IMG/VR virus record: IMGVR_UViG_3300025632_000002
From: an uncultured virus (IMG/VR IMGVR_UViG_3300025632_000002)
Lineage: Duplodnaviria > Heunggongvirae > Uroviricota > Caudoviricetes > Crassvirales
Length of the DNA stretch: 64,000 nt
Direction: 5' to 3' (one strand)
The translations under genes and the position numbers were made by a program. The notes under the pieces are model-generated. The model was not told where the DNA came from and did no database searches. It saw only the letters and a list, made by a program, of their open reading frames with translations. Shown piece after piece: positions 1 through 64,000 of the stretch (positions within the stretch are counted from its first letter, which is position 1; the number at the start of each line of letters is the position of its first letter).

Positions 1-261
1 ATACTCTATTTCAAAGTTGAACTCGTGCTTTTCCTGCGAGGTGAAGTCCATCAAGAAGGGAGGGTTGTCGCTAAATAAATCATATGACGCACTGCGGGCG
101 CGTGCGTCAACATCATTATCCGACATCACCTCGTACTGCGTATACGGAGCGGGGTAGTGGTCTTCTATGTAGTTCTTCACGTATACCTGAAGCGCGACCA
201 AGTTCTTGTTGGTCTTTTCACCACCTCTGAAGTGGTTTTCTATCTGTTCTTGTCTAGTCAT
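1..261 (-). CDS. Hypothetical early protein, 3'-truncated by window edge (MTRQEQIENHFRGG...)
   Basis: Read manually: ATG at 261, open to position 1; same strand as the neighbouring early genes. Confidence 0.65.
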   Translation of the reverse strand, partial: MTRQEQIENHFRGGEKTNKNLVALQVYVKNYIEDHYPAPYTQYEVMSDNDVDARARSASYDLFSDNPPFLMDFTSQEKHEFNFEIEY

Positions 262-290
262 TTCATTGAATTTATGTGTCGAGTCCGACA

Positions 291-725
291 CTATTTATTA
301 AATACTGAATCTATGGGGTCTACGTCGATAGCGTAGACGGAACGCCCGTTAGTAATGAGAAGGTCGTGCATCGTGTTGTCCATATCACTGCCGTTCTCGT
401 CTGTCCAATGAGGCTCTACCCTTGGGTTGTAATGAAGGCTCCTGTCCATAAAGGTGATAGGCACTATGTCGGGGGAGAACTCCAAACGCTCGCACTCTAT
501 CCAAGCGCATACCGATTTGTTTGCGCCTCCCTTTATTTTGTTAGCCGTGCCTTTCTGATTGCGTAACCGACAACCGAACATAGCGAGCGTACCTTCGTCA
601 GGGTCTAGATAGTCCACTATGTTCTGTACTTTCTCTGCGCCATAGGCGGGGGTGCTCATCACCTGTGTGACTTGCCACTTCATAAAGTTCTGCCCCGGTG
701 CTAGATGGAATCGTATCTTATACAT
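291..725 (-). CDS. Hypothetical phage early protein
   Basis: 144-aa ORF in a tightly packed minus-strand run; start overlaps the upstream stop. Confidence 0.8.
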   Translation of the reverse strand: MYKIRFHLAPGQNFMKWQVTQVMSTPAYGAEKVQNIVDYLDPDEGTLAMFGCRLRNQKGTANKIKGGANKSVCAWIECERLEFSPDIVPITFMDRSLHYNPRVEPHWTDENGSDMDNTMHDLLITNGRSVYAIDVDPIDSVFNK

Positions 726-1287
726 TGATTTCTTGTTTTGATTTACGCATTATTTTCACTTTCCTACTTAGCCTCCTAGTCATAGACTGAGGGGCGTATA
801 CACTATACATATCAGAGTTCATTACCTCAAGTGCTTTTTCGTGAGCCGACCTATGCCACAACCAAACGGCTGTATTGCTTACCAAAAGGCACACAGCACC
901 CACGTCTTTAATGACCTCAACGTTGTTGTCCACAAAGCTGTAACCCATTTTGTGCAGAGCAAATGCCCAATGGATATTTTGTTTTTTACATCGCTCAAGG
1001 AACTCAAGCCTATGATTCCATAGCGTATCATTCCTATCCGAAGGATGCTCGACCTTCATATGAGCGTATGTCTTTTGGTAGAAGTTCAATACGTTTTTAT
1101 ACTCTTCACTAGGGATGCTAGAGGCAATCATAAATGACTCAAGGCAAGACCTCAGTTCCTCCCTACTCAGTTCATCGAACTCTTGTTGAGAGACGCCCAT
1201 CGATATCATCTTACCCTCTAGGTTAGATGCAAGAATCATATCCTTGGAATCTATCAGCGTTTGGGTTGTAGGAATCCACTCCATCAC
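718..1287 (-). CDS. Hypothetical phage early protein
   Basis: 189-aa ORF with ATGA-type overlap to the upstream gene. Confidence 0.75.
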   Translation of the reverse strand: MMEWIPTTQTLIDSKDMILASNLEGKMISMGVSQQEFDELSREELRSCLESFMIASSIPSEEYKNVLNFYQKTYAHMKVEHPSDRNDTLWNHRLEFLERCKKQNIHWAFALHKMGYSFVDNNVEVIKDVGAVCLLVSNTAVWLWHRSAHEKALEVMNSDMYSVYAPQSMTRRLSRKVKIMRKSKQEINV

Positions 1288-1514
1288 TCAGGGAGGCTAT
1301 CGAAGTTTTTCTCCTCTAAGTTGCGATGCTCCAAGCGGAAGTCCTTGTTCATCATACAAGCCGCCCTCTTGAGTTCGTAGTTCAGCATCCTACCCGCTGA
1401 ATCCATAAGCTTGGCTTGTGCCGAAGCCTTGAATACATCAATCTCGTCTTTGTCTAGTTGCTCCATCGTCTTGGTGAGCAGAGCGAACATACTCTTCGTG
1501 TTTATTGGTTTCAT
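1284..1514 (-). CDS. Hypothetical phage protein
   Basis: 76-aa ORF coupled to both neighbours. Confidence 0.75.
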   Translation of the reverse strand: MKPINTKSMFALLTKTMEQLDKDEIDVFKASAQAKLMDSAGRMLNYELKRAACMMNKDFRLEHRNLEEKNFDSLPE

Positions 1515-1741
1515 TATTTTATGTTTAAGAATTTTATCATATCCTGTTCCGTCTTGATTGTAGACTTATCCCATCTAGATGTGTCTCCATCAAGCCATTC
1601 ACTATACATCTCATCTACCTCGTACCCATCGCTGTCCATAAGTATGGGAGCGAACATACCGCGCGTGTACCACTCGTTCACTATCGCCCATACCTGAGTC
1701 TCGGATAGGTTCATATCCTTGATGATGCTTTCATTATCCAT
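1514..1741 (-). CDS. Hypothetical phage protein (likely start MDNESII)
   Basis: ORF track 1514..1771; ATG at 1741 overlaps the end of the upstream gene. Confidence 0.7.
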   Translation of the reverse strand: MDNESIIKDMNLSETQVWAIVNEWYTRGMFAPILMDSDGYEVDEMYSEWLDGDTSRWDKSTIKTEQDMIKFLNIK

Positions 1742-2270
1742 TTCTTCCGTCTTTAGGGGTGTCACGCTCATACTTTCGCATCACCTCATCTACCACCCCG
1801 TCTGCATCTAGGTGTTGGTTGAGTTGGATGGTAATCGTACCGCTCAAGGATAGGTCACCGACTGACTCGTCTACCTCGTGCTCGATATCATCCACGTTCA
1901 GCATCTCTGTCTTGACATACTCCAACGCGTGGCAGAACCCCGCGAAGAACGATTCGTCTATGGCTTTTGTGTCGGGTTCGACACTCTCTACGCTCAAGCC
2001 CTTGATATACGCTACGACTGCCCTGTACGTACCTTCGATATTGCCATCGGTTAGGTGCATAGTTATGTCTCCAATGTGCTCACCTTCCGCGCCTGATTCG
2101 TAGCACTTCTGCACCACAGGCATCAGCCAATCCCACGAGGTGTGGTAGGACATTGATTCGACAGGAACAACTTCATTGCTTCCAGTATCGTCTACTCGTG
2201 TCATACAACTTGAGTCTTGGTGATGGGGTTTCATCCCCATAAATTCTGCTATTAGTTTATTCTGATTCAT
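1734..2270 (-). CDS. Hypothetical phage protein with NKLIAEFMG...YHTSWDWLMPVV motif
   Basis: Motif recognised as common in Bacteroidota phage hypotheticals; ATG at 2270 overlaps the upstream stop. Confidence 0.75.
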   Translation of the reverse strand: MNQNKLIAEFMGMKPHHQDSSCMTRVDDTGSNEVVPVESMSYHTSWDWLMPVVQKCYESGAEGEHIGDITMHLTDGNIEGTYRAVVAYIKGLSVESVEPDTKAIDESFFAGFCHALEYVKTEMLNVDDIEHEVDESVGDLSLSGTITIQLNQHLDADGVVDEVMRKYERDTPKDGRNG

Positions 2271-2485
2271 AACAATCCTGAGTTTATAATTATCGTGCAA
2301 GGTCTCGTGCGTACTATCTCAAGTGCGCCATTTAGTTTGTAATACAGAGAGCGGGGGTTATTGTCGTGCTCCTCTTCGCTCACGTCATCCCATATAGACC
2401 ACACCAATTCGGTGCGCCCGTCATCGAGCCTCCTTACAGAGTAGTACTCGTCTCCTTGATTGAATGGATATAATTTGTTCATCAT
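2267..2485 (-). CDS. Hypothetical phage protein (MMNKLYPF...)
   Basis: ORF track 2267..2563; ATG at 2485 follows an A-rich leader. Confidence 0.7.
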   Translation of the reverse strand: MMNKLYPFNQGDEYYSVRRLDDGRTELVWSIWDDVSEEEHDNNPRSLYYKLNGALEIVRTRPCTIIINSGLL

Positions 2486-2495
2486 TTGTCGTGTT

Positions 2496-2717
2496 TTACA
2501 GTCGTGGTTTTCGGTGGGTTGCTTCGATTTCAATCTCGTGCTCCAAGGTTTCTGAGCCGTCACGCCCGTCGTGATTTATGACATCTACGATTTGCACATT
2601 TATTTTGTACATATCTGTGCCTGACTCTGCGTCATCACCAACGTAGGTCACCATCACTGGGGTGTCATCGCCCAGCGGTATTTCATTCAGGGCATCAATT
2701 AGTTGTTTCTTTGTCAT
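2496..2717 (-). CDS. Hypothetical phage protein (MTKKQLIDALNE.. type)
   Basis: 73-aa ORF; N-terminus resembles that of 3296..3517. Confidence 0.7.
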   Translation of the reverse strand: MTKKQLIDALNEIPLGDDTPVMVTYVGDDAESGTDMYKINVQIVDVINHDGRDGSETLEHEIEIEATHRKPRL

Positions 2718-2878
2718 AGCCGAGGTAAAAAGTGTTCGTCATCTCGTAGCATACCGAACACATCGTGTACGATATCTTGAGCGTTAATAAGGCTGTTCTC
2801 TTGCGTCATCATTTGGATGCGCTCTGCCCAGTCAGCTACGGCAGTAAAGGTTCGTTCGTTCATTTTCAATTGTATCAT
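2714..2878 (-). CDS. Hypothetical phage protein (MIQLKMNERTF...)
   Basis: 3' part of ORF 2714..3013; ATG at 2878 lies just after the upstream stop. Confidence 0.6.
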   Translation of the reverse strand: MIQLKMNERTFTAVADWAERIQMMTQENSLINAQDIVHDVFGMLRDDEHFLPRL

Positions 2879-2883
2879 TGCTT

Positions 2884-3165
2884 CTATTGTTGCTTGATGC
2901 GCGTACTGAAGTCGGTTGTGAGCAACACGTGCGAATCGTCCTTGGACATACCTAACGACTCTATCTGTATCGGTTGAGGTAGGTTCAATAGATACGTCAC
3001 CGCTATCTCCCAAGGCCTGTCGTACGCATAGTCGTACGGGATGTTCACTCGTTCACCGAGTCGGTTGTCTATGATAGCAATGCGCGTACCTCTGAAGTTG
3101 GTAGCGGATAGATACTTGATGCTGAACGCGCGGTATCGCTTGATGTTGTCGAAGTAGTTCTTCAT
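2884..3165 (-). CDS. Hypothetical phage protein (KYLSATNFRGTRI motif)
   Basis: 93-aa ORF; motif recognised as typical of phage early hypotheticals. Confidence 0.75.
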   Translation of the reverse strand: MKNYFDNIKRYRAFSIKYLSATNFRGTRIAIIDNRLGERVNIPYDYAYDRPWEIAVTYLLNLPQPIQIESLGMSKDDSHVLLTTDFSTRIKQQ

Positions 3166-3187
3166 ATCTTGTCGTGTTTGGATTGCA

Positions 3188-3274
3188 TTAAAGTGTTACC
3201 GTGAACAATAGGAGCCCCACAACCAACACAGCGATTAACATCCGTATTGTCTCTTGTTGATATTCGTCTAACAT
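3188..3274 (-). CDS. Small single-TM protein (MLDEYQQETIRMLIAVLVVGLLLFTVTL)
   Basis: Read manually; fills the gap between genes; hydrophobic C-terminus. Confidence 0.45.
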   Translation of the reverse strand: MLDEYQQETIRMLIAVLVVGLLLFTVTL

Positions 3275-3295
3275 AATTTCTGATTGATTTTTCGT

Positions 3296-3517
3296 TTAGT
3301 CATTGTCTTTTTCATTGTGAGGTATAGCCGTTAGCCTTACTTCTTGCATATCTTTATGTGTGCCGCCCTTGAAGTCGGTACGTGTCCACGAGATAGCCTC
3401 AACTGTGAAGTCGTACAAGTCTTCGTACAGCGTGGTGTCGTGTACCTCGATAACGACCTGCGCATCATCTCGAAGGTCTTTGATTAATTCAACTAATTCT
3501 TTCTTCGTCATTGTCAA
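3296..3517 (-). CDS. Hypothetical phage protein
   Basis: 73-aa ORF; its leader AACCAATTGACAATG is shared with the 3964..4290 gene. Confidence 0.75.
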   Translation of the reverse strand: MTMTKKELVELIKDLRDDAQVVIEVHDTTLYEDLYDFTVEAISWTRTDFKGGTHKDMQEVRLTAIPHNEKDND

Positions 3518-3544
3518 TTGGTTTATGTGTCGAGTCCGACACTA

Positions 3545-3871
3545 TTATAGATTGTCTTTCACTCCGTTATCCACTAACTTCTTTACGATGTAGTCAGGCA
3601 ACTCAAAGCACCCGTCGTACCCGTCTAAACTTGCGTTGCCGCTATCGTCCCACGATATCTCAAGCACCCCGCCCGCGTAGTAGTCACCACCGCCCGTCTC
3701 CTCGTCGTACGTCTCGTACCAACCACCATACGTATGGTCAGGGTCAATACCTATCTGTACGCTCATCACCACGTCGGTGTCTTCTCTCAAGACTGAGTCG
3801 TACGCAGTCTTCATACTCACATAAGGAAGTGTCTCCTTCCAATCGATTACCAGTTTTTTTTCTTTCATCAT
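3545..3871 (-). CDS. Acidic hypothetical phage protein
   Basis: 108-aa ORF downstream of an AT-rich promoter-like region. Confidence 0.8.
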   Translation of the reverse strand: MMKEKKLVIDWKETLPYVSMKTAYDSVLREDTDVVMSVQIGIDPDHTYGGWYETYDEETGGGDYYAGGVLEISWDDSGNASLDGYDGCFELPDYIVKKLVDNGVKDNL

Positions 3872-3904
3872 AGTATTAGCGTTTTTAATTCCGTTTCGAT
3901 TTAT

Positions 3905-3945
3905 ATGTAAATATAGTTCAATTAATCCTTAATTCCTAATTATTT
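3905..3945 (-). promoter_or_regulatory. Putative early promoter (TAATTAGGA..N..ACTATATTTACA)
   Basis: Similar to 6094-6132; resembles a Bacteroidota -7 box variant. Confidence 0.5.
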
Positions 3946-3963
3946 CTCTCTTTTCTTACGCAG

Positions 3964-4290
3964 TCAGAACAACCCATCATCCTTGAACCTGTGATAATCA
4001 TCACACCCTCGTTCGTCATCACCATACTCAGCCTCCGAATCCTTTCTCTCGAACCACATCAGCACCAAGTCCTCAGATACGCCCGCCTCCCTCGCTATCT
4101 CAAGCGCGGTGTCTTCCTCCTCGCCCGCATCCATCCACAGAACCTCGCGCTCGTTATAAGCCAAGCAAGGCACTACCCCTTGCCCCCTCGCCCATCGCTC
4201 TATCTCTGAGACGGACATTTCCAACTCTATTTGCTCGGTAGCCCAGCCCAAGTCCCTATACAGCTTTGCATATACTATCCACATTGTCAA
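3964..4290 (-). CDS. Acidic hypothetical phage early protein
   Basis: 108-aa ORF; leader shared with 3296..3517. Confidence 0.75.
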   Translation of the reverse strand: MTMWIVYAKLYRDLGWATEQIELEMSVSEIERWARGQGVVPCLAYNEREVLWMDAGEEEDTALEIAREAGVSEDLVLMWFERKDSEAEYGDDERGCDDYHRFKDDGLF

Positions 4291-4326
4291 TTGGTTTTTT
4301 GTGTCGACCCCGACACAGGTTTAAAT

Positions 4327-4377
4327 TAGAAGGGTGCAAGACCTCGCGACCTTGTGACGCTCACTTGAGCCACCCTT
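4327..4377 (-). ncRNA. tRNA-like structured element C (closing stem AAGGGTG/CACCCTT enclosing two hairpins)
   Basis: Perfect 7-bp closing stem; GCTC-AAGT-GAGC hairpin; 7-bp stem with GCGA tetraloop; 6 nt after the stop at 4384. Confidence 0.5.
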
Positions 4378-4383
4378 GGGGAA

Positions 4384-4719
4384 TCAGTCCGCCAAGAACA
4401 CGTCCAACAGAGCACCCTTCTTCGAGGTCTGACCTTCGTGGTCTAATTCGCTCGCCTCGTTGTACTTATCCCAATACCACCGAGTGAATGGCTCCAACTC
4501 CTCCACGCCCCATATATTGATGGTGTGCCGCGACCCGTCATCGGCAATGCCAATCAGATACAACACGCAATCGATGCGGGTGAGTGAGTGCCTCGACAAC
4601 TGCAACCGATGCTCCAAGCGGAACGAGTTGCCGTCACGCTCCAAGAGCAAGTCCCTGTAGTCTAACCCCACCACGTCCATCTTGTCCAAACGCCCCAACA
4701 AATCATTGATACTATCCAT
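4384..4719 (-). CDS. Hypothetical early protein (MDSINDLL...)
   Basis: ORF track 4384..4845; ATG at 4719 is the plausible start because the upstream part is structured intergenic DNA. Confidence 0.75.
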   Translation of the reverse strand: MDSINDLLGRLDKMDVVGLDYRDLLLERDGNSFRLEHRLQLSRHSLTRIDCVLYLIGIADDGSRHTINIWGVEELEPFTRWYWDKYNEASELDHEGQTSKKGALLDVFLAD

Positions 4720-4761
4720 ATCTCTACTGTATTTTGTGTCGACACCGACACTGATTAAAAT

Positions 4762-4810
4762 TAGAAGGGGAGAGAGGATTCGAACCTCCCGAAGCACCAA
4801 GCCTCCCCTT
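4762..4810 (-). ncRNA. tRNA-like element B (acceptor stem plus T-arm, no anticodon arm)
   Basis: AAGGGGAG...GGAGG-TTCGAAT-CCTCT-CTCCCCTT-CTA; canonical T-loop; 6 nt after the stop at 4817. Confidence 0.65.
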
Positions 4811-4816
4811 GAAGGC

Positions 4817-5569
4817 TTACGCCTCGACCTCGAGAGGAGCAACAACCCCGAGGGATTGCGCTACCTTCTCGAACATCGCAAGCAATGCCTGTTGGTTGCC
4901 ATTGAACGACTTGACGCTGCCGTCATCGTTGAAGTGAATCGAGCCGCTCACCGCATCAGTCGAGACAACGAACTGAGCAGCGACTCCCGCCATCTCCTCG
5001 TCGCTGAACTCCTCACCTTCACCCTCGCCATCACCCTCAGACTCCGCAACCGCCTCCTCCTTCACAGGAACTGCCGCCGCTGGCTTCTCCGCCTTCATCC
5101 AAGCGTTGTACGAGTCCACATCCAAAGCGCATCGCTCATCCAAAGCAAGCATCGCATCCCGATACAGCACGAACTCAGCACCCGAGTCAGCGTCTCCAAT
5201 CAGGAACGACCCAGCCGTAGCGTGGCGGTGGAAGTAGGACTTGCTCATCTCGATGGCAACCCACAACCGCTCCCGCTCCTCCTTGACCTTGCGCCCGTCA
5301 GCCTTGATGAAAGCTTTGAACTCAGGAGCATTGAACGCCTCCAAGCGAGCCGACAGCAACGTGCCAAGCTTCAGCGACTTGTGGAACATATCCACCGAGC
5401 CTTTCTTGATGCTCTCGTTCAACTTGACAATCGGAGCAGTCGCTCGCAACGCCTTGAGCGTAGCCTTGACCTCAGCCGATTGTGTCGGAGCCGACACAGA
5501 CTGAGCGTTTGACTTAGTACCTTCTGCAACCTTTGCGGTGGTTGCGACCTTGTTTGTTGTTTGCTTCAT
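4817..5569 (-). CDS. Early protein with basic N-terminus, possible HTH and acidic C-terminal linker
   Basis: ORF track 4817..5782; ATG at 5569 (MKQTTNK); LWVAIEMSKSYFHRH segment looks HTH-like (inference). Confidence 0.8.
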   Translation of the reverse strand: MKQTTNKVATTAKVAEGTKSNAQSVSAPTQSAEVKATLKALRATAPIVKLNESIKKGSVDMFHKSLKLGTLLSARLEAFNAPEFKAFIKADGRKVKEERERLWVAIEMSKSYFHRHATAGSFLIGDADSGAEFVLYRDAMLALDERCALDVDSYNAWMKAEKPAAAVPVKEEAVAESEGDGEGEGEEFSDEEMAGVAAQFVVSTDAVSGSIHFNDDGSVKSFNGNQQALLAMFEKVAQSLGVVAPLEVEA

Positions 5570-5606
5570 AGCAGTATTAGATTTGTGGGCTTTGCCCGAT
5601 TTTAAT

Positions 5607-5655
5607 TGGAAGGAGTTAGGGACTCGAACCCTACGCGCACCGACTGCGACCCCTT
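5607..5655 (-). ncRNA. tRNA-like element A (acceptor stem, D-like hairpin, T-arm, CCA; no anticodon arm)
   Basis: AAGGGGT-CGCAGTCGGTGCG-CG-TAGGG-TTCGAGT-CCCTA-ACTCCTT-CCA; 6 nt after the stop at 5662. Confidence 0.7.
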
Positions 5656-5661
5656 GGTAGA

Positions 5662-6048
5662 TTACTTGAGCGACTGCGCGATGTCTAAAGCATACAAATC
5701 GGCTATCAAATCCGATTTCGTTTCCCATTGCTCCGAGACCTCGATGTCCCATATAATCTCTTTGTTCACAATATCGCAACACTCGTTGCTGTCAATTGTC
5801 CAATAGTCAGTCACGCATCCGTCAAGGAATATCTCAGCGTGGATGTTCACCCCGCTGTATCTATACCCCGAACCCGTCTTCGTAACCTTGGCTCCAAACC
5901 GCTTCAATCTATTGCTCAAGCTATTTGTGTTCTTGACTCGACTGAACTTCGATAGGTATGCCTTGCGTGTCAACTTACCATCTCGGTACTCTTGGTTGAC
6001 CACCTCAAGCATATCGTTGATGTTTGGTATGTGTTCGTTGGGTGTCAT
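5662..6048 (-). CDS. First early gene, hypothetical (MTPNEHIP...)
   Basis: ORF track 5662..6099; ATG at 6048 lies downstream of the promoter-like element. Confidence 0.75.
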   Translation of the reverse strand: MTPNEHIPNINDMLEVVNQEYRDGKLTRKAYLSKFSRVKNTNSLSNRLKRFGAKVTKTGSGYRYSGVNIHAEIFLDGCVTDYWTIDSNECCDIVNKEIIWDIEVSEQWETKSDLIADLYALDIAQSLK

Positions 6049-6093
6049 TGGTCTGTGTGGGTTTGTGGGGTTCCCCCCTTGGTTTGAATTATG

Positions 6094-6132
6094 GTGCAAT
6101 ATAGTATTAATATCAGTTCAATCCTAATTAAT
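6094..6132 (-). promoter_or_regulatory. Putative main early promoter (TAATTAGGA..N..ACTATATTGCA)
   Basis: Heads the minus-strand gene run; TATATTGCA -7-like box; similar to 3905-3945. Confidence 0.55.
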
Positions 6133-6542
6133 CAGAAGAAAACTTCATTTTAATTGCATCGACTCCAACAGCACCACAGCACGATTCAAGCACAGCACAC
6201 AGAGCGAGCAACAGCCGTTGCCCCCAATTCATTTGAGCGCGGAAGGGGAAGGGCGGGGGTTAAGGGAAGGCTCCCTCTCTCTCCCTTTCGTGGAGAGTGC
6301 AAGTCTGTGCCCTTGCATCCCCGCCATTTCGTGTCGGACTCGACACTGCACCGGAGCGTGTACCCTACCATCAACCGGTACAGGGTAGGCGGTTCGAACC
6401 GCTGAGGGAAAACGCCAAAAAATCGGGACAACGCTCGGCAATCCTTACCCCCTCCCCCGAAAAAAAAATCGGTTTCCATTTCGAGGCGCGTCGCGTAATG
6501 TGTATATATAGCCCCCTTGCTTTCGGTATCTCGAAAAAGAAT

Positions 6543-6550
6543 TACCTTTG
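6543..6550 (+). promoter_or_regulatory. Bacteroidota -7 promoter box TACCTTTG
   Basis: Matches TAnnTTTG just before ATG 6554; the same box occurs at 8255, 10856, 12669, 31630, 35037, 35410 and 43238 (+) and at 10866 and 58442 (-), each before a gene start. Confidence 0.7.
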
Positions 6551-6553
6551 ACT

Positions 6554-6697
6554 ATGTCCTGGGAGCTTTCTATTCATAACCGCATTCACATCGGTTTTTG
6601 TTTTGGCTGGTCTTGGTACCCTAGGGATTCTGAGTTTGACCATTCAGAGTTTATTTTATTTTTTGGCTTGGTCAGCTTGAACTTAAAGATTTACTGA
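6554..6697 (+). CDS. Small hydrophobic hypothetical protein (47 aa)
   Basis: Read manually; follows a -7 box; TGATG coupling to the next ORF. Confidence 0.6.
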   Translation: MSWELSIHNRIHIGFCFGWSWYPRDSEFDHSEFILFFGLVSLNLKIY

Positions 6698-6864
6698 TGT
6701 ACGGATTAAAAGTAAAGGATGGTCGTTTAGTTAACGACCGTTTACCTGGCGAGACTGGTATTGCTCAGGCTGCTCGTTATTGCAAAATGAAGAAGCGTTC
6801 TGAGAAAATATCGATGATTGCCGACGCTATTAATTTAGCTGATATGCGTGAAGGCGATATGTAA
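6697..6864 (+). CDS. Small hypothetical protein (MYGLKVKDGRLVNDR..., 55 aa)
   Basis: Read manually; coupled start; followed by a terminator. Confidence 0.65.
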   Translation: MYGLKVKDGRLVNDRLPGETGIAQAARYCKMKKRSEKISMIADAINLADMREGDM

Positions 6865-6900
6865 TTGGTTGTTTATTTTGTGTAGAGTTGTAGAGTTAAG

Positions 6901-6923
6901 AGAGGTCTGGGGGCCTCTTTTTT
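6901..6923 (+). terminator. Intrinsic terminator
   Basis: AGAGGTC-TGGG-GGCCTCT followed by a T tract. Confidence 0.65.
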
Positions 6924-6972
6924 CTTGCCCGTCTTTTTTGTGGGGTAAAAAATTTCGTTGATTTAGGCCAAA

Positions 6973-7162
6973 AGTGTAGAGAGTCTACACTAAAATGTAG
7001 AGTTTAAAAAAAGTCTACACAAAAAAATCCTAGTGTTTATGGTAGTTATAGAGTGAAGTGTTAAGAATGTTAAGTTTACTCTCTACTATAAGAGTTCAAG
7101 AAAAATATATATAGTAGTTATTGTCCATATATATATATAGGGAAAAAAGTCTACATTCTACA
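6973..7162. repeat. Origin-like element, copy 1 (TGTAGA/TCTACA repeats and AT run)
   Basis: About 100-bp imperfect direct repeat of 62183-62280, with an identical 17-mer AGTGTTAAGAATGTTAA at 7057 and 62183. Confidence 0.7.
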
Positions 7163-7197
7163 TTGGTGATGTTGTGTTGTAATTTGGCAAAAAAAAT

Positions 7198-8250
7198 ATG
7201 CGGCTCTTACTTTTCTTTTTCTTTTTCCCGTGCGTGGTTTTCTCACAAGACGTTTGCGGCACTTCGTATGATTCTTCTCTTTATTTATTTCCTTCTTCTC
7301 GTATTTCTAACGAATGGAAGGAGATACCTGTTGCGGTTCATATTTGTTATTCGGACAGTTTGGGGGGTTGGTTTAGCGAGGAGTATGTTGAGGAAGCGAT
7401 TGCTGATTTAAATGCTGATATGTCTGAGGCTATGATATCGGTTGATTTGGTTCACGTCGGCTATAAAGATTTGGAGGATTACAGTTGGTATGACAGCTAT
7501 GCTTTTAATCCTAACGGCAATTGGTGCTTTCCTTTTTTCGGTACTCAGAACAGTATTTTAGCTACGGACTTATCTCTTCCTGACTGGGACCCTAATTATC
7601 ATTGTAATATCTATGTGATACCAAAGATGTGCGCTGGGATACTGGGATGGTCTTACGTGACGGCTTCTGCTACGAATGCTCGCGACGGTATCTGGTTGCG
7701 TTCGGACATATTCGGTTTGGGCAGTGTTCACCCTCGCAATAACGAGAACAAAGTTTTGACTCACGAGATGGGTCATTACTGCGGTCTTCATCACGTTTTC
7801 CAATCTGTAAATTTCTGTGGTGATGACGGCGGCTTGCCTTGCGACGTTTGGGGAGATTTCGTTTGCGATACTCCTCCTACTAAGTTGCAATGGGAATGTG
7901 ACCCTCCTATGTGTCCCGAGTCTTTATATAATTATACTGCTGACAACCATATGGATTACTACCCTGACTCGTGTCGTCACCACTTTACGCCTGGTCAGGT
8001 GGACCGTATGCACGATATGTTGAGTTACCAGCGTGCGGGTTTATTTGGCGGCTACCCTATTTGTTTGGGCGACTGCAATGGCGATTATGTAGTTGGTATT
8101 TCTGACCTTATGCTTATCCTTTCGTGCTGGGGCTCTGCTGGCTGTTTAGACGGCGACATAAACCACAGCGGCTTAGTTGATATTTACGACTTGAATATGT
8201 TTTTGTCTTTGTACGGAACGATATGCGAGGGTAATATTTTGTGGAAATAG
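7198..8250 (+). CDS. Secreted zinc metalloprotease, M43 (pappalysin/ulilysin-like), with C-terminal dockerin-like EF-hand pair
   Basis: Signal-peptide-like N-terminus; HEMGHYCGLHH (HExxHxxGxxH); CDTPP; NHMDY Met-turn; GDCNGDYVVGISDL and GDINHSGLVDIYDL repeats. Confidence 0.85.
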   Translation: MRLLLFFFFFPCVVFSQDVCGTSYDSSLYLFPSSRISNEWKEIPVAVHICYSDSLGGWFSEEYVEEAIADLNADMSEAMISVDLVHVGYKDLEDYSWYDSYAFNPNGNWCFPFFGTQNSILATDLSLPDWDPNYHCNIYVIPKMCAGILGWSYVTASATNARDGIWLRSDIFGLGSVHPRNNENKVLTHEMGHYCGLHHVFQSVNFCGDDGGLPCDVWGDFVCDTPPTKLQWECDPPMCPESLYNYTADNHMDYYPDSCRHHFTPGQVDRMHDMLSYQRAGLFGGYPICLGDCNGDYVVGISDLMLILSCWGSAGCLDGDINHSGLVDIYDLNMFLSLYGTICEGNILWK

Positions 8251-8282
8251 TTTGTAGCTTTGCTTTATTAAAATTGAATTAA

Positions 8283-9908
8283 ATGTTTACACCTAAGAAT
8301 ATCGTCTTTGACGAGGATGGCCGTTCAAAGTTGCGCGAAGGCATTACGAAGATGTCTAAAGCTGTCAAGAGCACTTTGGGTCCTAGCGGCCAAACTGTTA
8401 TTATAGAATCGGAGCAGCATACTCACGGCATTACGGTCACTAAGGACGGCGTTACGGTTGCGAAATCTATCCACTTGCTGGACGCCGTTGAGAACTTGGC
8501 GGTACGCATTATGCGCGAGGCTTCGGAGCGTACGAGTACTCAGGCGGGCGACGGCACTACTACGGCTATCGTCTTGACGGAAGCTTTGATTAAGGTTACG
8601 GAGAGTTTTGTCAGCGACTATAGCGATATAAACAAGGCTGATTTCCTGCGGTTTCTTTCGGTATTGAGCGAGGATACCATAGCTAGGGTGGGGAGTTCGG
8701 CAGTTGAGCTTACGGACAAGAAGATGTTGGACGTGGCTACGATATCTTCAAATAACGACAGGGAGCTGGGCAAGATAATTTCTGACGTTTATCGGGCGGT
8801 CGGTGGTGACGGCGTGGTAACTGTGGAGAACGGTTTGCTTCCGTCTACGTATTACGAGGTTACTAAAGGTATGCGTTTTGAGCGTGGCTATACCTCTCCT
8901 CTTTTTGTAAATAACCACGAGACGGACGAGTGTGTTTTGGAGGACTGTTACGTTATGGTATGCGGCAACGAGATAAACAGCCCTTTGCAGCTGGAGGGCG
9001 TGTTAAAGGAAATTATCAGCGACAGGCATAAGTTGCTTTTGGTATCGCCTTGCTCTGTGAACTTCATTAATACGATGGCTGCTAACGTTATGAAAAACGG
9101 CATTAAGTTTTGCAACGTTAACCCTCCGCAATTTGGTTGGAAGCAGGAGGAGGTGATGAGCGACTTGGCGCTATCGCTGGGCGCTAAATATTTCTCTGAG
9201 AAGACGGGCGACGACTTGTCTTTAATTACGATGGCGGACCTCGGGTTTGCGAAGAAGGTAGTTGTGAAGCGCGACCATACCGTTGTTATGCGTGACGAGT
9301 CGAAGGTTGACCAAGGCGATATCGACCAGCGGGTAAAGGAGTTGCGGTCTGCTTTTGAGCATACAAATAAAAAAGACGAGAAGGATTTTTTCTTGGAGCG
9401 TATCGCGAGCTTGGCTGGCGGGGTCGGCGTTATTTATGTGGGCGGCAATACGGACTTGGAGCAGAAGGAGCGTTACGACAGGGTCGATGACGCGGTCTGT
9501 GCGGTTCGTTCTGCTTTGACCGAAGGTATTGTCCCTGGCGGCGGAGTGGCTTTGTTGGAGCAATCGTCTCGTTTGAGTGCTTATAGTTTGCGCAGAAAAA
9601 TTTCTAGCGAAGAGTCGTTAGCTGCTAAGGTCTTGTCGATTGCTTTGGAGGCTCCGTTTATTCAGATAATTACAAACGCTGGTATCGATTCGGAAGAGGT
9701 CCTTAATAAAGTTATAGATAGTCGCCGACGCGGATACGGCTTTAACGTAAAGACGCGTAAATATGGGAATATGATTCGCCAGGGCGTAGTTGACCCTGCT
9801 AAAGTTACTAAGAGCGCTTTACGCAACGCCGTTGCCGTCGCTACTACAATACTGAGTACCAATGCAATTATCACATCAGCCCGTACCTATGAGGAAGCTA
9901 GTAAATGA
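8283..9908 (+). CDS. groEL: Phage chaperonin GroEL
   Basis: TLGP, TKDGVTVAK, AGDGTTTA, GMRFERGY, EGIVPGGG and VDPAKVT motifs; no GGM tail. Confidence 0.97.
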   Translation: MFTPKNIVFDEDGRSKLREGITKMSKAVKSTLGPSGQTVIIESEQHTHGITVTKDGVTVAKSIHLLDAVENLAVRIMREASERTSTQAGDGTTTAIVLTEALIKVTESFVSDYSDINKADFLRFLSVLSEDTIARVGSSAVELTDKKMLDVATISSNNDRELGKIISDVYRAVGGDGVVTVENGLLPSTYYEVTKGMRFERGYTSPLFVNNHETDECVLEDCYVMVCGNEINSPLQLEGVLKEIISDRHKLLLVSPCSVNFINTMAANVMKNGIKFCNVNPPQFGWKQEEVMSDLALSLGAKYFSEKTGDDLSLITMADLGFAKKVVVKRDHTVVMRDESKVDQGDIDQRVKELRSAFEHTNKKDEKDFFLERIASLAGGVGVIYVGGNTDLEQKERYDRVDDAVCAVRSALTEGIVPGGGVALLEQSSRLSAYSLRRKISSEESLAAKVLSIALEAPFIQIITNAGIDSEEVLNKVIDSRRRGYGFNVKTRKYGNMIRQGVVDPAKVTKSALRNAVAVATTILSTNAIITSARTYEEASK

Positions 9909-10143
9909 TTGGCTTACGGACATAGGGGAGGAATCTCTTTTTGCTGACGGATTTGACGACGCTATTATCGGCTTGTCGTATGACCCGCTTGCGGATAGCT
10001 ACCGTGTGTGTTACAGCATTGACAAGTGCTACGATTGTTTGGTAAAGGACGACGAGATGTCTTTTGACGAAGCCATCGAGTATTTTGAGTATAACGTCAT
10101 CGGCTCGTATATGGGTCCTAAGACACCAATTTTTGTAATATGA
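9889..10143 (+). CDS. Conserved phage hypothetical (ADGFDDAIIG...EYFEYNVIGSYMG.KTP)
   Basis: Recognisable phage motif; overlaps the groEL stop and the groES start. Confidence 0.8.
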   Translation: MRKLVNDWLTDIGEESLFADGFDDAIIGLSYDPLADSYRVCYSIDKCYDCLVKDDEMSFDEAIEYFEYNVIGSYMGPKTPIFVI

Positions 10144-10397
10144 AGCCAATCAATAAATACCTTGTCATCGACCCTATCGACGAACAGTTTGTTTCTTCGT
10201 CTGGCTTGATTTTATCTACGGAAGACGCTAAATCGTTTCGCTATAAAAAAGCTACGGTAGTAGAGTCTGGCACTCAGATAGATACGATACATAAAGGCGA
10301 CGTTATCTATTACGACAAGAACGCTGGTCACTCTATGATGATAGGCGACGTTACGTACACTATCATTCTTGAGAGGGACGTTGTTGTTGTCGTATAG
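10140..10397 (+). CDS. groES: Co-chaperonin GroES
   Basis: MKPINKYLVI, SSGLIL mobile loop, KGDVIYY and ERDVVVV; adjacent to groEL. Confidence 0.9.
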   Translation: MKPINKYLVIDPIDEQFVSSSGLILSTEDAKSFRYKKATVVESGTQIDTIHKGDVIYYDKNAGHSMMIGDVTYTIILERDVVVVV

Positions 10398-10842
10398 ACT
10401 GGTTAATTTTTTTGATGTAGTTACGGTATACTACGTCTGTATAGGGGGCGCTCTTTTTGAACATAGGGTTGGCGGATTGTGTTTCTGCGAACTCTTGCCC
10501 GTTGAGTTTATTGTATACGGCATTGAGCATAGCTCTTCCTTTGTATGAGAGTTCGTACAGGGCTTTTTGATTGCCTTTACGCTTTCTAAATACGTGTATC
10601 CATCCGTCACGCAAGAGGTCGGAGAATCGTTTTTTATTCCAGCTCATCAGCTGGTTGTATTCATCGAACGTATCTTTTGTGAAGTACGATTCTGAATATA
10701 GGAAGAGGAGCATCTCTAGCTCTACGGTTCCGAGTCCGTAGTTTGATTTTACCCACCTACGTATTACGCGCCAGTACTTTAGGTAGTCGTTGGGCGGTTC
10801 TGTGCGGCTGTACCGCTTGCGAATGTTTTTGTGAATCTTCAT
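10363..10842 (-). CDS. Putative winged-helix (MarR-like) DNA-binding protein
   Basis: LEMLLFL...FSDLLRDGWIHVFRKR...LYELSYKGR pattern; only minus-strand gene in this block; likely start at ATG 10842. Confidence 0.7.
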   Translation of the reverse strand: MKIHKNIRKRYSRTEPPNDYLKYWRVIRRWVKSNYGLGTVELEMLLFLYSESYFTKDTFDEYNQLMSWNKKRFSDLLRDGWIHVFRKRKGNQKALYELSYKGRAMLNAVYNKLNGQEFAETQSANPMFKKSAPYTDVVYRNYIKKINQSIRQQQRPSQE

Positions 10843-10855
10843 TAAATTTAATTTG

Positions 10856-10873
10856 TAACTTTGGTCAAAGTTA
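10856..10873. promoter_or_regulatory. Symmetric bidirectional promoter TAACTTTG-GT-CAAAGTTA
   Basis: Two TAnnTTTG boxes in inverted orientation between divergent ATGs at 10842 (-) and 10880 (+). Confidence 0.7.
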
Positions 10874-10879
10874 TAAGTT

Positions 10880-11035
10880 ATGGCTGGACGCACTAAAAAA
10901 ACTGGCAATAAGATTTGCCCTTCGGGAATCGCTTGGGCGAAGCGGACTTTTGACCGTTACCCTTCGGCGTATGCGAATATGGCAGCTAGTAAATATTGCA
11001 AAGACCCTAACTACGCTAAAAAATCCAAGAAATAA
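10880..11035 (+). CDS. Small basic phage protein (AKRTFDRYPSAYAN motif, DUF5872-like)
   Basis: Read manually, 51 aa; PSAYAN motif recognised. Confidence 0.75.
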   Translation: MAGRTKKTGNKICPSGIAWAKRTFDRYPSAYANMAASKYCKDPNYAKKSKK

Positions 11036-11037
11036 TT

Positions 11038-11616
11038 ATGGCTAAGAAAGAATACACCAAGACCAAGTCAACGGGTCGCCGAACGGTTGCTAAGACTAAA
11101 GCTGCTGACGGCAGCAAGAGTAAAGTTGTTACTCGTAAGAAGAAGGACGGCACTACTAAAGTTAAGTCGAAGACTAAATCAGGAGGAGTCGTAACTAAGC
11201 GTAAGGTAACCGTTGGGAAGAAGTCTCCCACACGTACCACTAGTCTTGGGTCTCAAAAAGTAGGCAACAGAGAGATTTACACTGAGACAAAAGAATCTAC
11301 TCAGTCTGTAAGGGGTAAAGAAACTGTCAAGAATCGTAAGGCCAAGAAGGGAGATGCTCGTAAGACGAAATCTAAGATTAACGGAACGCGAACTATGACG
11401 ACTAGAAATACGGAGATGAGTACTATCCCAACTCGTCGTCCAACAAAAATGGTGGGTAGTGATAGAAAAATTACATCCCAAGGCCGTCGATATATGCACG
11501 AGCAAAATAAGTCTAGAGGCCCAAGCTCAACAATAAGCACCCGTACTACCACGACTACAACTCCCGCTAAACGCACCACAGTCAAGACCAGAATCAAAAA
11601 GAGAGGTCGTCGATAA
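11038..11616 (+). CDS. Extremely Lys/Arg/Thr-rich protein
   Basis: 192-aa ORF directly after the upstream stop; low complexity, strongly basic. Confidence 0.75.
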   Translation: MAKKEYTKTKSTGRRTVAKTKAADGSKSKVVTRKKKDGTTKVKSKTKSGGVVTKRKVTVGKKSPTRTTSLGSQKVGNREIYTETKESTQSVRGKETVKNRKAKKGDARKTKSKINGTRTMTTRNTEMSTIPTRRPTKMVGSDRKITSQGRRYMHEQNKSRGPSSTISTRTTTTTTPAKRTTVKTRIKKRGRR

Positions 11617-11636
11617 TATTTTAAAACCAAGAAATA

Positions 11637-11714
11637 ATGGCATCATACGGAAAGCCCTGCACCCAGAAGGTTAAATCTGCTTCAAAGAAAAAGACTAAGA
11701 AATCCAAGAAATAA
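11637..11714 (+). CDS. Tiny basic peptide (MASYGKPCTQKVKSASKKKTKKSKK)
   Basis: Read manually; TAATG coupling to the next gene. Confidence 0.55.
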   Translation: MASYGKPCTQKVKSASKKKTKKSKK

Positions 11715-12133
11715 TGGCTAAGAAAGAAAGAGTCGCTAAAACCGACAAGTATGGTGTTCAGACATCACGTGTTTCAAAAGGAAAGGGAGTGAAAGGTTAC
11801 GGAACGACAAAAAAATACCGTAGCAAAACTATTCAAACTATTCGCGAAGGCGACAAGGGTGGTGCGGATAATCTAGGCAGGCGCGGGGTTTTAACTCGCC
11901 AAAGAGGAAGTGCCGAAGGAGGTAAAATTGCTAGAAAGACTGTAAACAGGTCAGTAAATGCTGATGCGGGAACGGTTAAAAAAACCAAATACGTCTATAA
12001 GAAGAAGACCAGTACTCTGAAGGAAAGTGAAAAGTCGAAAACCATTGGTAAAAAAAGAGCTACAAAAAAACTCAGTCGTATGGCGGCTAAGCAAGACCGT
12101 ATGGACAAGCGCACCGCAAAAAAGCGTAAGTAA
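11714..12133 (+). CDS. Lys/Arg-rich protein
   Basis: 139-aa ORF; starts MAKKE like the 11038 gene. Confidence 0.75.
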   Translation: MAKKERVAKTDKYGVQTSRVSKGKGVKGYGTTKKYRSKTIQTIREGDKGGADNLGRRGVLTRQRGSAEGGKIARKTVNRSVNADAGTVKKTKYVYKKKTSTLKESEKSKTIGKKRATKKLSRMAAKQDRMDKRTAKKRK

Positions 12134-12375
12134 TGGGAGAGCTGAAGAAATGGCGGGACCAGAAATGGGTTCGTATTGGTACTGACGGTTCTATCCTTGG
12201 TGCTTGCGGCACGAGCAAGGACACAAAGAACCCTGACCGATGTCTGCCATTATCTAAGGCTAATTCTATGAGTAAATCTGAGCGAGCTGCTACAGCCCGT
12301 AGGAAGAAACGACGAGGAGGAAGCAGGCGTCAGTTTGTTTCCAATACGGCGGCAGGACGAGTAACGAATAGTTGA
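12133..12375 (+). CDS. Small basic phage protein (LKKW..QKWV..CG...RCLP)
   Basis: 80-aa ORF; motif recognised as common in aquatic phages. Confidence 0.8.
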   Translation: MGELKKWRDQKWVRIGTDGSILGACGTSKDTKNPDRCLPLSKANSMSKSERAATARRKKRRGGSRRQFVSNTAAGRVTNS

Positions 12376-12376
12376 T

Positions 12377-12667
12377 ATGGCGAATAAGAGCAAGATGAAA
12401 TGCAACAGCCCTACTCGGTCGGACCGAGCGGGGAAGAAGATGATGGTCAAAGCTTGCTCTGGCGGCAAAGAGAAGCTCATTCATTTCGGCGCCAAGGGTT
12501 ATGGACATAACTATTCTGCTGCTGCGCGTAAGAGCTTTAAAGCTCGTCATAAGTGTGGGACGGCTACCAATAAACTTACGGCGCGTTACTGGGCTTGCAA
12601 AAAGTTGTGGGCTGGTAAGGGCGGTTCTAAGAAGAGCTCTCCGTCCAATAGGCGTGGGAAATATTAA
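12377..12667 (+). CDS. Small basic phage protein (IHFG...RKSFKARHKC...ARYWAC..LW)
   Basis: 96-aa ORF; motif recognised as common in aquatic phages. Confidence 0.8.
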   Translation: MANKSKMKCNSPTRSDRAGKKMMVKACSGGKEKLIHFGAKGYGHNYSAAARKSFKARHKCGTATNKLTARYWACKKLWAGKGGSKKSSPSNRRGKY

Positions 12668-12691
12668 GTACATTTGTAAAAACAGAATATA

Positions 12692-12862
12692 ATGCCCTCA
12701 CGTTCTCGCCCTTCAAAAGGATTAGGGGATACCGTTGAAAAAATTACTAGAGCAACAGGTATCAAGCAGGTAGTGGAGAAGGTCTCCCAAGCTACAGGCT
12801 CCGATTGTGGCTGCGGCCAACGCCGCGACACGTTAAACAGAATTTTCCCATACGATAAATAA
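12692..12862 (+). CDS. Small phage protein (KGLGDTVEKIT..TGIK...DCGC..RR..LN)
   Basis: Read manually, 56 aa; follows the -7 box TACATTTG. Confidence 0.75.
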   Translation: MPSRSRPSKGLGDTVEKITRATGIKQVVEKVSQATGSDCGCGQRRDTLNRIFPYDK

Positions 12863-12864
12863 TT

Positions 12865-13386
12865 ATGGCATATCAAAAATTACAGGTAGGACTAGCGCTA
12901 GAAATAGTTCCATTCGATTACGACATCCCGAACCCTGCGGGACCTATCTTCGAAAGTACGAGCACGGTAGGAACGCAATCTAACGTAACAACGCTTACGC
13001 TTATTGACGCTAACGCTGATTTTATTAAGGAAGGTATAAAGCCTGGGATGGTTATTAAGGGGGGCGGTGCAAATTTTACTTTTGCTGTCGTTAGCTCCGT
13101 AGATAGCGCAACGCAGTTAACGGCTACGATAGAAAACGGATATGTCTGGACAGAAGAATACGGGTACACTATATACGCAGAGACTACCGACGGTTGCGTT
13201 TTATATGTAGGGGGTACGCTTGCGCCTAACACAGCGGGATTTAAGATTCCAATAATTACCGCTTCGGGCTCTCTCGTTACGCTAGAGGGCGTCTTGCCAG
13301 GCTCCTTTATACCCGTTCAGGTACGAAGGGTAAGCGCACGGACACCAATCTCGGGTGAAGAATTAAAAATTGTAGCTTTCTGGTAA
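12865..13386 (+). CDS. Putative virion structural or tail-associated protein
   Basis: 173 aa, beta-rich, LYVG...GSFIPVQVRRV; precedes the tail fibre. Confidence 0.7.
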   Translation: MAYQKLQVGLALEIVPFDYDIPNPAGPIFESTSTVGTQSNVTTLTLIDANADFIKEGIKPGMVIKGGGANFTFAVVSSVDSATQLTATIENGYVWTEEYGYTIYAETTDGCVLYVGGTLAPNTAGFKIPIITASGSLVTLEGVLPGSFIPVQVRRVSARTPISGEELKIVAFW

Positions 13387-13387
13387 T

Positions 13388-16300
13388 ATGAGCGGAACTA
13401 TCATAGGTATTGCTAACGCGTTTGGCGCCAGTATTTCGCCTGGCGCTGCTCAGGGTTCGGCTCCTGGCCCTCCCCCTAGCCAAGACCCTATGAATTTTTA
13501 TGTCACCCCGTATAACTCGGCGGGGACTTCAACCCCTAGCGGTCAGTATAAACTTGGTTTGTACTCTACGGGCATTTATAATTTTACGGTTGATTGGGGC
13601 GATGGCAATACCGACGTTATTACATCGTATAACCAACCCGAGGTTACGCACGACTACGGAACGGTTTTGCCTACGGATAATTTTGAAATTACCATTACGC
13701 CTAACTCACCGATTCGGCAACAGGCGGTAAACAGTTGGTATTTCGGAAATCGAAACGAAGGAGACGGGGTTAAAGTAAGGTCTATTGACCAGTTTGGCGC
13801 TACCCTTTTTTATGCTGACCAAGATATATTTTACGGATGTGAGGTCCTAAGTACTTTTGCTTCTACTATAAGCAACGTCCCCACTATTTTAAACAAGGTT
13901 ATTGGAGACGGATTTTTCTTTAATTGCGACGAGCTTGCCCCTGCTTTTTATACGGCTTACTGGGTAGGGCCATTTACTGGTACCGCAGAATCATTTAACG
14001 AAGGAAAATCCGTTGCGGGGCTTCCTGTGGGAAATTCTAGAGGAAAGTTCCAGCTTGACTTTACTCCTACCAATATGTTTAGGGCGTTTAAAAATCAAGC
14101 GATTTTCAACCAAAATGATGTAGGTCTTTACTGGGACGTTTCTAGTTGCAACAACTTTACGGAATGTTTTTCTTCTTGTTTGCGCTATAACCAGCCGTTC
14201 CCCAACTGGACCTTTTTGACGGGTACGCCTGTTTTTGCGGCGGATATGTTTAAAAACGCCGTAGACTTCAATCAAAATATAACGGGTTGGAATACGTCTG
14301 CGTTTCAGGATATGGGTGGGATGTTTGCCCGTACGTTGCCCGTTGGTTCGGGAGGGGTGACGGACTCTGTATTTAACCAAGCTATTGGCGTTTGGAATAC
14401 AGATAACGTACGTGACGCAAGCGCTATGTTTTTTAACGCCGTCAACTTCAACCAAGATTTGAGCAATTGGTTTAGTACGGGTTCTTTACAAAATATAGGC
14501 CCTAGCTCAGGCGGCATAGTAAGTATGTTTTCTGGCGCTACTTCTTTTAATAGCTCTGTAGCTAACTGGGACCTTACCAATCCTTTGCTTACTTCTGTTT
14601 CTTATGTTTTTAACGGCGCCACTTCATTTGACCAGCCTCTTAATTCGTGGGACGTTTCTGGCGTTTCTTTTTTTGTAGGCACTTTTAACGGCGCTACTGC
14701 ATTCAACCAAAATTTAGCGCTTTGGGACGTTTCCTCGGGGCTATTTTTTAGTGAGATGTTTAAGGGCGCTACTTCTTTTGTGGGTACTTCGCTTACTTCG
14801 TGGAACGTGTCTTCTGCTACTGATATGCAGGATATGTTTAACGGGGCTACTTCTTTTACAAATTCACTTGTTTTTTGGAACCCGTCTAGCGTGACCAATA
14901 TGTCGGGGATGTTTAACGGCGCTACCCTTGCCAACCCCAACGTAAGCGGATGGAATATATCTAGCTTAGCGAACGCTTCGGATATGTTTACGAATAGCGG
15001 GCTCAGCTCTTTTAATTACCAAGCGCTTTTGGTGGCTTGGGCGGCTCAGGCGCCTAACATACAAAACGGCGTAACGCTTTCTAGTATTAACCAATACGCA
15101 AACTTTGGCGCTCCTGCCGACGCCAAAGCGAAGTTGGTTAATGATTATGGATGGACTATTACCGACTTGGTAAACCCGAATTTGCCTCCGCCTGCTTTAA
15201 CTTTTACTATTGACACTACGGCTACCGAAGTCGGGAGCACGGCAAACAATCAATACCGCCTTCCTTTAATTTCATCTGGCACTTATGATTTTTACGTCCA
15301 GTGGGGCGACGGCGATGCCGAGCAAATTACGAGTTGGAACCAAGCAGAAGCTACGCATACGTATGCTGCTGCGGGTACGTATACAGTAAAGATGTTTGCG
15401 GTAGCGGCAACTACTACCCCTATTATCGACCATATTAGCTGGGCTTCTCAAGACGGCACTACGCTAAGTGCTGCCAACGACAGGCTTAAGGTTCAGGATA
15501 TTTCTGAATGGGCAGCGGCGATTTTGTATCTCAACGAATATGTCTTTACTAATTGCGAAAATTTAAATATTACGACTACTTCTTCTCCTACTTTTGGAAG
15601 CAAGGTATTGAGGACGTCTGCTTTTGAAAATTGCGATAACTTAAGTGGTGATTTAAGTGGTTGGGGAACTGTTGGGTCTCCCATTACGGGCTTGGCAGGG
15701 ACTTTTTATAAAAACTCTACTTCCAACCCCAACTTTAATTTTGTTTTGCAGCATAACGTCGGGAGCCTTATACAGCCATTTCAAAATTGCGCGGCATTTA
15801 ATAATCCTTTAAATAACTGGGACGTCTCTAGCGTTATCGGTTTTACGGCTGCTTTTAGTGGCGCTAGTGCTTTCAATCAAGATATTAGCGGTTGGGATAC
15901 GGGCAATTCAAGTGCTTTTAACGCGATGTTTAGTAACGCTTTAGCGTTCAATCAAAACATTAGTTCTTGGAATGTTGCTAGCGTAACTACGTTTAGCCAA
16001 ATGTTTCAAGGCGCCACTTTATTTAATCAACCTGTAGGGGCTTGGACGACTACGTCTTTAACGAATTTGTTTTCAACGTTTAAGAACGCTGCTGCGTTTG
16101 ACCAGGATTTAGCGAACTGGGACGTAAGCGGGGTTACTACTGCTGTCGATATGCTTACTGGCAGCAACATAAGTGCTGCTAACTGGGACGCTTTGCTTAT
16201 TGGCTGGGCGGCTCAAGGGACTGGAGCGGGCTCTTTACAAGCTAATGTTACGCTATCGAATATCAACCAGCTCCACGGTTCGGTAGACTCGGCGGCTACA

Positions 16301-19300
16301 GCTGCTTATAACAAGTTAACTTCTGCTCCATACAACTGGACTATTGTCGATTTGGGTGGCGTTCCTGTAGGGAACCTACTTTTGGACACTAGTTACGGTA
16401 GCGGAGCTGAGGCTGCTTACTCGGTCCGTAAGTTGCGCACCGCGTACACAGGGCCCGCTATGAAGGTCCAGGACACCGTAGGAGGTGCTACGCAGGACAT
16501 TTACTTCGATGCCAACAACAACCTTGACGAGGCTGCCATAATCTCTTATGGAGGCTCTAACGACGTTTTCGTAGAGACCTGGTACGACCAGTCAATCAAC
16601 GGCAATGATGCTACACAGGGTACGTCCGCTAATCGCCCTAAGATTTATGATGGCACAACTGGCGCGTTGGTGAAGGAGAGCGGAAAGGTTGCAATCGATT
16701 TTGACGGTAGCAATGACAATTTTGACAACAGCACCGTAACGCTCACAAGTAACGACACCCTAATAAGTGTTGTATCTAAAATAGAAACCACAAGCACGGC
16801 GGTAAATATTTTTGATAGTAGCGAAAGCAATAAGTTTTTTTTGCAAATTGATGCTTCAAAAAACTTCCAATTTAGTAATGGTTCAGGTACTAATTTGAAT
16901 CATAAAAATGACGGATTTAGATATTTAACAAGTTTAGATTTTAACGGAGCAACTTTAAAGAGTTATTTTAACGGATATAATACAAAAACCGCAACCGTCT
17001 CAAATCAATCTCGAAGCGGTTTGAGAATTGGTAAACACCGCGAAAGCTCAGCGGGTTGGATTGATGGAACAATGCAGGAATTGATTTACTGGAATCAAAA
17101 TAAGAACGCAAACCACACCAGCATCGAATCCAACGTCGGCGACTACTTCACCCAAAACACGCCACTACTCGACACGTATACAGGAGCGGCGGCGGCGTAC
17201 TCACTACGCAAGCTATCAAGCTCGTACAGCGGTAGCGCGATCCGCGTCCGTAGGTCGTCAGACAACACCGAGCAAGATATAAATTTCAACGTATTCGGTG
17301 AGCTTGATACCGTTTCGCTTTTGGACTTCGCAGGTGCGGGAGATGCGTTCGTGAAAACTTGGTATTCACAGACGGGAAGCAACGACGCGACGCAGACGGC
17401 GACGGGTTCACAGCCGAAAATCGTTTCAAGCGGTGCGGTTATAACGGAGAACGGGAAGCCCGCGGTGCAGTTTGACGGTAGCAACGATTTTGTTGCAACG
17501 TCAGACTTTACAGCAGAAGCCCAGCCGTTTTACTTTAGTATAGTCGCAACGCCGTCAGCAACTACTTTGTCGCGGTTTATTGACACTAACGGCACGGATA
17601 CAAACAACCGAATCAATATTACCTTATCGAACGGTTCGATATACGAAATGAACGCAGGTAATAGTATAAGTGGCGGCACAGCCACAACAACGCAACAACT
17701 ACTGACCGCAGACTTCGACACTACTAATTCATTCCTTTACAAAGACGGAGTTCAAATAATATCGGGAGACGCAGGTACGCGAAACATCGACAGCGTGAGA
17801 ATTGGAGCAAATAAAAACGGAATTCAGTCTTTGAACGGCACAATTCAAGAAGTTGTATTCTACAACTCCGACCAATCCAGCAACCGCACAGGCATTGAAA
17901 CCAACATCAACACGTTCTACGACATCTATACTGAGCCTGTAGCGCCTTTGTTGTTGAATAACTATCCTGGTGCTGCTGCGGCTTACTCATTGCGTAGGAT
18001 TAACTCTAGCTATCAGGGTTCTGCTGTACTGGTGCAGACGGCCCTTAACACTAAGGGACCAGTCTATATCGGCTTTGATTCCAATAACGACTTGGACACT
18101 ACTTCATTGGCTACCTACGGAGGTAGCGAAGACGTGGTGGTAGCGGGATGGTTGGACCAGTCGGGCAACGGGAACGATGCCTCTCAAGCTACATCCGCTA
18201 ATCGTCCTAAGATTTACGACGGGACGACGGGCGTAGTAACGGAGAACGGGAAGCCTGCGTTGGATTTCACAAATACTGTAAATTTATTTTTGAAAAATTC
18301 GTCTGGTCAAAATTTATCAATAAGCGCAACAGATTATTCGTTCATATATGTTCAAAAAAGAGCATCTGCAACGGGATGGATTTTTGATAGTCAGACAGGG
18401 AGATTCGTTATAAGTTCGGGTAGTCCTTCAGGATTGTTTTTTGATGGGGCGTGGAAGGGAAGTCAACAAACAACAACAGCGCACGAAATTAATTATTTTG
18501 ATTTTGTCAGTCCTTCATCTACAAATTATTACGTTAATGGCTCACTAAACCAAGGGCCTTTAACCTACACGCAAAAAGCAATCGGAGGACTGACCGCAAT
18601 AGGCAAAGAGTATAGCGGTAGCGTACCAATGAATGGAACGTTGCAAGAGTTTATAATTTACACAACACCCCAAACATCCTACCGAACAGACATCGAAGAA
18701 AACATCGGCGGCTACTATGACATCCCGCTGGCTGGCTTGCTCGATGAGAACCCAGGAGCAGCTGCTGCTTATAGCTTGCGTAGACTAAGTTCAACCTACA
18801 CAGGCAGTGCTATACAGGTGCAGCGAGCTGACAACGTTGGTGGTACAACTGACATAGGCTTCGACTCTTATGGAGAGCTGGACACTACGGCCTTAACTAC
18901 AGCTGCTCAAGGGAATGATATGGTGGTGGCTACTTGGTATGACCAGAGTGGTAACAGCAACGATGCTACACAGGGTACGTCTGCTAATCGTCCGAAGATT
19001 TATGACGGGACTACGGGTGTAGTGACGGAGAACGGGAAGCCTGCGGTAGACTTTGGTGGCGGTAGGTTGGGTTTGACTTCGGCAACCTCAGTAACTCAAA
19101 CAAATATGAGTCTGTTTGCAATTAGCAAAACTTCTGACGTTGCTCAAGGCTTTTATAATGGCTTTATTTTTTACGCAAGGGACAACGCTAATTCTAATTA
19201 TCTTATCCTAAATGCGAATAGAGATGATAGAAGTATTAGTACACTTACCAAGGGAATCTCAGGTAGTTCTAATGATTTGACTTTCGATAATGTCGCAAAT

Positions 19301-21145
19301 CTTACTCAAAATTTAAAAAGCGGTTTTATCGACAGCACTACAATGGAAGTGTTTTTGAATTCTACCTCTGAAGGAACTCAAAGCATTACGAACGCATCAA
19401 GCGCATATACAAGCCATTCAATAGGCGACTACGTTGCTGGAGGCTCGGTAAGTTTTCGAGGTACAATACAAGAAATCGTGTGGTATTCCAGCGACCAATC
19501 GAGCAACCGCACCGACATCGAGGATAACATCGGAGGCTACTATGACATCCCACTGGCTGGCTTGTTGGACGAGAATCCAGGAGCGGCTGCTGCTTATAGC
19601 TTGCGTAGACTAAGCTCTACGTACACAGGCAGTGCCATACAGGTACAGCGAGCTGACAACGTTGGTGGAACGACTGACATAGGCTTCGACTCTTACGGAG
19701 AGCTGGACACTATAGCTTTGACTACAGCGGCAGCTGGCAACGATATGGTTGTGGCTACTTGGTATGACCAGAGTGGTAACAGCAACGATGCTACACAGGG
19801 TACGTCTACTGCTCGCCCTAAGATTTACGACGGTACAACTGGCGTGGTGACGGAGAACGGGAAGCCTGCGTTAGATTTTGATGGGTCGAATGATTATTTC
19901 GAAATGCCCTCTCCATTTAGCGGAACAACACCGCGAAGCACTTTTTTCACAGGTTACAGTACAGAGAACCCCACTTCAGCCAGCGTAATTTATGGCGCGA
20001 ATGTACAGGCTACCAATTCAGGAGAGAGCTACAACATCACTACGGAAATCGGGTTAAGAGTTAATCAATATGCTTTGTGGGATGATGACTATCAAGGCAC
20101 TTCTAGGAAATTGTTAACTACAATATGGAGTTCTGGTAACGCTTTTGATGCTCAAATGTATTTAGACGGAGTACAATTATCGACTTCTAGCGGAAACTCT
20201 ACGGTTGACTTAAACACAGCCGCCCATAGTACCAGTTGGATTGCAAGGACTAGTTATAACCCAGACAATTATTTAACAGCGGTTTTTTCGGAAATGATTT
20301 TTTACGCTTCCGACCAATCCAGCAACCGAACAGACATCGAAGAAAACATCGGCGGCTACTATGACATCCCACTGGCTGGTCTCTTAGACGAGAATCCAGG
20401 AGCGGCTGCTGCTTACAGCTTGCGTCGCCTGAGCTCTACCTACACTGGCAGTGCTATACAGGTGCAGCGAGCTGACAACGTTGGTGGAACGACTGACATA
20501 GGCTTCGACTCTTACGGAGACTTAGACACTACGGCTTTGACTACAGCGGCAGCTGGCAACGATATGGTGGTGGCTACTTGGTATGACCAGAGTGGTAACA
20601 GCAACGATGCCTCTCAAGCTACATCCGCTAATCGTCCAAAGATTTATGACGGGAGTACGGGCGTGGTGACGGAGAACGGGAAGCCTGCTCTTGAAACAGA
20701 TGGCGCAAACGATTATTTGAGTTTTACTAGTATGACATTTAGTTCTAACTTTTGTTTTCTTAATGTTCAGACAACAAGCTTAAAGGATACAGGATATGGC
20801 GGGGCTGGTGGCAATTTCGGTGCCTACTTTGAAGATTCGACCACATTGCGTTGGCGTTTCTCTGGGTCTCAAAGTGACTACACTATCCCAAGCCAAACAA
20901 GCGGCACCCAATACCTTGCTTTTATCAACCGTGCCAGCTCTAGTGTGGAGCTACATTTTCAAGGTGTAAGCCGAGGAACAACAAGCAACGGAGGTACGTC
21001 TACGTTGTTTGATATTATGAGAGGCAATGCTGGGGGATTGTATTTAAATGGTCACAGTCAGGAATTGATTTTTTGGAACTCCGACCAATCCAGCAACCGC
21101 ACCGACATCGAGGACAACATCAACACGTTCTACAGCATCTACTAA
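13388..21145 (+). CDS. Large tail fibre/receptor-binding protein: PKD-like and DUF285/BspA-like repeats plus six LamG/ConA-like modules
   Basis: VDWGDG and QWGDG; many FNQ.L..WDVS..T.M..MF repeats; six AAYS(L/V)R(R/K)...WYDQSGN..DA.Q modules. Confidence 0.85.
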   Translation: MSGTIIGIANAFGASISPGAAQGSAPGPPPSQDPMNFYVTPYNSAGTSTPSGQYKLGLYSTGIYNFTVDWGDGNTDVITSYNQPEVTHDYGTVLPTDNFEITITPNSPIRQQAVNSWYFGNRNEGDGVKVRSIDQFGATLFYADQDIFYGCEVLSTFASTISNVPTILNKVIGDGFFFNCDELAPAFYTAYWVGPFTGTAESFNEGKSVAGLPVGNSRGKFQLDFTPTNMFRAFKNQAIFNQNDVGLYWDVSSCNNFTECFSSCLRYNQPFPNWTFLTGTPVFAADMFKNAVDFNQNITGWNTSAFQDMGGMFARTLPVGSGGVTDSVFNQAIGVWNTDNVRDASAMFFNAVNFNQDLSNWFSTGSLQNIGPSSGGIVSMFSGATSFNSSVANWDLTNPLLTSVSYVFNGATSFDQPLNSWDVSGVSFFVGTFNGATAFNQNLALWDVSSGLFFSEMFKGATSFVGTSLTSWNVSSATDMQDMFNGATSFTNSLVFWNPSSVTNMSGMFNGATLANPNVSGWNISSLANASDMFTNSGLSSFNYQALLVAWAAQAPNIQNGVTLSSINQYANFGAPADAKAKLVNDYGWTITDLVNPNLPPPALTFTIDTTATEVGSTANNQYRLPLISSGTYDFYVQWGDGDAEQITSWNQAEATHTYAAAGTYTVKMFAVAATTTPIIDHISWASQDGTTLSAANDRLKVQDISEWAAAILYLNEYVFTNCENLNITTTSSPTFGSKVLRTSAFENCDNLSGDLSGWGTVGSPITGLAGTFYKNSTSNPNFNFVLQHNVGSLIQPFQNCAAFNNPLNNWDVSSVIGFTAAFSGASAFNQDISGWDTGNSSAFNAMFSNALAFNQNISSWNVASVTTFSQMFQGATLFNQPVGAWTTTSLTNLFSTFKNAAAFDQDLANWDVSGVTTAVDMLTGSNISAANWDALLIGWAAQGTGAGSLQANVTLSNINQLHGSVDSAATAAYNKLTSAPYNWTIVDLGGVPVGNLLLDTSYGSGAEAAYSVRKLRTAYTGPAMKVQDTVGGATQDIYFDANNNLDEAAIISYGGSNDVFVETWYDQSINGNDATQGTSANRPKIYDGTTGALVKESGKVAIDFDGSNDNFDNSTVTLTSNDTLISVVSKIETTSTAVNIFDSSESNKFFLQIDASKNFQFSNGSGTNLNHKNDGFRYLTSLDFNGATLKSYFNGYNTKTATVSNQSRSGLRIGKHRESSAGWIDGTMQELIYWNQNKNANHTSIESNVGDYFTQNTPLLDTYTGAAAAYSLRKLSSSYSGSAIRVRRSSDNTEQDINFNVFGELDTVSLLDFAGAGDAFVKTWYSQTGSNDATQTATGSQPKIVSSGAVITENGKPAVQFDGSNDFVATSDFTAEAQPFYFSIVATPSATTLSRFIDTNGTDTNNRINITLSNGSIYEMNAGNSISGGTATTTQQLLTADFDTTNSFLYKDGVQIISGDAGTRNIDSVRIGANKNGIQSLNGTIQEVVFYNSDQSSNRTGIETNINTFYDIYTEPVAPLLLNNYPGAAAAYSLRRINSSYQGSAVLVQTALNTKGPVYIGFDSNNDLDTTSLATYGGSEDVVVAGWLDQSGNGNDASQATSANRPKIYDGTTGVVTENGKPALDFTNTVNLFLKNSSGQNLSISATDYSFIYVQKRASATGWIFDSQTGRFVISSGSPSGLFFDGAWKGSQQTTTAHEINYFDFVSPSSTNYYVNGSLNQGPLTYTQKAIGGLTAIGKEYSGSVPMNGTLQEFIIYTTPQTSYRTDIEENIGGYYDIPLAGLLDENPGAAAAYSLRRLSSTYTGSAIQVQRADNVGGTTDIGFDSYGELDTTALTTAAQGNDMVVATWYDQSGNSNDATQGTSANRPKIYDGTTGVVTENGKPAVDFGGGRLGLTSATSVTQTNMSLFAISKTSDVAQGFYNGFIFYARDNANSNYLILNANRDDRSISTLTKGISGSSNDLTFDNVANLTQNLKSGFIDSTTMEVFLNSTSEGTQSITNASSAYTSHSIGDYVAGGSVSFRGTIQEIVWYSSDQSSNRTDIEDNIGGYYDIPLAGLLDENPGAAAAYSLRRLSSTYTGSAIQVQRADNVGGTTDIGFDSYGELDTIALTTAAAGNDMVVATWYDQSGNSNDATQGTSTARPKIYDGTTGVVTENGKPALDFDGSNDYFEMPSPFSGTTPRSTFFTGYSTENPTSASVIYGANVQATNSGESYNITTEIGLRVNQYALWDDDYQGTSRKLLTTIWSSGNAFDAQMYLDGVQLSTSSGNSTVDLNTAAHSTSWIARTSYNPDNYLTAVFSEMIFYASDQSSNRTDIEENIGGYYDIPLAGLLDENPGAAAAYSLRRLSSTYTGSAIQVQRADNVGGTTDIGFDSYGDLDTTALTTAAAGNDMVVATWYDQSGNSNDASQATSANRPKIYDGSTGVVTENGKPALETDGANDYLSFTSMTFSSNFCFLNVQTTSLKDTGYGGAGGNFGAYFEDSTTLRWRFSGSQSDYTIPSQTSGTQYLAFINRASSSVELHFQGVSRGTTSNGGTSTLFDIMRGNAGGLYLNGHSQELIFWNSDQSSNRTDIEDNINTFYSIY
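18681..20688 (+). repeat. Three near-identical ~365-bp direct repeats in the tail fibre gene
   Basis: About 18681-19045, 19506-19870 and 20325-20688, separated by unrelated ~460-bp segments. Confidence 0.9.
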
Positions 21146-21236
21146 TGAAGCCTAAGGTCATACCAATTTCGCAGAAGCCTCAGAAGCCTAAGCTAGAAAG
21201 CAATATCTTTACGTATTACAACATAAACAATTCAAA

Positions 21237-21671
21237 ATGAGTAATTACCTCATCGTACCTCCCGAAGGAGGGCTTACCTCAGAAGAGCGAGCAGCAGCCA
21301 TCTCTCGTCAACTCTACTGTATCACCCGTCCAGAGTCTATCCAGAACCCTGACGAGGCCAACTTCAACCTATTTGGCTCTGTCATCCACCCTACTACAGG
21401 GGAGGCAGCACTGTCGATTATCTTAGATTGGCTTATCTATGTCAACCCAGCGGTAGATTTGACGGAGCTACAGCTTTTGTTTCCTTTGATGCCAGAGGCG
21501 GAGAAAGACTCGCTTACTACGCTTATCACTACGTCGCCGACGGTTCTCTTTGAACAGATTATCCCGACCGAGTGTACGGTCCACGACCAGGCGTATATGG
21601 AAGCCAACGGATGGTTCCCGCCAGAGCCAGAAGAAGTGACTGAGGACCAAATTGGAGAAATCGTTGAGTAA
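21237..21671 (+). CDS. Hypothetical protein, possible tail fibre accessory
   Basis: 144-aa ORF following the fibre gene. Confidence 0.75.
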   Translation: MSNYLIVPPEGGLTSEERAAAISRQLYCITRPESIQNPDEANFNLFGSVIHPTTGEAALSIILDWLIYVNPAVDLTELQLLFPLMPEAEKDSLTTLITTSPTVLFEQIIPTECTVHDQAYMEANGWFPPEPEEVTEDQIGEIVE

Positions 21672-21955
21672 TGGCTAAGCATACACACGTATTTAAGACG
21701 CCCGCCTTTTGGTTTGCCTTTAATAACGGCGAAGAAGTAAAGGGCAACCCGCGAAATAACTATGGGTATGCTAGCAAGGGTGAGCTCAGTACAGGGCAAG
21801 ATTATTTAGATATATTCGATACAGAAGAAGAAATGGCGGCTTATATCGACCTTCAGGTCGGAGAACCTGGGTGGTATTATAAGTGCGAAAACCGCATCCC
21901 TTATCCGCCCAATCCTAACGAGTGGGAATGTACTGAAGAAGAAGTAGCTCCGTAA
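21671..21955 (+). CDS. Hypothetical protein
   Basis: 94-aa ORF with TAATG coupling. Confidence 0.75.
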   Translation: MAKHTHVFKTPAFWFAFNNGEEVKGNPRNNYGYASKGELSTGQDYLDIFDTEEEMAAYIDLQVGEPGWYYKCENRIPYPPNPNEWECTEEEVAP

Positions 21956-22045
21956 CTTTATAATATGAAATTTAATTCTGATTGCACTTTAAATACGGGG
22001 GTGAATTATACTTTGATTGAAAAAAACAAAGAGCAAAAAGAAAAT

Positions 22046-22252
22046 ATGAATTACGAACTTATATCAGTTGGCGTAGGCGCTGCTTCGGGTATTGTTACAA
22101 CGTACGTCAAGATGCAGAGCGAAATTGTTAAAATTAAAAGCCGCCTTTATTCTTTAGAAAAACAAGAAACTAAAGTCCAGCAAACATTGGAGGTATTGCT
22201 TGAGGGCGTAAACGAGATTAAAATCTTGCTGGCTAAAAAAGGCATAGAGTGA
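22046..22252 (+). CDS. Putative holin/membrane protein (N-terminal TM plus coiled coil)
   Basis: ORF track 21965..22252; likely start MNYELISVGVG; upstream of the amidase. Confidence 0.55.
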   Translation: MNYELISVGVGAASGIVTTYVKMQSEIVKIKSRLYSLEKQETKVQQTLEVLLEGVNEIKILLAKKGIE

Positions 22253-22334
22253 ATCGCCAAAAGCAATACAAAGACAGTCTATACCTTGTTAAGGTAGCTG
22301 TAATTGGGTTGGCCTTATGTTTAGTTTGTTTGTT

Positions 22335-22754
22335 ATGAGAGATATAAGAAGAGTTATAATACATTGTTCTGCTACGCGAGAAGGCCAAGATATATCTGCG
22401 GAAACTATTCGGAGATGGCATACTTCTTCACCTCGTAATTGGTCAGATATTGGATATCATTTTGTTATAGAGCTAGACGGAACGATAAAAAAGGGCAGGG
22501 ATATCGATGAAAAAGGCAGCCACACAAAGGGAGAAAACTACGACTCTATTGGCGTGTGTTATATTGGGGGGTTAGAAAGAGACGGCAAAACCCCTAAAGA
22601 CACGATGACTGAAATGCAAGATATTTCAATGCTCGAACTCATTAAAAGTTTACGCCTTATTTTTGGGGAGTTAAGTATCCACGGACATAATGAATATTCT
22701 AGTAAGGCTTGCCCTTCATTTCAGGTCCAGGAAAAATATGAATTTTTAAACTAA
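22335..22754 (+). CDS. Endolysin, N-acetylmuramoyl-L-alanine amidase (Amidase_2, T7-lysozyme-like)
   Basis: IIHCSAT, WSDIGYHFVI, SIGVCYIGG and GHNE..KACP motifs. Confidence 0.95.
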   Translation: MRDIRRVIIHCSATREGQDISAETIRRWHTSSPRNWSDIGYHFVIELDGTIKKGRDIDEKGSHTKGENYDSIGVCYIGGLERDGKTPKDTMTEMQDISMLELIKSLRLIFGELSIHGHNEYSSKACPSFQVQEKYEFLN

Positions 22755-22759
22755 AGAAA

Positions 22760-22924
22760 ATGAATTTTTTGACACAATTTTGGAGCGAAATTTTGCTCGC
22801 CATTATTACAGCGGCGGGAACAATTACTGCTTTGACAGAGACCGAAAAAGACGATAAAGTCGTCAATATATTGTCTCGTATCCTCAACGCAGTAGTAATG
22901 GGTAAGAACCGTCGCAATCGATAA
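22760..22924 (+). CDS. Putative holin-like membrane protein (54 aa)
   Basis: Read manually: MNFLTQFWSEILLAIITAAGTITALTETEKDD...; directly after the endolysin. Confidence 0.6.
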   Translation: MNFLTQFWSEILLAIITAAGTITALTETEKDDKVVNILSRILNAVVMGKNRRNR

Positions 22925-22930
22925 GAACGT

Positions 22931-25618
22931 ATGTCTAAGATTAGCTTATATGCCATAGACGCCAGCCCTACGACTGACGATAAAGTCATAGGGACTGACG
23001 TTAACAACAACAATGTTACCAAGAACTATCGTATTGGCGATATTATAGGGTTGTCTTCTTTTAATATAACGGGCGACACAGGTACTGCGCAAACCGTTGT
23101 AAATGGAGATACTATTACCTTTTCGGGGGGCGTAGGGCTAGTCACGAATGCGTTAAATAACGACACCATTGTCTTTACGCTCGATTTAAATGAGCTTCCT
23201 GTTTCTTCTTCGGCAACCGACGCGGGATATTTTGCGGTAGTAAATAGCACTGGTTCGCAGTACAGGATTGCGTCTCCGCTTATTCCTTTTAGCAACTTTG
23301 GGGCAGCAACTAATTCCGTCTTAATGGGAGGGAATAGAATTATTAACTTAGGTGCTCCTAGTGCCGCTACCGACGCGGCAACCAAGCAATATGTAGACAA
23401 TACATTTGCTGGCTCAGGGGCTTTAATTTTTCAAGGCTCATATGACGCGTCGACTGCTCCACCTACAGGCGCGGGAATATTAACAGGGTTTACTTACGCG
23501 GTTACGGTCGCGGGAAACGGCGCAGGTTTCTGGAGCTCAACTTTAAGTATAGGTGATATTATAATTGCTGACTCGGACAACCCCGTTAACGAATCGGAAT
23601 GGAGCGTTATTGACAATAACGTTAATGTAGCAACGGATACGATTCAAGGAATTGCTTCGTTCCCTACCTCGGGAGGGCTTTCTATATCTTTTGGCGCTGT
23701 CTCTTTAAGCACTCAAGCTAGCAGCGGCACCTTTGGAGATGCCGCGAATTCGGTTACGCTTACGATTGATGGAAAAGGAATTGTAACGTCGGCTTCGGAA
23801 AGCCCTATCGCCATTACAACGTCTCAAATTACCGACTTTTGTAGTGCGGTTACCGCTTGCGCTACGTCTATCAATTTAGGTAATTCTAACCTTACCCAAA
23901 CAGCAGCGACATCGAGAGATTACGATTTAAATGGGGGCTCAATAAACTTTACAGAAGGCGTAGATTCTTATTTCGCAATTAAGCAGCCATCCCTTAGCGA
24001 ACCCGCTTCTGTGCGCTTAGGGTACGATAGCGTTACGGGGTCTGCGGTAGAGCTTAGGTTTTATGGCAGTAACGCAGGTTACGTTGCGCTTAAATCACCT
24101 GTAGGGGTACCTACGTCTTATACCCTTACGCTTCCAGCAGCGGCTGGCGCAACAGGCCAGGTTTTGGTAAACGATGGTTCGGGTACGCTGTCTTGGCAAA
24201 ACAACTCTACGGCTTCCGTTAATTTAGGTAATTCTGACCTTACTCAAACCACATTTCTCAGGAATTACGATTTAGGTTCGGGTACGCTCGCGTTTAATTA
24301 CGGGGCGAATACAGCCCTTACTGTTAGCGGCTCTGAAGTTTCTTTAGGGGCTAACGTCCCTTTAAGGCTCAGAGACAACTCAGGAACCAATTCCGTCGCA
24401 ATAAAATCGCCTGATTCTTTGTCGAGCAGCTATACGCTTACGCTTCCCCCCACGGACGGCGTTGCGGGACAGGTATTGAAGACGGACGGCGATGGGGTCT
24501 TGGACTGGGTTAATTCAGACGCTTCTATAAATTTAGGCAGCGCCAACCTTACTCAAGACGGTATTCTAAGGCAATATGATTTAAATGGTGGGGCTTCGGT
24601 ATTGGCTTTTACCAACGGTAGCGACTATATACTTACGCTTAATACGGCTGAAGTTTCTTTAGGGGCTAACGTCCCCTTAAGGTTTAAAGACAACTCAGGA
24701 AGCAATTCCGTCGCAATAAAATCACCTAACTCTTTGTCGAGCAGCTATACGCTTACGCTTCCTGCGAGCGACGGCAATACTGGGCAGGTACTAAAGACGG
24801 ACGGCTCTGGAGTCTTGGACTGGACGAGTGTATCTAATCTCGGAAACTCCAACCTTGTACAATCGGACAATAGCAGAAGTTACGATTTAGGCCCAGGCAC
24901 ATTATCGTTTGCTTCGGGAGGTAGCTCAGCCCTTACCGTTAGCGGCTCTGAAGTTTCTGTAGGCGCTAACATACCTTTAAAGTTAAAAGATAACACGGGG
25001 ACCAGCTCTGTCGGTATAGTAGCTCCTAATAGCTTGAGCAACGTTAGTTATACGCTTACGCTACCCAATACCGACGGCAATACTGGGCAAATATTAAAGA
25101 CCAACGGCTCTGGGGTATTAGACTGGATTGATTATCCGCAAGCCATTAACCTTGGCAATTCTGACCTTACTTTAACTGAAGATTCTTCAAGAAGGTATAA
25201 TATCGGAGCTAATAAAGATTTGTCTTTTTGGGGCGACCTCACTAGCGCAACACCTATATTAACTTTAAATTCAGTTTCGAAAAGTCTTGATTTGCCAAGC
25301 GGAGTAAGCGACCCAGCTACATTGCGTTTTGTTGGTGATGCTCACTCACTTAGATTTGGCGCCCAGCCCACCGAAGATTATCACATACGCCTCCCCTCTA
25401 CTGCGCCGAGCGTTAATCAACAATTAAGTGTTGTTCAACAGGTTGGCGGCACCGATATTTTAGACTGGGTTGACTCGGGGTCTAAGGTCACCCTTGGAAC
25501 AGCACCTGCTTCAGCGACGGCTACTGGAGAGCAAGGGGATGTTGTGTGGACGACAGATTATATTTATGTTTGCATTGCGGCTAATACTTGGAAAAGAGTA
25601 GCTATTGCTACGTGGTAA
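22931..25618 (+). CDS. Tail fibre-like structural protein with internal repeats
   Basis: Repeated NLGNS.LTQ...YDL...YTLTLP..DG..GQVLKTDG.G.L.W units; C-terminal YIYVCIAANTWKR. Confidence 0.8.
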   Translation: MSKISLYAIDASPTTDDKVIGTDVNNNNVTKNYRIGDIIGLSSFNITGDTGTAQTVVNGDTITFSGGVGLVTNALNNDTIVFTLDLNELPVSSSATDAGYFAVVNSTGSQYRIASPLIPFSNFGAATNSVLMGGNRIINLGAPSAATDAATKQYVDNTFAGSGALIFQGSYDASTAPPTGAGILTGFTYAVTVAGNGAGFWSSTLSIGDIIIADSDNPVNESEWSVIDNNVNVATDTIQGIASFPTSGGLSISFGAVSLSTQASSGTFGDAANSVTLTIDGKGIVTSASESPIAITTSQITDFCSAVTACATSINLGNSNLTQTAATSRDYDLNGGSINFTEGVDSYFAIKQPSLSEPASVRLGYDSVTGSAVELRFYGSNAGYVALKSPVGVPTSYTLTLPAAAGATGQVLVNDGSGTLSWQNNSTASVNLGNSDLTQTTFLRNYDLGSGTLAFNYGANTALTVSGSEVSLGANVPLRLRDNSGTNSVAIKSPDSLSSSYTLTLPPTDGVAGQVLKTDGDGVLDWVNSDASINLGSANLTQDGILRQYDLNGGASVLAFTNGSDYILTLNTAEVSLGANVPLRFKDNSGSNSVAIKSPNSLSSSYTLTLPASDGNTGQVLKTDGSGVLDWTSVSNLGNSNLVQSDNSRSYDLGPGTLSFASGGSSALTVSGSEVSVGANIPLKLKDNTGTSSVGIVAPNSLSNVSYTLTLPNTDGNTGQILKTNGSGVLDWIDYPQAINLGNSDLTLTEDSSRRYNIGANKDLSFWGDLTSATPILTLNSVSKSLDLPSGVSDPATLRFVGDAHSLRFGAQPTEDYHIRLPSTAPSVNQQLSVVQQVGGTDILDWVDSGSKVTLGTAPASATATGEQGDVVWTTDYIYVCIAANTWKRVAIATW

Positions 25619-25632
25619 TTAAACTAAATTAA

Positions 25633-25869
25633 ATGAATAAATTAACTGAAGGCGAGTTGAAAGAATTGCGCGATGCGCTAACCGAGCTCAACCAAAACAA
25701 AGTTGCTCTGGGCGAATGCTTAATGCAGCAACAAGATATCCTCAACAATATCGATAAGATTAAATCTTCTTACTACGATATGGAAAAGTCTTTGATAGAG
25801 ACTTATGGGGTCAACTCAAATATCAATATTGAGACGGGCGAAGTAACTGTTAAAAGTCCGTCTGAATAA
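25633..25869 (+). CDS. Small coiled-coil protein
   Basis: 78-aa ORF. Confidence 0.75.
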   Translation: MNKLTEGELKELRDALTELNQNKVALGECLMQQQDILNNIDKIKSSYYDMEKSLIETYGVNSNINIETGEVTVKSPSE

Positions 25870-25887
25870 AGAGTTTCGCCATCTATA

Positions 25888-26109
25888 ATGCTTATTCGAA
25901 AAATCTCCATAGGGCCTGATTATAAATCGGGGATGCACTACTTATTAGGCCAGGAGGTTCTCGGTGGCAATTATAAAATACACCTCATCAAAATTGAGGA
26001 GAAATCAAATTCAATTCAAATATGGATAGAGCGCAATAACGAAATAATGCTTTGGAAACATTTTTCGTACACTATGCCGCTATCTGTAGAGTACAACATT
26101 AATTTTTAA
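25888..26109 (+). CDS. Conserved phage hypothetical (IRKISIG.DYK..MHY..GQ)
   Basis: 73-aa ORF, coupled to the next gene. Confidence 0.8.
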   Translation: MLIRKISIGPDYKSGMHYLLGQEVLGGNYKIHLIKIEEKSNSIQIWIERNNEIMLWKHFSYTMPLSVEYNINF

Positions 26110-26672
26110 TGAGGTCACCAGGCGCATTTATAGTAAAGCCAAAAAATAGCAGCAGATACGATAACAAACGAAGGGCCGACGACGTTGAGTTTATCGTAAG
26201 TTCGTCTCAAGAAGACCACAGGTTTTCTAACCGCTACGCTATCGTACAGTCCGTCCCACTTTCTTATTCAGGCCCTATAGAGCCAGGGGACACGCTTCTG
26301 GTGCATCATAACGTATTTAAATATTACTACGATATGTATGGGGCTCAAAAAAGCGGTCGCAGCTATTTTAAGGATGACCTCTTCTTTGTAACCGACGACC
26401 AGTTTTTTTTGTACAAAAAAGATGACAAGTGGCGAGCGCACGGAAAGTATTGCTTTGTAGAGCCTGTAGAAGAAAAAGAATCGTGGATAGGTAAGTTCTC
26501 AAAAGAAGAGCCCCTTATCGGAAGGCTTAAGTATGGAAATGACGAGCTCTTAGCGCTCGGTGTAAACGAAGGCGATGAGATATCGTTTCTTCCTGATAGC
26601 GAGTATGAGTTTACTGTAGATGGGGAAAAGTTGTACCGTATGTTTACTGACAACATAACGCTGGTATTATGA
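26109..26672 (+). CDS. Protein with probable tandem GroES-like folds
   Basis: Each half resembles Cpn10: IEPGDTLLV in the first, VNEGDEISF...EFTVDGEKLYRMFTDNITLVL in the second. Confidence 0.65.
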   Translation: MRSPGAFIVKPKNSSRYDNKRRADDVEFIVSSSQEDHRFSNRYAIVQSVPLSYSGPIEPGDTLLVHHNVFKYYYDMYGAQKSGRSYFKDDLFFVTDDQFFLYKKDDKWRAHGKYCFVEPVEEKESWIGKFSKEEPLIGRLKYGNDELLALGVNEGDEISFLPDSEYEFTVDGEKLYRMFTDNITLVL

Positions 26673-26953
26673 ACGCGAAAGAACTCAAAGAAAAAATTAT
26701 AGCTGCGGGTCACAGGGCGGTAGAGCAGCTTATTAAGGTAGCCAAAGAAGATATCATAAAGCCCGATATAGAAGACGAGCTGGCCGCCGACAGATTAAAG
26801 AACGCAGCGGCTACAAAAAAACTTGCTATATTCGATGCGCTAGAGATACTTAACCGTATTGAGCAGGAGAGAGAAAATTTAGAGGCGATGGAAAAGCGTG
26901 GTGATTCATCTACTAATACCAAGCAAGGATTTGCGGAAAGACGTTCAAAATAA
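26669..26953 (+). CDS. Probable terminase small subunit
   Basis: Helical 94-aa protein overlapping the terL start; positional inference. Confidence 0.55.
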   Translation: MNAKELKEKIIAAGHRAVEQLIKVAKEDIIKPDIEDELAADRLKNAAATKKLAIFDALEILNRIEQERENLEAMEKRGDSSTNTKQGFAERRSK

Positions 26954-29177
26954 ACTGCTTATTTATCTAAATGATATAGTTCCCCAAAAGGTACTTACAA
27001 GGAAGAATAAAGCTAAAAGTTGGCAATACGGTTATAACGAAGACTATGACTTTGTCGTTATATCAAAAGACGGTACGGTAGGTGATGTGGTAGAGATACA
27101 GGGCGTACGTATTGCACTCCCTATGGTTTGTAGTAACCCTATAGAGCGAAGCAAATCTAAAAAAGAACAGTACTGGCAGCCCTTAGGGTACCCTAAAGAA
27201 CTTACACGTATCAAGACGATATTTCAGTGGAACGAGATGCCCGCTGATTTTAAAGACAGGTGGGTAGATTTCGTGGAGCGCGAGTTCGACAGACGTGAAA
27301 GCGGCGCCTGGTTTATGAATAATGGAGTCCCTACCTACATAACGGGCTCACACTATACGTACCTCCAGTGGACTAAAATTGACGTAGGGCTCCCTGACTT
27401 TCGAGAGGCCAACCGTATATTCTATATCTTCTGGGAGGCTTGCAAGGCAGACAGCCGATGTTTCGGTATGTGCTACTTAAAGATTCGTCGTTCAGGATTT
27501 TCTTTTATGGGTTCTTCGGAATGCGTCAATATAGGAACTCTCGCTAAGGACGCTCGAGTTGGAATACTTTCTAAAACGGGTGCTGACGCCAAAAAGATGT
27601 TTACCGATAAGGTGGTTCCTATATCAGCGAACTACCCGTTCTTTTTCAAGCCCATACAAGACGGTATGGATAAGCCCAAAACAGAGCTTGCATATCGGGT
27701 GCCTGCGTCAAAGATTACCAAGCGCAATATGTACCTCGATGAGTCTGAAGAGCTTGACGGACTTGATACTACTATAGACTGGAAGAATACAGCCGACAAC
27801 AGCTATGACGGAGAGAAGCTTTTGCTCTTGGTTCACGACGAAAGCGGTAAGTGGGAGAAGCCAGAGAATATCCTCAATAACTGGCGCGTCACCAAAACTT
27901 GTTTGCGATTGGGTAGCCGCATCATAGGGAAGTGTATGATGGGTTCTACGTCCAACGCGCTAAGCAAAGGCGGTGGGAACTACAAAACGCTATACTCTCA
28001 ATCTGACGTAAGCAACCGCAACGCTAACGGCCAGACCAAGAGCGGTATGTACAGCCTATTTATTCCTATGGAATGGAATTTTGAAGGGTATATCGATAGG
28101 TATGGTATGCCCGTATTTATAAAGCCTTTGCACGATGTTAAAGGTATTGACGGGCGGTCTATAAAGATGGGGGCTATTGAGTATTGGGAAAACGAGGTGG
28201 CTTCACTTAAGAACGACCCTGATGCGCTCAACGAGTTCTATCGCCAATTCCCGCGTACTGAGTCCCACGCTTTTCGTGACGAGAGTAAGCAGTCTATATT
28301 TAACCTGACTAAGATATATCAGCAAATTGACTATAACGACGAGATGATAAAGGAGCACTACCTTACTAGGGGTTCTTTTCATTGGAAAGACGGCCAAAAA
28401 GACAGCCAAGTTATATGGACGCCAGAGCGTAACGGTCGTTTTCTTTTGGGGTGGACGCCTCCCGCTAGGATGCAAAACCACGTCATTATTCGTAACGGGA
28501 TGAAGTACCCTGGCAATGAGCATATCGGCTCGCTGGGGTGTGACCCGTACGATATCTCGGGTGTCGTAGGGGGGAGGGGTTCAAACGGCTCTCTCCACGG
28601 GATGACTAAATTCAATATGGACGATGCGCCGAGTAACGAGTTTTTTTTAGAGTATGTCGCTCGTCCTCAGACGGCAGAGATATTTTTTGAAGAGGTACTG
28701 ATGGCTTGCGTTTTTTATGGTATGCCTATCCTTACGGAGAATAATAAACCGAGGCTGCTCTACCACTTTAAGAATAGAGGCTACCGCAAGTTTTCTATGA
28801 ACCGCCCCGACAAAAAATTTAATAAGCTGTCCAAGACGGAAAAGGAGTTAGGCGGCATACCGAATACATCTGAAGACGTTAAGCAGTCTCACGCTTCAGC
28901 TATCGAGACGTATATCGAGAAACACGTTGGTATTGATATGGAAGGGACGTACCGAGAACAGGGCGATATAGGTACTATGCCATTTACTAGGACGCTCGAA
29001 GATTGGGCTAAATTTGATATCAACAACAGGACTCGATTTGACGCTACGATAAGCTCGGGATTGGCTATTATGGCTAACCAAAAACACATCTATCAACCTG
29101 TTGAAAAGCAATCGAAATTATCTGTTACCTTTGCTAGATACAACAATCGTGGAAATATAAGCGAACTAGTTAAATAA
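26898..29177 (+). CDS. terL: Terminase large subunit (exact start uncertain, possibly TTG 26931)
   Basis: LKIRRSGFS Walker A, LVHDESGK Walker B, MGST coupling motif, GCDPYD RNase-H nuclease. Confidence 0.9.
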   Translation: MVIHLLIPSKDLRKDVQNKLLIYLNDIVPQKVLTRKNKAKSWQYGYNEDYDFVVISKDGTVGDVVEIQGVRIALPMVCSNPIERSKSKKEQYWQPLGYPKELTRIKTIFQWNEMPADFKDRWVDFVEREFDRRESGAWFMNNGVPTYITGSHYTYLQWTKIDVGLPDFREANRIFYIFWEACKADSRCFGMCYLKIRRSGFSFMGSSECVNIGTLAKDARVGILSKTGADAKKMFTDKVVPISANYPFFFKPIQDGMDKPKTELAYRVPASKITKRNMYLDESEELDGLDTTIDWKNTADNSYDGEKLLLLVHDESGKWEKPENILNNWRVTKTCLRLGSRIIGKCMMGSTSNALSKGGGNYKTLYSQSDVSNRNANGQTKSGMYSLFIPMEWNFEGYIDRYGMPVFIKPLHDVKGIDGRSIKMGAIEYWENEVASLKNDPDALNEFYRQFPRTESHAFRDESKQSIFNLTKIYQQIDYNDEMIKEHYLTRGSFHWKDGQKDSQVIWTPERNGRFLLGWTPPARMQNHVIIRNGMKYPGNEHIGSLGCDPYDISGVVGGRGSNGSLHGMTKFNMDDAPSNEFFLEYVARPQTAEIFFEEVLMACVFYGMPILTENNKPRLLYHFKNRGYRKFSMNRPDKKFNKLSKTEKELGGIPNTSEDVKQSHASAIETYIEKHVGIDMEGTYREQGDIGTMPFTRTLEDWAKFDINNRTRFDATISSGLAIMANQKHIYQPVEKQSKLSVTFARYNNRGNISELVK

Positions 29178-31612
29178 TGAGAGATGTTCAGGTTAATATA
29201 GCATCTGCCTCGTTCCCTACCCAATTTGTTTCTGACGCTGAAAAAGCGACTTATGAGTATGGATTGCAGATTGGACAAGCCATTCAATATGAGTGGTTTA
29301 AGAGGGATGGAAACGGTTGTCGTTTTTACAGTCAATGGAGAGATTTTAATCGACTCCGATTGTACGCTAGAGGAGAGCAGTCTATTGCTAAGTACAAAAA
29401 CGAACTCTCGGTCGATGGCGACCTTTCTTATTTGAACCTGGACTGGACTCCGATTCCAATCATCCCTAAGTTCGTAGATATCGTAGTAAACGGTATGTCG
29501 GACCGCTTGTTTGACGTAAAGGCTTATGCTCAAGACGCTATGTCGTCGGCGAAGCGCAGTAAGTATCAAGATATGATAGAGGCTCAGATGGTCTCTAAAG
29601 ACCTTTTGGTGCAAATCAAAGAAAGCTTTGGCGTAGACCCTTTTACCGTGTCTCCTGACGAGCTTCCCAATAGCGATGACGAGTTGTCGCTGTATATGCA
29701 ACTCAACTATAAGCCAGCTATCGAAATAGCAGAGGAAGAGGCTATCAATACGCTGCTTGAGCAAAACAAATACAACGACACGCGCCAGCGCGTAGACTAC
29801 GACCTTACGGTTTTAGGCGTCGGTATGGTCAAGCACGAGTTCTTAAAGGGCGACGGGGTACAGGTTAGATATGTAGACCCCGCAAACGTGGTATATAGTT
29901 ATACTGAAGACCCGTTTTTTCAGGATAATTTTTACTGGGGAGAAATTAAGACAGTTCCTATCACTGAGCTTATCAAGATAGACCCTACGCTTACTACGGA
30001 TGACCTCAAGGAAATTTCAAAGTATTCCCAGAGCTGGTACGATTATTATAACGTACAGCAATTCTACGATAACGATATCTTCTATCAAGATACCACTACC
30101 CTTATGTACTTCAACTACAAGACAACGCAGAAGTTTGTCTATAAGAAGAAGGTGATGGATGGCGGAGGAGCCAAGGTGGTTGAGAAAGACGATACGTTTA
30201 ACCCGCCAGAAGAGATGATGCAGGAGGGTCGATTCGAAAAAATCGAAAAGACTATCGATGTGTGGTATGAAGGCGTTATGGTTATGGGGACTAATATTAT
30301 TCTTAAGTGGGAGATGGCGGAAAATATGGTCCGCCCTAAATCTGCATCGCAGTACGCTACGCCAAATTACTTGGCTTGTGCGCCACGTATGTACAAGGGT
30401 AATATCGAATCTTTGGTTCGGCGTATGATTCCTTTGGCGGACCAGATACAGATTACCCACCTTAAATTACAGCAAGTAATGTCGCGCATCGTCCCTGACG
30501 GTGTGTTCATTGATGCTGACGGGCTTAACGAAGTAGACCTCGGGACAGGCAATGCATACAACCCCGAGGACGCCTTGCGGCTGTACTTCCAGACGGGTAG
30601 CGTAGTCGGGCGTAGCTATACACAGGATGGCGAGTTTAATAACGCTCGAGTACCTATTCAGCAACTCACCAGCAACTCGGGGCAGTCTAAGATTAGCGCT
30701 TTAATTGGGAACTACAATCACTATCTCAATATGATACGTGATATTACGGGCCTCAACGAAGCGCGTGATGGCTCTATGCCTGACCCTAATTCGCTCGTAG
30801 GGGTACAAAAGCTAGCGGCACTAAACTCTAACGTAGCTACTCGACATATCTTAGATGGTAGCTTATTTATCTTGAAGTCGTTGGCTGAAGCTTTGTCGTG
30901 CAGGGTAGCCGACATCCTGGAGTATGCGGATTTCAAGGAAGAGTTTGCTAATCAAATCGGCAAGTATAATGTTTCTATCTTAAACGATATCAAAGATTTA
31001 TATATCTACGATTTCGGTGTCTTTATTGAGATAGCTCCTGACGAAGAGCAGCGGGCTATGCTAGAGCAGAATATCCAGATGGCTTTATCTAAGAACGACA
31101 TTAACTTGGAGGACGCTATCGATATCAGAGAAATTAAAAACATTAAGTTGGCAAACCAACTCCTCAAGCTCAAGCGCAAGAAGAAGCAAGAGCGCGAGGA
31201 AGCTATGCAACTTCAACAGCAGCAGATGCAGGCTCAGCAGCAGTTCGAGTCGCAGAAGTTAGCCACGGAGGCTCAGATGATGAAGATACAGGCTGAAGGT
31301 CAGCAGAAAGTGCAGATTAAGCAGGCCGAGGTGGCTTTTGATATTGAGCGTATGCAGATGGAAGCCCAGCTTAAAAACCAGTTGATGCAGCAGGAGTTTA
31401 ATTACAATATGCAGCTCAAGGGTGTAACTGAGGAACTTATTGCTGGACGAGAGGATATGCGTGAAGACGCTAAAGCAAAGCGTATTAGCCAGCAGAATAC
31501 AGAGCAGTCGAAACTAATTAATCAGCGTAAGAATAACTTACCGCCTATCAATTTTGAATCAAATGAGGATAGCCTTGATGGCTTTGACCTTGCTGAGTTC
31601 GAGCCACGATGA
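29177..31612 (+). CDS. Portal protein
   Basis: 811 aa between terL and scaffold/capsid; IRDITGLNEARDG motif; Q-rich coiled C-terminus. Confidence 0.85.
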   Translation: MRDVQVNIASASFPTQFVSDAEKATYEYGLQIGQAIQYEWFKRDGNGCRFYSQWRDFNRLRLYARGEQSIAKYKNELSVDGDLSYLNLDWTPIPIIPKFVDIVVNGMSDRLFDVKAYAQDAMSSAKRSKYQDMIEAQMVSKDLLVQIKESFGVDPFTVSPDELPNSDDELSLYMQLNYKPAIEIAEEEAINTLLEQNKYNDTRQRVDYDLTVLGVGMVKHEFLKGDGVQVRYVDPANVVYSYTEDPFFQDNFYWGEIKTVPITELIKIDPTLTTDDLKEISKYSQSWYDYYNVQQFYDNDIFYQDTTTLMYFNYKTTQKFVYKKKVMDGGGAKVVEKDDTFNPPEEMMQEGRFEKIEKTIDVWYEGVMVMGTNIILKWEMAENMVRPKSASQYATPNYLACAPRMYKGNIESLVRRMIPLADQIQITHLKLQQVMSRIVPDGVFIDADGLNEVDLGTGNAYNPEDALRLYFQTGSVVGRSYTQDGEFNNARVPIQQLTSNSGQSKISALIGNYNHYLNMIRDITGLNEARDGSMPDPNSLVGVQKLAALNSNVATRHILDGSLFILKSLAEALSCRVADILEYADFKEEFANQIGKYNVSILNDIKDLYIYDFGVFIEIAPDEEQRAMLEQNIQMALSKNDINLEDAIDIREIKNIKLANQLLKLKRKKKQEREEAMQLQQQQMQAQQQFESQKLATEAQMMKIQAEGQQKVQIKQAEVAFDIERMQMEAQLKNQLMQQEFNYNMQLKGVTEELIAGREDMREDAKAKRISQQNTEQSKLINQRKNNLPPINFESNEDSLDGFDLAEFEPR

Positions 31613-31652
31613 TGTCGGTAAAAAATAATTATCTTTGCACAAATTAAATACA

Positions 31653-32741
31653 ATGGAAATTAAAGTACGAGACCTAGGCGTAGTAGAAGAGAAGTCTGTT
31701 GCAGAAGTGGAACAGGAGCTTCTTGAAAAGCACGAAGCCGAAATAAATGGTGAAACACCTGAAGAGCCAGTAACTGAAACTGTGTCGGAGCCGACACACG
31801 ATGAGCCCACTGGTTTAGATGAGGAACAAGTTCTTTCATTTCTAAAGGAACGATACGGAAAAGAGATTAACACCGTAGGGGAATTGTTTGAAGAGCGCGA
31901 GTCTGCGCCTGAACTCCCTGAAGATGTAGACGCTTATTTCCGTTTTAAAAAAGAGACGGGTCGTGGACTCAAAGACTTTGTTGAACTCAACAAGGACTAT
32001 GACGAGATGAACCCTGACAAACTCTTAGCGGACTACTATCTCGCTACAGAGGACGGCTTAGATGCCGACGATGTAAAGAGTATGGTAGACGATTTCAGTT
32101 ACGATGAAGACCTCGATGAAGAGGCTGTTATTCGTAAGCGAAAGGTCGCTAAGAAGAAAGAGGTTAATAAGGCTAAGAAATACTTCTCAGACCTTCAAGA
32201 GCAATATAAGGTACCCCTTGAGTCAAGCGGTAATCCTTTGTCTGGAGAAGAAAAAGAAAATTTTGAAGCCTATCAACAATACGTGAAGGAGTCTAGTAGT
32301 GTCCAACAAGAGAACGCTCGTCGTAACGAGTGGTTTCGGGATAAGACTGACGAAGTTTTTTCTGGTGAATTCAAAGGTTTTGAATTTAAGGTCGGAGATA
32401 AGGACGTCACTTTTAACCCAGGGAACGCTAGCGAGCTGAAAAAAAACCAGATTGACATTATGAACTTTATAAATAAGTTTATGGGTGACGACGGTTTGAT
32501 TCAGGACGCAGCAGGATACCATAAGGCTTTGAGCGTTGCAATGAATCCTTCTAAGTTCGCACAGTTCTTTTATGAGCAGGGCAAAGCTGACGGAGTTGAA
32601 GACATCAGTCGTAAATCCAAAAACATAAATATGGATTCGCGAAAGGTGCCTGAGACTTCGAGGAAGGACGGAATGCAAATTCGGAGTGTAAATTCCGATT
32701 CGGGACGCGGACTAAAAATTAGAAGCGCCCGTAGAGTGTAA
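31653..32741 (+). CDS. Putative scaffolding protein
   Basis: Acidic and helical, between portal and capsid; ATG 31653 follows a -7 box. Confidence 0.7.
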   Translation: MEIKVRDLGVVEEKSVAEVEQELLEKHEAEINGETPEEPVTETVSEPTHDEPTGLDEEQVLSFLKERYGKEINTVGELFEERESAPELPEDVDAYFRFKKETGRGLKDFVELNKDYDEMNPDKLLADYYLATEDGLDADDVKSMVDDFSYDEDLDEEAVIRKRKVAKKKEVNKAKKYFSDLQEQYKVPLESSGNPLSGEEKENFEAYQQYVKESSSVQQENARRNEWFRDKTDEVFSGEFKGFEFKVGDKDVTFNPGNASELKKNQIDIMNFINKFMGDDGLIQDAAGYHKALSVAMNPSKFAQFFYEQGKADGVEDISRKSKNINMDSRKVPETSRKDGMQIRSVNSDSGRGLKIRSARRV

Positions 32742-32760
32742 TATTTAAAAACTAGAAAAA

Positions 32761-34215
32761 ATGGCTGTAAAAACAACCCCTGGGTTTGATTTAACCCCAG
32801 CTCCAGTAAAACAAGCTCTGGAGACAAATTATATCACTAATTTTGATTTCTTAAACCAGTATCTCCCCGATACGTACGAGAAAGAATTCGAGCGCTACGG
32901 AAATCGTACTATCTCTGGCTTCTTGCGTATGGTAGGAGCGGAGATGCCTTCTAACTCTGACCTCATTAAGTGGGCTGAGCAAGGGCGTTTGCACATTAAG
33001 TATTCTAACGTAAATGCAGATACTGCTCAAGGTGGTGGAGCTACTGCTACGGCGTTTGATTATACAATTACCCTTGGGGCCACCGAGGACCGAGCTTCTT
33101 TGCGCCCAGGTCAGACGGTTATGATTTCTGCTAATGCAGGAACTCTTTCTAACAAAGGAGTAATTGAAACTGTAGGTAACGTTGGTGGCGGGGCTGGTGG
33201 AACTTTTACTATTGCTGTACGTCTTTATGAGGCGGACCAAGCTATGGCTCAAAATACTAACTGTAGCCTTTTTGTTTATGGTTCTGAGTTTGCTAAAGGA
33301 ACAAATGGTATGACAGGGTCTTTGGAGGCTCAAGATAACTTCTTTGAGAATAAGCCAATTATCTTAAAGGACAAGTACGCCGTTAACGGTTCTGATATGG
33401 CTCAAATCGGTTGGGTTGAAGTAACTTCTGAAAACGGAGCTACTGGATACCTTTGGTATTTGAAGTCTGAGCACGAGACACGCCTTCGTTTCGACGATTA
33501 CTTGGAAACTGCTATGATTGAAGCTGTACCTGCTGCTGCTGGTTCTGGAGCCTTGGCTTATTTGAGTAGCGCTGCTAACTCGGCAACTGGTGGAGCTGTA
33601 GGAAGTACAGACGCTGGTTCAGAAGGTGTGTTCTATGTGGTTAACAACCGAGGAAATGTATTCCAAGGTATCCCAACTACATTGGCTGAGTTTGACACTA
33701 TCATCCAGCGATTGGATAAGCAGGGTTCTATCGAAGAGAATGTAATCTTCGTTAACCGTGACTTCTCATTCGCTATCGACGATATGTTGGCTGCTCAGAA
33801 CTCTTACGGTGCAGGCGGTACTTCGTACGGTCTCTTTGACAATGACGAAGAGATGGCGTTGAACCTCGGTTTCCGTGGCTTCCGACGTGGTTACGACTTC
33901 TATAAGTCTGATTGGAAGTACTTGAACGACCCAACTATGCGCGGTGGTTTGACTGGCGGTAAGGTAGACGGATTGTTGGTGCCAGCTGGTTCAACAACTG
34001 TATACGACCAAATTATGGGTAAGAACGCTAAGCGACCTTTCCTCCACGTTCGGTACCGCGCTTCAGAAACTGAAGACCGCCGTTACAAGACTTGGATTAC
34101 TGGTTCTGCTGGTGGAGCACGTACTAGCGACCTCGACGCTATGGAAGTCAACTTCCTGTCTGAGCGAGCTGTATGTACGCTCGGCGCGAACAACTTCTTC
34201 TTGTTCCGTGACTAA
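32761..34215 (+). CDS. Major capsid protein
   Basis: 484 aa after the scaffold; biased codon usage; followed by a strong terminator. Confidence 0.85.
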   Translation: MAVKTTPGFDLTPAPVKQALETNYITNFDFLNQYLPDTYEKEFERYGNRTISGFLRMVGAEMPSNSDLIKWAEQGRLHIKYSNVNADTAQGGGATATAFDYTITLGATEDRASLRPGQTVMISANAGTLSNKGVIETVGNVGGGAGGTFTIAVRLYEADQAMAQNTNCSLFVYGSEFAKGTNGMTGSLEAQDNFFENKPIILKDKYAVNGSDMAQIGWVEVTSENGATGYLWYLKSEHETRLRFDDYLETAMIEAVPAAAGSGALAYLSSAANSATGGAVGSTDAGSEGVFYVVNNRGNVFQGIPTTLAEFDTIIQRLDKQGSIEENVIFVNRDFSFAIDDMLAAQNSYGAGGTSYGLFDNDEEMALNLGFRGFRRGYDFYKSDWKYLNDPTMRGGLTGGKVDGLLVPAGSTTVYDQIMGKNAKRPFLHVRYRASETEDRRYKTWITGSAGGARTSDLDAMEVNFLSERAVCTLGANNFFLFRD

Positions 34216-34221
34216 TCTATG

Positions 34222-34257
34222 AAAGGGAGGGGGCAGTAAAACCCCCTCCTTTTTTTT
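34222..34257 (+). terminator. Intrinsic terminator after the capsid gene
   Basis: GGAGGGGG-N8-CCCCCTCC followed by a T tract. Confidence 0.85.
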
Positions 34258-34281
34258 CTTATAAATTCTTAATTCAATAAA

Positions 34282-35022
34282 ATGAAAAAACAAGCTCAAC
34301 TCGTAGACAAAATCTACAAGCTTAACCGCGACGTGGCACCGTTAACTTTTACGCTGTCTTCCCGCAACACTTCTCGTAAGCCGCTTATGTATTTTGACGG
34401 ACAAGTCAATCGCGCTTTACGGTATGCTCGCAATCAGAAAACTCCATTCGAGGACGAGCAAGACGGAAACTTTATTTTAGAACCAATCGTCTTTGAAGAC
34501 GGGTTCCTTTCGGTACCAAAAGAAAACCAGGTACTACAGCATTTTTTGAGTCTGCACCCTGACTCAGGCTCTACCTTTTCTGAAGTCAATAAAGAGAAGG
34601 ACGCTCAGGAGGAGCTAGACTATATGGTTGTCGAGGCGGACGCTTTGGTAGCTGCGCGTAAGATGAGTGTGACGGAAATGGAGATGATTGCTCGGGTGCT
34701 CCTAGAGATTGACCCTAGTAAGCTGTCTTCTGCTGAGCTCAAGCGCGATATCTTAATCCTAGCTAAGCGATACCCTTCTGACTTCTTGGAAGCGCTAGAA
34801 GACCCCTCTTTGGACCTGTACGGCAAGGTGTCATTAATCCTTGACAAAGGTCTTTTGGGTATGCGTAATAACGGACGCGACATCCACTTTAACTTAAAAA
34901 CCAATAAGAAGCGTATGATGACGGTTCCCTTTGGTGAGGACCCGAAGTCTGCTATCGCGGCTTACTTGCAGAGCGATGATGGTATCGAGGTCTTGAAGAT
35001 GCTTGACAAACAGCTAGAGTAA
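34282..35022 (+). CDS. Conserved hypothetical protein in the head module
   Basis: 246-aa ORF. Confidence 0.8.
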   Translation: MKKQAQLVDKIYKLNRDVAPLTFTLSSRNTSRKPLMYFDGQVNRALRYARNQKTPFEDEQDGNFILEPIVFEDGFLSVPKENQVLQHFLSLHPDSGSTFSEVNKEKDAQEELDYMVVEADALVAARKMSVTEMEMIARVLLEIDPSKLSSAELKRDILILAKRYPSDFLEALEDPSLDLYGKVSLILDKGLLGMRNNGRDIHFNLKTNKKRMMTVPFGEDPKSAIAAYLQSDDGIEVLKMLDKQLE

Positions 35023-35073
35023 TTTTTTAAAAGCCTTATCTTTGGTTTTTATTCATCCATTAACTTTTTTAAA

Positions 35074-35352
35074 ATGGTAAAATTTCTCAAGGTTACAAAC
35101 GCGCCTAAAACAAGTCAATTAATTAGCATTAATGGCATCAAAGCTGTCGGTACAGCAAGCGCAACAGCAACTTCCGTTACTGTAGATTATGTAGACGGAA
35201 CCACTACAACTATTACTACAACTGCTCAAGTGGGCTCTGATGTGTATTTAGCTATTGTAAATTCAATAGAGATTGCCTTAGCAACAAGTTGGCTAAAGCC
35301 ATATTACGAATTGGAGTTGCCTAAAACAGTTACAAGTATTGTAAATGCGTAA
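35074..35352 (+). CDS. Small putative structural protein
   Basis: 92 aa; has its own -7 box and terminator. Confidence 0.75.
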   Translation: MVKFLKVTNAPKTSQLISINGIKAVGTASATATSVTVDYVDGTTTTITTTAQVGSDVYLAIVNSIEIALATSWLKPYYELELPKTVTSIVNA

Positions 35353-35374
35353 TTGACTTAATTGTATTGAACAG

Positions 35375-35405
35375 AAAGGGGTCACAATTTGTGGCCCCTT
35401 TTTTT
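35375..35405 (+). terminator. Intrinsic terminator
   Basis: GGGGTCACAA-TTTGTGGCCCC followed by a T tract. Confidence 0.8.
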
Positions 35406-35431
35406 GATTTATCTTTGTCAAAAGCGTCCCT

Positions 35432-36118
35432 ATGATAGATTCGGTAAGAAATACAGTATTGTCGATACTGAACAAGAATAATTTCGGGTATCTCTCTCCA
35501 GCAGATTTTAATTTATATGCCAAGCAGGCGCAGCTCGAGATATTCGACCAGTACTTTTACGATTATAACTACCAGATTAATAAGGAGAATATTCGGCAGT
35601 CTGGTACAGGCTATGCTGATATATCAAGAAGCCTCGAGGAAGTCATCGACACCTTCTCTACGGTAGCTAATTTTACTACCAATCCGTTTGCGCTTCCAAA
35701 TGACTACTACCTTCTCAACAGGATTTTGCCCCAAGGAAGTAACTACGAGATGGAGCAGGTATCAAACTCAAAGATTAACCTCCTTCTTTCTTCGTACCTC
35801 ACTGCTCCTTCGTTAAGTTTTCCTGCATACGTACAAAACGGGAATAACGCCACGGCATACCCCGACACTATTACTTCAGGAACAATCCAATACATTCGCT
35901 ATCCGCTTGCCCCTAACTGGACGTACTCAGTCCTTACGGCGGGCGAACCTGTATTTGACCAAGGGCAAGCCGACTACCAGGACTTTGAGTTGCCTGCTGA
36001 TGACGAGCCTCGGTTGGTAAATAAGATTTTAGAGTATTCAGGGGTATCGATACGTGAGATGGATGTGGTAAATTATTCACTGGCACAAGAACAGCTAGAC
36101 GACCAAGCAAGCAAGTAA
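35432..36118 (+). CDS. Putative head-tail adaptor/ring protein
   Basis: 228 aa; GYLSP.DFN.YA..AQ..IF; position after the capsid. Confidence 0.65.
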   Translation: MIDSVRNTVLSILNKNNFGYLSPADFNLYAKQAQLEIFDQYFYDYNYQINKENIRQSGTGYADISRSLEEVIDTFSTVANFTTNPFALPNDYYLLNRILPQGSNYEMEQVSNSKINLLLSSYLTAPSLSFPAYVQNGNNATAYPDTITSGTIQYIRYPLAPNWTYSVLTAGEPVFDQGQADYQDFELPADDEPRLVNKILEYSGVSIREMDVVNYSLAQEQLDDQASK

Positions 36119-36119
36119 T

Positions 36120-37046
36120 ATGGCATACCTAACTCAATACCAATACTACGAAAACGATGGCGCTTCACCTGAAGACGCGAACTGGGGCTCCTATCAATAC
36201 GTGAGCCTGCGCGATATCGTCAGCAACTACCAGCTTATGTACAGCGGTAACAACGAGCTCGTCAACGAGAAGTCTCGGTATAAGATTCTGTTTCACGCTA
36301 AGCGAGCTATACAAGAGCTGAACTACGACGCATTTAAAGAAATTAAGGTATTGCAACTTAACGTGTCGGACGACCTGCGGTTTATTCTTCCAAGCGATTA
36401 CGTCAATTGGGTCCGTCTTTCTATGTTTAAAGATGGCGTGGTATTTCCCTTGACGGAGAATATACAGGTTACCAGCGCTCAGGCGTACCTACAAGATTCA
36501 AACAATCGCATTTTATTTGACGAGACAGGAGCGGCGTTAAAGCCAGAGTTCTCGCCTATCGATGAGGCCCGCCTCAATAAAACGTTGAAGTCTATGTACC
36601 TCAACGAAAACAGCCCGTATAACGGTTATGAAGGGTGGTGTATCGATGGGATGTGGTATTTTGACTTTCCTGTAGGGGGCGCTTGGTTTGGTCTTAACAC
36701 AGAGACTGCCAACGCTAATCCCACCTTTCGAATTGACGCTAAAGCGGGAGTTATAAATTTCAGCTCTGCTATGTCGGGGGAAAGCTGCATCCTTGAGTAT
36801 GTAAGCGACGGTATGGAAGGCGGTGATGACTCTTTGATTACGGTCAATAAACTTTTTGAAGACTACGTCTATGCGTATATTTCTTACGCTTTGCTAAACT
36901 CACATATGGGGACGCAGGAGTACATAGTAAATCGGGCTAAAAAAAATAAATCTGCTTTACTGCGCAATGCTAAAATTCGTATTAGCAACATACATCCTGG
37001 GCGTCTTTTGATGAACTTGCGCGGACAAAATAAGTGGATTAAATAA
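36120..37046 (+). CDS. Putative tail ring/tubular protein
   Basis: 308 aa; LP.DYVN.VR motif; position. Confidence 0.65.
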   Translation: MAYLTQYQYYENDGASPEDANWGSYQYVSLRDIVSNYQLMYSGNNELVNEKSRYKILFHAKRAIQELNYDAFKEIKVLQLNVSDDLRFILPSDYVNWVRLSMFKDGVVFPLTENIQVTSAQAYLQDSNNRILFDETGAALKPEFSPIDEARLNKTLKSMYLNENSPYNGYEGWCIDGMWYFDFPVGGAWFGLNTETANANPTFRIDAKAGVINFSSAMSGESCILEYVSDGMEGGDDSLITVNKLFEDYVYAYISYALLNSHMGTQEYIVNRAKKNKSALLRNAKIRISNIHPGRLLMNLRGQNKWIK

Positions 37047-40000
37047 TGGGCAACGTAAAGAGACACTTTATCAAGGGGCGTATGAACAAGAGCGTCGATG
37101 AACGCCTTGTTCCTAATGGGGAGTACATTAACGCTTTGAATGTACGTCTCGGCTCTACTGAAGGCTCTGAGGTAGGCTCTGTAGAGAATTCCAAGGGAAA
37201 TACTAAGCTTACTACTTTACAGTATAAAGGTGTTGATTTAAGCGAAGTAGCCCAGTGTATTGGCTCGTTTGAGGACGGCGTCAAAGAGACTATTTACTGG
37301 TTTATTCACGACGGTTCTAATTCAGTCTCTTCAACAGGAAAAGTAGATATGATTGTTTCGTACGAAACAAATTCGGACTTGTTGACGTACCACTTAGTTA
37401 GCGCTAGCGTACTCAACTTTAATCCGACTTATCTTATTACGGGAGTTAATAAAGTGGAGGACCTTTTATTTTTTACCGATGACTATAATCCACCACGCAA
37501 AATTAACGTTAAACGAAGTTACCCAGCCCCTACCTCAGCGGATAACGACCAAATTGTAGAAGACGATATATCGGTTATTAAGAAGCCGCCCAAAAAAGCT
37601 CCTACCCTTAATCTTATTGACATACCTGGAGAAGAAAATTATCTCGAGACTAACTTCGTTTCGTTTGCATATCGCTACAAATATATTGACAACGAGTATA
37701 GCGCTCTTTCGCAGTTTACTGACGTAGCTTTTGAAAGCAGCCCCTTTAACTTGGACCCCGACACCAACTTCAATGACGGGATGCTTAACCGTTACAACAC
37801 GGCTGTCGTAGGGTTTAACACGGGAGACTCTAACGTTATAGGGATAGACGTATGCTTTAAGCTAGGTAACGATTTTGATGTTCGTGTAGCCAAAAAATAC
37901 ATTAAATCTGAACAAGGGTGGCCTAACGAAATAGTCCAAACGCTCAACTTTACTAACCAAGAAATATATACGCTACTACCTTCTTCCGAGATATTGCGTC
38001 TATATGATAACGTTCCGCTTATTGCTCAGGCTCAAACGGTTATGGGCAACCGACTGATGTACGGAAATTATGAGGACGGATATGATTTAACTAGCTCTTC
38101 AGGAGCTTTAATAAAAACAAATTACACGGCTGAGGTAATATCAGAAATTATAAATATAACTCAGGACCAAGGCGAACAAGCTACGGGAGTGAATTATACT
38201 ATTGACACTAACTCTACCGTTACCGCTAATCAAGCTAAAGTTGTTTTTGATTTTACCGACTCTACCTATGATTTAGTACAGGGAGGCGTCTTTGGCTTTT
38301 CGTTTACTGTGTCTCACAAAGGGTTTTCAGGCTCGGGCTGGGGGACTAGCAGCTCTAACCCTCAGCACCCTTCGTTTAGTTTGTCGTTTACGTTTAACCT
38401 TGCTCAAGACTACAATAGTATTTTTGAAATGGTTAATAGCCCTGAGTTTCAAAATCAAATAGGGGTTACTAATTTTCAAAGCGTATCAAACTGTTCGTCG
38501 GGGAGTACGTTTACCGATACATATAACTGCGCTATTTCAGCGCCAGGCGGGTATACTCTCGCAAGCACGGGCATTACTAGCGGTAACCAAGGGTTTCTTA
38601 TAGGGAGTAGCGCTACTGCGCCCAATGTATTTTCGTTGCAGTTAATGGCGGCTCAATATACTAATACCAGTACCGCTTCGAATCAAAATTTTGAGTACTT
38701 TAAGATTAGCAATTCCGTATATAGTTTTCAAACAGAATCCAGCAACAAAAGCCTTCATAGTAATAGGGATTACGAGATAGGCATTGTATATATGGACGAA
38801 TACAAAAGAGCTACCACAGCTCTTACTAGTACGCAAAATACCGTTTTTGTTCCTCCTACAGCTAGCTCTTATATAAATAAAATAAGAGCAACATTGCCAG
38901 TAGGGATGACTGCCCCTAGCTGGGCACAAACATATAAGTTCGTCCTTAAACAATCCCGAGCTAATTACGATGTTATATACTCTAATACGTACTACTATGA
39001 CAATACCACGTCATCTTACTGGTTTCGACTAGTAGGTCAAGACCAGGCTCTGGTTCAAGCGGGGACTGAACTTATTGTAAAGCGCGACTCTTTAGGCACG
39101 TTATCCGAGGAGCGCAAGGTGACGGTGTTGGACAAGGTTTCCCAGCCCACTAATTTTTTAAGCCCAAACTCTGAACCAGTTGTAAATGTCCCAGGTCTCT
39201 ATATGCGCTTACGTGTACAGGGGTTTTCCGTAAGCCTTAGCTCTCAAAATATATGCTACCCTAGCGTAGTTAGTGTAGCCGATAATTTTTCAGATTTCTT
39301 AAACCCTATTGAAACTGAAAATAAATTCGACGGTTATTCAATAGTAAACTATCCTTTGTTTACGGGCTCTTCAACCTTTTCCTTTATTGATGTTCCTACT
39401 GCTAGCGTCGTAAGAATTAAAATTAAATTTAGAAGGGATGACTCTGGCTTGTGTGGGGGTCCAAATGGGGCAGAGCTATGCGTTGTAAACGAAACGTTTA
39501 CTGCTTCTCAACCATATGAGAATTTTTATACTTTTTGGGAGGGAGAAAATGTAGGGCCAGTTTTAACTAACGCGTTTAACTGTCAGGTTGCCTGTGAAGA
39601 TGAAAGTGGGCCTAATGAAATACAGATATTTCCTAACTATACAAGCGTATCTGAGAGTAGCAGCACTCCTATATATGCGCCTGAAGATAATGTAAATAAA
39701 ATAGGGTTTTACATTATAAATGACGGGACTGAACGTTTGTATTTACAATGTGTAAATGGAAGCAAATTTGTTGCAGGAGCTTTTGGCATAGGGTCTAAAG
39801 ATTCTAGAACAACCGTTGAAATTTGTATTCAGGAGCCTGGGAGCCTTGTCGCTTTTGAAACGGTACCCAATGAAATTGCAGACGGCGTATTCTTTGAAGG
39901 TAGCGAAAACTATGATATAGTAGGTGGATATCATCAGGGGAATGTAACGAACCAGGACGCTACTACTGAAGGCGTCGTTGATTTAGACTTTTTCAACTGC

Positions 40001-42457
40001 TATTCATTTGGTAACGGAATAGAAAGTTATAAGATTGAGGATTCATCTATTGGTCAGTCGTTCGCTTTAGGTGAGAGAACGATACTGGTTTCAGCTCAAG
40101 ACTTTAAGCGGGCAGACCGCTTTGCCGACATCACATACAGTGGCGTTTATAACGACGAAAGCAACGTCAATAAACTCAACGAGTTCAACCTAGGGCTCCT
40201 AAATTTTAAAACTTTAGAAGACGTATATGGCCCCGTTCAAAAAATGGTGGCTCGCGAAACGGACATATTAGTGTTGCAGGAAGACCGTATCTCTTATGTG
40301 CTTACGAATAAAGATGCAATTACCGATGCTGAGGGCGGTAACATTCTAACTGCGGCTCCTTTGATATTGGGCCAGCAGGTCGCTAGGGTAGAGGAATACG
40401 GAATCTCAGCTAACCCTGAAAGCTACGCTGAGTTCGGTATGGATAAATACTTTACTGACGCTAAGCGTGGTGCTGTCATTCAGTTGCGTGGCTCTAGCTT
40501 CAGTAACGAGCAGCTCTCCGTAGTTTCTCAAGAGGGTATGCGCAGCTACTTTAGGGATTTATTTAACGCTAACTTCAATACACAAAAGCTGGGTGGCTAC
40601 GACCCATATATGGACGAGTATGTGGTATCGTCAAATGAGAACAAGCTTCCTGTTGAGGCGGCCTGTGTGAATTGCGATATATCTCAAACATTTAACGTTT
40701 TCCCCAATAGCTTAGGCGAGACGTTTTGTGTAAACCTAGGCGCGGCAGTGGGAGACGTAACTTTAAGTTGGGGCACCCCTATCTTGAGTCCAAGCGCTAG
40801 CTTTGATGTTGTCGCTACTTATAACGGAACGAGCTTTTCTGCTACACAGCAGAATCAATCGGGAACGCTTATCTTCAATAAATCTACTATAAACCCCAAT
40901 ACGGTAGAAATAACTATTACAGCTAACGGAGGCCAGGTAGGAAACTTACAGCTCGGCGTGTCTTGCCCGAAGGAAAACGAATTAAAAATCGTTATGGTGT
41001 GCCTAACGTTAGATTGGCAGAACGGAAATACGATACACAATGAATTTAATTTTACTGAAGGAAGCTACAACAGCCCCCTATACCAATCTTTTGTAAGTTT
41101 TTCTAGCGGTGACAACCCTGTTGTTTCCGAGTATCAAATGTTGACTGGCAGTCAAGGCGTTGGTGTTTTTCCTACTAACGGCTCTACGGTTTACGTCCAG
41201 TCTAATAAGCTTTCCAGCGACACATTCCAATACAACCCCGTTAATAACGCCAACAGGCTACGTTATTTAAGGAGCTCTAACTTGTATGAAAATACCGCGT
41301 CTGGAATATCTAATCTTTTATCTGCTGGACCAACAACTTTAGACGTTACCCCAGGCACTACTGGCGCTTCTCTGTATTCAGGAAGCTTTACGTTGCCTAA
41401 TAATCTTGACGAGTACCTGTATTTAATATATGATTACAGGGAAGCACAGCCCGCTAAGCTTTGTTTCGGCTCTTCTGCTGGCCAGGCTTGTTGCGCCTGT
41501 AGCGCCCCTTCTTCGTTCTACTTAAACGGAGATAACTTAATGTCTTCTACTTCGGTATATACGGATGAGGGTTTGTCTTTGCTCGCGCCCGACCAGTTTT
41601 ATCAATCTACGGTTAACGGAAACTCTGTAGTTCGTGAACAGTCGGGAGGTGTTCTTTTACCTACTGTTTCTTGCGCTGCTTGTGATAGAAAATGTACCGA
41701 CGCTAAGCCATTACCTATAGCGGGGACAACTTTGTCTAATCAACAGATTTATGAAGTTAGTTATGATTTGGCTACAGGCACAGGCGTGGTAGCAATTCGT
41801 TTTACCCCTGGAGCCCCCTCTGGTATTTTTGCTACATACAACAACCAAACCACGAGTGTTTCTAGCGCTACTACAATAACCTCAGGAAACAATCCATCTT
41901 CTTCTTATTTCGAAGGTCCATATTACGGTGACGACACAATATGTACCCCCGCGAGTGGTGTGTTTCCAATTTATAAATGGGATGAAGTTGATGAAAATTT
42001 TGAAGATAGCGAAACTACCGATTCTATTAATATAGTCTCTGCCGATTTGGCAAGCCTTACTAGCGGAGGAGCGGGCAAATATGTTCTTTACGTTTCTAAA
42101 CCGACAGCTGCTCCTTCTACCTTAGACCTTCGTATAATAAGTGCTTGTCCACCAGCATCAGCGGCCCCCAACTGGTCAGTCGATGTAGACTGCCCTCGTA
42201 TCCTCACTGGATTTTCTGCTAGCGTTATGGTAAATGAATCTGGAAACGTATGTTCCGAGCCTATAAACCAGACTTTATATAACCTCCCCGTCCTGTCCCC
42301 TAATTTATTTGGCATTCCTGAAGTACGCGATTGGGTGTTTAAAGATGAGCTAGGTCAGTCATTGGCGGATGATGGATACTATAATATAGAGGACTTGGGT
42401 GGGTTGTGTTTATACATTCACGTTGTAGGTGGAGTTATCGTAGAAAAAACAAGCTAA
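37046..42457 (+). CDS. Putative tail nozzle/stabilisation protein with Cys-rich C-terminal extension
   Basis: GRMNKSVDERLVP.GEY..ALN start and YFTD.KRG.V..L, recognised as podovirus tail-hub-type motifs. Confidence 0.7.
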   Translation: MGNVKRHFIKGRMNKSVDERLVPNGEYINALNVRLGSTEGSEVGSVENSKGNTKLTTLQYKGVDLSEVAQCIGSFEDGVKETIYWFIHDGSNSVSSTGKVDMIVSYETNSDLLTYHLVSASVLNFNPTYLITGVNKVEDLLFFTDDYNPPRKINVKRSYPAPTSADNDQIVEDDISVIKKPPKKAPTLNLIDIPGEENYLETNFVSFAYRYKYIDNEYSALSQFTDVAFESSPFNLDPDTNFNDGMLNRYNTAVVGFNTGDSNVIGIDVCFKLGNDFDVRVAKKYIKSEQGWPNEIVQTLNFTNQEIYTLLPSSEILRLYDNVPLIAQAQTVMGNRLMYGNYEDGYDLTSSSGALIKTNYTAEVISEIINITQDQGEQATGVNYTIDTNSTVTANQAKVVFDFTDSTYDLVQGGVFGFSFTVSHKGFSGSGWGTSSSNPQHPSFSLSFTFNLAQDYNSIFEMVNSPEFQNQIGVTNFQSVSNCSSGSTFTDTYNCAISAPGGYTLASTGITSGNQGFLIGSSATAPNVFSLQLMAAQYTNTSTASNQNFEYFKISNSVYSFQTESSNKSLHSNRDYEIGIVYMDEYKRATTALTSTQNTVFVPPTASSYINKIRATLPVGMTAPSWAQTYKFVLKQSRANYDVIYSNTYYYDNTTSSYWFRLVGQDQALVQAGTELIVKRDSLGTLSEERKVTVLDKVSQPTNFLSPNSEPVVNVPGLYMRLRVQGFSVSLSSQNICYPSVVSVADNFSDFLNPIETENKFDGYSIVNYPLFTGSSTFSFIDVPTASVVRIKIKFRRDDSGLCGGPNGAELCVVNETFTASQPYENFYTFWEGENVGPVLTNAFNCQVACEDESGPNEIQIFPNYTSVSESSSTPIYAPEDNVNKIGFYIINDGTERLYLQCVNGSKFVAGAFGIGSKDSRTTVEICIQEPGSLVAFETVPNEIADGVFFEGSENYDIVGGYHQGNVTNQDATTEGVVDLDFFNCYSFGNGIESYKIEDSSIGQSFALGERTILVSAQDFKRADRFADITYSGVYNDESNVNKLNEFNLGLLNFKTLEDVYGPVQKMVARETDILVLQEDRISYVLTNKDAITDAEGGNILTAAPLILGQQVARVEEYGISANPESYAEFGMDKYFTDAKRGAVIQLRGSSFSNEQLSVVSQEGMRSYFRDLFNANFNTQKLGGYDPYMDEYVVSSNENKLPVEAACVNCDISQTFNVFPNSLGETFCVNLGAAVGDVTLSWGTPILSPSASFDVVATYNGTSFSATQQNQSGTLIFNKSTINPNTVEITITANGGQVGNLQLGVSCPKENELKIVMVCLTLDWQNGNTIHNEFNFTEGSYNSPLYQSFVSFSSGDNPVVSEYQMLTGSQGVGVFPTNGSTVYVQSNKLSSDTFQYNPVNNANRLRYLRSSNLYENTASGISNLLSAGPTTLDVTPGTTGASLYSGSFTLPNNLDEYLYLIYDYREAQPAKLCFGSSAGQACCACSAPSSFYLNGDNLMSSTSVYTDEGLSLLAPDQFYQSTVNGNSVVREQSGGVLLPTVSCAACDRKCTDAKPLPIAGTTLSNQQIYEVSYDLATGTGVVAIRFTPGAPSGIFATYNNQTTSVSSATTITSGNNPSSSYFEGPYYGDDTICTPASGVFPIYKWDEVDENFEDSETTDSINIVSADLASLTSGGAGKYVLYVSKPTAAPSTLDLRIISACPPASAAPNWSVDVDCPRILTGFSASVMVNESGNVCSEPINQTLYNLPVLSPNLFGIPEVRDWVFKDELGQSLADDGYYNIEDLGGLCLYIHVVGGVIVEKTS

Positions 42458-43230
42458 TGGCTGAGACACTAACATATTCCCCTGACGTAAAAGGGTGGCC
42501 TTCGTTCTACTCGTATATCCCCGAGTGGATGGCTGGTATGAATAACTACTTTTATTCTTTTAAAGGCGGTAATTTATATAGGCACAACACCAACGAAATC
42601 CGCAATCAGTATTACGGGGTAAACTATTCGTCTCAGATGACTAGTATCTTTAACGATAACCCTACGGACAATACTTTGTGGAAGACGATGGAGTTGGAGT
42701 CGGACCAAGCGTGGGAGATTGAGCTGGAGACGGACATTCAAAACGGGTATATCGATGAAGCGTGGTTTGAAAAGAAAGAGGCTGTGTTTTTTGCCTTCGT
42801 TCGCAACCCTGACGGAGAGAACGGAGAGCCCGCCTTAACCATCGACCCTTCGCAGTATGTCCTTCGCTCGGTCAACGGCATCGGCTCTAATGCCACTGTG
42901 GCGGCTGGAGTCATCAACTTTGGTTTCCCCATAAGCAGTATCTTATCTATTGGAGATATCTTGTATACGATTGACCCTAATAATCCAGGCGTCCCTATTG
43001 TAGTGGGTCCCGTCACCGCGTTCTCAGCCGATAGGACTGAGGTCAGCTTTACGTTGTCGGCGGGGGGAACGAATCCGCAAGCCGCTTGGTATATGATGGG
43101 CGTAAAGAACGCACAGGCAGAGTCCCACGGTGTACTCGGACACTACTGCAAGTTTATCGCGACCAACTCATCGACTATCGCTACGGAACTTTTCGTAGTA
43201 GAAAGCCAGATGATGAAATCGTATCCTTGA
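42457..43230 (+). CDS. Putative tail protein
   Basis: TAATG-coupled start; GWPSFYSY.PE.M....NYFYSFK.G.LY.HN motif. Confidence 0.7.
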   Translation: MAETLTYSPDVKGWPSFYSYIPEWMAGMNNYFYSFKGGNLYRHNTNEIRNQYYGVNYSSQMTSIFNDNPTDNTLWKTMELESDQAWEIELETDIQNGYIDEAWFEKKEAVFFAFVRNPDGENGEPALTIDPSQYVLRSVNGIGSNATVAAGVINFGFPISSILSIGDILYTIDPNNPGVPIVVGPVTAFSADRTEVSFTLSAGGTNPQAAWYMMGVKNAQAESHGVLGHYCKFIATNSSTIATELFVVESQMMKSYP

Positions 43231-43261
43231 TTCTAATTATCTTTGACTAAACATAAATCGT

Positions 43262-44200
43262 ATGGCATTTGTAACAGCAGCACTACAGTTAGCTTCGGCG
43301 GGCGTAAGTACGTACCAAGCCATTGAGGCTAACCGTCGTATTAAAGACGCTCAGAAAGCAGCTCAGAAGGCGACGCGTGAGGCGAAACGCCTCACCGAGA
43401 TTAACCCTATGCAGGAGCTTTCTGTCCCTACAGAAGCCTATATGCAGGCACGAGAGAGCCAGCAGCGATTGATGGCCCAACAGGTGCAGGCGGCACAGGA
43501 AGCTGACCCGAGGGGAGCGGCACGTAGCGCGGGAGTCGCTGTCGGAGGTAGCCTCGCTTTAGAAGACCAGTTACGGTCGGCTCAGGAAATGATGCAATAC
43601 AGAAGGGATATAGCTGTAAAGGGCCAGGACGTAGCTAATATAGATGCTCGGCGAGGCATCGCGGAGGCGGAGGCTTCTGGGTCTCAGCAAGCTGCTGCTG
43701 ACTCACAAGAAGCGATGGCTGAGGCTATCACCTCGGGGGCTGAGATGCTGGCTGGTGCGGGCGCTACGATTGATGCGGGAAGGGCGCTTTACAAGCAGAG
43801 CAGGGGAACTAAGATGATTGGAAAACAACTTCAGGGTGACGGTCGAGAGCAGTTCCTAGCGCAAACCACTCCTATTTTACAGCAACAGATGGTTGGTATG
43901 ACAGCTGGTCAACGTGAACAGTTCGCTCGGCAATATGGTCTTGACTTAGATGCTATGCAAACCGCTTTAGGAGACGGTGGTAACTTCGGTGATTTCTTTG
44001 GCTCACTTGGCGGCCTCACTCAGCAAGAGCTTCTTACTCAAGGGCTAACCATTGACCAGCTTAAAGCTTTTAATCGAGGAACTTTCCTTACTCCTCAATC
44101 CGCTGGTGTGGCTGGGGTAACAGGTAACGCTATGCCTTTTCAAAGTTCGTATAATCAATTTGATATTCGTCAACGTAACCCTGATTTGATACAGATATGA
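43262..44200 (+). CDS. Putative internal virion (ejection) protein
   Basis: Ala/Gln/Gly-rich and helical; first of three genes after the tail module. Confidence 0.6.
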   Translation: MAFVTAALQLASAGVSTYQAIEANRRIKDAQKAAQKATREAKRLTEINPMQELSVPTEAYMQARESQQRLMAQQVQAAQEADPRGAARSAGVAVGGSLALEDQLRSAQEMMQYRRDIAVKGQDVANIDARRGIAEAEASGSQQAAADSQEAMAEAITSGAEMLAGAGATIDAGRALYKQSRGTKMIGKQLQGDGREQFLAQTTPILQQQMVGMTAGQREQFARQYGLDLDAMQTALGDGGNFGDFFGSLGGLTQQELLTQGLTIDQLKAFNRGTFLTPQSAGVAGVTGNAMPFQSSYNQFDIRQRNPDLIQI

Positions 44201-45966
44201 GCTACTATAAGTACGCAAAGAGAGACGAGAAGAGCAGGGTAGACTGGGGTGCTATCACTACTAACCTTGTTGATACGCTCAGGGAGCAGGAGGCTGAACG
44301 CGAGAAACAACGTGAGGAGATTGATGCTTCGTCTCGGGCTACAGGAGATATCTTGTCCGATGCTCCGCAGGGGGAAAACAAAGCGGCCAATGAATGGATT
44401 CTAAACGCTTCGTCTGATGCCTCTCAGTACTTAATGTCTCAGAACCGACTGCTCAAGTCTGGTCTCCTTGACCCTAGAGACTTTACTGTCAATCGACAGA
44501 ACGTAGAGGATAGCTTCAAGGCTTTGCAAGACGTATCTAAAAATGCTCAACAGTATTACAAGGAGACAATGGACCGCATTGAGAACAATGAGTCTATCGT
44601 CGGTATGGAGGGGGCAGTACAGGAGCAGCTCAATAAGTTTCAGAACTGGTCTAAGACACAGGCGTTTGTAAATCCTACCAACGGAAAGATTAGCATAGGT
44701 ATGCTTAATGAAGATGGTGGTCTCTCTAAAAACGCTTCCGAGTTTAGCAGCATTGAAGGTATTACCAATCGTATGCGCTCTCGTTATGACAGGTATGATT
44801 ACTCACCAGACCTGCAAAGTTGGATAGACGGTGTGGGTAAAGACGTAAGGGTAGTTCGTAAAAAAGGTGTACTAACCCTTTCTGACGCTAGTCAAGACGC
44901 TGGATTCCAAACAGCGCTTGATGAGCAAGTGGGAGCTCTTGTTGATAGCAATCCCATTCGTGTTGTAAGTATACTAGAGGAGCTTGGACTTATCGATGGC
45001 TATGACATTGACGGGGAAAAGACTACGCAGGAAGGCGACAAGTTCAATGTAGCTATGAAGAATCAGAACGACGGCATTGTTATGCCAGAAGTCACTGATG
45101 ATATGAAAGCCAAGGCTCGTGAGTTCTTAAGTGGACAGATGCTTAATATGCTTGACAAGGAGCAGACACCTATGCCAGAGGACAGGGCCGCACAAGCCTT
45201 TAATAGGGTACGAAGTGCGGGTGCTAAAGATGACGCTGCTGTATTGGATGCGGTAGGGCTTTTGTACTCGGGTAGTAAAAATGATATTGACTCTGCCGTT
45301 AAGTCACTTGCTGGTTTGAACCCTAATATTCAAAGTATACAGCGAACTAATAGAGGAGTTACGGTTATTTACAAAAATGGCGACGCGTCAGACCTGCCGT
45401 TCTATAAAACAGATGGCGACGGAAACGTTATAGCAACTCCTGAGCTTTTGATAGACGGTAGAAACTGGACTACTGGCGCCGCTGGTTTAATTACTGGGAT
45501 TACAGAGAAGAATTACAATAAGATAGCTGAGGAATCTAGCTGGAATCCTATGTACGATGAATTTACCGTAGCTAAAGTTTTCGAGCCTTATGATGAATCG
45601 GAAGCAACGTTTGGCTTCTCCTATGGAACTACTGCTAAGGACCCGCTGAAAGCTGTTCAAGACATAAAGGCTGGCGTTACTGCTGAGCTCTTTGCGTCTG
45701 ATGACGAAGATACCGTAGCCAACAGTGTCAGTGAGGTGGTCAGCAAGTTAGGGTTTAATGTAGAGGGTGTTGGTGTTATTCGTGATGTGATAAAGGTTAC
45801 AAACCCCGTTACAGGGGAATCGGTAGAGATTAGAACTTCGGATAGCGAAACCGCTAAAAACAACTTATTGTCATTCATAAATAGCCAGGTAGCGACAGCA
45901 GAGGATATAATGAGAGTAAATTTGCAGTCAGGAGGAGCGGGAACTATAGACTACGGCAACCTATAA
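44197..45966 (+). CDS. Putative internal virion (ejection) protein
   Basis: 589-aa ORF; position. Confidence 0.6.
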   Translation: MSYYKYAKRDEKSRVDWGAITTNLVDTLREQEAEREKQREEIDASSRATGDILSDAPQGENKAANEWILNASSDASQYLMSQNRLLKSGLLDPRDFTVNRQNVEDSFKALQDVSKNAQQYYKETMDRIENNESIVGMEGAVQEQLNKFQNWSKTQAFVNPTNGKISIGMLNEDGGLSKNASEFSSIEGITNRMRSRYDRYDYSPDLQSWIDGVGKDVRVVRKKGVLTLSDASQDAGFQTALDEQVGALVDSNPIRVVSILEELGLIDGYDIDGEKTTQEGDKFNVAMKNQNDGIVMPEVTDDMKAKAREFLSGQMLNMLDKEQTPMPEDRAAQAFNRVRSAGAKDDAAVLDAVGLLYSGSKNDIDSAVKSLAGLNPNIQSIQRTNRGVTVIYKNGDASDLPFYKTDGDGNVIATPELLIDGRNWTTGAAGLITGITEKNYNKIAEESSWNPMYDEFTVAKVFEPYDESEATFGFSYGTTAKDPLKAVQDIKAGVTAELFASDDEDTVANSVSEVVSKLGFNVEGVGVIRDVIKVTNPVTGESVEIRTSDSETAKNNLLSFINSQVATAEDIMRVNLQSGGAGTIDYGNL

Positions 45967-45977
45967 TTAACTAAGAG

Positions 45978-48900
45978 ATGAACGAACAGGTAATTGACGA
46001 CTTATATGCGCGAGCCTTACAGAGTGGTTACAAGAAAGGACGTGCTGATTTCGTTCAATTGATACAATCAAATGAAGATGTATTCAATGATATGTATCAG
46101 TATGTTCAGTCTAAGGGATATGCTAAAGACGCTCAAAGTTTCTCCTCACTTGTAGGAAAGCGAACCGCCCCCACTGTAAAAAAAAAAGTTACGGCATCCG
46201 TATCGGAGCCTGGTTCTTTGGTCTCACCAGAGCCTGAAGTTCCTGTTGAGACAGCTATTGCCCCAGCGACTGAAGCTGCTGAACCAGCGACTACCCTAAC
46301 GGGAGCGGCTGACCCTGACTTTTTTGAGGAGCGTATGGAAATGATTTCGCCTCAACTTATCGACCGAGGCGATGAGGACGAAGTGGCTCAAGAGCTTACC
46401 GATGTGTTTAAGCCTTACGGATTTGAGGTTGAGCCCGCTGGTATAGGAGATGCTATAAAGGTAACCGCAGGCAATGGGAAGTCTATTGAGGTTGACCTTG
46501 ACCCATTTGAGATGCCTAAGATTCTAAGCCCCTTTGGCCTAGACTTCAATACCGAAACCGAGACCGCTGAAGCAAAAAAGCTACAAGACTTTTTAAGGGA
46601 AAACAGGCAGGAAGGATTAGACGCTCCCCGCAGGTTTGTAACCAATAAGCAACGAGACGATGAGGTAAAGCGCATTAATCAAAAGCAAAAAGAAATAAAC
46701 CGCTCCGCTCAAGACTACCTTAAAAGAAAACTAGAATTTCAAAATAAATACCCTCAGTTTTTAACCTATGACCCAGAGTATATAAAAAACAACCCCGAGG
46801 AGTACCAGAGGTTTTTGAATGATAGAGACAGCCTCGAAAAAGAACGAGAGTTTCTAGTTGAAATAGACCAAAAGGCAAAAGAAGAAGGGGCTCAGCTAGA
46901 TAGGCTAGCGGGAGAGTATACTGAGATGTTAGCCCAAAGAGGTTACTGGAGTGGAGGTGTGTTTAGAAATGAATTTATTCAAGGCATCGCTGAAATTGTG
47001 GCTGGCGCAAAGGACTTTGCTTTAGATACAGCCTACGACCCTAAGTTTCTTATGGAGACTGACCCCGAGTTCTTTAGGGATAACTACCTAAAAGAAGCTG
47101 CGGACAAGGGCTATGACGTTCCGTCTGCGTCTGATATGACGGTTGATGAATTTAAAGCTTGGATGAAAACCGACAAGGGTATCCCAGCAAAGGAAAGCAT
47201 AGCTATACAGACTAGTATAGTAGACACTAAGCTCAAGAGGCGCAAGCGCGGAGAACCAATTGATTACGAAGAAGCCTTAAACGCATACTCTCAATACGCT
47301 ACCTCTAAAAATATGGAGGTAACGGACGGCGAGCTTGCCGCTTTACGTCGCGGGCTTGACTTCTTGAAAGACCCCGAGTCTACTCCCGAAGCCGCAGACT
47401 TGATGTACGAGTCGTTTTGGGGCGGCGCTTTGTTAGGCGTTACTCGTTCGCTTCCAGCTATACTAGTCCCAGGTGGCTTTATTACTCGTACAGCGGCTAT
47501 GTACTCTCAAATAAGCAGCGCCTTAGAGCAAGAGATGGCTAAAGACCCTGACTTTCGGGATATATCTGAAGCTGAGAGGTTTCGATTGAAATTAGCTATT
47601 GGCTCTGCGTCTTCGGTTTTAGAATCCTTGGGTGTTAGGAATGTTCTAAAGCAAAAGGGGTTGCTTACAGGAATCCTTATGAAGGCTTTGAAAAAAACTC
47701 CTGCAAATGTCAAGGGTAAGGCTTTCAATGAAGTCGTTATGCGCGAAATTAATAGCGCTATTGGTCGAGGAGCGTTGGTTGTAACAAGCGCGGGCTTAGC
47801 TGAGTTTGAAACAGGGTTTTTGCAAGAGGGTGTAGACATCGGGTTTAAAAATGTCTACAACGAGATGAAGGGTAGAGATATGTTTGAAACCCCAGAAGGG
47901 GCTAGAGACATATTTGGTCGGATGCTTTATGCGGGAGCTCAAGAGGCTGTGGGTGGTTTTGTACTGGGAACTCCTGGGGCTATCAGCGCAGCGCGAAGGA
48001 GCTATGACTTTACGGCTGTCGATGACGCGACGTTTGAGATGTTTGAAAACGTAAGCTCCCAAACAGCTCGTGGCGAGCTGACTTACCGCCATATGTTTTA
48101 TACAAACCTCCAGGCTAGGATTAACCGAGGCGAGATAAGCAAGGCGGATGCACAGCAAGAGATGGACAACCTCGATGAGGTAATCGCCGTCAACCGAGAT
48201 ATCCCGTCCGACTTAACGGTAAGCCAGAAGAAGAAGGCTTTAGGGATATTACTTAGGAAGAAAGACTTACAGGAACAAATTGAAGGGAAAGACCCTATCC
48301 TTGTTAAACGCCAGCAAGAAGAACTGAACAGCCTTAACAGGGAACTAGACCAGATACTATACGGAACACCAGAAACAGATGCCATTCAAGAGCAAGGCCC
48401 AGAGAGCGTGGATGCACCAGAACCTACCAGAGATAGCGAAGCGGTGGGAGAAGGAGTACCCGACATCGGAGAACCTACCACAGAGGTTGAAGCCCAAGAC
48501 GACGTTACGGATGAAGCTCCAGCGCCGACGACGGAAGTCGCGGTAGACGAGGCGCCGACGGAGAAGCAACAAAAAGGATTGCAAAGGAGGATTGACAGGA
48601 GTAAAAAGGATTTTGCTGCCGCTACAAGTCTTGAAGAAAAAGCTAAAGCCCTTGTTAGGTACCTTAATAGCGTCTCTAACTCCAAGGGTATTGCAAGTGA
48701 AGAGGATGCGGCTTGGTACGAAGCGAATAAAGCTGAGCTAGAAGCTGAGGGATTTGTATTTGATGATATAGGTGATGAACTAGCTGATGGAAAGCCTGCT
48801 GACATCCGCAACGAAGAAACTAGCGATGCTGTTCCTAAAGGGAAAATAATTATAAAGGCTGTAGTCAAACCAGGGCGGGTGGTAGACGGGAAGGCAGTCA

Positions 48901-51900
48901 GCCGACCTACCTACGACGTAATTAGAGGAACAGGAACAACGGCTGCAAGGGATGCCTTAGTTGCTGAATTAAAGGCTTTGGAGGATGAACTAACTACAGA
49001 TAATTTTAATGAAATATCTCCTAAGCTAAAAGCCGCAAGAAAGGCTTTGAAGGATTACGATGATGCTAATTTCCCTTCATCTAAATCTGTTGCCGCCCCT
49101 AAGAAATCAGCCCCTAAGAAAACTGTGTCGGAGCCGACACAAGAGGTGACGGAGGAAGTCGCGGTAGAAGAAACCGTTCCCGTAGAGGTAGAACCTGTAA
49201 CCGCTCAAAGCGCGAGATATGCTCAGCTAATCGAGGACACCCCCGATAGTGTAGTTGAGCTGTTCGAGAATTGGACAAAGAGCCTTTTCTCCCCTGAAAT
49301 TGAAGCTATTGAAAATAAAGAACCATCTAACAGAACTCGCTCTGAAAGTGCTAAGCTTGCCGCTGTAACCCGTCGAATGAAGAAAGCTTTGGCAGCAGCA
49401 GAGGCGGCGGGTCTAGATAACTCAGCTCAGATAGAGTTGGAGAGGGCTGTTAGGGAGCGGCTTGAAACCCAAGAAGCTGCGGCTGTAGTAGCTGAAAATG
49501 TGTCGGAGCCGACACAAGAGGTGACCGAAGAAGAGCAGGTAGATATTGACGAGTTTTTTGGAGAACAAGACATAGAAGGCGTAGAGAAGGTCTCTGAGAA
49601 CCTCGTTATCAACCGCAAGCAAAAAGCTCCCACAGCTGACCCCAAGTCACAGCGGCGAATGAATCGAGTTCGTCAGATGTCGGTCAAGGCAGCGGCGTCC
49701 ATAAGGAAGATAGCTCCCGAAGTAAAAATCCTTATTCACGAAAGCCCTGAAGAATATCAGAGATTTGCAGGGGAGCAAACGGCAGGGAATTACAACCCCA
49801 AGACTAAAACGATTCATATCAACCTCGGCAAAGCGAATCTGTATACGGCGCCTCACGAAGTATTTCACGCTTTGCTTTTGCAAACCATAAGCACTGATTC
49901 CGAAGCTTTAACGGTTTCACGCAAGATGCTCGAGTCGGTACGTAAAGTTGTCGACCCCAATAGCCAAATGGCTAAGGACATAGATGAGTTCGTTGCTCGC
50001 TACGGAGACGCTCCTACCATACAGGACGAAGAGTACCTTGCGCAGCTAACGGGCATCCTTACTGCTGAATATCGTACGCTCAATAAGCCAGCAAAGAACG
50101 CCGTTAAGGATTTTTTACGAAAGCTGGCAAAGATGCTCGGGCTAGAGAAATACTTAGGCCCTGAGTTTCTGAAGACGGACGAGCAGGTCATCGACCTTTT
50201 GAATACCATCTCTCGGAGGATGTCTGAAGGAGAGTATATCGAGGCAGCTGACGTGCAGGCTATGGGTGATATCCTGTCTGAAGCTACTCCCGCTGAGCAG
50301 GCTCAAGCACAGCGTGAAGTTAGAGACTTCAAACGTAAGGAGAGGGAGAGGAAAGCCACTGAGGAAAACCTTTTAAATAGGAGTCAGGAATACGTTCAAG
50401 ACTTTGATGAGTTAGAAAGGCTCAACAATGAAGGCGTTATGTTTCACTTTGGCCCAGTCGATATCCAAGAAGTGATGCCTGAAAAACTTAGGCTAATGGT
50501 TTCAGGATATGGTATCTACTTTATAGACAAAGCCGAAAGCCCTACAACATATTCTTTGTACGCGAGTCGATATGGAAAAAGGGTTACCCTTGTTGATGGA
50601 AATGGTATGAATTTAGTTGACTCTGGCTCTAAGATTAGCAAAGAAGAGTTTACCACTCTTATGGACACTTTCAACAAAGAGGTTGCTGCTTTGGACGAGG
50701 TGAGCCCTGAGATAACCGAGTTGTCTGATTACTTAAACGAGTTAGACTTGGACCTCCAAGGAGCCAATCCTACTTGGTACGAGATGTTAACCACTATGTC
50801 TCCTGACTTACTGCCTTCTGATAGTGATTTCTTTTTGGGCGGAGTGATTGATAAAGCTTACAACTATACTAATCCTCAGAAGATGTTCATTGCTGAGGTA
50901 ACGGCTAAAGCTTTGGGGTATGACGGGGCTACAAGTATAATAGGTAAGGGTAGCATTGAAGAACACAGTGTCGTTAACGTATGGAACTTCGACAAGGTAA
51001 ATAAAAATATCATCTCTGACGAGGCAGTTACACCACGTATGCAGGTGGTTCCTCGCCAGCAGGTAGCTGATGCAGCTACATCTATACAGGAATCTCTGAA
51101 GTTTGCAGATAAGAGTTCATTCCCCAACAAGCTTGAGTTTAAGCGAGCTTTACAGGAGCGCTTTGATAACGAGGTGTACCCTCTCATTAAGGAGCGCTAT
51201 GGAGTAAAGGACAACCGCTCCAATACCGACCAAGGTCTCAAAGACTATCTCGTTGATGCGTATCTCAACGAGACGCTCACCGCTATCGAAGCGTATCCCG
51301 ACGCTTTGGGATGGTATGACGCTCGTATCACAGGTGCTATGTCGTTGATGGAGAAGCTGCACCCTGAGCTCGCTACCGATAAAGACGCTGCATCTACCTT
51401 TAAGATTGCATTGGCTATTACATCGAACGGAAACAAGGTATACGACAACTTCGTAGAAGCCAATCGTCAGTATGAATACTTTAAGGAAAACGGTAAGTTC
51501 GATGACACTTACTCTATTGGAGACCAGAGGGCGGGGATACTCTCTACACTAGCCTTTACCAACAAGGCGTTGGAGTCGATGTCTATGGCGGACTTCACAG
51601 CGTTTCTTACTACCAAATACAGGGCGGGCGATTTGAAGTATATGAAGGACGGCAAGAAGACCCCGCTCCTTCCAGGATTCGCTGTTGATGAAGAGGTTTA
51701 CGGAGCATCTATCTTTGGTCCTAAGATTGGTAATGGGTTCTTTATGAATCTATATGGCGAGTTCAACCAGCTCACTATGGATAGGTGGTTTATGCGTCAG
51801 TTCGGTCGATTGACGGGAACCCTCATTGATTATGACCAGAAGAAGGTAGACGCGGGAACCAAGCGTTTGAACCGAGCTATCAAAGCTTTGGCTAAACGCA

Positions 51901-54900
51901 ACGCTGCTAAGCTATCTGAGATGATTCCTGGATGGGATAAGATGTCCGCTGAAGAGCTGTCAAGTAAGATTCAGAAGGCTAGTATGGACCTCAAGAAGAG
52001 GGCTACCTTCAAGTCTAACCCTAAGCTCGACGAGGTACGTAAGGCTGGAAATAACTTGAGCAAGCAAGTAAGCGCTGAAGTTGAAGCTCCTCGTAACAGC
52101 TCACAGCGTAAGTTTATCAACGAGGTCTTTACTGAGTTGCAGGCTAAGCTCAAGAACGATTACGATATTGACATTACGATTGCAGATTTGCAGGCGGTAA
52201 ACTGGTATCCAGAGAAGGCTTTATATCAAACATTTAAAGCTGACCAAAGTACGAAGACAGGGAAAGTCGAGACCAGTGACAATGAGCAGCCCGACTATGA
52301 GAGTGCTGCCAAGAAATTAGTAGAAGAACAGGGCGTATCTAAAAAAGAAATTAAAGAAGATGAAGCAAGACGAAGTAAACAGCTTGAGCGAAACACCGCC
52401 AATCGAGAAGCTATCGAGCAAAGAGCAGGGGAGCTTAATAAAGATGATATCGAGGCTTCCGAAGTCAAGCGTCTCAAAGACAAAATAATATCCGTCAAAG
52501 AAGACGTCACTTCGTCGGGCCTTGAAGAAGGCGTAGCCCCTCGCCAGCAACTGAGTGATATCGCTACTCCGCTTCCGCGTCAGCAGAAGTCGGTACGTGA
52601 GGTGGTGCAGCAGGCGAGAGACAATAACTTCAAGGACGCAGCAACCAAAGACTTCCTCAAGCGCAAGGGTGTGCCAACAGCAGACATAGACAAGGCTATC
52701 AAGACCTTGGACGAGGTATACGCCCGAGTGATGAAGGAGATTGACGGCGTCATCACTAAGTCTCAGAAGCGCGGTGTCGACTTCGACACACAACTGAAGA
52801 ACGCGCTGGCTTACCTACAAGGCACTAAGCTCTACGAGGATACCACGGATATCCACAGAGAGAAGTTGATGCGTGAGGTACGCGCTAAATTCGATAAGAA
52901 AGAAAAGCGAGCACCGTCAGCGAAGCGTATCCTTGGAAACATTAAAGACGTCAAGAAGGTGACGCTAAAGGAGAAGGAGGCGCTCAAGATGCAGCTGAGG
53001 CTCGTAGCTAAGACCGCTAAAACCACAGCGAGAGCTTTGGTGGTAGCGAGCAATGAACTGACTAAGTCACTGAAGGAGATGGTCAAGGGTGGTGTCATCA
53101 CTGCCAATCAGATGAGCTCTGTCCTGCGTCGGTTCAGCCGAGTGGACCTGTTCAACCCCGCCAGCATCGATAGCTTCTTGGACTATATGGCTAAGATATT
53201 CGCCGATGCTGAGTACGGAGCGAAGATTGCTAGAATCAAGAAGCTGCTTCCTCGAGCCAAGAAGAATATAAAGTCTAAGATTGGCGTTGCCGACGTGCTC
53301 GGTGACACCCTCACTAAGCTCTTCAATGTCAACCCTACGTTGATACCGATGGAGATGCTTGAGGACTATCAAAATCTCCTTGAGATGATGGGTGCTGCGA
53401 AGAAGGTGCTCCCACTTGCAGACATCAACGATGTAACGGAGGTAGCTAATAAGCTGCTTAACGCGGTATACGAAGAGGTATCGATGGCCGAGGACTTGGC
53501 CGAGGTATTTGCGAACTACGAGAATAAAGTCATCAAGGACGGCAAGGTAGACTACGCAGCTACCGTTCGCGCTATGATAGCTGACGAGACCATATCAGAG
53601 GCGGAAGCCACTGTAATGATTAAGTACAAGTCCCGTATCGTAGAGTCTACCACGAAAGAACCTAAGACCGAGGAGGAGCTAGCCGAGGAAAGGGCTGAGC
53701 TTATGTCGGCGGTTGATGCGGCCAAGGTCAACGTCTCGCGTCTCGTTATGGACGAGGAACGAACCTTAGCTCGTCAGCTCGCCAAGCTGATGCGTACCGA
53801 GGCTATCGAGAGGCTCAGCAACCAGCAGCTAGAGACGCTGCTAGCCGTCATCGACAACATCAACAACGGCTTCGTAACCCACGCGGCCAATAGGTTGTAT
53901 GTAAATATGAACGCTTTAAACAATGATAATCAATTGGCAGACTCTTTACAGGAAGCTGACCCGTTATCTATATCAAAGTTTGTAGCCAAGATAAAAGGTG
54001 GCATTACTCAGAATAATAAATTCTTTGAAGCTATCAAGAGACGGCCATTGGCATATATAGATTCATTGTTCGGAGACTTCAAAACTAACCGTATATACAA
54101 CTCTGTATTTAGGCCATTGGCAAAAGCTTTTGACTCTATGAATGTAGAGATTCAAAGAATCGAGGAGCGGTTAGATAATGCAGAAAATGCAGTAAGAAAG
54201 TCTTTTAAACGCAATCCAAATAAAGTTCGCTTGTCATCGTACAAGAGGATGACGTATATGTTACAGCGTGAGTTTGAAGCTAATCCTGATAACGGACAGG
54301 TAAACCCAGCTGCTGACTTCATCCGAGCTACCATTGACCATATCAATGAAGGGAAGTCTTTCTTCAAGGGCAGAGACGCAGAGATGCTTCAGCAAATACT
54401 TGACGACTTCGGTGTAAGTGTTAAGGACGCGGACGGAAATGAAGTTATACAGATTGACTCTCAGAAGCTGTACGACTCATTCAATAAAGCAGAGCGCAAT
54501 GCGATTGTAGTAGCAGAAGACATAAACAAGTCTCTTGCAAGCAAAGCTTCATTTACAGCAGCAGTAATTCAAGGTAGAAGAGCCGATATATTAAACCAGT
54601 ACGCACACCATAACGTACTGAGTAGTAGCGAGCAAGCTGACAAGTCAACAAGTATATCAGAAATTCAGAAATACAACCAGTCACTTCGGGCCTCTACCAA
54701 AGCTAAGAATTCAATTGAGCGTACGGGAGCCGTAACTCCATTGAACTTTGATGTGTTAACGTCGGTGTCGCGAGGCGCTAAAATGATGCTAACAGACTTC
54801 TACCTTACAGACCCTGTACGCACATCACGAAAGACCATATCGAATACGCGTAAAGTTTTAGAGGAAAGGGGCAACGCAACAAAGCAGGACAAAGAAATAT

Positions 54901-56510
54901 TAAACGCAATTGACCAAGCCCTTGAACTTGCCCTTGACGACGTCTTAACCAAGACTTTCACGCAGGGAACTATGGTAGACAACATCATTCAGTACATATC
55001 GAAGACGGGCTACCGAGTAGTTTTGGCCTCAGTGAGTCGTTTTGGAGCGGAAGGGTTGAGTAATAGTGGATTTGTATCCTTGTTTGCTCCGAAACAAATG
55101 GCGTTGGGTTTGTCGAAAGAGAATATGAAACTGTCCATTGGTAGTGGGGGAACCGCAGTAGATATTCTGTCTGCTCTAGGTAGCACACAAATTTCTAGGT
55201 TATTTCCTGACCAGATGCTGTCTGGACGTATGATTGACACTTCAGTTCTTGGGGAAAAGTCTGGAGATAAAGGGGGTAGAGCTTATGGCGAGGTAGCCAA
55301 CAAGATGTTGCAGATATATAATGGAGTAGTAAAACCTGGGAAAGAGGGTGTCGAGAGGGTGGCTGATGGATTAATATCTACCCCAGATAAAGCCGTTATC
55401 CGACCGCTATGGTTTGGGTCTTTTGAATATAAGTTCGAGGAACTTACAAAGAAGAAACCAGATATGGACAAGATAGCCGCAAACGATGAGGCTTATATGG
55501 ATGCTAATCAAAAAGCCCTAGACGAAGCTACTGACTATGCGGACCAGATGACGACATTTGCTGGAGCCGCCGACAATCCATTCAAAGGTCTTCTTAAAGG
55601 CAAGTACCCGTCAAGCGTGAAGCAGTCGGCTATGCTTCAAGCGTTTAACATATCTAACAGCTTTATGACCCGCTTCTTGATATATGAATTTATATCAGCT
55701 CAAATAGGAACGTACGCTATGATGGGTAGGGGTATGATTTCTAAACGTCAAGGTGCGGCACTCCTCGGAGCCGTTACCACCCGTATGGTAGTGTATACTT
55801 TGTTAACCACTTTATTTGCTCAGATATTTAAGCAAGCGTTTGGATTGGGTGATGAGGAAGAAGAGAAAGACATAGAGAAGCAGTTCGGTCAGGCACTGGC
55901 CTCTACTGCCGTCAGCCTTATAGTAGGCCGAGACTTCGGTAACATAGTGAAGGGTCTCCTTAACTACGGGGTGGAGAACCTCAACGAAGAGTTCCTAGAC
56001 GAGCTACGTGACGGAGACTACGACCCGTACCGAGACGCTATCGCGTACACCTTTGTTCCGCCAGACAAGGAGTACAAGTCCAACACGCTAGCGGATTACA
56101 TACGTAACCTGATGGGTCCGTTCGGCCCCTTCTATAAGATGGCGGAGTTCGGTGTGAAGACGCTTAGCGCCGACGAGAAGAAAGACCCAGCGGCACGTAT
56201 ACGTCAGCAGCGAGAGCTCAATGAACGACTCCCGCTCGAGTTACTCGGAAACTTAGGATTGATTCCTCTGTACCGCGATATCAGGGCGCTCTTACTAGCC
56301 GATATCTACAAGGGTATGGGCAAGGAGAAGAAAGGAAGCAGTACAGGTATGACTAAGGCTGAAAAGGCTCAGATGAAGGAATACTTCCCTGAACTATACA
56401 AGATGCAGATGCAGATGGAAGAAGATATGAAGAACCCTGAGCTCGAGAAATTCGAAAAAGAGATGAAGCTACTTGAAAAGCAGCTTGAAGAATCCCTAAA
56501 GCAGCGCTGA
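45978..56510 (+). CDS. Giant polyvalent, probably ejected, virion protein (zincin peptidase, ART-like, HhH-glycosylase-like and GrpE-head-like domains)
   Basis: 3510 aa; APHEVFH; FHFG...GYGIYF...YASRYG...LGYDG; WYD...AITSNG...GPKIG..F.NL...TMDRW..R. Confidence 0.8.
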   Translation: MNEQVIDDLYARALQSGYKKGRADFVQLIQSNEDVFNDMYQYVQSKGYAKDAQSFSSLVGKRTAPTVKKKVTASVSEPGSLVSPEPEVPVETAIAPATEAAEPATTLTGAADPDFFEERMEMISPQLIDRGDEDEVAQELTDVFKPYGFEVEPAGIGDAIKVTAGNGKSIEVDLDPFEMPKILSPFGLDFNTETETAEAKKLQDFLRENRQEGLDAPRRFVTNKQRDDEVKRINQKQKEINRSAQDYLKRKLEFQNKYPQFLTYDPEYIKNNPEEYQRFLNDRDSLEKEREFLVEIDQKAKEEGAQLDRLAGEYTEMLAQRGYWSGGVFRNEFIQGIAEIVAGAKDFALDTAYDPKFLMETDPEFFRDNYLKEAADKGYDVPSASDMTVDEFKAWMKTDKGIPAKESIAIQTSIVDTKLKRRKRGEPIDYEEALNAYSQYATSKNMEVTDGELAALRRGLDFLKDPESTPEAADLMYESFWGGALLGVTRSLPAILVPGGFITRTAAMYSQISSALEQEMAKDPDFRDISEAERFRLKLAIGSASSVLESLGVRNVLKQKGLLTGILMKALKKTPANVKGKAFNEVVMREINSAIGRGALVVTSAGLAEFETGFLQEGVDIGFKNVYNEMKGRDMFETPEGARDIFGRMLYAGAQEAVGGFVLGTPGAISAARRSYDFTAVDDATFEMFENVSSQTARGELTYRHMFYTNLQARINRGEISKADAQQEMDNLDEVIAVNRDIPSDLTVSQKKKALGILLRKKDLQEQIEGKDPILVKRQQEELNSLNRELDQILYGTPETDAIQEQGPESVDAPEPTRDSEAVGEGVPDIGEPTTEVEAQDDVTDEAPAPTTEVAVDEAPTEKQQKGLQRRIDRSKKDFAAATSLEEKAKALVRYLNSVSNSKGIASEEDAAWYEANKAELEAEGFVFDDIGDELADGKPADIRNEETSDAVPKGKIIIKAVVKPGRVVDGKAVSRPTYDVIRGTGTTAARDALVAELKALEDELTTDNFNEISPKLKAARKALKDYDDANFPSSKSVAAPKKSAPKKTVSEPTQEVTEEVAVEETVPVEVEPVTAQSARYAQLIEDTPDSVVELFENWTKSLFSPEIEAIENKEPSNRTRSESAKLAAVTRRMKKALAAAEAAGLDNSAQIELERAVRERLETQEAAAVVAENVSEPTQEVTEEEQVDIDEFFGEQDIEGVEKVSENLVINRKQKAPTADPKSQRRMNRVRQMSVKAAASIRKIAPEVKILIHESPEEYQRFAGEQTAGNYNPKTKTIHINLGKANLYTAPHEVFHALLLQTISTDSEALTVSRKMLESVRKVVDPNSQMAKDIDEFVARYGDAPTIQDEEYLAQLTGILTAEYRTLNKPAKNAVKDFLRKLAKMLGLEKYLGPEFLKTDEQVIDLLNTISRRMSEGEYIEAADVQAMGDILSEATPAEQAQAQREVRDFKRKERERKATEENLLNRSQEYVQDFDELERLNNEGVMFHFGPVDIQEVMPEKLRLMVSGYGIYFIDKAESPTTYSLYASRYGKRVTLVDGNGMNLVDSGSKISKEEFTTLMDTFNKEVAALDEVSPEITELSDYLNELDLDLQGANPTWYEMLTTMSPDLLPSDSDFFLGGVIDKAYNYTNPQKMFIAEVTAKALGYDGATSIIGKGSIEEHSVVNVWNFDKVNKNIISDEAVTPRMQVVPRQQVADAATSIQESLKFADKSSFPNKLEFKRALQERFDNEVYPLIKERYGVKDNRSNTDQGLKDYLVDAYLNETLTAIEAYPDALGWYDARITGAMSLMEKLHPELATDKDAASTFKIALAITSNGNKVYDNFVEANRQYEYFKENGKFDDTYSIGDQRAGILSTLAFTNKALESMSMADFTAFLTTKYRAGDLKYMKDGKKTPLLPGFAVDEEVYGASIFGPKIGNGFFMNLYGEFNQLTMDRWFMRQFGRLTGTLIDYDQKKVDAGTKRLNRAIKALAKRNAAKLSEMIPGWDKMSAEELSSKIQKASMDLKKRATFKSNPKLDEVRKAGNNLSKQVSAEVEAPRNSSQRKFINEVFTELQAKLKNDYDIDITIADLQAVNWYPEKALYQTFKADQSTKTGKVETSDNEQPDYESAAKKLVEEQGVSKKEIKEDEARRSKQLERNTANREAIEQRAGELNKDDIEASEVKRLKDKIISVKEDVTSSGLEEGVAPRQQLSDIATPLPRQQKSVREVVQQARDNNFKDAATKDFLKRKGVPTADIDKAIKTLDEVYARVMKEIDGVITKSQKRGVDFDTQLKNALAYLQGTKLYEDTTDIHREKLMREVRAKFDKKEKRAPSAKRILGNIKDVKKVTLKEKEALKMQLRLVAKTAKTTARALVVASNELTKSLKEMVKGGVITANQMSSVLRRFSRVDLFNPASIDSFLDYMAKIFADAEYGAKIARIKKLLPRAKKNIKSKIGVADVLGDTLTKLFNVNPTLIPMEMLEDYQNLLEMMGAAKKVLPLADINDVTEVANKLLNAVYEEVSMAEDLAEVFANYENKVIKDGKVDYAATVRAMIADETISEAEATVMIKYKSRIVESTTKEPKTEEELAEERAELMSAVDAAKVNVSRLVMDEERTLARQLAKLMRTEAIERLSNQQLETLLAVIDNINNGFVTHAANRLYVNMNALNNDNQLADSLQEADPLSISKFVAKIKGGITQNNKFFEAIKRRPLAYIDSLFGDFKTNRIYNSVFRPLAKAFDSMNVEIQRIEERLDNAENAVRKSFKRNPNKVRLSSYKRMTYMLQREFEANPDNGQVNPAADFIRATIDHINEGKSFFKGRDAEMLQQILDDFGVSVKDADGNEVIQIDSQKLYDSFNKAERNAIVVAEDINKSLASKASFTAAVIQGRRADILNQYAHHNVLSSSEQADKSTSISEIQKYNQSLRASTKAKNSIERTGAVTPLNFDVLTSVSRGAKMMLTDFYLTDPVRTSRKTISNTRKVLEERGNATKQDKEILNAIDQALELALDDVLTKTFTQGTMVDNIIQYISKTGYRVVLASVSRFGAEGLSNSGFVSLFAPKQMALGLSKENMKLSIGSGGTAVDILSALGSTQISRLFPDQMLSGRMIDTSVLGEKSGDKGGRAYGEVANKMLQIYNGVVKPGKEGVERVADGLISTPDKAVIRPLWFGSFEYKFEELTKKKPDMDKIAANDEAYMDANQKALDEATDYADQMTTFAGAADNPFKGLLKGKYPSSVKQSAMLQAFNISNSFMTRFLIYEFISAQIGTYAMMGRGMISKRQGAALLGAVTTRMVVYTLLTTLFAQIFKQAFGLGDEEEEKDIEKQFGQALASTAVSLIVGRDFGNIVKGLLNYGVENLNEEFLDELRDGDYDPYRDAIAYTFVPPDKEYKSNTLADYIRNLMGPFGPFYKMAEFGVKTLSADEKKDPAARIRQQRELNERLPLELLGNLGLIPLYRDIRALLLADIYKGMGKEKKGSSTGMTKAEKAQMKEYFPELYKMQMQMEEDMKNPELEKFEKEMKLLEKQLEESLKQR
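48379..48546 (+). CDS. Nested out-of-frame small basic protein MPFKSKAQRAWMHQNLPEIAKRWEKEYP... (55 aa)
   Basis: Read manually in the +1 frame of the giant gene; resembles small phage proteins of the MPFKS.KQR.WM....PE.A.RW type. Confidence 0.7.
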   Translation: MPFKSKAQRAWMHQNLPEIAKRWEKEYPTSENLPQRLKPKTTLRMKLQRRRRKSR

Positions 56511-56588
56511 TAGTAAATGGAGGAGGCCCCAGAAAAGGACTGCGTTAAGAACCAAAACCAACAAGAGATTATGTGTTTGTTTTCTCAT
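56496..56588 (-). CDS. Small single-TM protein (30 aa)
   Basis: Read manually; ATGA-coupled to the upstream gene; hydrophobic. Confidence 0.4.
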   Translation of the reverse strand: MRKQTHNLLLVLVLNAVLFWGLLHLLSALL

Positions 56589-57001
56589 AGCAGCATATCT
56601 GTGATGTCCTTACCCATCGATATGTGAAGGTACGATACTTCTTTTCGCTTGGTTTTTCCCCTGTCCCAATGCGTCTTTACGGGCAGCGTTTTAAATGACC
56701 ACGATAAAGCGTCGCTTTTTTTAATGTGGTCTAAATCAAAAGCCCATACCCCTTTGGGGGTGGAGTTTAAGTAGATAGGACGAGTGCCGTTCTTTCCTGA
56801 TTCCCGAAGCAGTCGGTCCCATTTGCTACGCTCTATCATAAGGTCGTCATAGTGTCGGCGCCGACACTTTAACTCTATCTGCATATTGAGGTCCTCGCTA
56901 AAGCAATCGTAGGTGCTATTGCTTTTTTTGTATGATAGTAAGTCTGGGATTAACTTGTCGCGAAGAACTTTATAAAGGTCTTTCTCATTTATGTATCTCA
57001 T
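56585..57001 (-). CDS. PD-(D/E)xK-like nuclease
   Basis: YDC...IELKCR...LMIE..KWD.L motif. Confidence 0.7.
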   Translation of the reverse strand: MRYINEKDLYKVLRDKLIPDLLSYKKSNSTYDCFSEDLNMQIELKCRRRHYDDLMIERSKWDRLLRESGKNGTRPIYLNSTPKGVWAFDLDHIKKSDALSWSFKTLPVKTHWDRGKTKRKEVSYLHISMGKDITDMLL

Positions 57002-57182
57002 CCTCTGTTGAATCTCCTAAATCGATAAGACGTTGATTCAGTATTTTAACGGTGGACCTTAACGATACATAGTCCTCATCCACAAAGCTTTCATAAATTT
57101 CGTCAACAAGGTCGTGGAGTTCACCAACTACATAATTTATGTGGTTGATTTTTCTAACTGTTTCCACGTCCCATTTGCTCAT
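56985..57182 (-). CDS. Hypothetical protein
   Basis: 65-aa ORF in the operon. Confidence 0.7.
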   Translation of the reverse strand: MSKWDVETVRKINHINYVVGELHDLVDEIYESFVDEDYVSLRSTVKILNQRLIDLGDSTEDEIHK

Positions 57183-57404
57183 CTATCTAAGTAGTATTTT
57201 GGCCTCTTCAGGGTTAACGCTTTTAATAGCTTGATATATTTTCCTTGATTTCTTGTGGACCTCTTCTATTTCTTTCTTTAAAGAATCGGCCCCAAGCTCA
57301 GTATACATAAAGCAATCTATCTTTAAAAGCGCGTCCACCTTCTGTCTGTCCGTCCACGTTTTAAACCCTAAAATCTTGTCAATGTCGTTTACGTTATAAC
57401 TCAT
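57183..57404 (-). CDS. Hypothetical protein
   Basis: 73-aa ORF in the operon. Confidence 0.75.
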   Translation of the reverse strand: MSYNVNDIDKILGFKTWTDRQKVDALLKIDCFMYTELGADSLKKEIEEVHKKSRKIYQAIKSVNPEEAKILLR

Positions 57405-57918
57405 TGATTAATTGAATTAATTTAGATTGTAATTTTTCTTCTTTACCCTCAGGAACTCGGCTCTTAAGGATAAAAAAAAGTTTCGAAAATCTACCGCCAT
57501 TGCTTTCATAAGTATCTACAGTAGTTTTTAATTCCTTTAACTGCAAAGATAATGTATCTACAGAATCCCGTAATTCATAAATATATTCCCTGAGCTCTTT
57601 AGCTCCCATATCGTAGACAACATCATACTCTACGCTGTGTGATTTTTTTACTCTGGAGTATATTTTTCGCAGTTCAGGAAGTTGCCCTAGCAAATCATTG
57701 GCAATTCGCAAATAGTGCAATACGGTACAATGAGTTTTATTTATCGAGCGCGAGATAAGAGTGCATCCGTAGCCCCTTTCTTTTAAAATTAAGGAGTAAA
57801 TCATACGAGCATCCACATATTTTCTCGCCCTGGTATTCTCCATTATATCCAACCCGAACTCAATCCCTATGGTTTTTTTCAGCTTCGCTGATTCTGTATC
57901 AAATCGGAATGTGCTCAT
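57394..57918 (-). CDS. DnaA C-terminal (domain IV)-like HTH protein with coiled coil
   Basis: TRARKYVDARMI...ISRSINKTHCTVLH resembles DnaA R.R.....R..AM...IG..F.RDHTTV.H. Confidence 0.75.
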   Translation of the reverse strand: MSTFRFDTESAKLKKTIGIEFGLDIMENTRARKYVDARMIYSLILKERGYGCTLISRSINKTHCTVLHYLRIANDLLGQLPELRKIYSRVKKSHSVEYDVVYDMGAKELREYIYELRDSVDTLSLQLKELKTTVDTYESNGGRFSKLFFILKSRVPEGKEEKLQSKLIQLINEL

Positions 57919-58228
57919 TCGATAGTATTTTATCTAAGTAATTATCTGAATCCACCTTTCTAATATCAATCATCACCACCCATTCAGGCTCTTCCTTTAT
58001 GTACTCTACCTCTAAAAAAGTTGCTTCGCCTTCCCTGTTATGAATAACCAATCCTGCCTGTTGCGGAAACAGGTTTCTAATGGGCAAGAACACAACGGAG
58101 TCTTCGAGCTTCACCCATATATTCATTGCCTCTGAGATAGTAAACAGGCTCTTTATGCTTTCAAGGAATCCATCCTCGGCCACGAATACCGCTTCGCTAT
58201 CCTCTGTATACTTCTGTTTTAAATCCAT
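57899..58228 (-). CDS. Hypothetical protein
   Basis: 109-aa ORF in the operon. Confidence 0.65.
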   Translation of the reverse strand: MDLKQKYTEDSEAVFVAEDGFLESIKSLFTISEAMNIWVKLEDSVVFLPIRNLFPQQAGLVIHNREGEATFLEVEYIKEEPEWVVMIDIRKVDSDNYLDKILSNEHIPI

Positions 58229-58436
58229 AGCCCTCTAGTTCGTTTAATCGGTATTCCTGCAAGCGAGATACCTTCCCTTTCGGGCGTTTAACTTCCGAGA
58301 ATAAAACGTCAGCCCCTGGCTTCAAGGCCAGTATATCGGGGATGCCGTTCTTGTTGGTCTTCATAAGCTTCAGGACGTAGTACCCCTCAGCCTCCAGCTC
58401 CTTGATTCGATTGGATTGGATTTGTTGTTCAGTCAT
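58197..58436 (-). CDS. VRR-NUC-like nuclease, putative Holliday junction resolvase
   Basis: EQQIQ...GIPDIL...FSEVKRPKG..S.LQ motif. Confidence 0.85.
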   Translation of the reverse strand: MTEQQIQSNRIKELEAEGYYVLKLMKTNKNGIPDILALKPGADVLFSEVKRPKGKVSRLQEYRLNELEGYGFKTEVYRG

Positions 58437-58438
58437 AT

Positions 58439-59671
58439 TTACAAACTTAATAAATCCCTTTTGAAGTGCTTGAGCGTGTAGTCTTTCTTACGCGCCACAG
58501 CTTGGTAGATATCCTTCTCGATACCGCCCTCGGAGAACACCCAGTAGACATCGTTCTTGAGCCTGTCCTTAGTGGTCATCCTATCCCTTGACTGCCAGTA
58601 ACTTGTCGCACTGAAGTCGATGTTGTAGTAGACCAAGGCGTCAGCCTTCCTTAGCGATATCCCCTCGCGACCGCTCACTATCTGAAGGGCTATGTTCTTG
58701 TCCGTCTCGTTGAACTCGTCGAGCTCCGTAGTAAGGTCATCCCCGAACACCTTCTTCAAAGCGTTGAGCTCTTCCTTGAACTTATAGAAGATACCTACCT
58801 TCTGCTTCTTGAATCGCTCGCGTATAAACTCCGCCTTGCTGTAGTCCAATACCATCGAAGCGCCGCTCTCGAACTTGACCGTTCCCGAGCATAGTTGGTG
58901 TACCTTCTGCATCAGCTTGACCGCTGTATCCGCCAGTATCACCTCCTCCTTACCCTCGACCACCTTGTCGCGCTTGAGCCGCCGCACCAGATTTTGTGTC
59001 GAGTCCGACATTTTTACGTGCAGCACGTGCTCCTTGGTGTCCACCACGAACCCCGCTTCCTTCTGCGTATACATCAGGGTGTACGGCTTGACCGCGTCTA
59101 TGATGGTCTCTTTGCCTCCCGAGTAGTCATTGACCATATGTAGCCCGCGCCTCTGCTGTCGTACGTTGACGAACTCGTTGGCGAACTTATAGAAGTTCGA
59201 GTAGTAGGAGAATGGATTCCCTGGTATCCCATAGACCTGGTGGTACATAGCTGAGTAAGACTCAGGCGTTGGCGTACCTGACATAAGTATGACATACGGC
59301 CCGTACTTCGCCAGCAACGACCTTACTTGCTTGGACCGCTTGCTCGGCTTCGGGAACGCACCCATCGTGTGCGCTTCGTCACATATCACCACGTCCCAAT
59401 CCCGCGCTGGTATCTTGTGGATACTCTCGTAGTTGATGACGTGGATGAAGTAGTCAGCTCCAAGCATAGCGTTGTCCGCTTCGATACTCGAGATAGCTTT
59501 CTTCTTAGTGAGGAACAATACGTTGCGGGCACCTAACTCTTCGGCAACGGACAGGCTTGTCAATGTCTTACCTGTGCGTACCTCCATCGCTAAGTAACAC
59601 CACCCCGAGTCACGCATCTTAGCAACCGCTTTGTCGCGTATCTCTATTTGGTAGTCGCGGAGCTGTATCAT
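58439..59671 (-). CDS. SNF2/DEAH-type SF2 helicase
   Basis: LRDYQ, RTGKT, CDEAH, SGTP, GREGISL and QSRDR motifs. Confidence 0.9.
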   Translation of the reverse strand: MIQLRDYQIEIRDKAVAKMRDSGWCYLAMEVRTGKTLTSLSVAEELGARNVLFLTKKKAISSIEADNAMLGADYFIHVINYESIHKIPARDWDVVICDEAHTMGAFPKPSKRSKQVRSLLAKYGPYVILMSGTPTPESYSAMYHQVYGIPGNPFSYYSNFYKFANEFVNVRQQRRGLHMVNDYSGGKETIIDAVKPYTLMYTQKEAGFVVDTKEHVLHVKMSDSTQNLVRRLKRDKVVEGKEEVILADTAVKLMQKVHQLCSGTVKFESGASMVLDYSKAEFIRERFKKQKVGIFYKFKEELNALKKVFGDDLTTELDEFNETDKNIALQIVSGREGISLRKADALVYYNIDFSATSYWQSRDRMTTKDRLKNDVYWVFSEGGIEKDIYQAVARKKDYTLKHFKRDLLSL

Positions 59672-62106
59672 ATGTCCAGCTTAGTATTGACCTCCAGCTC
59701 GTGCGAGAACCGCATACGCATCCAGTTGCCGCTGGAGTCCCGCCCCTCCTCTGGTTTTACACCCGTTTTGTAATCGCTGTATTTGTTCAGCCACCTGTAG
59801 AATTTAATCCTTGACAGAGACTCTCGAGATTTAGGCCCGTAATCGGGGTAGTCCCTTATAAACTCCTCGTACAAGAAGTTTTTGTATACCTTGACCCCTA
59901 CCTCGAGGTATTGGTTGCGCTCGCTATTCTCTACAAGCCCGCACCACTCAAGGAACTCGTGAGAAGTTTCAGTCCCTAGCCGATTTTTTTTGTTGTTTAC
60001 CATAGGGCCTACCACCAATCCTTTATTGATGTACATCTGTAAGCAGGAGACCATATAGTTATCAAACTGACACCACTCGTCGTCGTCCCAGTCGCTGAAC
60101 ATAAGCTTCTTAAACTCGTCCTGTGGGGTAAATGTCTTCGTATAAAACTGATGTAGCTCGAGCTCCCACTTCCTGCGTTCGAAACTGTTGCCGCTACCCT
60201 TGATAGCATAGTTGGTGGTGATAGCCACCTTTGGGCTTTTATCGAACGGTATTTTGATGGCGTCCTTGTTCTTCTTCTCGAGGGTCAATCCCTCCGTCAC
60301 CACTGAGAACAAACGCTCGAACTCGAAATGTTTCCTTACATCATCGAAGCAAAGTATCTGCGTATCTGCCGACACCAGCTGGTAGGCAAAAGAACGCTCG
60401 AAAGCGAAGCTCTTGCCGTCAATTACGACCATCTTCTTCATCTGCGAAAGAGCATTCATAAAGATACCCTTCCCCGTTCCTCCCTCTGGATTGTCGCTTA
60501 TAACCTCGTCATTGAGTATTACTGCGGGGCAGTAGCTGAGGTTCTTGTAGCCGTGCATCATATAACCTATTGTGCTCTCCATCGAGGTAATTCGAGCTTG
60601 GTCCCCGTTGCATATATTGGATATAAATACCGTGTAGTCGCATCCTTTTATTTCGCATACTTCAAAATTCCTGTCTATTACGTGGTCTTTCCATACGTAA
60701 CCATCTAGGTCAAGATAGTCAATTGGTTTGATATCTTTTCCTGAGATACGTACCGCCCGATTGCGGTAGTATAGATACGCGGTGTCCTTGGTGTCCGCGA
60801 TAAAGAGTACTTCGATGGAGCTGAGGAGCGTAAGGAATTCTTCCCTAAAGTATTTCGTGTTCTCCGCGAAGTAATTGTACACCGCCATATCGTCGAGCTC
60901 AAGGAGGTGGTCAAGGATAAAGTCTTTAATCTCTTTCTCGGAAGTGTGGTCGATGAGGTTGTTGGTGACGCGTACGAAGATATAGTTCTTGCTGCCTTCA
61001 GGGCAGTACTTAAAGAACCCGTTTTCCTCCAAGAAATCTTTAAAGAGTATGTGGACTATCTTGATGACGCCCTTCTCGGATTTTTCCCAAAAGGTTTGGC
61101 TTGCCTGTTCTTTTTCTAGCGCATCGATAACGCTATCTATTTCTCCGCCCTCAATCGACAAGTCTTCTAGTTGAGAGCGGATTTCTTTTTTTGACACACC
61201 ACGTCGTAGCTTGTTCTTGACTTGGTTTAACCTGTCTTCATCCTCGTAGCACTTCGTGTTGAAGTTAGCGGTCTGGCTGTACGCTGAAGCTACCGTAGCC
61301 TTTATCTCTTTTTCTTTGAAGTCGTCGCTTTGGTAGCGCGATAAGACGTACTCGGCAAGCGAACGGTTGATACCGAAATCGTTGAACGCTGCGGCCAGTA
61401 TATATGTGTTCTGATTGCGCTGTCCCTCGACCATAGGGTACTTACGCTCCCACCACTTAACCAGACGCTCCACTACTTTATTTTCGTCGGTGATAGGTAT
61501 AGTAGGCGCATCCATATGCCTGTGTACAGGCGTGTACTCTATCTCGTCAACCCTATCCCATACGCTGGCTTTTTCGTTGATATGGATAAGCGGGTCGTGC
61601 GATTCATAACAAACCCTACTTATATTTTTCGAAGTGGTATCGAAATGGGAGTTCTGATAAAATCGCTCAAGCGAGTTAAAGAAATTCTTATGGTTCTCTA
61701 TATCGGATGGGACCTTGACCAATACCTTGAGGCCATTGCCGCTAGGAGATATAAATACCGCATAGCTGTATTTGCTTTCGCTCAGCTTTTTCTTATCGCT
61801 CAATAAGTCCTTCTTCTTTTCGTATCCGTCGAAGTCGAGACAGATGAGTCCGCTGTGTTCTTGTATGGCAGAGTCCAATCGTTTCGTAAACGTACCGCTA
61901 AAGCAAATCGCGGGCAGCTGTTTCTTAAGCTCGTTGCGCTCGGCTTTGCGCTTCTCTGCGCGTACCTTTTTTATGATGTCTTTGGTCGGAGTAGCGACTC
62001 CGTTGCTGTTCGCTCCTTCGCGAATCCTGTCCAATACCACAGTTACATCCCTGTAGAATGGGGTGGATGTATCTTGGATATTGCGAAATATGGTGATTTG
62101 ATGCAT
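59668..62106 (-). CDS. Primase-helicase (BT4734/VirE-N-like primase, PriCT-like, P-loop helicase)
   Basis: K..LP...FSG.F...HSG..CLDFD, FISPSGNGLK, EGQRN, GGTGKG and FDD motifs. Confidence 0.9.
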   Translation of the reverse strand: MHQITIFRNIQDTSTPFYRDVTVVLDRIREGANSNGVATPTKDIIKKVRAEKRKAERNELKKQLPAICFSGTFTKRLDSAIQEHSGLICLDFDGYEKKKDLLSDKKKLSESKYSYAVFISPSGNGLKVLVKVPSDIENHKNFFNSLERFYQNSHFDTTSKNISRVCYESHDPLIHINEKASVWDRVDEIEYTPVHRHMDAPTIPITDENKVVERLVKWWERKYPMVEGQRNQNTYILAAAFNDFGINRSLAEYVLSRYQSDDFKEKEIKATVASAYSQTANFNTKCYEDEDRLNQVKNKLRRGVSKKEIRSQLEDLSIEGGEIDSVIDALEKEQASQTFWEKSEKGVIKIVHILFKDFLEENGFFKYCPEGSKNYIFVRVTNNLIDHTSEKEIKDFILDHLLELDDMAVYNYFAENTKYFREEFLTLLSSIEVLFIADTKDTAYLYYRNRAVRISGKDIKPIDYLDLDGYVWKDHVIDRNFEVCEIKGCDYTVFISNICNGDQARITSMESTIGYMMHGYKNLSYCPAVILNDEVISDNPEGGTGKGIFMNALSQMKKMVVIDGKSFAFERSFAYQLVSADTQILCFDDVRKHFEFERLFSVVTEGLTLEKKNKDAIKIPFDKSPKVAITTNYAIKGSGNSFERRKWELELHQFYTKTFTPQDEFKKLMFSDWDDDEWCQFDNYMVSCLQMYINKGLVVGPMVNNKKNRLGTETSHEFLEWCGLVENSERNQYLEVGVKVYKNFLYEEFIRDYPDYGPKSRESLSRIKFYRWLNKYSDYKTGVKPEEGRDSSGNWMRMRFSHELEVNTKLDI

Positions 62107-62108
62107 AA

Positions 62109-62285
62109 ATGTGTAGGCTTATGTAGACTTGGTGTAGACTTTGTGTAGCCAATTAAAGGCTAACTTATTGATAACCAATACCAGTGTTAAGAATGTTAAC
62201 TTTTACTCTACTCTAGTGAGAAAAAAAATATATATACAGTAGTAATATATATATATATATAAGGGGACGTAAAGTCAACACACAT
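62109..62285. repeat. Origin-like element, copy 2, directly upstream of the primase-helicase
   Basis: Four tandem TGTAG(A/G/C)C units (62112-62149), the shared 17-mer at 62183 and a (TA)n run. Confidence 0.7.
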
Positions 62286-62295
62286 CACTCGATAG

Positions 62296-62328
62296 AAAAG
62301 GGGTTGAGGAACAGACACCCCAACCCCC
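62296..62328 (-). terminator. Probable intrinsic terminator
   Basis: GGGGTTG...CAACCCC stem followed by TTTTCT on the minus strand, after the 62347 gene. Confidence 0.55.
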
Positions 62329-62346
62329 TATCGTTATGGTATCGAA

Positions 62347-62604
62347 TTAGAACGGAGATTCCTCCGCCTCTTCTTTCTTCTTGCCCTTGCTGGGGTCAGG
62401 GACGAAGGTGTCAAGCAAGAGGTTGTACCCCCCTGCTTTACGTGGAGCAAGCGTGAAGCGTACCTCACCGCGTTCGGTCTTGTGTTCTTCTAAGAACTTC
62501 ACGAATTCTTCAACACGTACTACTACGTTACCTGTGACCCAGTCGGGTGCTTCTTTGCGTGGTTCATAGATATTGAACCCTTCAGCATAAATTGTATCTG
62601 ACAT
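62347..62604 (-). CDS. Putative single-stranded DNA-binding protein
   Basis: Small beta protein with acidic-aromatic C-terminus (EEAEESPF), next to the recombination genes. Confidence 0.55.
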   Translation of the reverse strand: MSDTIYAEGFNIYEPRKEAPDWVTGNVVVRVEEFVKFLEEHKTERGEVRFTLAPRKAGGYNLLLDTFVPDPSKGKKKEEAEESPF

Positions 62605-62665
62605 AGATATGATTTTATTCCCCAAATTAATAACCTCACCCCATCGGGGACATAGAGCTCGGCTT

Positions 62666-63424
62666 TTATAGTGTCTCTCTGATGATATACGACTCTAAAT
62701 TGTCAGTGGCATTTTCTCCGAAGAACTGCTCGTATACCTTTAGTGCTCGCTCGACCTTCTCCTCACCACCACGCACGAAGGCTTCGCTAGGCTCATAGAT
62801 ACCTACCTGTGCGCTCTTCTTGTCGATGGCATAGAACACCAATGGCTTACCGAATATATTCTGGTATATATAGCACTGGCTGTCGTAGTTGTATTTCTTC
62901 GCTGAGAAGCGGAACTCCTTGATGTTGCTCGTGGTCTTTAGGTCGATGATGCAATCCTTGGATATGATGTCGGCTTTCCCTTTCCACCATACGCCATTAA
63001 ACTGCTTCACGCCTGGCACCTCGAAGACGTTTTCATTCAAGTAAATCTGCTGGTACAGCTCGAAGTTCGTCATCATAACGTTGACCAAGTAGTCCATCTC
63101 TTGCTTCTCTTTCTCAAGAAGCAAGACCTCTTTGCCGCTGTCTTCAATTGCCCTCTTGTACACGTTAGTATTGCGAGAGTAACTATCTACGAACTGCCAA
63201 TCCTTGACCTTCTCAGGCTCGAGAATCGATTGGTGGAAGTACCTACCCTTGGCGAACGCTTGGTTGTCAGGTCGGCTGATGCGGAACTCACGCGGGTTAC
63301 TCAGCAGAGAGCCTACGTCTGAGTTCGATATGAACTTCTTACCGAAATCGCCATAGTAGTCGTTGTCGTCACGTAGACGTTCAATAGCCTTAGCTACCTG
63401 TTCCTTCGTGAGCTTACTCAGCAT
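62666..63424 (-). CDS. PD-(D/E)xK exonuclease (RecE/DUF3799-like)
   Basis: ISNS, G.YFH..ILEP, KGKAD, IIDLKTT and Y.YDSQ..IY motifs. Confidence 0.85.
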   Translation of the reverse strand: MLSKLTKEQVAKAIERLRDDNDYYGDFGKKFISNSDVGSLLSNPREFRISRPDNQAFAKGRYFHQSILEPEKVKDWQFVDSYSRNTNVYKRAIEDSGKEVLLLEKEKQEMDYLVNVMMTNFELYQQIYLNENVFEVPGVKQFNGVWWKGKADIISKDCIIDLKTTSNIKEFRFSAKKYNYDSQCYIYQNIFGKPLVFYAIDKKSAQVGIYEPSEAFVRGGEEKVERALKVYEQFFGENATDNLESYIIRETL

Positions 63425-63998
63425 CTGCTATGGCCTTCTTAAAAGATTTCTTCACTGAGGCCGTGACCTTGTACTTAGAACCAATCTCTTCGACGAGGGC
63501 TTCTAAACCCTTGGCTTTGTTTTTTACGATATACTTTAGAACCTTGTCCCAGTTCTCATCGTCTACGTCAAGCTTCAAAAGCTTCTTTTCCTTTGGAGCT
63601 TCTTCTTGTGTCGGCTCCGACACACTTTCTTCGCCCGTCCATAAGCTTAATCCCAAACCGTGAAGCGCAATCGCCTTGACTGTAGAGCGCATAATGGTGT
63701 CGTTGATATCGCGAGAAGTGACCTTTTCGATATTGATGGAGTTATTGCGGTTGTCCATCACAGGCAAGTAGTCGATATGTTCGAGACCGTTAACTATCAA
63801 GCCTACCTTTACATAAGCAGTAACGCCATCGGTAAAATAGTTTAGACCCGTGTGCTCGCTTTCGTAAACTATGCGCTGTGCGCTAGGATAATGCGTTTTA
63901 AGGATATGCCACGCGTGTGACCAAGGTAGGTAGTTAAGGTGTCCTTTCTTTTTTACCTTCTCTTTTACGCTTATTGCGCTGAGAGTTTTGTATGAATT
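63414..63998 (-). CDS. Single-strand annealing protein (Sak3/DUF1071-like), 5'-truncated by window edge
   Basis: Frame stays open to the window end: YKTLSAISV..KV.KKGHLNYLPWSHAW...LPVMD.RN...R..VKAIALHGLGL. Confidence 0.85.
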   Translation of the reverse strand, partial: NSYKTLSAISVKEKVKKKGHLNYLPWSHAWHILKTHYPSAQRIVYESEHTGLNYFTDGVTAYVKVGLIVNGLEHIDYLPVMDNRNNSINIEKVTSRDINDTIMRSTVKAIALHGLGLSLWTGEESVSEPTQEEAPKEKKLLKLDVDDENWDKVLKYIVKNKAKGLEALVEEIGSKYKVTASVKKSFKKAIADAE

Positions 63999-64000
63999 GT

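Follow-up and report, generated by a model that had tools for sequence, protein, structure and literature searches.

The window, i.e. the whole 64-kb stretch of DNA that was analyzed, is an uncultured aquatic podophage of ~64 kb related to phages of the Flavobacteriia. It carries a palindrome of 16 bases, GTGTCG-N4-CGACAC, in 13 exact copies and one copy with a single mismatch, where none is expected. The element is directional and family-wide. With a probability of about 0.5, we regard it as an RNA stem-loop cassette which punctuates the early transcript and has spread like the PeSL cassettes of T4.

Number and placement of the palindrome

Exact matches to GTGTCGRNNYCGACAC start at positions 276, 1969, 3527, 4301, 4736, 5482, 6331, 31782, 49125, 49500, 52774, 56852 and 63608 of the window, and no match was found in 100 dinucleotide-preserving shuffles. 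With the N4 centre and up to one mismatch, 14 matches were detected, compared to a mean of 0.14 and a maximum of 2 in the shuffles. The 14 copies reported in an earlier note were thus recovered at their positions. As also reported there, the centre is R-N-N-Y in all of them (14/14), and the same holds for the 12 copies of L004, a locus 90%-related to the window.

The minus-strand early/replication block contains 10 of the 14 copies in 21.9% of the window (P = 1.1e-4). Four of these are found in early intergenic gaps just before start codons, in agreement with the earlier note, at distances of 14, 15, 16 and 16 nt to a minus-strand ATG: 276..291 (sense centre GACT; ATG at 261-259), 3527..3542 (ORF 3296-3511), 4301..4316 (ORF 3964-4284, with a weak HNH-like match) and 4736..4751 (ORF 4384-4719). 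The stop-to-ATG gaps holding the palindrome are ~38 nt in length, and flanks of at least 17 nt are common to several copies. A tRNA-like 3′ end is located upstream of copy 4301, and a tRNA-like element (4767..4848, minus strand) ~15 nt upstream of copy 4736; the latter is a weak Rfam match and was not called as a tRNA by ARAGORN. The minus-strand copy 6331..6346 lies in the GC-rich, apparently non-coding leader (~400 nt) that opens the early block. Within this block, the palindrome is followed by an A in 8 of 10 copies in sense orientation vs 3 of 10 in antisense. The flank is asymmetric; the A following the site is not mirrored by a T in front of it.

The other nine copies are truly intragenic, as had been claimed, because the ORFs of the mechanical list that formally span 4736 and 6331 are probably not genes. 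All peptides given for them in the earlier note were correct on translation. On the minus strand these are 1969..1984 (ORF 1734-2300, VEPDT; sense centre AACC), 5482..5497 (ORF 4817-5782, VSAPT; within a longer predicted RNA helix, z = -4.0), 56852..56867 (CRRRH, in 56585-57001, the final gene of the minus-strand block; kept in L004 at 15368), the one-mismatch copy 58996..59011, which ends in CGACAT (MSDST, SNF2-type helicase gene; same mismatch in L004), and 63608..63623 (VSEPTQE, in the gene of the Sak-like annealing protein, C-terminal linker). The four copies in late genes are on the plus strand. One, 31782..31797, belongs to ORF 31635-32741 (VSEPT), and the others to the gene of a giant virion "polyvalent" protein of 3510 aa (45978..56510, plus strand), namely 49125..49140 and 49500..49515 (both VSEPT, each in one of two acidic VSEPTQEVTEE repeats) and 52774..52789 (GVDFDT; kept in L004 at 19446).

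Spelling, orientation and selection in related phages

For the comparison, 35 related sequences with a dominant palindrome, holding 221 copies, were used. The motif itself recurs in relatives, with 14 copies in MW202828.1 and 12 copies in L004. Every genome of the set has its own spelling, and the arms include GTGTCG, GTGTCT, GTGTCC, GTCTCT, GAGAGT, GAGGGT, GACGCC, GGGGGAC, GGGAGCG, AGTTCGG, ATTAATC and GGCTCG. The complementarity of the arms is retained while the letters differ, with at least 12 spellings in one phage family. The change of both arms is also seen at a related 17-bp palindrome in an AT-rich regulatory region of the window (GTGTAGA-CTC-TCTACAC, 6974..6990), whose counterpart in G002, a close relative, reads GTGTCGA-GAG-TCGACAC.

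An ATG-ORF of at least 30 aa starting within 60 nt downstream was found for 101 of the 221 copies on the early-sense strand vs 27 on the other strand. The distance to the palindrome is 14-23 nt for 70 of the 101 sense-strand starts, and no peak was observed on the other strand. Genomes of the GTGTCT type show a wider spread, 70% of the copies requiring 39-47% of the genome (G016, G015, G021).

The intragenic copies hold their position and match the spelling of their own genome via non-synonymous changes. In the helicase and Sak-like genes of relatives, the palindrome is situated at the same codon position with both arms and residues differing, e.g. ELSVFEDT at the helicase-gene site of GTGTCT phages vs ELSLFEET in L065. 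L004, L064, L013, L014 and L017 have a palindrome at the position of copy 63608, spelled in the manner of the respective genome. This supports the earlier proposal of selection on the nucleic acid rather than on the peptide. The single spelling per genome could result from cassette spread with homogenization by recombination, as for T4 PeSL, and/or from a sequence-specific factor. Spread is favored by the shared flanks and by a window/L004 mosaic breakpoint at copy 3527.

Predicted hairpins, ribozymes and promoters of the early transcript

The preferred RNA reading describes a small directional gene-expression cassette that would mark cistrons of the early/replication operon on their 5′ side, in the order stop codon, 6-bp stem with a 4-nt loop, A/C-rich leader of ~16 nt and ATG. 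Its action would be post-transcriptional, the stem-loop punctuating a long early transcript by processing, end protection or start-site insulation. The hairpin may mark or shield the ends left by transcript cutting, and it may keep the unstructured leader of the next gene accessible to ribosomes; stability or translation would be affected. In relatives, a hammerhead ribozyme joined to the hairpin would do the cutting, and in the window phage it would be done next to the hairpin by a cellular or phage RNase, perhaps with the tRNA-like elements.

In folding predictions the hairpin forms in 8 of 8 contexts (-8.7 kcal/mol alone), and the leader is mostly open in the four intergenic contexts folded. 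The z-scores of 6 of 8 single copies are modest (-0.1 to -1.8), which counts against the RNA reading. Contigs from RNA libraries span copies 276, 4301, 5482 and 6331, a weak indication as DNA carry-over is possible.

A hammerhead core was identified within 12 nt after the palindrome, on the sense strand, at 18 of the 221 copies (11 loci, 5 spellings), and at 0 of 221 on the opposite strand. Three hammerheads of L024 were recognized by Rfam (E 2.5e-7 to 1.9e-5) and begin 1-3 nt past the hairpin. No hammerhead was detected in window positions 1-8000 (E up to 1) or adjoining any window copy. Hammerheads flanking genes in phages and prophages have been described, and the authors proposed that they convert long transcripts into gene-length mRNAs (Perreault et al., 2011; PMC3088659). 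In the early operon of relatives, the hairpin is fused to hammerheads of type III, which resembles these described cases. The window differs from them in that its hairpin stands alone.

A Bacteroidota-type promoter (TTTG-N18-22-TAnnTTTG) is located ~50-60 nt before the hairpin in four relatives, with promoter/hairpin positions of 241/302 in L017, 4159/4218 in L044, 4355/4408 in L077 and 4598/4645 in L078, which places the hairpin in the 5′-UTR. In MW202828.1, such a promoter was found at 43462, 283 nt before the first copy. Most gaps with a palindrome are too short for a promoter.

The arrangement is similar to the promoter-early stem-loop (PeSL) elements of T4-type phages, a family of mobile regulatory cassettes (Arbiol et al., 2010; PMC2839356). 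As described there, composite cassettes of this kind are present in many copies between small early ORFans, have a conserved stem-loop just before the start codon, are concentrated in the variable early region and are tied to gene shuffling. Each PeSL in that account has a sigma-70 promoter and a stem-loop with demonstrated terminator activity, whereas the window-type gaps are mostly promoterless and the 6-bp stem has no U-run. Genome-specific spelling and copies at conserved positions in core genes are further differences from the PeSL described.

Operator, promoter and recombination readings

Some features are unfavorable to the RNA reading and point to double-stranded DNA. Identical arms throughout a genome are not needed for a purely structural hairpin. 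The innermost pair of GTGTC[T/C]...[A/G]GACAC is often unpaired (TA 87, CG 4, CA 17, TG 6). Among 33 one-mismatch variants, which are not independent, A.C or C.A on the sense strand (20) outnumber G.T or T.G (9), the opposite of what an RNA helix predicts. The centre is symmetric in its degeneracy, R...Y occurring in 14/14 plus 12/12 copies. Other palindrome types have either TCAA or TTGA in this place, with both forms present even near start codons (12 vs 4), which fits a two-fold symmetric reader of double-stranded DNA. The late-gene copies and the scatter in GTGTCT-type genomes likewise count against the RNA reading.

The earlier note had interpreted the palindrome as a protein binding site. 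As an operator, it would be bound by a dimeric phage or host protein that shuts off, times or protects the early region, which we consider rather unlikely. The symmetry of the site speaks for such a protein: the dyad is perfect with a fixed 4-bp spacing in the 13 exact window copies, 14 copies of MW202828.1 and 12 of L004, R7 and Y10 are present in 26/26 copies with Y6/R11 assorting almost independently, and the centre is found in either orientation. The matching of intragenic copies to the genome's spelling by non-synonymous changes, which implies a sequence-specific reader, also favors it, as does the site directly downstream of a host-type −7 box in the four relatives, a classic operator position. 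However, most copies are in promoterless gaps, and the fixed ATG distance, asymmetric flank and strand-specific hammerhead fusion have no explanation at the DNA level.

Furthermore, no reader was found among the candidates examined, and none of the three proteins proposed earlier was supported. The core winged-helix protein (10363..10842 in the earlier note; gene P0121 at 10363..10908, minus strand) was rejected, as it is near-identical in phages with unrelated palindromes, i.e. G009 (AGTTCGG type) vs G012 and G010 (GAGGGT type), likewise G011 and G013, and 100% identical between the window and G002 despite the both-arm change at 6974-6990. The 4817..5782 protein has no homologue in MW202828.1, which has the same arms, nor has any other early ORF of the window. 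The 57394..57918 protein is fast-evolving, and its identity does not track the palindrome type. For the DnaA-C-like HTH paralogues, identity does not track type (34% for L004 and MW202828.1, 36% for L004 and L065).

A DNA-hairpin promoter as in coliphage N4, i.e. an extruded hairpin used by an injected or early phage RNA polymerase for per-gene starts, appears improbable. With 6-7 bp in the stem and 2-5 nt in the loop, the hairpin is comparable in size to the N4 promoter hairpin, whose stem has 5-7 bp (PMC4496689), and both phages are podophages with a small hairpin in the first-expressed region and a packaged protein of ~3500 aa. Copies are positioned ahead of early genes, no TAnnTTTG box was found on the early-block strand in window positions 1-7200, and the one-mismatch variants tend to G.T on the template strand. 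For phi14:2, a crAss-like phage, a virion polymerase that takes single-stranded templates was described, with no early promoter motif reported there (10.1101/2020.03.07.982082). In the window phage, the Pfam vRNAP_dom gave a sub-threshold match to the 53178-55277 piece alone (E 1.1e-4, 23.1 bits; cut-off 27).

Against a hairpin promoter, no polymerase module was detected in the window phage, and the giant protein has no PDB sequence match. In an alignment of 100 homologues, its DYDID motif (residue 2061) proved not to be conserved, most of them having E-Y-G-I-D, and homologues bear polyvalent-protein domains. The model, which covers the C-terminal 911 of its 3510 aa, is all-helical with a pLDDT of 57 and no fold match. 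The giant-protein type does not co-vary with the palindrome type, and the proteins of the window and MW202828.1, which share the same arms, do not match at E < 1e-8. A role of the giant protein as virion RNA polymerase or reader found no support. In addition, 14 copies compare to the 3 promoters given for N4, a host-type promoter precedes some hairpins, and a start 4-5 nt past the hairpin would truncate stem III of the fused hammerheads.

That the palindromes are only junctions for gene-cassette swapping (PeSL-, integron-attC- or REP-like) and have no function in expression is very improbable. Mosaicism is evident: the initial ~7 kb of the early block has been exchanged as a whole between L019 and L024 (83% identity of the replication modules), the window ORFs at 2714-3166 show 86-90% protein identity to L009, which has a different palindrome type, and one window/L004 breakpoint falls at copy 3527. 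Among the window proteins are a Sak-type annealing protein and a PD-(D/E)XK exonuclease, and PeSL-mediated shuffling is documented in the T4-type account (PMC2839356). Nevertheless, several breakpoints are away from hairpins, no RAYT/HUH transposase or integrase was found in the comparison of 59 window proteins or protein pieces with Pfam, and recombination alone leaves the fixed start-codon distance, the position-conserved intragenic copies and the ribozyme fusion unexplained.

The organizing sites matS (MatP) and parS (ParB) are short spaced palindromes in several copies. Genome organization of this kind, put forward in the earlier note, is not supported: the copies cluster in the early/replication block, are directional and tied to cistron starts of one operon at 14-23 nt to the ATG, hammerheads adjoin them in relatives in sense only, and no MatP- or ParB-like protein appeared in the Pfam or PHROG scans.

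In Cluster O mycobacteriophages, a dyad repeat of 17 bp, TGTTCGGNNNCCGAACA, has been described (Cresawn et al., 2015; PMC4351075). Its authors interpreted it as a dimer site, which favors the operator reading, and it is comparable to the present element in several respects. It is described as an invariant inverted repeat with a free centre in dozens of copies per genome, partly in short gaps of one operon and partly intragenic. In both cases, copies have recombined with one another. As described, it has one spelling and no tie to direction or start codons, unlike the directional element analyzed here. The L019 core GTTCGG-N3-CCGAAC is the same as that of the Cluster O repeat.

Palindrome copies and gene layout of the window

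The palindrome GTGTCGRNNYCGACAC was found 13 times in the 64-kb window and 0 times in 100 dinucleotide-preserving shuffles, the control proposed in the earlier note. When the centre was left free and one mismatch was tolerated, the number of copies was 14, the additional one being located at 58996 (shuffle mean 0.14). The coordinates, the R-N-N-Y centre and the peptides quoted in that note were all found to be as written. The palindrome is real, strongly non-random and family-wide.

The window comprises most of a podophage of ~64 kb. The plus-strand block (7198-56510) encodes GroEL/GroES, a 2585-aa fibre-like protein, an amidase, terminase, portal, virion proteins and a giant protein of 3510 aa (45978-56510). 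On the minus strand, the early block consists of small ORFs without known function (6479 down to 1), which continue past the window end into a replication/recombination module (64000 down to 56585) with a Sak-like annealing protein, exonuclease, primase-helicase, SNF2 helicase and VRR-NUC nuclease. The minus-strand block amounts to 21.9% of the window and holds 10 of the 14 copies (binomial P = 1.1e-4).

An ATG was located 14-16 nt downstream of copies 276, 3527, 4301 and 4736. Copy 6331 lies within a GC-rich stretch of ~400 nt in which no ORF is credible; as far as this stretch was aligned (6330-6540), it is almost unchanged in G002, a 64,532-bp relative (locus L004) that has terminal repeats and a primase 90% identical to that of the window. 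The base after the palindrome is an A in 8 of 10 copies in early-block sense versus 3 of 10 in antisense, and the base preceding it is not the complementary T. All four copies of the late block fall in acidic linker peptides, two of them forming a duplicated VSEPTQEVTEE segment of the giant protein.

The terminase shows 73.5% identity to that of MW202828.1 (circular, 60,850 bp) and about 44% to those of Flavobacterium phages, phages of Cellulophaga, Tenacibaculum and Maribacter being among the more distant matches. The leaders ahead of start codons are A/C-rich and lack a Shine-Dalgarno sequence, and several late genes have TAnnTTTG boxes upstream; both traits fit a Bacteroidota host, and we infer such a host. 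No match to phage records was obtained for positions 1-8000 by Megablast. GroEL and two GroES-like proteins are phage-encoded (8283-10397 and 26109-26672, plus strand); when GroEL was used as a host clue, 76 bacterial-genome stretches matched a pattern and none of them encodes a relative of the query.

Spellings of the palindrome in related phages

Conservation in relatives, proposed as a check in the earlier note, was observed: palindromes are carried by MW202828.1 and by part of the IMG/VR loci, with spellings that vary between genomes. In MW202828.1, GTGTCGTTAACGACAC is present 14 times, all within 43745-55154 of the early block. Nine copies lie 16-39 nt before an ATG (one such ATG being unannotated), and seven of these nine start about 4 nt after a stop codon.

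Searching IMG/VR for the primase resulted in 272 stretches in uncultured aquatic phages, from which 80 loci were fetched; together with the window and MW202828.1, 82 sequences were examined. A dominant palindrome, defined as a 6-bp stem in at least 3 copies, was identified in 35 of them (221 copies). For the remaining 47, the early block was not covered or no palindrome was found at this stringency.

Among the 80 fetched loci at least 12 spellings were found, and both arms always change together. GTGTCG is shared by the window, L004, L064 and MW202828.1, and GTGTCT-TYRA-AGACAC by 17 loci. The other types are GTGTCC (L036), GTCTCT (L065, L077), GAGAGT (L078), GAGGGT (L020, L024), GACGCC (L007), GGGGGAC (L009), GGGGAGC-GCAAT (L011), GGGAGCG-GAAA (L068, L069, L072), AGTTCGG-TCA (L019), ATTAATC-CG-GATTAAT (L023), GGCTCG-N5 (L025) and GAGTCA-N5 (L016).

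In six of the 11 other whole records (G002, G009, G005, G004, G011 and MW202828.1), 70% of the copies are located inside 1.8-12.2% of the genome, and about 25% is needed in G024 and G025. For G016, G015 and G021 (GTGTCT or GTCTCT types) this span is 39-47%, so that more copies are scattered into late genes there.

The replication modules of L019 and L024 are 83% identical despite an unrelated first ~7 kb, indicating that the spelling travels with the variable early module. One breakpoint between the window and L004 was located at a hairpin, and other breakpoints elsewhere. Separately, two small early ORFs of the window at 2714-3166 (minus strand) are 86-90% identical in protein to those at 4464-4885 of L009, a locus of different palindrome type with an otherwise unrelated early block, which points to a recent cassette exchange; the order of the two small ORFs is swapped relative to L004 and L009.

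Copies inside genes also follow the local spelling. At one helicase codon position, 15 GTGTCT-type phages read ELSVF[E/K]DT through the palindrome, L065 (GTCTCT type) reads ELSLFEET via its own palindrome and L036 is a hybrid, while other types (L007, L009, L024 and the window among them) have an ELEEFNTT-like sequence without a palindrome. In the Sak-like gene, a copy in each local spelling is located 58-68 codons before the stop in L004, L064, L013, L014 and L017, and copy 63608 of the window and copy 51768 of MW202828.1 are about equally far from their stops. These intragenic copies also show that the spelling matters and not pairing alone. The selection on the nucleic acid suggested in the earlier note is borne out by these two positions.

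Strand asymmetry and the RNA stem-loop reading

Of the 221 copies, 101 have an ATG-ORF start no more than 60 nt downstream on the early-sense strand, 70 of these starts at a distance of 14-23 nt with a mode of 16. The opposite strand has 27 such starts, without a peak. In addition, a hammerhead core follows within 12 nt for 18 of the 221 copies on the sense strand (11 loci, 5 spellings) and for none on the other strand. Three units of L024 (600-654, 984-1038 and 2030-2084), directly after the genome-specific hairpin, were identified as type III hammerheads in Rfam (E 2.5e-7 to 1.9e-5, under the gathering score) and start 1-3 nt past the hairpin. Further loci with hairpin-hammerhead cores are L009, L020, L038, L041, L044, L055, L071, L077, L078 and L079. 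In the window, none of the 13 exact copies has a hammerhead core directly 3' of the hairpin.

We consider the probability to be roughly one half that the palindrome is a directional RNA stem-loop cassette punctuating the early operon. Together with the hammerhead fusion, the points counted for RNA are the host-type promoters upstream of hairpins in relatives, the tRNA-like 3' ends ahead of copies 4301 and 4736, and the difference from G002 on both arms at 6974-6990. If an L024 unit were cleaved, the upstream product would carry the hairpin at its 3' end. Several hairpin-hammerhead units form tandem series where the early block begins, and those spaced by about 380 nt could give rise to discrete RNAs bearing 5'-OH and 2',3'-cyclic phosphate ends. 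Gene-flanking phage hammerheads were proposed to cut long transcripts, according to an excerpt of PMC3088659. In four metatranscriptome runs, 8-19% of the sampled words were found, in short contigs that carry no information on strand or ends.

Less weight than to the RNA form is given to a symmetric reader of double-stranded DNA acting on the palindrome. Such a reader is in line with the symmetry of the R...Y centre rule, the frequently unpaired innermost pair (CA 17, TG 6 vs CG 4) and the occurrence of both TCAA and TTGA centres before genes (12 vs 4). A G.U bias among the one-mismatch variants was also tried as an indicator of the folding strand, and the sense strand was not favoured (9 vs 20). 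The strand-specific flanks, the ATG spacing and the ribozyme fusion are weighed more, however, because a symmetric reader of double-stranded DNA cannot explain them, and loop inversion together with weak constraint near the loop can produce the symmetric features. With the earlier proposal of a site for a dimeric regulator, including matS- or parS-like ones, the dyad symmetry and the fixed spacing agree, but none of the three candidate proteins tracks the palindrome type.

A further reading, which we regard as improbable, is that the hairpin serves as a genome-specific 'address tag', one spelling of which would be read on the phage's early RNAs by a sequence-specific factor. This factor may be a phage protein that is small and evolves fast, or else a phage RNA acting in trans with the same self-complementary sequence, for instance the non-coding leader at about 6331 or, in relatives, the RNAs released by ribozymes. 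The phage's own messages could thereby be told from those of the host or of co-infecting relatives, so as to be protected, processed or translated while the host is taken over. An address tag would explain the identical copies per genome, the intragenic conversion to the own spelling and the movement of the spelling with a swappable early module. A specific reader, should there be one, would be a new self-recognition layer in the gene expression of phages with Bacteroidota-type hosts, for which the signals of translation start are poorly understood.

For the stem-loop cassette, the closest published look-alike is the 17-bp repeat of Cluster O (partial text of PMC4351075). The PeSL cassettes of T4-type phages share the layout, a repeated intergenic stem-loop by early ORFan starts, and the link to gene shuffling; every PeSL holds a promoter according to the part of PMC2839356 consulted, whereas the window element lacks a host-type promoter in each cassette. 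No paper on such an element in phages of Flavobacteriia was found in the literature covered, most subscription journals lying outside its scope. Gene-junction palindromes are already known from phages (Cluster O repeats, PeSLs), with their function unsettled. The present family is a natural experiment with many spellings, copies fused to a ribozyme of known chemistry and copies in conserved codons, so that the mode of action (structure, sequence or both) is testable. Moreover, it ties the question of the purpose of phage hammerheads to an element without a ribozyme that is much commoner.

A full host-type promoter starts about 50-60 nt upstream of a hairpin in L017, L044, L077 and L078, which places the hairpin in the 5'-UTR. 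In MW202828.1, a host-type promoter was found 283 nt before the first copy. Among the relatives, the full consensus is next to only a few hairpins, and no TAnnTTTG was detected on the early strand of window positions 1-7200.

An N4-type hairpin promoter matches in size but not in the defining features tested (taken from a portion of PMC4496689), and it is considered unlikely, since no virion RNA polymerase was detected by sequence searches or in a model of the C-terminal 911 aa of the giant protein, and the same palindrome occurs with unrelated giant proteins. The palindromes are no intrinsic (rho-independent) terminators by the signal looked for, as there is no T-run on either strand and the sense downstream flank is A-rich. 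A REP/RAYT system was searched for with Pfam, and no Y1_Tnp (HUH) match was obtained among 59 window proteins or protein pieces.

The presence of true tRNAs next to the hairpins was rejected as well, since ARAGORN detected none in the window or the early-region hairpins of 7 relatives; its sole call in the scanned relatives was a tRNA-Arg in L016, about 10 kb from the hairpins of that locus. tRNA-like sequences with the T-arm GGTTCGAATCC are present at 4767-4848 and about 4320-4400 (minus strand), and about 15 nt separate them from the downstream hairpins 4736 and 4301, the best Rfam result being a weak tRNA-Sec-like match (24.3 bits, E 0.26). T-arm-like stretches also flank hairpins in L004, L016, L019 and L025.

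Candidate readers and the region between the blocks

None of the proteins considered as a reader was found to follow the palindrome. The winged-helix protein P0121 (10363-10908, minus strand) was found in 25 of 30 records, including all 18 of those at least 90% complete. Its sequence hardly differs between genomes with unrelated palindromes, and it was rejected for this lack of co-variation. In the complete relative G027 (L108, L109), its gene is broken by several stop codons and at least 6 hairpin copies are kept.

Genes for a weak DnaA-domain-IV-like HTH (57394-57918, minus strand, and paralogues; at ~7100-7900 and ~15000-16200 in the loci) were observed in 74 of 83 clustered sequences, often as two paralogues. 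Between the window and L004, the identity is 63% for this HTH, 90% for the primase and 100% for the winged-helix protein, so that it evolves much faster than its neighbours. Its identity does not follow the palindrome type.

A shared early protein of the window and MW202828.1 does not exist. Not a single ORF family occurs throughout the early modules, and none of the ORFs of L065 has L077 as best match.

The giant protein was rejected as a reader because its types do not follow the palindrome types. Those of the window and MW202828.1 do not match at E < 1e-8 though the palindrome is the same, and those of G015 and G016 (both GTGTCT) show only 27-29% identity over about 400 aa. No match to solved structures (PDB sequences) was obtained. 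Scanned as a piece, the protein gave a 46-aa sub-threshold match to Pfam vRNAP_dom. A crAss-type virion polymerase was rejected: DYDID at residue 2061 resembles the DFDID catalytic motif but is not conserved in 100 aligned homologues, and a solved-structure match is lacking.

The C-terminal 911 aa were predicted by AlphaFold to be all-helical (pLDDT 57), and Foldseek against PDB returned nothing at E <= 0.001; for residues 1700-2400, ESM Atlas contained only unnamed viral clusters and DUF7178. Homologues carry ART, RadC, DUF3293, LPD and DUF7178 as well as Zeta-toxin and acetyltransferase domains, with swapping among them; the domain-bearing ones correspond to the 'polyvalent proteins' of Iyer et al. 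2017 (as described in a section of PMC5512222). The giant protein appears to be a virion-packaged 'polyvalent' effector, the type of which varies between otherwise similar phages. It also contains an HExxH motif (HEVFH).

The AT-rich regulatory region at 6870-7160 contains at least 7 copies of TGTAGA/TCTACA, forming inverted repeats that include a 17-bp palindrome at 6974-6990. Both arms of this related palindrome differ between the window and G002, while the winged-helix protein is identical. G002 has two such repeats at the same places with other arm sequences, both arms being changed (in one only partly). These repeats could be an operator, origin or terminator.

Two small plus-strand ORFs between the early and late blocks (6548-6697 and 6697-6864) gave no family match. 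They are faced by a TACCTTTG box at 6543 (plus strand), and the second one (55 aa) lies in sequence that is well conserved with G002.

What the first reader, a model, noticed from the sequence alone, without database searches (positions are those of the whole stretch)
4327..5655. Three anticodon-less tRNA-like elements, each exactly 6 nt after the stop codon of consecutive early genes
Seen: on the minus strand, the first three early genes (stops at 5662, 4817, 4384) are each followed by a 6-nt spacer and then a 46-48 nt element starting AAGGG and ending CCTT-C(C/T)AA. The 7-8 bp closing stems covary (AAGGGGT/ACTCCTT, AAGGGGAG/CTCCCCTT, AAGGGTG/CACCCTT). A and B have a canonical 5-bp T-arm with TTCGA(G/A)T loop abutting the closing stem and a short GG-containing D-like segment; A ends in CCA. 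C has a GNRA-capped hairpin in the T-arm position. None has an anticodon arm. Established: acceptor/T-arm mimics such as the tmRNA tRNA-like domain and mascRNA are substrates of RNase P and other tRNA-processing enzymes. Inference: either a punctuation system using host tRNA-processing enzymes to cut or stabilise the early polycistronic mRNA, or a source of small decoy RNAs against tRNA-binding defences. tRNA scanners would probably miss them.
Basis: partly seen in the sequence, partly recalled or inferred. Interest (0 to 1): 0.9.

Follow-up and report, generated by a model that had tools for sequence, protein, structure and literature searches.

The report
tRNA-derived folds punctuating phage early genes
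An uncultured marine phage ends its first three early genes with small conserved RNA folds, two of them cut-down copies of a proline tRNA, and related phages carry self-cutting ribozymes in matching places, so the folds probably mark where the early message is cut.

Summary
On the minus strand, elements A (5610-5655), B (4765-4810) and C (4330-4377) each start 6 nt after a stop codon and fold as three-way junctions. A and B carry a canonical T-arm. tRNA scanners and Rfam thresholds miss all three.

New here:
- B's 3' half is letter-identical to the 3' end of bacterial tRNA-Pro genes, so B is a tRNA-Pro-like gene without its anticodon arm. A is its paralogue.
- About 30 related marine contigs keep the elements far better than the flanking genes, with compensatory changes in the stems.
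- The stop+6 spacing holds in 7 of 7 (A), 25 of 25 (B) and 13 of 19 (C) contexts.
- The "CCA" after A is not conserved, and C has no T-loop.
- A more distant relative has a hairpin plus a type III hammerhead after the homologue of gene 3, where the window has C. Two cultured relatives also have hammerheads beside early or intergenic stops.

Best reading (about 0.45): tRNA-shaped processing and end-protection signals for host RNase P/Z, doing in trans what hammerheads do in cis. No RNA ends could be mapped.

Earlier notes of this scan describe similar anticodon-less mimics in other phage genomes. My literature searches found no printed precedent in phages.

The parts
5662..6048 (-). Early gene 1 (128 aa, no known family). 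It is replaced by an unrelated gene in some relatives and absent in others.
   Evidence: ORF list; Pfam/PHROG none; alternative gene in L002, absent in G002
5656..5661 (-). 6-nt spacer between the gene 1 stop and element A (TCTACC; TCCACC or TCTACT in relatives)
   Evidence: 7 of 7 contexts have 6 nt
5610..5655 (-). Element A, an anticodon-arm-less tRNA-like fold: 7-bp acceptor-like stem, a 4-bp D-like hairpin with GG in its loop, and a 5-bp T-stem with loop TTCGAGT. Tail CCAA at 5606-5609.
   Evidence: Rfam mascRNA-menRNA 21 bits, below cut-off
5587..5598 (-). Small GC hairpin (GGGC-AAA-GCCC) followed by ACAAA, about 18 nt upstream of the gene 2 ATG
   Evidence: conserved in relatives
4817..5569 (-). 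Early gene 2 (250 aa, no known family). It contains an internal copy of the GTGTCG-N4-CGACAC hairpin at 5482-5497.
4811..4816 (-). 6-nt spacer between the gene 2 stop and element B (GCCTTC; GGCGTT or GCCGTC in relatives)
   Evidence: 25 of 25 contexts have 6 nt
4765..4810 (-). Element B, a tRNA-Pro-derived anticodon-arm-less fold. The acceptor-like stem plus T-stem make 13 stacked pairs, the T-loop is TTCGAAT, and a remnant D-loop keeps GG. Tail CTAA at 4761-4764.
   Evidence: Rfam tRNA-Sec 24.3 bits, below cut-off
4736..4751 (-). Conserved hairpin GTGTCG-N4-CGACAC followed by AAAA, about 20 nt upstream of the gene 3 ATG
4384..4719 (-). Early gene 3 (111 aa). It is a homologue of the G004 gene that is followed by a hairpin plus hammerhead.
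   Evidence: 27% identity, E 8e-05 in a single pairwise comparison
4330..4377 (-). Element C: a three-way junction of the same topology with tetraloops instead of a T-loop. It has a 7-bp closing stem, a 4-bp hairpin and a 7-bp hairpin capped GCGA. Tail CTAA at 4326-4329; spacer TTCCCC at 4378-4383.
4300..4317 (-). Conserved hairpin TGTGTCG-N4-CGACACA followed by AAAAA, upstream of gene 4 (ATG at 4284)
6067..6135 (-). Conserved AT-rich promoter-like block and the first GC hairpin (6067-6078) ahead of gene 1. A similar AT-rich block recurs at about 3900-3935, after gene 4.
   Evidence: conserved in relatives. Reading it as a host-type promoter rests on recalled consensus, not on a test.

Best explanation
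A, B and C are cis-acting RNA modules that mark the 3' boundary of the first three early cistrons of a crAss-related podophage whose cultured relatives infect Bacteroidota. A and B are degenerate tRNAs: tRNA-Pro-like, with the anticodon arm deleted but the acceptor stem, T-arm and D-loop GG kept. C is a derivative of the same junction shape without the T-loop.

I think the early leftward RNA is made as a multi-gene transcript and that the host's tRNA end-processing machinery treats each module as a pre-tRNA. RNase P would cut at the 5' base of the stem, 6 nt after the stop. RNase Z, or an RNase E-type enzyme, would cut at the conserved C|UAA AU-rich linker on the 3' side. The result would be single-gene mRNAs. 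The downstream piece would start just ahead of the conserved GTGTCG hairpin. The upstream piece would end either at stop+6 or with the nuclease-resistant tRNA-like cap.

This would be the trans-acting counterpart of the self-cleaving hammerheads that related phages carry in the corresponding slots.

Shown: the structures, their conservation and covariation, tRNA ancestry, fixed spacing, and positional correspondence to hammerheads.
Inferred: polycistronic transcription, cleavage, and which enzymes act.
For: 1. tRNA ancestry. 6 of 6 of those sampled are tRNA-Pro genes. The alignment shows a tRNA-Pro lacking its anticodon arm.

2. The T-loop varies only at its last two positions, as a true T-loop would. 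TTCGA and the D-loop GG are invariant across 12 A/B variants.

3. Selection on the fold. In a model-fitted A+B alignment, 99.4% of cells pair. 7 of 16 pairs change on both sides. The covariation score is 0.401 against 0.170 in shuffles (0 of 500 reach it). Slid controls pair only 43-73% of cells. C variants change the closing stem AU>GU>GC and the inner stem UG/CG.

4. Purifying selection. Nucleotide diversity is 0-0.1 across B against 0.15-0.45 in the flanking coding sequence, in 21 distinct sequences.

5. Spacing and context. The spacer is 6 nt in 7 of 7 A, 25 of 25 B and 13 of 19 C contexts, although spacer letters differ. All 13 spacer variants end in a pyrimidine, and the base after the stem is always C.

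6. Same slot, ribozyme instead.
- In G004, the homologue of gene 3 is followed by a hairpin plus a type III hammerhead (47.2 bits, E 3e-07).
- The gene before it is followed by a second hammerhead-shaped fold (z -4.1).
- Flavobacterium phage elemoF has one 13 nt before its first early gene (36.3 bits).
- Cellulophaga phage phi19:3 has a type I-shaped one starting at a stop codon (24.6 bits).

7. Perreault et al. 2011 (PMC3088659, passages read) proposed that hammerheads flanking prophage genes cut long transcripts into single-gene mRNAs.

8. A, B and C are not hairpin-plus-U terminators.
Against: - There is no RNA-end evidence. Low-depth metatranscriptome contigs bridge A (5544-5795) and C (4276-4426), so uncut RNA or DNA exists, and none covers B.
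- C and the positional counterpart in MW202828 have no T-loop. Elbow recognition therefore cannot be the common denominator.
- The stacked helix is 12 bp in A, 13 in B and 14 in C, whereas tRNA enzymes measure 12.
- If the GTGTCG hairpins are promoters, each gene is its own transcription unit and no punctuation is needed.
- In G004 the order is hairpin then ribozyme. In the window it is tRNA-like fold then hairpin.
- The similarity of gene 2 to the G004 gene that precedes the first hammerhead is not significant.
- Most of the covariation separates two paralogue groups, so it reflects few independent events, and the alignment was fitted to the model.
- The hammerhead hits are all below Rfam's cut-off. 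The same search at E<=1 also rings in 3 of 14 control genomes.
Confidence: 0.45

Rival explanations
1. The elements are passive 3'-end structures. They would act as compact, GC-rich exonuclease blocks or non-canonical terminators for each early transcription unit, with the next unit starting at the following hairpin. The tRNA ancestry would be incidental and no tRNA enzyme would be involved.
For: - Each element sits directly after a stop and just before a conserved hairpin plus an A-rich leader.
- C and the MW202828 element work without a T-loop.
- The 6-nt spacer is about the closest a structure can sit without being opened permanently by a terminating ribosome (established ribosome footprint; inference).
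- RNA-library contigs run across A and C.
Against: - No U-run follows the stems, and none of the three is called by the terminator scan.
- A plain stability element would not need invariant T-loop and D-loop GG letters, nor near-total primary-sequence conservation.
- Relatives place cleaving ribozymes, not just hairpins, in the slot.
Confidence: 0.2
2. The product that matters is the released 46-50-nt tRNA mimic itself. It would act as a decoy, sponge or cofactor for a host or defence protein that binds the acceptor/T-arm/elbow of tRNA. Its position in the mRNA would only be a way to express it early.
For: - Sequence conservation is stronger than the fold needs.
- The elbow letters are kept.
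- The relative MW202828 has a free-standing anticodon-arm-less tRNA at 637-697 that scores 37.2 bits on Rfam tRNA (cut-off 29), next to a tRNA with a 46-nt insertion.
- Earlier notes of this scan report similar mimics in other phages (unchecked leads).
Against: - C lacks the elbow but keeps position and conservation.
- No candidate partner is encoded nearby; Pfam and PHROG give nothing on genes 1-4.
- A decoy without an anticodon cannot distract anticodon nucleases (established specificity of that class; inference).
- No small RNA was observed.
Confidence: 0.13
3. The elements are conserved module boundaries. Together with the hairpins they would be recombination linkers that let early gene cassettes be swapped, as with the promoter/stem-loop cassettes (PeSLs) of T4-type phages. 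On this reading the elements are tRNA-gene relics kept by gene conversion rather than by an RNA function.
For: - Gene 1 is replaced by an unrelated gene with the junction exactly at the stop codon.
- Gene 1 plus A are absent in G002.
- Gene 3 is replaced in G003 with the junction at C's 5' edge.
- The elements are much less diverged than their flanks.
- The PeSL concept is in PMC2839356 and PMC4122927 (search listing and start of abstracts only).
Against: Compensatory changes keep the stems paired. That points to selection on a folded strand and not only on identity. This role is also compatible with, and not exclusive of, an RNA function.
Confidence: 0.12
4. B is a phage attachment site carrying the 3' part of a host tRNA-Pro gene.
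For: B shares 22 nt of identity with the tRNA-Pro T-arm plus acceptor strand.
Against: - No integrase was found among the ORFs scanned.
- The identity stops before positions 72/73.
- B also keeps the 5' acceptor strand and the D-loop remnant.
- There are three elements in tandem after stops.
- The cultured relatives are virulent podophages, and G002 is a complete genome with terminal repeats.
Confidence: 0.02

Closest known systems
t-elements of plant mitochondria (Forner et al. 2007, PMC1920247; abstract read)
   Same: These are tRNA-like folds without decoding function that sit at mRNA 5' or 3' ends. They are proposed as cis-signals for RNase P and/or RNase Z in forming mRNA ends.
   Different: They are organellar, not viral, and their transcript ends were mapped experimentally. 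Here there is a fixed stop+6 position and a clear tRNA-Pro origin, but no end mapping.
mascRNA / MEN-beta tRNA-like elements (Rfam RF01684)
   Same: An acceptor/T-arm mimic embedded in a long transcript. Element A's best Rfam hit is this model (21 bits). That RNase P and RNase Z cut mascRNA out of its transcript is recalled knowledge.
   Different: That family is eukaryotic and nuclear. The score is below the cut-off of 42.5, so A is not a member. There is no triple-helix partner here.
Hammerhead ribozymes flanking genes in prophages and phages (Perreault et al. 2011, PMC3088659; passages read)
   Same: Small structured RNAs between phage genes, proposed to cut long transcripts into gene-length mRNAs. 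Relatives of this phage carry them in the corresponding slots.
   Different: A, B and C have no hammerhead core and no Rfam ribozyme hit. Any cleavage would need a host enzyme.
tRNA genes co-transcribed with mRNAs and RNase P cleavage inside bacterial operons (recalled knowledge; not tested or read here)
   Same: Host tRNA-processing enzymes separate RNA segments of one transcript.
   Different: Those are functional tRNAs or unstructured sites. Here the elements cannot decode, because they have no anticodon arm.
PeSL promoter/stem-loop cassettes of T4-type phages (PMC2839356, PMC4122927; listing and abstract starts only)
   Same: Short conserved regulatory motifs repeated before early genes, at which genes are swapped between close relatives.
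   Different: PeSLs are promoter plus terminator-like stem-loops. No tRNA-derived fold is described for them in what I saw.

Membership tests
tRNA (Rfam RF00005 clan / ARAGORN) | 7-bp acceptor stem closing the molecule | tested here: met
   A has 7 bp, B 7-8 bp and C 7 bp
tRNA (Rfam RF00005 clan / ARAGORN) | 5-bp T-stem with a 7-nt T-loop TTCRANN abutting the acceptor 3' strand | tested here: met
   Met for A and B. Not met for C, which has tetraloops.
tRNA (Rfam RF00005 clan / ARAGORN) | Anticodon arm | tested here: not met
   Only 2 nt lie between the D-like hairpin and the T-arm
tRNA (Rfam RF00005 clan / ARAGORN) | Score above the family threshold or a call by a tRNA finder | tested here: not met
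   ARAGORN finds 0 genes in the window. The best hit in the tRNA clan is 24.3 bits against a cut-off of 47.
mascRNA-menRNA (RF01684) | Score at or above the gathering cut-off of 42.5 bits | tested here: not met
   A scores 21 bits, E 0.24-0.7
t-element-type processing signal | tRNA-like fold at the boundary of an mRNA | tested here: met
   The folds start 6 nt after stops and lie 30-60 nt before the next start
t-element-type processing signal | RNA 5'/3' ends coincide with the fold's boundaries; cleavage by RNase P/Z | not testable with these tools
   Only assembled metatranscriptome contigs were available, and these cannot show ends
Intrinsic (hairpin + U-run) terminator | GC-rich stem followed within 0-2 nt by a T-rich run | tested here: not met
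   No minus-strand site at A, B or C in the scan of 3300-7300. The tails are CCAA or CTAA.
Hammerhead ribozyme | Conserved core CUGANGA ... GAAA around a three-way junction | tested here: not met
   No such core in A, B or C and no Rfam hit at E<=10. It is present in relatives' slots.
Phage attP carrying a tRNA 3' fragment | Adjacent integrase, and identity running to the tRNA 3' end | tested here: not met
   No integrase family among the ORFs scanned. The identity to tRNA-Pro ends before positions 72/73.
PeSL-like mobile regulatory cassette | Repeated conserved motif at the junctions where genes are gained, lost or replaced | tested here: met
   Gene 1 replaced or absent, and gene 3 replaced, with junctions at the elements
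PeSL-like mobile regulatory cassette | Motif contains an early promoter | tested here: inconclusive
   The GTGTCG-N4-CGACAC-AAAA hairpins precede early genes, but no start sites are known

The most novel reading that the evidence does not exclude
A lineage of marine Bacteroidota phages has turned a tRNA-Pro gene, stripped of its anticodon arm, into a portable 'cut here' signal placed exactly 6 nt after stop codons. Host RNase P/Z would then dice the early message. Sister lineages solve the same problem with hammerhead ribozymes in the same slots. That would be a natural, interchangeable pair of trans (tRNA-like) and cis (ribozyme) mRNA punctuation devices. The 6-nt spacer would be tuned to leave just enough 3' RNA for normal translation termination after cutting.
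Probability: 0.3. Interest if true: 0.85.

Novelty: new variant of a known kind. Interest (0 to 1): 0.7.

Why it matters
If true, this would be a phage counterpart of the mitochondrial "tRNA punctuation" and t-element principle. It would also be a natural precedent for the engineered tRNA- or ribozyme-flanked multi-gene transcripts used in synthetic biology.

It would give a concrete function to two things. One is the anticodon-less tRNA look-alikes that tRNA finders skip. The other is the long-unexplained hammerheads between phage genes. Both could be tested with simple in-vitro RNase P/Z and self-cleavage assays.

It also shows that tRNA-derived elements in phage genomes need not be decoding tRNAs or attachment sites.

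Tried and rejected
- DNA search of the region against deposited phages found no match. Protein searches with gene 3 and its G004 homologue against deposited phages also found none.
- The nearest held virus record, G001, does not contain the region.
- The generic three-way-junction descriptor is too permissive: 11 and 20 hits on the window's two strands. I dropped it as a significance test.
- RNA evidence was uninformative.
  - One run search and one lay gave only low-depth assembled contigs from 4 runs of one study.
  - The pieces bridge A and C, and none covers B. I draw no conclusion about transcription, ends or absence.
- The model of C (R2) does not detect the MW202828 element. Their relation rests on position, shared flanks and shape only.
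- The model of A (R1) gave 16-bit hits in Cellulophaga phages phi40:1 and Calle_2. These are parts of real tRNA-Ser genes in tRNA clusters, so I rejected them.
- A scan for the G004-type hairpin was too generic: 127 or more mostly unrelated loci. A scan for the MW202828-type hairpin found one unrelated in-gene match. A protein search for relatives of MW202828's gene found none.
- The giant 3510-aa ORF has no sequence match in the PDB and only a sub-threshold Pfam vRNAP_dom hit. Whether a virion RNA polymerase reads the early genes stays open.
- Literature searches for a printed precedent found none for anticodon-less tRNA-like folds after phage early genes. The library is limited to open-access papers and preprints.
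- The attP reading was considered and rejected (see rival explanations).
Full report
**What the window is**

The 64-kb window is nearly a whole genome of an uncultured podophage.
- Its terminase is 73.5% identical to the metagenomic phage MW202828. It is 44% identical to the Flavobacterium elemo phages and 32-39% identical to Cellulophaga and Tenacibaculum phages.
- It encodes GroEL/GroES, a crAss "muzzle" C-terminal domain, and a 3510-aa ORF with only a sub-threshold vRNAP-domain hit. The 3510-aa ORF has no PDB sequence match.
- Genes run leftward from about 6100 to 1, continuing at 64000-56585 with replication genes. They run rightward from 7198 to 56510.
- The finding lies in the first four leftward genes, whose region is GC-richer than the rest (0.53 against about 0.45).

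**Observation**

All three fold into the same three-way junction.

The fold energies are not unusual against shuffles. A generic descriptor of this topology hits 11 and 20 times on the window's two strands, so shape alone proves nothing.

The exact T-loop word GGTTCGANTCC occurs twice, only in A and B, against 0.06 expected. ARAGORN calls nothing and no Rfam family reaches threshold. The best sub-threshold hits are mascRNA-menRNA for A and tRNA-Sec for B.

**Relatives**

- A profile of gene 2 recovered 32 metagenome loci and 4 viral loci. One of the 32, L070, is the window's own contig.
- Hairpin and DNA searches added two complete genomes (G002, G004) and fragments.
- Among these there are 6 sequence variants of A, 6 of B and 6 of C. 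One extra regex hit, a GC-rich stretch upstream of gene 1, is not an element and was dropped.
- In 21 distinct sequences, diversity is 0-0.1 across B but 0.15-0.45 in the flanking genes.
- The few changes fall in stems and keep pairing:
  - A's T-stem pair goes A-U, G-U, G-C.
  - B's T-stem swaps AU and GC at two adjacent pairs. A third pair is GU, AU or GC, and is U-U in one sequence variant (found in two loci).
  - C's closing stem goes AU, GU, GC, and its inner stem swaps UG/CG while the loop changes from GCGA to UCGC.
- A covariance model built from A alone finds B at 26-30 bits and nothing else in 220 kb.
- On the resulting alignment, 99.4% of cells pair and 7 of 16 pairs change on both sides. 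No shuffle of 500 reaches the covariation score.
- Two caveats apply. The alignment is fitted to the model, and most double changes separate the two paralogues.

**tRNA origin**

- B's 22-nt T-arm plus acceptor strand is found exactly in at least 121 bacterial genome loci. 6 of 6 sampled are tRNA-Pro genes.
- The alignment shows B as a tRNA-Pro lacking part of the D-arm, the anticodon arm and the variable loop. The first acceptor pair is changed to A-U, and there is an extra A-U pair at the discriminator position.
- A shares the 5' AAGGGG, the D-loop GG, the T-loop and the tail with B.
- TTCGA is invariant. Only the last two loop positions vary, which is the pattern of a real T-loop.
- The "CCA" after A is not conserved.
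- C has the same junction layout but tetraloops. MW202828 has, after its gene 2 homologue (29% identity), a fold with a 7-bp closing stem, a 5-bp stem with a 7-nt non-T loop, and the same flanks. The C model does not detect it.

**Spacing**

- The spacer is 6 nt in 7 of 7 A contexts, although two unrelated genes precede A.
- It is 6 nt in 25 of 25 B contexts.
- In C it is 6 nt in 13 of 19 contexts. The others are 8 nt (3), 16 nt (2) and 5 nt (1).
- All 13 spacer variants end in C or T, and the base after the stem is always C.
- Where genes have been replaced, the junction is at the stop codon (L002) or at C's edge (G003). G002 lacks gene 1 and A altogether. The elements are therefore also module boundaries.

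**The hairpins**

- Each element is followed, after about 12 AU-rich bases, by a hairpin and an A-rich leader about 20 nt before the next ATG.
- The core GTCG-N4-CGAC occurs 15 times in the window against 0.74 expected. The full GTGTCG-N4-CGACAC form precedes early genes and also sits inside gene 2.
- MW202828 uses the same stem with its own loop (TTAA), including one in-gene copy. G004 uses a different palindrome (GGGGGGAC-N4-GTCCCCCC) in the same context.
- I cannot tell whether these are promoters, protein sites or 5' stabilisers. For the crAss-like phage phi14:2, no common motif was found upstream of early transcripts (preprint 10.1101/2020.03.07.982082, passages read).

**Hammerheads in the same slots**

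- In G004, the homologue of window gene 3 (27% identity over the full length, E 8e-05) is followed by the hairpin and a type III hammerhead. It scores 47.2 bits against a cut-off of 48.5, with E 3e-07.
- The preceding G004 gene is followed by a second hammerhead-shaped fold with the CUGAUGA...GAAAC core, one inserted U and a GUC site. It is not scored by Rfam, and its fold z-score is -4.1. That gene has the same place and size as gene 2, but the similarity is not significant.
- Flavobacterium phage elemoF has one 13 nt before its first early gene (36.3 bits).
- Cellulophaga phage phi19:3 has a type I-shaped one whose stem I includes a stop codon (24.6 bits).
- The window clade (G002, G003) and MW202828 have none.
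- All these scores are below Rfam's cut-off. The same search at E<=1 rings in 3 of 14 control genomes, so the weaker hits rest on the intact cores seen by eye.
- Perreault et al. 2011 proposed that hammerheads flanking prophage genes cut long transcripts into gene-length mRNAs.

**Interpretation**

The slot after early stop codons holds cleaving ribozymes in some lineages. In this lineage it holds tRNA-derived folds under strong sequence and structure constraint.

The most economical reading is that the folds recruit the host's tRNA-end enzymes to do the cutting and to leave protected ends. Plant mitochondrial t-elements are proposed to work this way (PMC1920247, abstract).

The terminator scan does not call the elements. 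No phage-encoded RNA-processing enzyme was found.

The case against is set out under Best explanation:
- no mapped ends, and uninformative RNA contigs;
- C's lack of a T-loop;
- stacks of 12, 13 and 14 bp;
- the unknown role of the hairpins.

I give the processing reading 0.45. The rivals are a passive end-structure or terminator (0.2), a released mimic acting in trans (0.13), pure recombination linkers (0.12) and attP (0.02).

**Earlier notes and precedent**

Earlier notes of this scan describe anticodon-less tRNA look-alikes, often with hammerheads, in early regions of other uncultured phages. One of them was read the same way. These are unchecked AI notes on other DNA and are not evidence here, but they suggest the pattern recurs.

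My own pattern scan found two further candidates in unrelated viral contigs:
- L337 at 500-547, 24.1 bits to the A model, with the same AAGGGG...CCUUUCUAA ends.
- L335 at 501-542, 19.4 bits.

I found no printed description of such elements after phage early genes. The library holds only open-access papers and preprints.

Noticed in passing
L043 (G004) 11902-11985 and 12378-12451, + strand: Two hammerhead ribozymes follow consecutive early genes of a related 61-kb phage, each just after a GGGGGGAC-N4-GTCCCCCC hairpin. One scores 47.2 bits on Rfam Hammerhead_3. The other is recognised by eye and by fold only.
   Followed up: yes
L084 (Flavobacterium phage elemoF, NC_055853.1) 17865-17921, minus strand: A type III hammerhead-like fold (36.3 bits, core CUGAAGA...GAAAC, GUA site) lies 13 nt upstream of the first early gene of a cultured phage. 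It is not annotated in the record.
   Followed up: partly
L348 (Cellulophaga phage phi19:3, NC_021789.1 record 21783-21827, minus strand): A type I-shaped hammerhead (24.6 bits) whose stem I includes the upstream gene's TAA stop. It lies about 40 nt before the next ATG.
   Followed up: partly
L001 (MW202828.1) 523-630 and 637-697, + strand: Two adjacent tRNA-like genes that ARAGORN misses but that score above Rfam's tRNA cut-off. One (47.3 bits) has a 46-nt insertion in the anticodon arm. The other (37.2 bits) has no anticodon arm at all.
   Followed up: partly
window 289, 1982, 3540, 4314, 4749, 5495, 6344, 59009, 63621 (centres): A 16-nt palindrome/hairpin GTGTCG-N4-CGACAC, usually followed by AAAA, recurs along the leftward genes, both upstream of starts and inside genes. 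Relatives keep the stem but use their own loop or a different palindrome. Its function is unknown.
   Followed up: partly
window 6100-6510, minus strand: A conserved, GC-rich stretch of about 400 nt, apparently non-coding and rich in hairpins, lies upstream of gene 1. It is about 80% conserved in relatives and is covered by the longest RNA-library contigs laid (for example 6223-6777). It may be an early non-coding RNA or leader.
   Followed up: no
window 6900-7060, + strand: Repeated GTGTAGA...TCTACAC hairpins with A-runs lie in the divergent control region ahead of the rightward genes. They are conserved in relatives, and G002 has the GTGTCG form there.
   Followed up: no
L042 (G002) 10940-11010, minus strand; also G003: After gene 4, relatives carry three small hairpins with 5-6-bp stems and 3-nt loops (GCCCA-TTT-GGGGC and similar) before a GTGTCG hairpin. 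The window lacks them.
   Followed up: no
L335 499-541 and L337 500-547, + strand: Unrelated viral contigs carry intergenic folds with an acceptor-like stem, a GGTGC remnant and a TTCGATT T-arm but no anticodon arm. L337 shares the AAGGGG start and the UCUAA tail with the window's elements.
   Followed up: partly
L102, + strand: A high-GC viral contig has GGGGGAC-N4-GTCCCCC hairpins directly after stops and just before ribosome-binding sites of four consecutive small genes. This is a similar 'hairpin punctuation' in an unrelated phage.
   Followed up: no
window 8283-10397 and 7198-8250, + strand: The phage encodes GroEL and GroES homologues and an M43-type metallopeptidase at the start of the rightward operon.
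   Followed up: no

What the first reader, a model, noticed from the sequence alone, without database searches (positions are those of the whole stretch)
48379..48546. Small gene overprinted inside the 3510-aa gene
Seen: the +1 frame encodes MPFKSKAQRAWMHQNLPEIAKRWEKEYPTSENLPQRLKPKTTLRMKLQRRRRKSR, after an A-rich context (AGAAACAG-ATG), while the main frame reads as an acidic linker (DAIQEQGPESVDAPEP...). From recall, MPFKS.KQR.WM...PE.A.RW proteins occur as stand-alone small genes in other phages. Inference: a real nested gene, with the linker sequence constrained by the hidden frame.
Basis: partly seen in the sequence, partly recalled or inferred. Interest (0 to 1): 0.75.

Follow-up and report, generated by a model that had tools for sequence, protein, structure and literature searches.

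The report
Hidden small gene inside giant gene
A 55-codon gene for a tiny, very basic phage protein is written one base out of step inside a 3510-codon virion-protein gene, and comparison with many other phages indicates that it is a real gene kept by selection and missed by standard annotation.

Summary
The ORF is there as described: 48379-48546, 55 aa, +1 frame of the 3510-aa gene 45978-56510. It is not a chance ORF. It belongs to a large family of small basic phage proteins that all begin MPFKS. That family has 4375 clusters at E<=1e-3, and 39 of 77 aligned members match phrog_1375, of unknown function.

A profile built only from 36 free-standing copies scores the window's ORF at 78 bits. 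The next best of 1308 window ORFs scores 7 bits against the wider family profile.

The same gene sits in the same frame inside ORFs of 1000 aa or more in 22 of 80 viral loci and 15 of 77 genome-collection loci. It is also nested in 68 cultured Flavobacterium phage records and one further GenBank phage, and is annotated in none of them. In three relatives it lies just after the giant gene's stop.

Substitutions spare the small frame (pN/pS 0.37) and not the giant's frame (1.54). The small gene appears to be the older one, and the giant's acidic "linker" is its out-of-frame shadow.

Expression is inferred, not shown. Function is unknown; I guess a nucleic-acid-binding protein linked to the phage head. 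This scan noted the same family nested in another genome (e1-6241700).

The parts
48379..48546 (+). Nested small gene, 55 codons plus TAG. It encodes an MPFKS-family protein with 17 K/R, 4 D/E and pI 11.7.
   Evidence: Family profile scores are 82.9 bits and 78.2 bits from free-standing copies only. Hits in a 5.8-billion-protein search run from E 2e-24 to 2e-4.
48354..48378 (+). A-rich, weakly structured stretch before the internal ATG. This is the presumed ribosome-loading region. It has no Shine-Dalgarno sequence, like the other genes of this phage.
   Evidence: A position matrix from 41 gene starts of the window scores it 3.69, against a median of 3.28 for real starts. It ranks 3rd of 184 ATGs in the giant gene. 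The RNA fold of 48339-48418 has MFE -8.1 kcal/mol and z +1.13.
45978..56510 (+). Host gene: a 3510-aa giant virion-type protein. Its C-terminal ~800 aa match phrog_32588, and it has an HExxH motif at aa 1293.
   Evidence: Homologues align across the nest site without a stop.
48378..48545 (+). Giant-frame reading of the same DNA (aa 801-856): an acidic, low-complexity spacer between conserved blocks.
   Evidence: A related giant gene in G002 has an unrelated spacer at this site, between flanks that are 36% identical.

Best explanation
48379-48546 is a real protein-coding gene embedded in the +1 frame of the giant virion-protein gene.

Shown:
- It is a member of a large family of 37-98-aa, strongly basic phage proteins.
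- The family has an invariant N-terminus (M1 P2 F3 K4 S5) and further invariant residues Q8, P17 and A20, with W23 nearly invariant.
- The predicted fold is a two-helix hairpin followed by a basic tail.
- The family occurs free-standing, directly after a giant gene, or nested in a giant gene, always in the same relative frame.
- Substitutions in nested copies conserve the small frame and not the giant frame.
- Complete genomes with a nested copy have no other copy.

Inferred:
- The protein is made by independent initiation at the internal ATG on the late mRNA of the giant gene. This phage uses no Shine-Dalgarno sequence and relies on an A-rich unstructured context. Nested copies in GC-rich relatives carry AGGAGG-type sites.
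- The small gene is older than its nested position. It was captured into a tolerant spacer of the giant ORF, or the ORF was welded across it. The giant frame's acidic 'linker' is the shifted reading of the codons for a basic peptide.

Function (weakest step, about 35%): a nucleic-acid-binding small protein of the head and packaging module, perhaps carried in the virion with the DNA and the giant cargo protein.
For: Homology: 19 hits from E 2e-24 to 2e-4, all starting MPFKS. There are 435 tblastn-confirmed places among 601 pattern matches in viral contigs. 4375 representative clusters reach E<=1e-3 and 1163 reach E<=1e-10. A profile of 36 free-standing copies scores all 23 giant-nested copies at 51-79 bits.

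Recurrence of nesting:
- 22 of the 76 classified loci (of 80 kept) are nested in ORFs of 1000 aa or more, all in the same frame.
- 15 of 77 loci are nested in an independent scan of genome contigs.
- MW202828.1 and Flavobacterium phage elemoF_6-3D each have one copy, nested and unannotated.
- All 68 elemo records show only 'structural protein' under the match.

Selection over the first 27 codons, nested set of 22 distinct copies: small frame pN/pS 0.37, giant frame 1.54. Free-standing copies give 0.27 and 1.46. Phe3 is TTC in 37 of 37 nested copies against 18 of 36 free copies. Strain variants in metagenome contigs are 4 synonymous and 3 conservative changes in the small frame, but S>R, P>L, R>P, D>S and A>E in the giant frame. 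This comes and my own reading of the codons.

Relocation: in L006, L013 and L030 the gene starts 1-10 nt after the stop of a giant-gene homologue. G002's giant is 36% identical to L012's over 793 aa, but has an unrelated spacer where L012 has the nest. G002, G003 and G004 have one copy each.

Start signals: the start-context score ranks 3rd of 184 ATGs. AGGAGG-like sites sit upstream in nested L043, L079 and L041, and also in L029, a 150-999-aa class locus whose nesting is doubtful.

Context of free copies, 36 loci: large terminase directly upstream in 5, portal adjacent in 4, GroES downstream in 4.

Structure and charge: mean pLDDT 81.9, with helices at 6-15, 17-26 and 40-54. The family's median net charge is +13.
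Against: No direct evidence of translation. The two RNA-library runs that hold parts of the stretch are contigs from one study and cannot show transcription, ends or translation. No promoter-like motif was found nearby.

The window's own protein does not reach any PHROG or Pfam model, although 39 of 77 relatives match phrog_1375.

The pN/pS figures are uncorrected proportions over 27 codons, from non-independent and near-saturated pairs.

The 80 viral loci are the ones most similar to the window's protein, so the nested share is not the share for the whole family.

The function has no support from folds: nothing in PDB, and only uncharacterised relatives among viral models. Fusion partners are heterogeneous.
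Confidence: 0.82

Rival explanations
1. The ORF is a dead relic. A once free-standing gene was swallowed by the giant ORF, is no longer translated, and survives only because the spacer has not yet decayed.
For: There is no expression evidence. The giant-frame spacer tolerates almost any sequence.
Against: The ORF is intact with an ATG in all 22 viral and 15 genome-collection giant-nested copies, although the host proteins are only 25-30% identical or undetectably similar. pN/pS is 0.37 in the small frame. The nested copy is the only copy in the complete genome MW202828.1 and in the elemoF_6-3D record, filed as partial.
Confidence: 0.06
2. The frame is reached by programmed frameshifting rather than by its own start. 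One route is +1 from the giant frame, giving a truncated giant protein with an MPFKS tail. The other is -1 out of the small frame, giving an MPFKS-headed version of the giant's C-terminal 2650 aa.
For: Proteins with an in-frame MPFKS head on longer bodies exist: 369 of 120-2000 aa at E<=1e-3.
Against: A stop lies a median of 5 codons upstream of the ATG in the small frame, and within 10 codons in 18 of 23 copies. The family's domain starts at residue 1 in most of the top 150 representatives. The in-frame fused proteins show no similarity to the giant or mid-size host proteins. I saw no slippery run when reading the window's ORF.
Confidence: 0.05
3. The conservation belongs to the giant protein's frame or to a nucleic-acid signal, and the small ORF is a by-product.
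For: The first ~30 nt are so conserved that contigs of other phages pile up there. Depth is 287 at 48338-48404, against 24-30 in most other bins.
Against: Free-standing copies have stops in the giant-equivalent frame and are annotated genes. The giant frame shows pN/pS 1.54. A related giant gene lacks the segment altogether.
Confidence: 0.04

Closest known systems
Lambda Rz/Rz1 two-component spanin genes. The embedded, overlapped and separated architectures are from my own knowledge. PMC6139136 and PMC5295617 were seen only as search listings and abstracts.
   Same: A small gene lies wholly inside a larger phage gene in the +1 frame with its own start. In other phages the same two genes lie apart.
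   Different: Rz1 is an outer-membrane lipoprotein that works with Rz in lysis. Here the small protein is a soluble, very basic helical peptide, and the host gene is a giant virion-type protein read as a spacer. No interaction between the two is shown.
Free-standing MPFKS-family genes (phrog_1375, function unknown), for example Streptomyces phage FlowerPower gp48 (YP_009838084.1) and phage 023Pt_psg01 URG13095.1
   Same: Same N-terminal core, size and basic tail. 39 of 77 aligned members match phrog_1375.
   Different: Those are separate genes. The window's copy is nested, and does not itself reach the PHROG model.
Classical overprinting in viruses, meaning de novo birth of a gene in an alternative frame. 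The review PMC8227390 was seen as an abstract.
   Same: Two proteins are read from one stretch of DNA in different frames.
   Different: Here the embedded frame is the widespread, older gene, and the host-frame segment is the lineage-specific, unconstrained one.
Pfam DUF3008 (PF11450)
   Same: It is the nearest Pfam-labelled cluster in the language-model search, at score 0.81, which is a lead only. I also recall a similar MP.KSKAQ start.
   Different: 0 of 77 family members match it at E<=1, so I do not file the ORF there.

Membership tests
MPFKS small basic phage protein family (my own profile; overlaps phrog_1375) | Conserved N-terminal core: M1 P2 F3 K4 S5 Q8 P17 A20 invariant, W23 nearly invariant | tested here: met
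   The eight invariant columns and the nearly invariant W23 in 77 sequences are all present in the window's protein.
MPFKS small basic phage protein family (my own profile; overlaps phrog_1375) | Significant match to a profile built from free-standing members only | tested here: met
   78.2 bits, E 3.6e-23.
MPFKS small basic phage protein family (my own profile; overlaps phrog_1375) | Short length and basic tail | tested here: met
   55 aa, with a tail at 29-55 holding 11 K/R and 1 D/E. The family median is 51 aa with net charge +13.
phrog_1375 | Direct match of the window's protein to the PHROG model | tested here: not met
   0 families at E<=10 for P0001, although 39 of 77 relatives match, best E 8.4e-7.
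Out-of-frame embedded phage gene (Rz1-in-Rz type of architecture) | Lies wholly inside another gene, on the same strand, in a different frame | tested here: met
Out-of-frame embedded phage gene (Rz1-in-Rz type of architecture) | Homologous gene pairs occur in a separated arrangement in other phages | tested here: met
   In L006, L013 and L030 the small gene lies just after the giant gene.
Out-of-frame embedded phage gene (Rz1-in-Rz type of architecture) | The embedded gene is translated from its own start | not testable with these tools
   Only indirect evidence: start context ranks 3rd of 184, and Shine-Dalgarno-like sites occur in relatives.
Classical de novo overprinted gene | The embedded frame is younger and more restricted than the host frame | tested here: not met
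   The family has 4375 clusters and many free copies. The host spacer is not conserved.
Programmed-frameshift product | No own start is needed; the frame is open upstream; a slippery site is present | tested here: not met
   ATG in every copy. A stop lies within 10 codons upstream in 18 of 23 copies. I saw no slippery run.
Pfam DUF3008 (PF11450) | Match to the Pfam model | tested here: not met

The most novel reading that the evidence does not exclude
This is 'reverse overprinting' with a functional link. Giant virion-cargo genes of phages grow or persist by reading straight through an older, intact small gene, turning its shifted codons into an acidic spacer. The arrangement is kept in many lineages because the small basic protein works with the giant protein and the packaged DNA. 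Its invariant N-terminal module might serve as a head-targeting or DNA-tethering handle, so co-expression from one mRNA would be an advantage.
Probability: 0.25. Interest if true: 0.75.

Novelty: new variant of a known kind. Interest (0 to 1): 0.62.

Why it matters
A conserved gene is missing from the annotation of every public record I checked that has it nested: 68 cultured Flavobacterium phage records and one environmental genome. Small-protein inventories of phages therefore undercount.

It is also a clear natural case in which the embedded frame is the older gene and the host gene's segment is the passenger. This bears on how giant phage genes are assembled and on how overlapping genes arise.

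Because cultured phages carry it, and a start-codon change can be made silent in the giant frame, the question can be tested directly.

Tried and rejected
- Family libraries. Pfam and PHROGs gave nothing for the window's protein. Pfam on all 77 aligned members gave only scattered chance hits.
- Giant-gene similarity. blastn and tblastn of the giant-gene region against cultured phages found no match.
- Short tblastn of a typical family member found one record only.
- Own assembly. The genome search 'own' failed because the assembly is not held, so I used the nearest record, G001.
- Folds. Foldseek against PDB gave nothing at E<=0.001. Viral models returned only uncharacterised relatives. The PDB sequence search gave a 13-residue chance match.
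- Complex prediction of the small protein with the giant's conserved C-terminal 830 aa gave no verdict, score 0.00. This is no evidence either way.
- Promoter. The Bacteroidota-type promoter motif TANNTTTG is not enriched, and the nearest is 500 nt upstream.
- RNA fold at the start is not significantly open, z +1.13.
- RNA libraries. Contigs of X16 and X17 (one study) touch the stretch but cannot show expression.
- Family tree of 70 small proteins is poorly resolved. It shows only that the 'nested in giant' state changed at least twice.
- In-frame fused proteins are not similar to the host proteins.
- The IF3_C fusion P0222 is probably a chimera, because its first 41 aa equal the nested copy of L106.
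- The 14 'nested in 150-999 aa ORF' cases are less certain, because the host start was taken as the first start codon after a stop. L029 looks like an extension of a terminase gene.
- Literature searches found no description of the family or of its nesting.

Full report
OBSERVATION

The window holds a 3510-codon ORF at 45978-56510 on the + strand. Inside it, one base out of step, is an ATG-initiated ORF of 55 codons at 48379-48546. The giant frame reads the same DNA as residues 801-856, an acidic spacer with a D+E fraction of 0.30. The peptide has 17 K/R and 4 D/E, with pI 11.7.

WHAT THE WINDOW IS

The window is a tailed phage of the type that infects Flavobacteriia.
- It encodes GroEL, GroES, large terminase, portal and a run of virion structural proteins, then the giant gene.
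- Its terminase is 73.5% identical to the environmental genome MW202828.1. It is about 44% identical to the listed Flavobacterium phages of the 'elemo' group; 15 Cellulophaga phage records also match below 60%.
- The giant protein's last ~800 residues match phrog_32588, of unknown function.
- Pfam gives only sub-threshold hits, one of them to a virion RNA polymerase domain.

IS THE ORF MORE THAN CHANCE?

Pfam and PHROGs do not recognise the peptide. Three other searches do.
- tblastn against cultured phages found weak matches that begin exactly at the annotated start codon of free-standing small genes. These were Streptomyces phage FlowerPower gp48 (72 aa) and marine phage 023Pt_psg01 URG13095.1 (39 aa). 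It also found an unannotated 34-codon ORF in phage C75C1.
- A search of 5.8 billion proteins gave 19 hits from E 2e-24 to 2e-4, every one starting MPFKS.
- A profile search of 1.84 billion representatives gave 4375 clusters at E<=1e-3 and 1163 at E<=1e-10. The match starts at residue 1 of the protein in most of the 150 listed.

Two controls confirm the match.
- A profile built without the window's row scores the ORF at 82.9 bits. The next best of the window's 1308 ORFs scores 6.9 bits.
- A profile built only from 36 free-standing copies scores it at 78.2 bits.

39 of 77 aligned members match phrog_1375, of unknown function. None matches a Pfam family convincingly.

THE NESTING RECURS

A scan of viral contigs confirmed 435 places among 601 pattern matches, and the best 80 loci were kept. 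A start-motif search placed a copy in 76 of the 80. The other four were inspected later and are two free and two N-terminally fused copies.

With the window, the 77 copies fall into four classes:
- 23 nested in an ORF of 1000 aa or more. The small gene sits 356-1267 codons into it and is always +1 relative to it.
- 14 nested in ORFs of 150-999 aa. These are less certain (see the tried-and-rejected section).
- 36 with no covering ORF.
- 4 at the head of a longer protein.

These 80 loci are the ones most like the window's protein, so the shares are not those of the whole family.

An independent scan of species-representative genomes gave 86 confirmed places. The 77 distinct loci kept from them split as 15 nested in giant ORFs in the same frame, 9 in mid-size ORFs, 50 free, 2 fused and 1 in the other frame.

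Several host giants are 25-40% identical to the window's giant on one or both sides of the nest. Nine of the 22 viral-locus giants show no BLAST similarity to it. Those scanned match other giant families, namely phrog_11358 and a 'DarB-like antirestriction' family; one carries a ParB/methyltransferase block, and one has no match.

The complete GenBank genome MW202828.1 and the Flavobacterium phage elemoF_6-3D record (filed as a partial genome) each hold exactly one copy. It is nested in the annotated giant gene and not annotated itself. All 68 elemo records show only 'structural protein' under the match.

WHICH FRAME IS SELECTED?

The test covers the first 27 codons, which align without gaps.
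- The 22 distinct giant-nested copies give pN/pS 0.37 in the small frame and 1.54 in the giant frame.
- Free-standing copies give 0.27 and 1.46 for the equivalent frames.
- These are uncorrected proportions from non-independent, near-saturated pairs, so they are descriptive only.

Variability at the small frame's third position is lower in nested copies (0.95 bits) than in free copies (1.38 bits). This fits a mild extra constraint from keeping the giant frame open.

The clearest such constraint is Phe3. It is TTC in 37 of 37 nested copies and in 18 of 36 free copies, because TTT-AAR would create TAA in the giant frame.

Strain variants seen in metagenome contigs at 48407-48442 are four synonymous and three conservative changes in the small frame (A10G, E18Q, I19V). 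In the giant frame they give S>R, P>L, R>P, D>S and A>E. This comes, with the codons read by me.

THE SMALL GENE MOVES

In L006, L013 and L030 the small gene starts 1-10 nt after the stop of a giant gene whose C-terminus aligns to the end of the window's giant.
- The giant of G002, the record of L030, aligns at 36% identity over 793 residues with the giant of L012.
- That alignment runs straight across the place where L012 has the nest, but G002 has an unrelated spacer there.
- G002, G003 and G004 each have a single copy, the downstream one.

A tree of 70 small proteins is poorly resolved, but its supported branches require at least two changes of the nested state.

The family is wide, the host spacer is not conserved, and a related giant lacks the segment. 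Together these make the small gene the older unit. The acidic spacer is largely the shifted reading of K/R codons.

HOW IT IS PROBABLY EXPRESSED (INFERRED)

Genes of this phage have no Shine-Dalgarno sequence, only A/T-rich leaders.
- A matrix from 41 gene starts scores the internal ATG at 3.69, against a median of 3.28 for real starts. This ranks 3rd of 184 ATGs in the giant gene.
- The local RNA is weakly folded, though not significantly so.
- In GC-rich relatives the nested ATG is preceded by AGGAGG-like sites at normal spacing: L043, L079 and L041 among the giant-nested loci, and L029 among the doubtful mid-size class.
- A stop lies a median of 5 codons upstream in the small frame. This argues against entry by frameshifting.
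- There is no direct evidence of translation. RNA-library contigs from one study touch the region but cannot show it.

WHAT THE PROTEIN MAY DO

AlphaFold2 on 77 sequences gives a confident small fold: mean pLDDT 81.9, helices at 6-15 and 17-26, an extended stretch, then helix 40-54. Fold searches return only uncharacterised relatives.

Free copies sit mostly among small unknown genes. The neighbours that can be named lean towards head assembly and packaging. Among 36 loci, large terminase is directly upstream in 5, portal is adjacent in 4, GroES is downstream in 4 and a scaffold is downstream in 1. Endonuclease VII, ribonucleotide reductase and others also occur.

The module also heads longer proteins with unrelated bodies: GH24 lysozyme behind a membrane segment, cupin, a ParB-like nuclease, a HerA-like domain and DUF5661.

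My best guess, at about one in three, is a nucleic-acid-binding protein of the head and packaging module, possibly carried in the virion.

COMPARISON WITH WHAT IS KNOWN

The architecture is that of lambda Rz1 in Rz, where the same two genes are embedded, overlapped or separate in different phages. The proteins and the host gene here are unrelated to spanins. It also differs from classical overprinting, because the embedded gene is the older one.

I found no description in the searched literature. The searches were:
- Listings and abstracts.
- Passages of PMC5512222 on giant 'polyvalent' phage proteins, searched for overlapping, embedded, frameshift, small protein, linker and Cellulophaga. The single hit was irrelevant.
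- Passages of PMC7077304, which turned out not to treat the elemo phages.
- No supplements were read.

Earlier notes of this scan report the same family nested in a 2219-codon virion gene of another genome (e1-6241700), and similar small basic genes in giant phage genes (e1-6223425, e1-6170145). I saw them after my own analysis, and they agree with it.

VERDICT

This is a real, selected and unannotated nested gene of a known but uncharacterised family, in an arrangement that recurs across many phage lineages.

Noticed in passing
window 8283-9908 and 26109-26672: The phage encodes its own GroEL (541 aa, phrog_5725) and GroES-like co-chaperonin (187 aa). In several related phages the free-standing MPFKS gene lies directly upstream of GroES.
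   Followed up: partly
window 13388-21145, 37046-42457, 45978-56510: The window has three very long ORFs of 2585, 1803 and 3510 aa. Only the last carries a family match.
   Followed up: partly
window 49854-49868 (giant aa 1293-1297): An HExxH motif (zinc-protease-like) in the giant protein. No Pfam family reached threshold there.
   Followed up: no
window 49128-49157 and 49503-49532: The same ten-residue acidic motif occurs twice in the giant protein's spacers. One metagenome contig joins 48500 to 49148 with 20 other letters between. This may be a strain with a different spacer, or a repeat artefact.
   Followed up: no
window 48338-48404: Metagenome and RNA-library contigs of other phages pile up on the first ~30 nt of the small gene, with unlike sequence on both sides. 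The 5' end of the gene is therefore conserved at the DNA level across relatives.
   Followed up: partly
L092:12380-12505 (NC_055853.1 52379-52504) and L093:9596-9724, minus strand (MW202828.1): The nested copies of the elemo phages and of MW202828.1 are a variant with two cysteines in the hairpin. They are 42 and 43 aa long.
   Followed up: no
protein P0222 (128 aa, metagenome): An MPFKS protein joined to an IF3 C-terminal domain (E 1.5e-40). Its first 41 residues equal the nested copy in L106, and the join lies in a lysine run, so it is probably an assembly chimera.
   Followed up: partly
L003:1501-1605 (OQ984151.1, Phage C75C1): An unannotated 34-codon free-standing family member lies between two annotated small genes.
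   Followed up: no

Follow-up and report, generated by a model that had tools for sequence, protein, structure and literature searches.

Cassette exchange at R-x-Q motifs, candidate peptidase cut sites, in a giant polyvalent-type phage protein

Polyvalent proteins and their self-processing were already proposed in 2017. In that work the autoproteolytic release of their domains was put forward and cassette-like recombination was suggested for a Verrucomicrobium locus; N4 virion RNAP, ArdC and TraC1 were described as packaged or transferred uncut, and host targets were also allowed for the metallopeptidase (Iyer 2017, PMC5512222). Phage polyvalent proteins are giant late-gene products with a zincin peptidase, His-Tyr-Asp ADP-ribosyltransferases (ARTs), GNAT and LPD23 domains, and the same is seen in the family described here. 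A closer relative is the Elemovirus protein YP_010108907.1 of Flavobacterium sp. BAL314 phages, which has the same gene position and a homologous peptidase (36%); its GenBank label is 'structural protein', with nothing further in the records examined.

A polyvalent-type gene and its two cassettes

The window, a 64,000-nucleotide stretch of DNA from an uncultured virus (IMG/VR IMGVR_UViG_3300025632_000002), derives probably from a marine podophage of Bacteroidota. The last gene of its virion cluster, with terminase, portal and tail genes upstream, is a 3510-aa ORF that joins unrelated enzymes in one large chain with a zincin peptidase, and both this composition and the late virion gene location are those of phage polyvalent proteins. 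An N-terminal part is followed by the peptidase, an ART-like cassette, an HhH-GPD-fold cassette and a constant C-terminal part:

43262..45966 (+): genes of 312 and 589 aa upstream of the 3510-aa ORF; PHROG matches to 13764 (virion structural, E 2e-4) and 35506
45978..56510 (+): 3510-aa polyvalent-type protein, a single ORF; PHROG 32588 match at the C-terminus
49671..50255 (+): zincin-like metallopeptidase, aa 1232-1426; HEVFH at 49854-49868, conserved Glu-Glu at 50028-50033
50379..50387 (+): boundary motif 1 (RSQ), after the linker downstream of the peptidase
50379..51035 (+): cassette T6, ART-like, ~24.5 kDa; His1490-Tyr1514-Asp1649 pattern
51033..51062 (+): PRMQ-VV-PRQQ, scar left by the loss of an ART-PolyVal cassette, T9; surplus of 18 nt at 51036-51053
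51054..52541 (+): cassette T8, ~56 kDa, HhH-GPD glycosylase fold; core ~51237-52238, Lys1916 and Asp1935 nearly invariant
52530..52550 (+): junction G-V-A-P-R-Q-Q, a near-constant DNA joint common to most cassette ends
52539..52586 (+): PRQQ, 8 residues, PRQQ, a fixed double motif at the head of the constant part; it closes the array in close relatives
52578..56510 (+): constant C-terminal region, ~147 kDa; 107 homologues
62666..63800 (-): genes for an exonuclease VIII-like enzyme and a Sak-like single-strand annealing protein, candidate recombination machinery

Its position and the label of the Elemovirus homologue suggest that the 3510-aa product is probably an internal, ejected virion protein, and the 312-aa and 589-aa genes, judged by position, probably encode smaller internal virion proteins; the same three-gene layout recurs in Elemovirus. 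The C-terminal region gave no match to named phages, and a Pfam search of window segments gave no relevant match. No membrane helices are claimed, because a Kyte-Doolittle scan gave no segment above 1.6.

The original prediction of a zincin HEVFH at 49854-49868 is borne out, as the motif is in frame and both HExxH and a downstream Glu are present. The H, E and H of HExxH and both downstream Glu residues are invariant in 13 aligned sequences, and HExxH is kept in 148 of the 150 homologues listed (of 560 matches), the other two being fragments. Comparison with the PDB gave only a weak match (IrrE, E 0.17), and the Pfam MPTase model did not match the peptidase. A paper on cyanophage A4 was set aside, since it deals with an M23 peptidase.

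For T6, which had been called ART-like, a profile of other ART cassettes scores the sequence at E 7e-11, and H1490, Y1514 and D1649 align with Pfam-passing ART cassettes, in support of that call. T6 has no Pfam match at the gathering score of ART-PolyVal (PF18760); sister cassettes T9, T13 and T17 pass it, and a profile built from these three alone misses T6. Tankyrase was found at E 0.008 with a profile that includes T6 itself, and the Atlas value is 0.94 (low recognition). The single-sequence AlphaFold model was set aside because its pLDDT of 32 makes it unusable. Stand-alone relatives amount to one fragment among 410 candidates of 120-384 aa.

The HhH-glycosylase-like call is likewise supported, here by a VIA comparison of the T8 AlphaFold model (pLDDT 84), in which ranks 1-22 are all glycosylase-type folds; the best match (rmsd 4.3, 194 aligned) has a Z of 10.9, which for helical proteins is under the tool's caution level, and the next unrelated fold has 6.1. 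T8 shares its fold with the HhH-GPD DNA glycosylases (Tm1821 OGG 3n0u, NTHL1, MagIII, EndoIII) and with derived HhH-GPD enzymes (PaMx11 gp46, queuine salvage DUF2419); identity is 7-13%, and T8 carries a large helical insert. Foldseek against the PDB, Pfam, and a profile search against PDB sequences returned nothing for T8. Lys1916 and Asp1935 are kept in at least 90% of aligned sequences and are putative counterparts of the Lys and Asp expected from EndoIII chemistry. In BFVD, T8-type sequences occur solely within large phage proteins (14 matches).

Atlas connects T8 to clusters of DUF7178, whose Pfam model (PF23802) is passed by cassette T1 but not by T8. The HMM and a profile-profile comparison (probability 0.4%) give no support for T1 as a T8 relative; this was dropped, and T1 is a slot-mate of T8 only. 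A view of the glycosylase slot as essential does not hold across the family, where just 12 of 117 distant full-length proteins carry a T8 or T1 type.

Cassette exchange among close relatives

All the motifs listed in the original prediction lie in one frame of the 3510-aa ORF: NRSQ (50376-50387), FHFG (50442), GYGIYF (50505), YASRYG (50559), LGYDG (50913), PRMQ (51033), PRQQ (51051, 52539 and 52575), TMDRW..R (51774) and QA..W (52191). The element written as GPKIG..F.NL is present, but its spacing differs, the actual form being GPKIG..FF.NL. Over the whole protein, plain R.Q shows no enrichment (8 against 8.0 expected), whereas PR.Q occurs four times against 0.29 expected, always inside 51033-52586, and not once in the 10,553 aa of 15 other + strand ORFs. 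As predicted, CCTCGCCAGCA has exactly two copies, at 51051 and 52539. This repeat alone carries little weight, because 11-mer repeats are common by chance in 64 kb (~500 pairs by our own arithmetic); its weight comes from the relatives.

The motifs had been proposed to mark recombination boundaries, and when domain content between them is compared in relatives the swaps do map to the motif. The 25 complete arrays found (some of them duplicates) show 15 architectures and 16 cassette types; T14 and T15 are a single T12 variant split by the typing rule. Near-identical phages carry 2 to 6 cassettes each, drawn from 16 or more types, different array forms occur within single samples (X10, X15), and copies of T1, T7, T8, T9 and T10 in different arrays are 96-99% identical. 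Both orders are seen for T2/T3, T2/T5 and T2/T7. (A T10/T13 reversal was dropped, the second case being a different type, T17.) Shared DNA starts within -25 to +5 nt of the motif's Arg codon in 33/34 comparisons, and segments from unseeded BLAST likewise terminate at motifs. Shared DNA ends within -7 to +15 nt of that codon in 31/32 comparisons, which demonstrates swapping at the motif: the phages gain, lose, replace and reorder cassettes through crossovers in or beside the R-x-Q codons.

The junction at 51033 records one such loss. T9 starts with RMQVV and is located between T6 and T8 in P0012, P0013 and L010, and the precise form is found in P0009 and in one contig of run X10; by this comparison, PRMQ-VV-PRQQ in the window is the remnant of a lost T9 cassette. 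In this lineage the DNA at the junctions varies less than the peptide would allow, with Ala encoded by GCC in 27/39 cases against 17% in the gene, and five different Arg codons are used at verified junctions.

The R-x-Q motif and its candidate reader

The proposed form PRxQ proved partly right: across the family the motif is better written R-x-Q/S, the Pro being lineage-specific. Within 60 aa after the peptidase, R.Q is found in 81 of 144 homologues (50%-identity library) against 19.4 +/- 3.7 (maximum 30) in shuffles and 13/137 in an upstream control, these homologue counts being non-independent because of common ancestry; 38/144 do not have even R.[QS] there. The top gapped pair in this region has a z of 17, with K, Q, E or F as the middle residue. 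The peptidase and motif comparison covers the 150 listed of 560 matches. Enrichment is confined to the cargo zone (3.8x, 2.2x and 1.4x, against 0.75-1.2x elsewhere), and the cargo zones of P0021 and P0082 contain no R.Q. In distant proteins, relatives of these cassettes begin with R.[QS] at 23/25 de-duplicated sites; further copies of R-x-Q lie within cassettes (T3 position 18, Elemovirus RAQ 2223). The motif ends fall in low-confidence stretches of the AlphaFold model that are probably unstructured.

The motif appears to vary with peptidase type, as far as few clusters suggest. Eleven clusters give 23 against 11.4 expected (14 against 8.5 minus this lineage), and eight peptidase-less clusters have no excess of R.Q (13 against 13.8). 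Downstream of a second peptidase type stands PRFS, PRFE or RMS, and three unrelated podophages that have another peptidase carry a T8-like cassette with, by eye, L/F-x-Q boundaries. Exceptions are P0083 (PRFE without HExxH) and L002 (R-A-K).

We consider it probable that R-x-Q serves both as a peptidase cut site and as a recombination joint. Conservation at the protein level together with co-variation with peptidase type favours self-cleavage; the uncut N4 virion RNAP, ArdC and TraC1 speak against it. The gene would encode an internal virion polyprotein with a variable enzyme-cassette array before the constant C-terminal part. Its own peptidase would probably cut at the motif, either inside the capsid or shortly after ejection, and so release every cassette as an enzyme of its own (~24.5 and 56 kDa in this case) that would act ahead of phage gene expression. 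An anti-host role of the cargo is suggested: the freed ART would ADP-ribosylate a host protein or nucleic acid, and T8 would most likely, at slightly better than even odds, excise a base from host or competitor DNA. Repair of the incoming phage genome by T8 is a less likely role, and other base chemistry, as with PaMx11 gp46, an improbable one. As all cassettes open with one and the same peptide, the motif codons would provide ~15-25 nt of in-frame microhomology, and the exonuclease VIII-like and Sak-like genes may take part in the exchange by using it during co-infection, with no need for a site-specific recombinase. More tentatively, each peptidase clade may read its own three-residue code (R-x-Q, R-F-S, L/F-x-Q) as cut site and in-frame joint, the gene being a reshufflable magazine of injected enzymes, including an undescribed virion-delivered HhH-GPD glycosylase that acts on host or modified DNA.

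The motif could instead be read as protein by something else, either a host protease or as a docking, packing or ejection signal, with the peptidase directed at peptidoglycan or host proteins. Consistent with this, a phi24B preprint (10.64898/2026.04.10.717836) reads the metallopeptidase of a polyvalent ejection protein as peptidoglycan-degrading, the 2017 analysis leaves room for host targets, and P0083 keeps the motif without HExxH. We regard it as unlikely, since the motif appears to follow peptidase type, is not enriched where the peptidase is missing, and sits directly after the peptidase linker and directly before the constant part.

A mere DNA recombination joint or duplication relic, with the domains working tethered in one chain, would account for the near-constant DNA core that most junctions in this lineage have in common and for the crossovers that fall there. 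It is an improbable explanation of the five Arg codons at verified junctions, of distant kin that retain R and Q while the middle residues vary, and of Elemovirus, which has the motif without DNA repeat or swaps: RFQ 1683, RQQ 2079 and RMQ 2302 use AT-rich codons with no common DNA repeat, and no cassette swap was found among six Elemovirus species examined. A site-specific recombinase of the integron kind, with the junction sequence as its target, would fit the order reversals, single-cassette gains and uniform junction core, but is very improbable given the imprecise scars (in the window, P0010, and X15 at 50343), the presence of a Sak-like annealase, and no integrase among the 39 ORFs scanned in the window, which is possibly not the entire genome.

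Comparison with known systems

A literature search found no description of the R-x-Q motif, this cassette array or this glycosylase cargo, and no named cut site for a polyvalent-protein peptidase was found in print. The present reading supplies a specific candidate cut site and the fragment sizes expected from it, and Elemovirus and Flavobacterium sp. BAL314 are a phage-host pair available in culture. Array exchange is the way in which this uncultured marine phage lineage varies its early effector load, and splitting sequences at the motif gives clean domain boundaries that help in the search for new counter-defence enzymes, the glycosylase-fold family among them. If the clade-specific code is true, processing maps for thousands of phage polyproteins would be readable from sequence.

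In polymorphic toxin cassette systems and integrons, effector domains are exchanged by recombination at a common sequence. Here, in contrast, several cassettes lie in frame in the middle of a protein, and the 64-kb window has no immunity genes or orphan cassettes. The polyvalent proteins of 2017 differ in that the main text has no cut-site motif, in-gene array or HhH-GPD cargo ('glycosylase', 'linker', 'shuffl' and 'helix-hairpin' occur 0 times; PMC5512222). The Elemovirus protein has different cargo and lacks the junction DNA repeat, but R-x-Q precedes each cargo and the constant part, as it does here.

Genomic setting of the giant gene

The feature sits within a single open reading frame of 3510 aa, the final gene of a virion cluster including terminase, portal and a crAss-muzzle-like gene, and from this position the product would be an internal virion protein.

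45978-56510 (+): 3510-aa protein
50379-51035 (+): T6, ART-like cassette of 219 aa (His1490, Tyr1514, Asp1649; triad as in polyvalent ARTs)
51054-52541 (+): T8, glycosylase-fold cassette of 496 aa

The terminase matched 89 named phage records (68 Flavobacterium, 15 Cellulophaga, 2 Tenacibaculum, 1 Maribacter and 3 others), Elemovirus being the best cultured match (43.6%), and 14 metagenome runs hold at least half of the window's words, 13 of them marine and one from sponge, with eight flagged as possible sources; the source is probably a marine podophage of Bacteroidota. The window also encodes GroEL (8283-9908) and a distant GroES-like gene (26109-26672), an M43 (pappalysin-like) metallopeptidase whose N-terminus is hydrophobic (7198-8250), a second zinc peptidase in the genome, and a 2585-aa protein with DUF285 repeats and arabinofuranosidase-B-like and laminin G domains (13388-21145), probably a tail or adhesion protein. 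A second frame within the giant gene contains an ATG-started, very basic ORF of 55 aa (48379-48546, +), the sole alternative + frame ORF of at least 45 aa there.

Cassette arrays and exchange at the motif

The constant C-terminal part used as query identified 107 proteins among 2424 candidates, including 15 close relatives (79-99%) whose middles differ. Thirty-three arrays (17 proteins and 16 loci, overlapping sets) were cut at R[QMSKE]Q, a rule picked after the data were seen and with four contexts left out by hand, to give 18 clusters, or 16 once a spurious split was merged. The cassette array is well established: 15 architectures occur among 25 complete arrays, and three cassette pairs are seen in both relative orders.

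Cassette types in the arrays
ART-like: 8 types, three passing Pfam
Without family: 3 types
LPD23: 1 type, carrying a second HExxH
GNAT-like domain: 1 type
T1, T8 and T10: 3 types, exactly one of them per array (25/25)

Domain swaps map to the motif, as originally proposed. Measured from the Arg codon, in a scan started 30 nt from the motif, DNA identity between arrays ends at -7 to +15 nt for 31 of 32 cases and begins at -25 to +5 nt for 33 of 34, both outliers involving T12 variants; these edges show that cassettes are exchanged there. The window has lost a T9 (ART-PolyVal) cassette imprecisely, with PRMQ-VV-PRQQ left over; the related protein P0010 has a different scar and P0009 the precise form. 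Read from contigs only, metagenome run X10 has scar and precise form side by side. In the contigs of X15, an insert separates T6 from T8 in one case, T1 has an end joined at 52527, and T4 has one that is imprecise, at 50343.

Three types without a Pfam family, T7 and T18 (5114-5851 and 4730-5113 of locus L013) and T5 (2496-2930 of L009), may by eye be further ART variants. The N-terminal part (45978-49600; 2348-5350 in locus L032) also varies among close relatives, making it a further variable zone, one without R-x-Q at its borders; elemoD and elemoA, two Elemovirus phages, differ only at about aa 130-1000. Just after the array (52575-53900), synonymous divergence among close relatives is 0.06-0.25, versus 0.3-0.5 over much of the rest, which fits recombination homogenising that flank.

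Predicted activities of the peptidase and cassettes

The predicted zincin (aa 1232-1426) conserves HExxH and a downstream Glu-Glu; a Pfam search with this segment gave no match and the PDB match was weak. The 219-aa cassette can be aligned to sister cassettes that pass Pfam, and a profile from which it was left out gives it E 7e-11, a narrower profile missing it; it appears ADP-ribosyltransferase-like, as had been suggested. The His-Tyr-Asp triad is that given for polyvalent ARTs in Iyer 2017 (PMC5512222); virion ARTs are treated in PMC9503650. The 496-aa cassette has a predicted fold (pLDDT 84) for which ranks 1-22 of 48,161 chains were all glycosylase-type folds (best Tm1821, Z 10.9, rmsd 4.3, 194 aligned), and Foldseek against PDB gave no match. 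This supports the HhH-glycosylase-like call for fold, not chemistry, since non-glycosylase derivatives (PaMx11 gp46, a queuine salvage enzyme) are among those folds as well.

The motif as protein and DNA signal

All motifs lie at the positions first noted, with the spacing wrong in one pattern. In the 3510-aa protein plain R.Q is at chance level (8 seen, 8.0 expected) and PR.Q above it (4 versus 0.29). The motif is a signal at both protein and DNA level. R.Q lies within 60 aa after the peptidase in 81 of 144 testable homologues (among 150 listed of 560, 50%-identity library) versus 19.4 in shuffles, although here, as in every motif count, all sequences share ancestry and the statistics ignore kinship. 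It is the top gapped pair after the peptidase in this set, its enrichment is confined to the cargo zone, and in distant relatives of these cassettes the motif stands at the start in 23 of 25 sites. Exceptions are P0083, L002, P0021, P0082 and internal R-x-Q sites. Locus L024 (PQ492659.1), the 39-kb Limnohabitans phage DC33, encodes a giant polyvalent protein; the placement of this phage under Inoviridae in the record looks wrong.

We consider it rather likely, from these sequence patterns, that the motif is the cut site of the resident peptidase. Among 27 clusters of C-terminal homologues, the 11 with this peptidase have 23 R.Q versus 11.4 (14 versus 8.5 without this lineage), the 8 with other HExxH types have RF[SEQ] at 4 versus 0.3, and the 8 peptidase-less clusters have R.Q at 13 versus 13.8. 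A protein signal read by something other than the resident peptidase is unlikely by comparison; a phi24B preprint (10.64898/2026.04.10.717836) offers the alternative of a peptidoglycan-directed peptidase, and the cluster counts above speak against another reader of the motif. A T8-like cassette in three unrelated podophages has, by eye, L/F-x-Q motifs on both sides and a different peptidase. Less probable still is a DNA joint only: junction DNA is homogenised in the window's lineage, which suits recombination, but R.Q is also enriched at protein level. That a site-specific recombinase moves cassettes is very improbable; exchange would proceed by microhomology via a Sak-like protein and an exonuclease. 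Under the cut-site reading, the resident peptidase would cleave at the motif and the released enzymes would act early on host targets.

Polyvalent proteins are defined, and their autoproteolysis predicted, in PMC5512222. A literature search, with most subscription papers outside its scope, found no description of the motif, array or DUF7178; domains of this kind may be listed in the FTP supplements of PMC5512222, and PMC12002296 and PMC8776804 contributed nothing decisive on the question. Six Elemovirus species compared had no cargo variation. Cultured Elemovirus has RFQ, RQQ and RMQ in equivalent kinds of position, with no DNA repeat, and the cut-site reading is testable in cultured phage.
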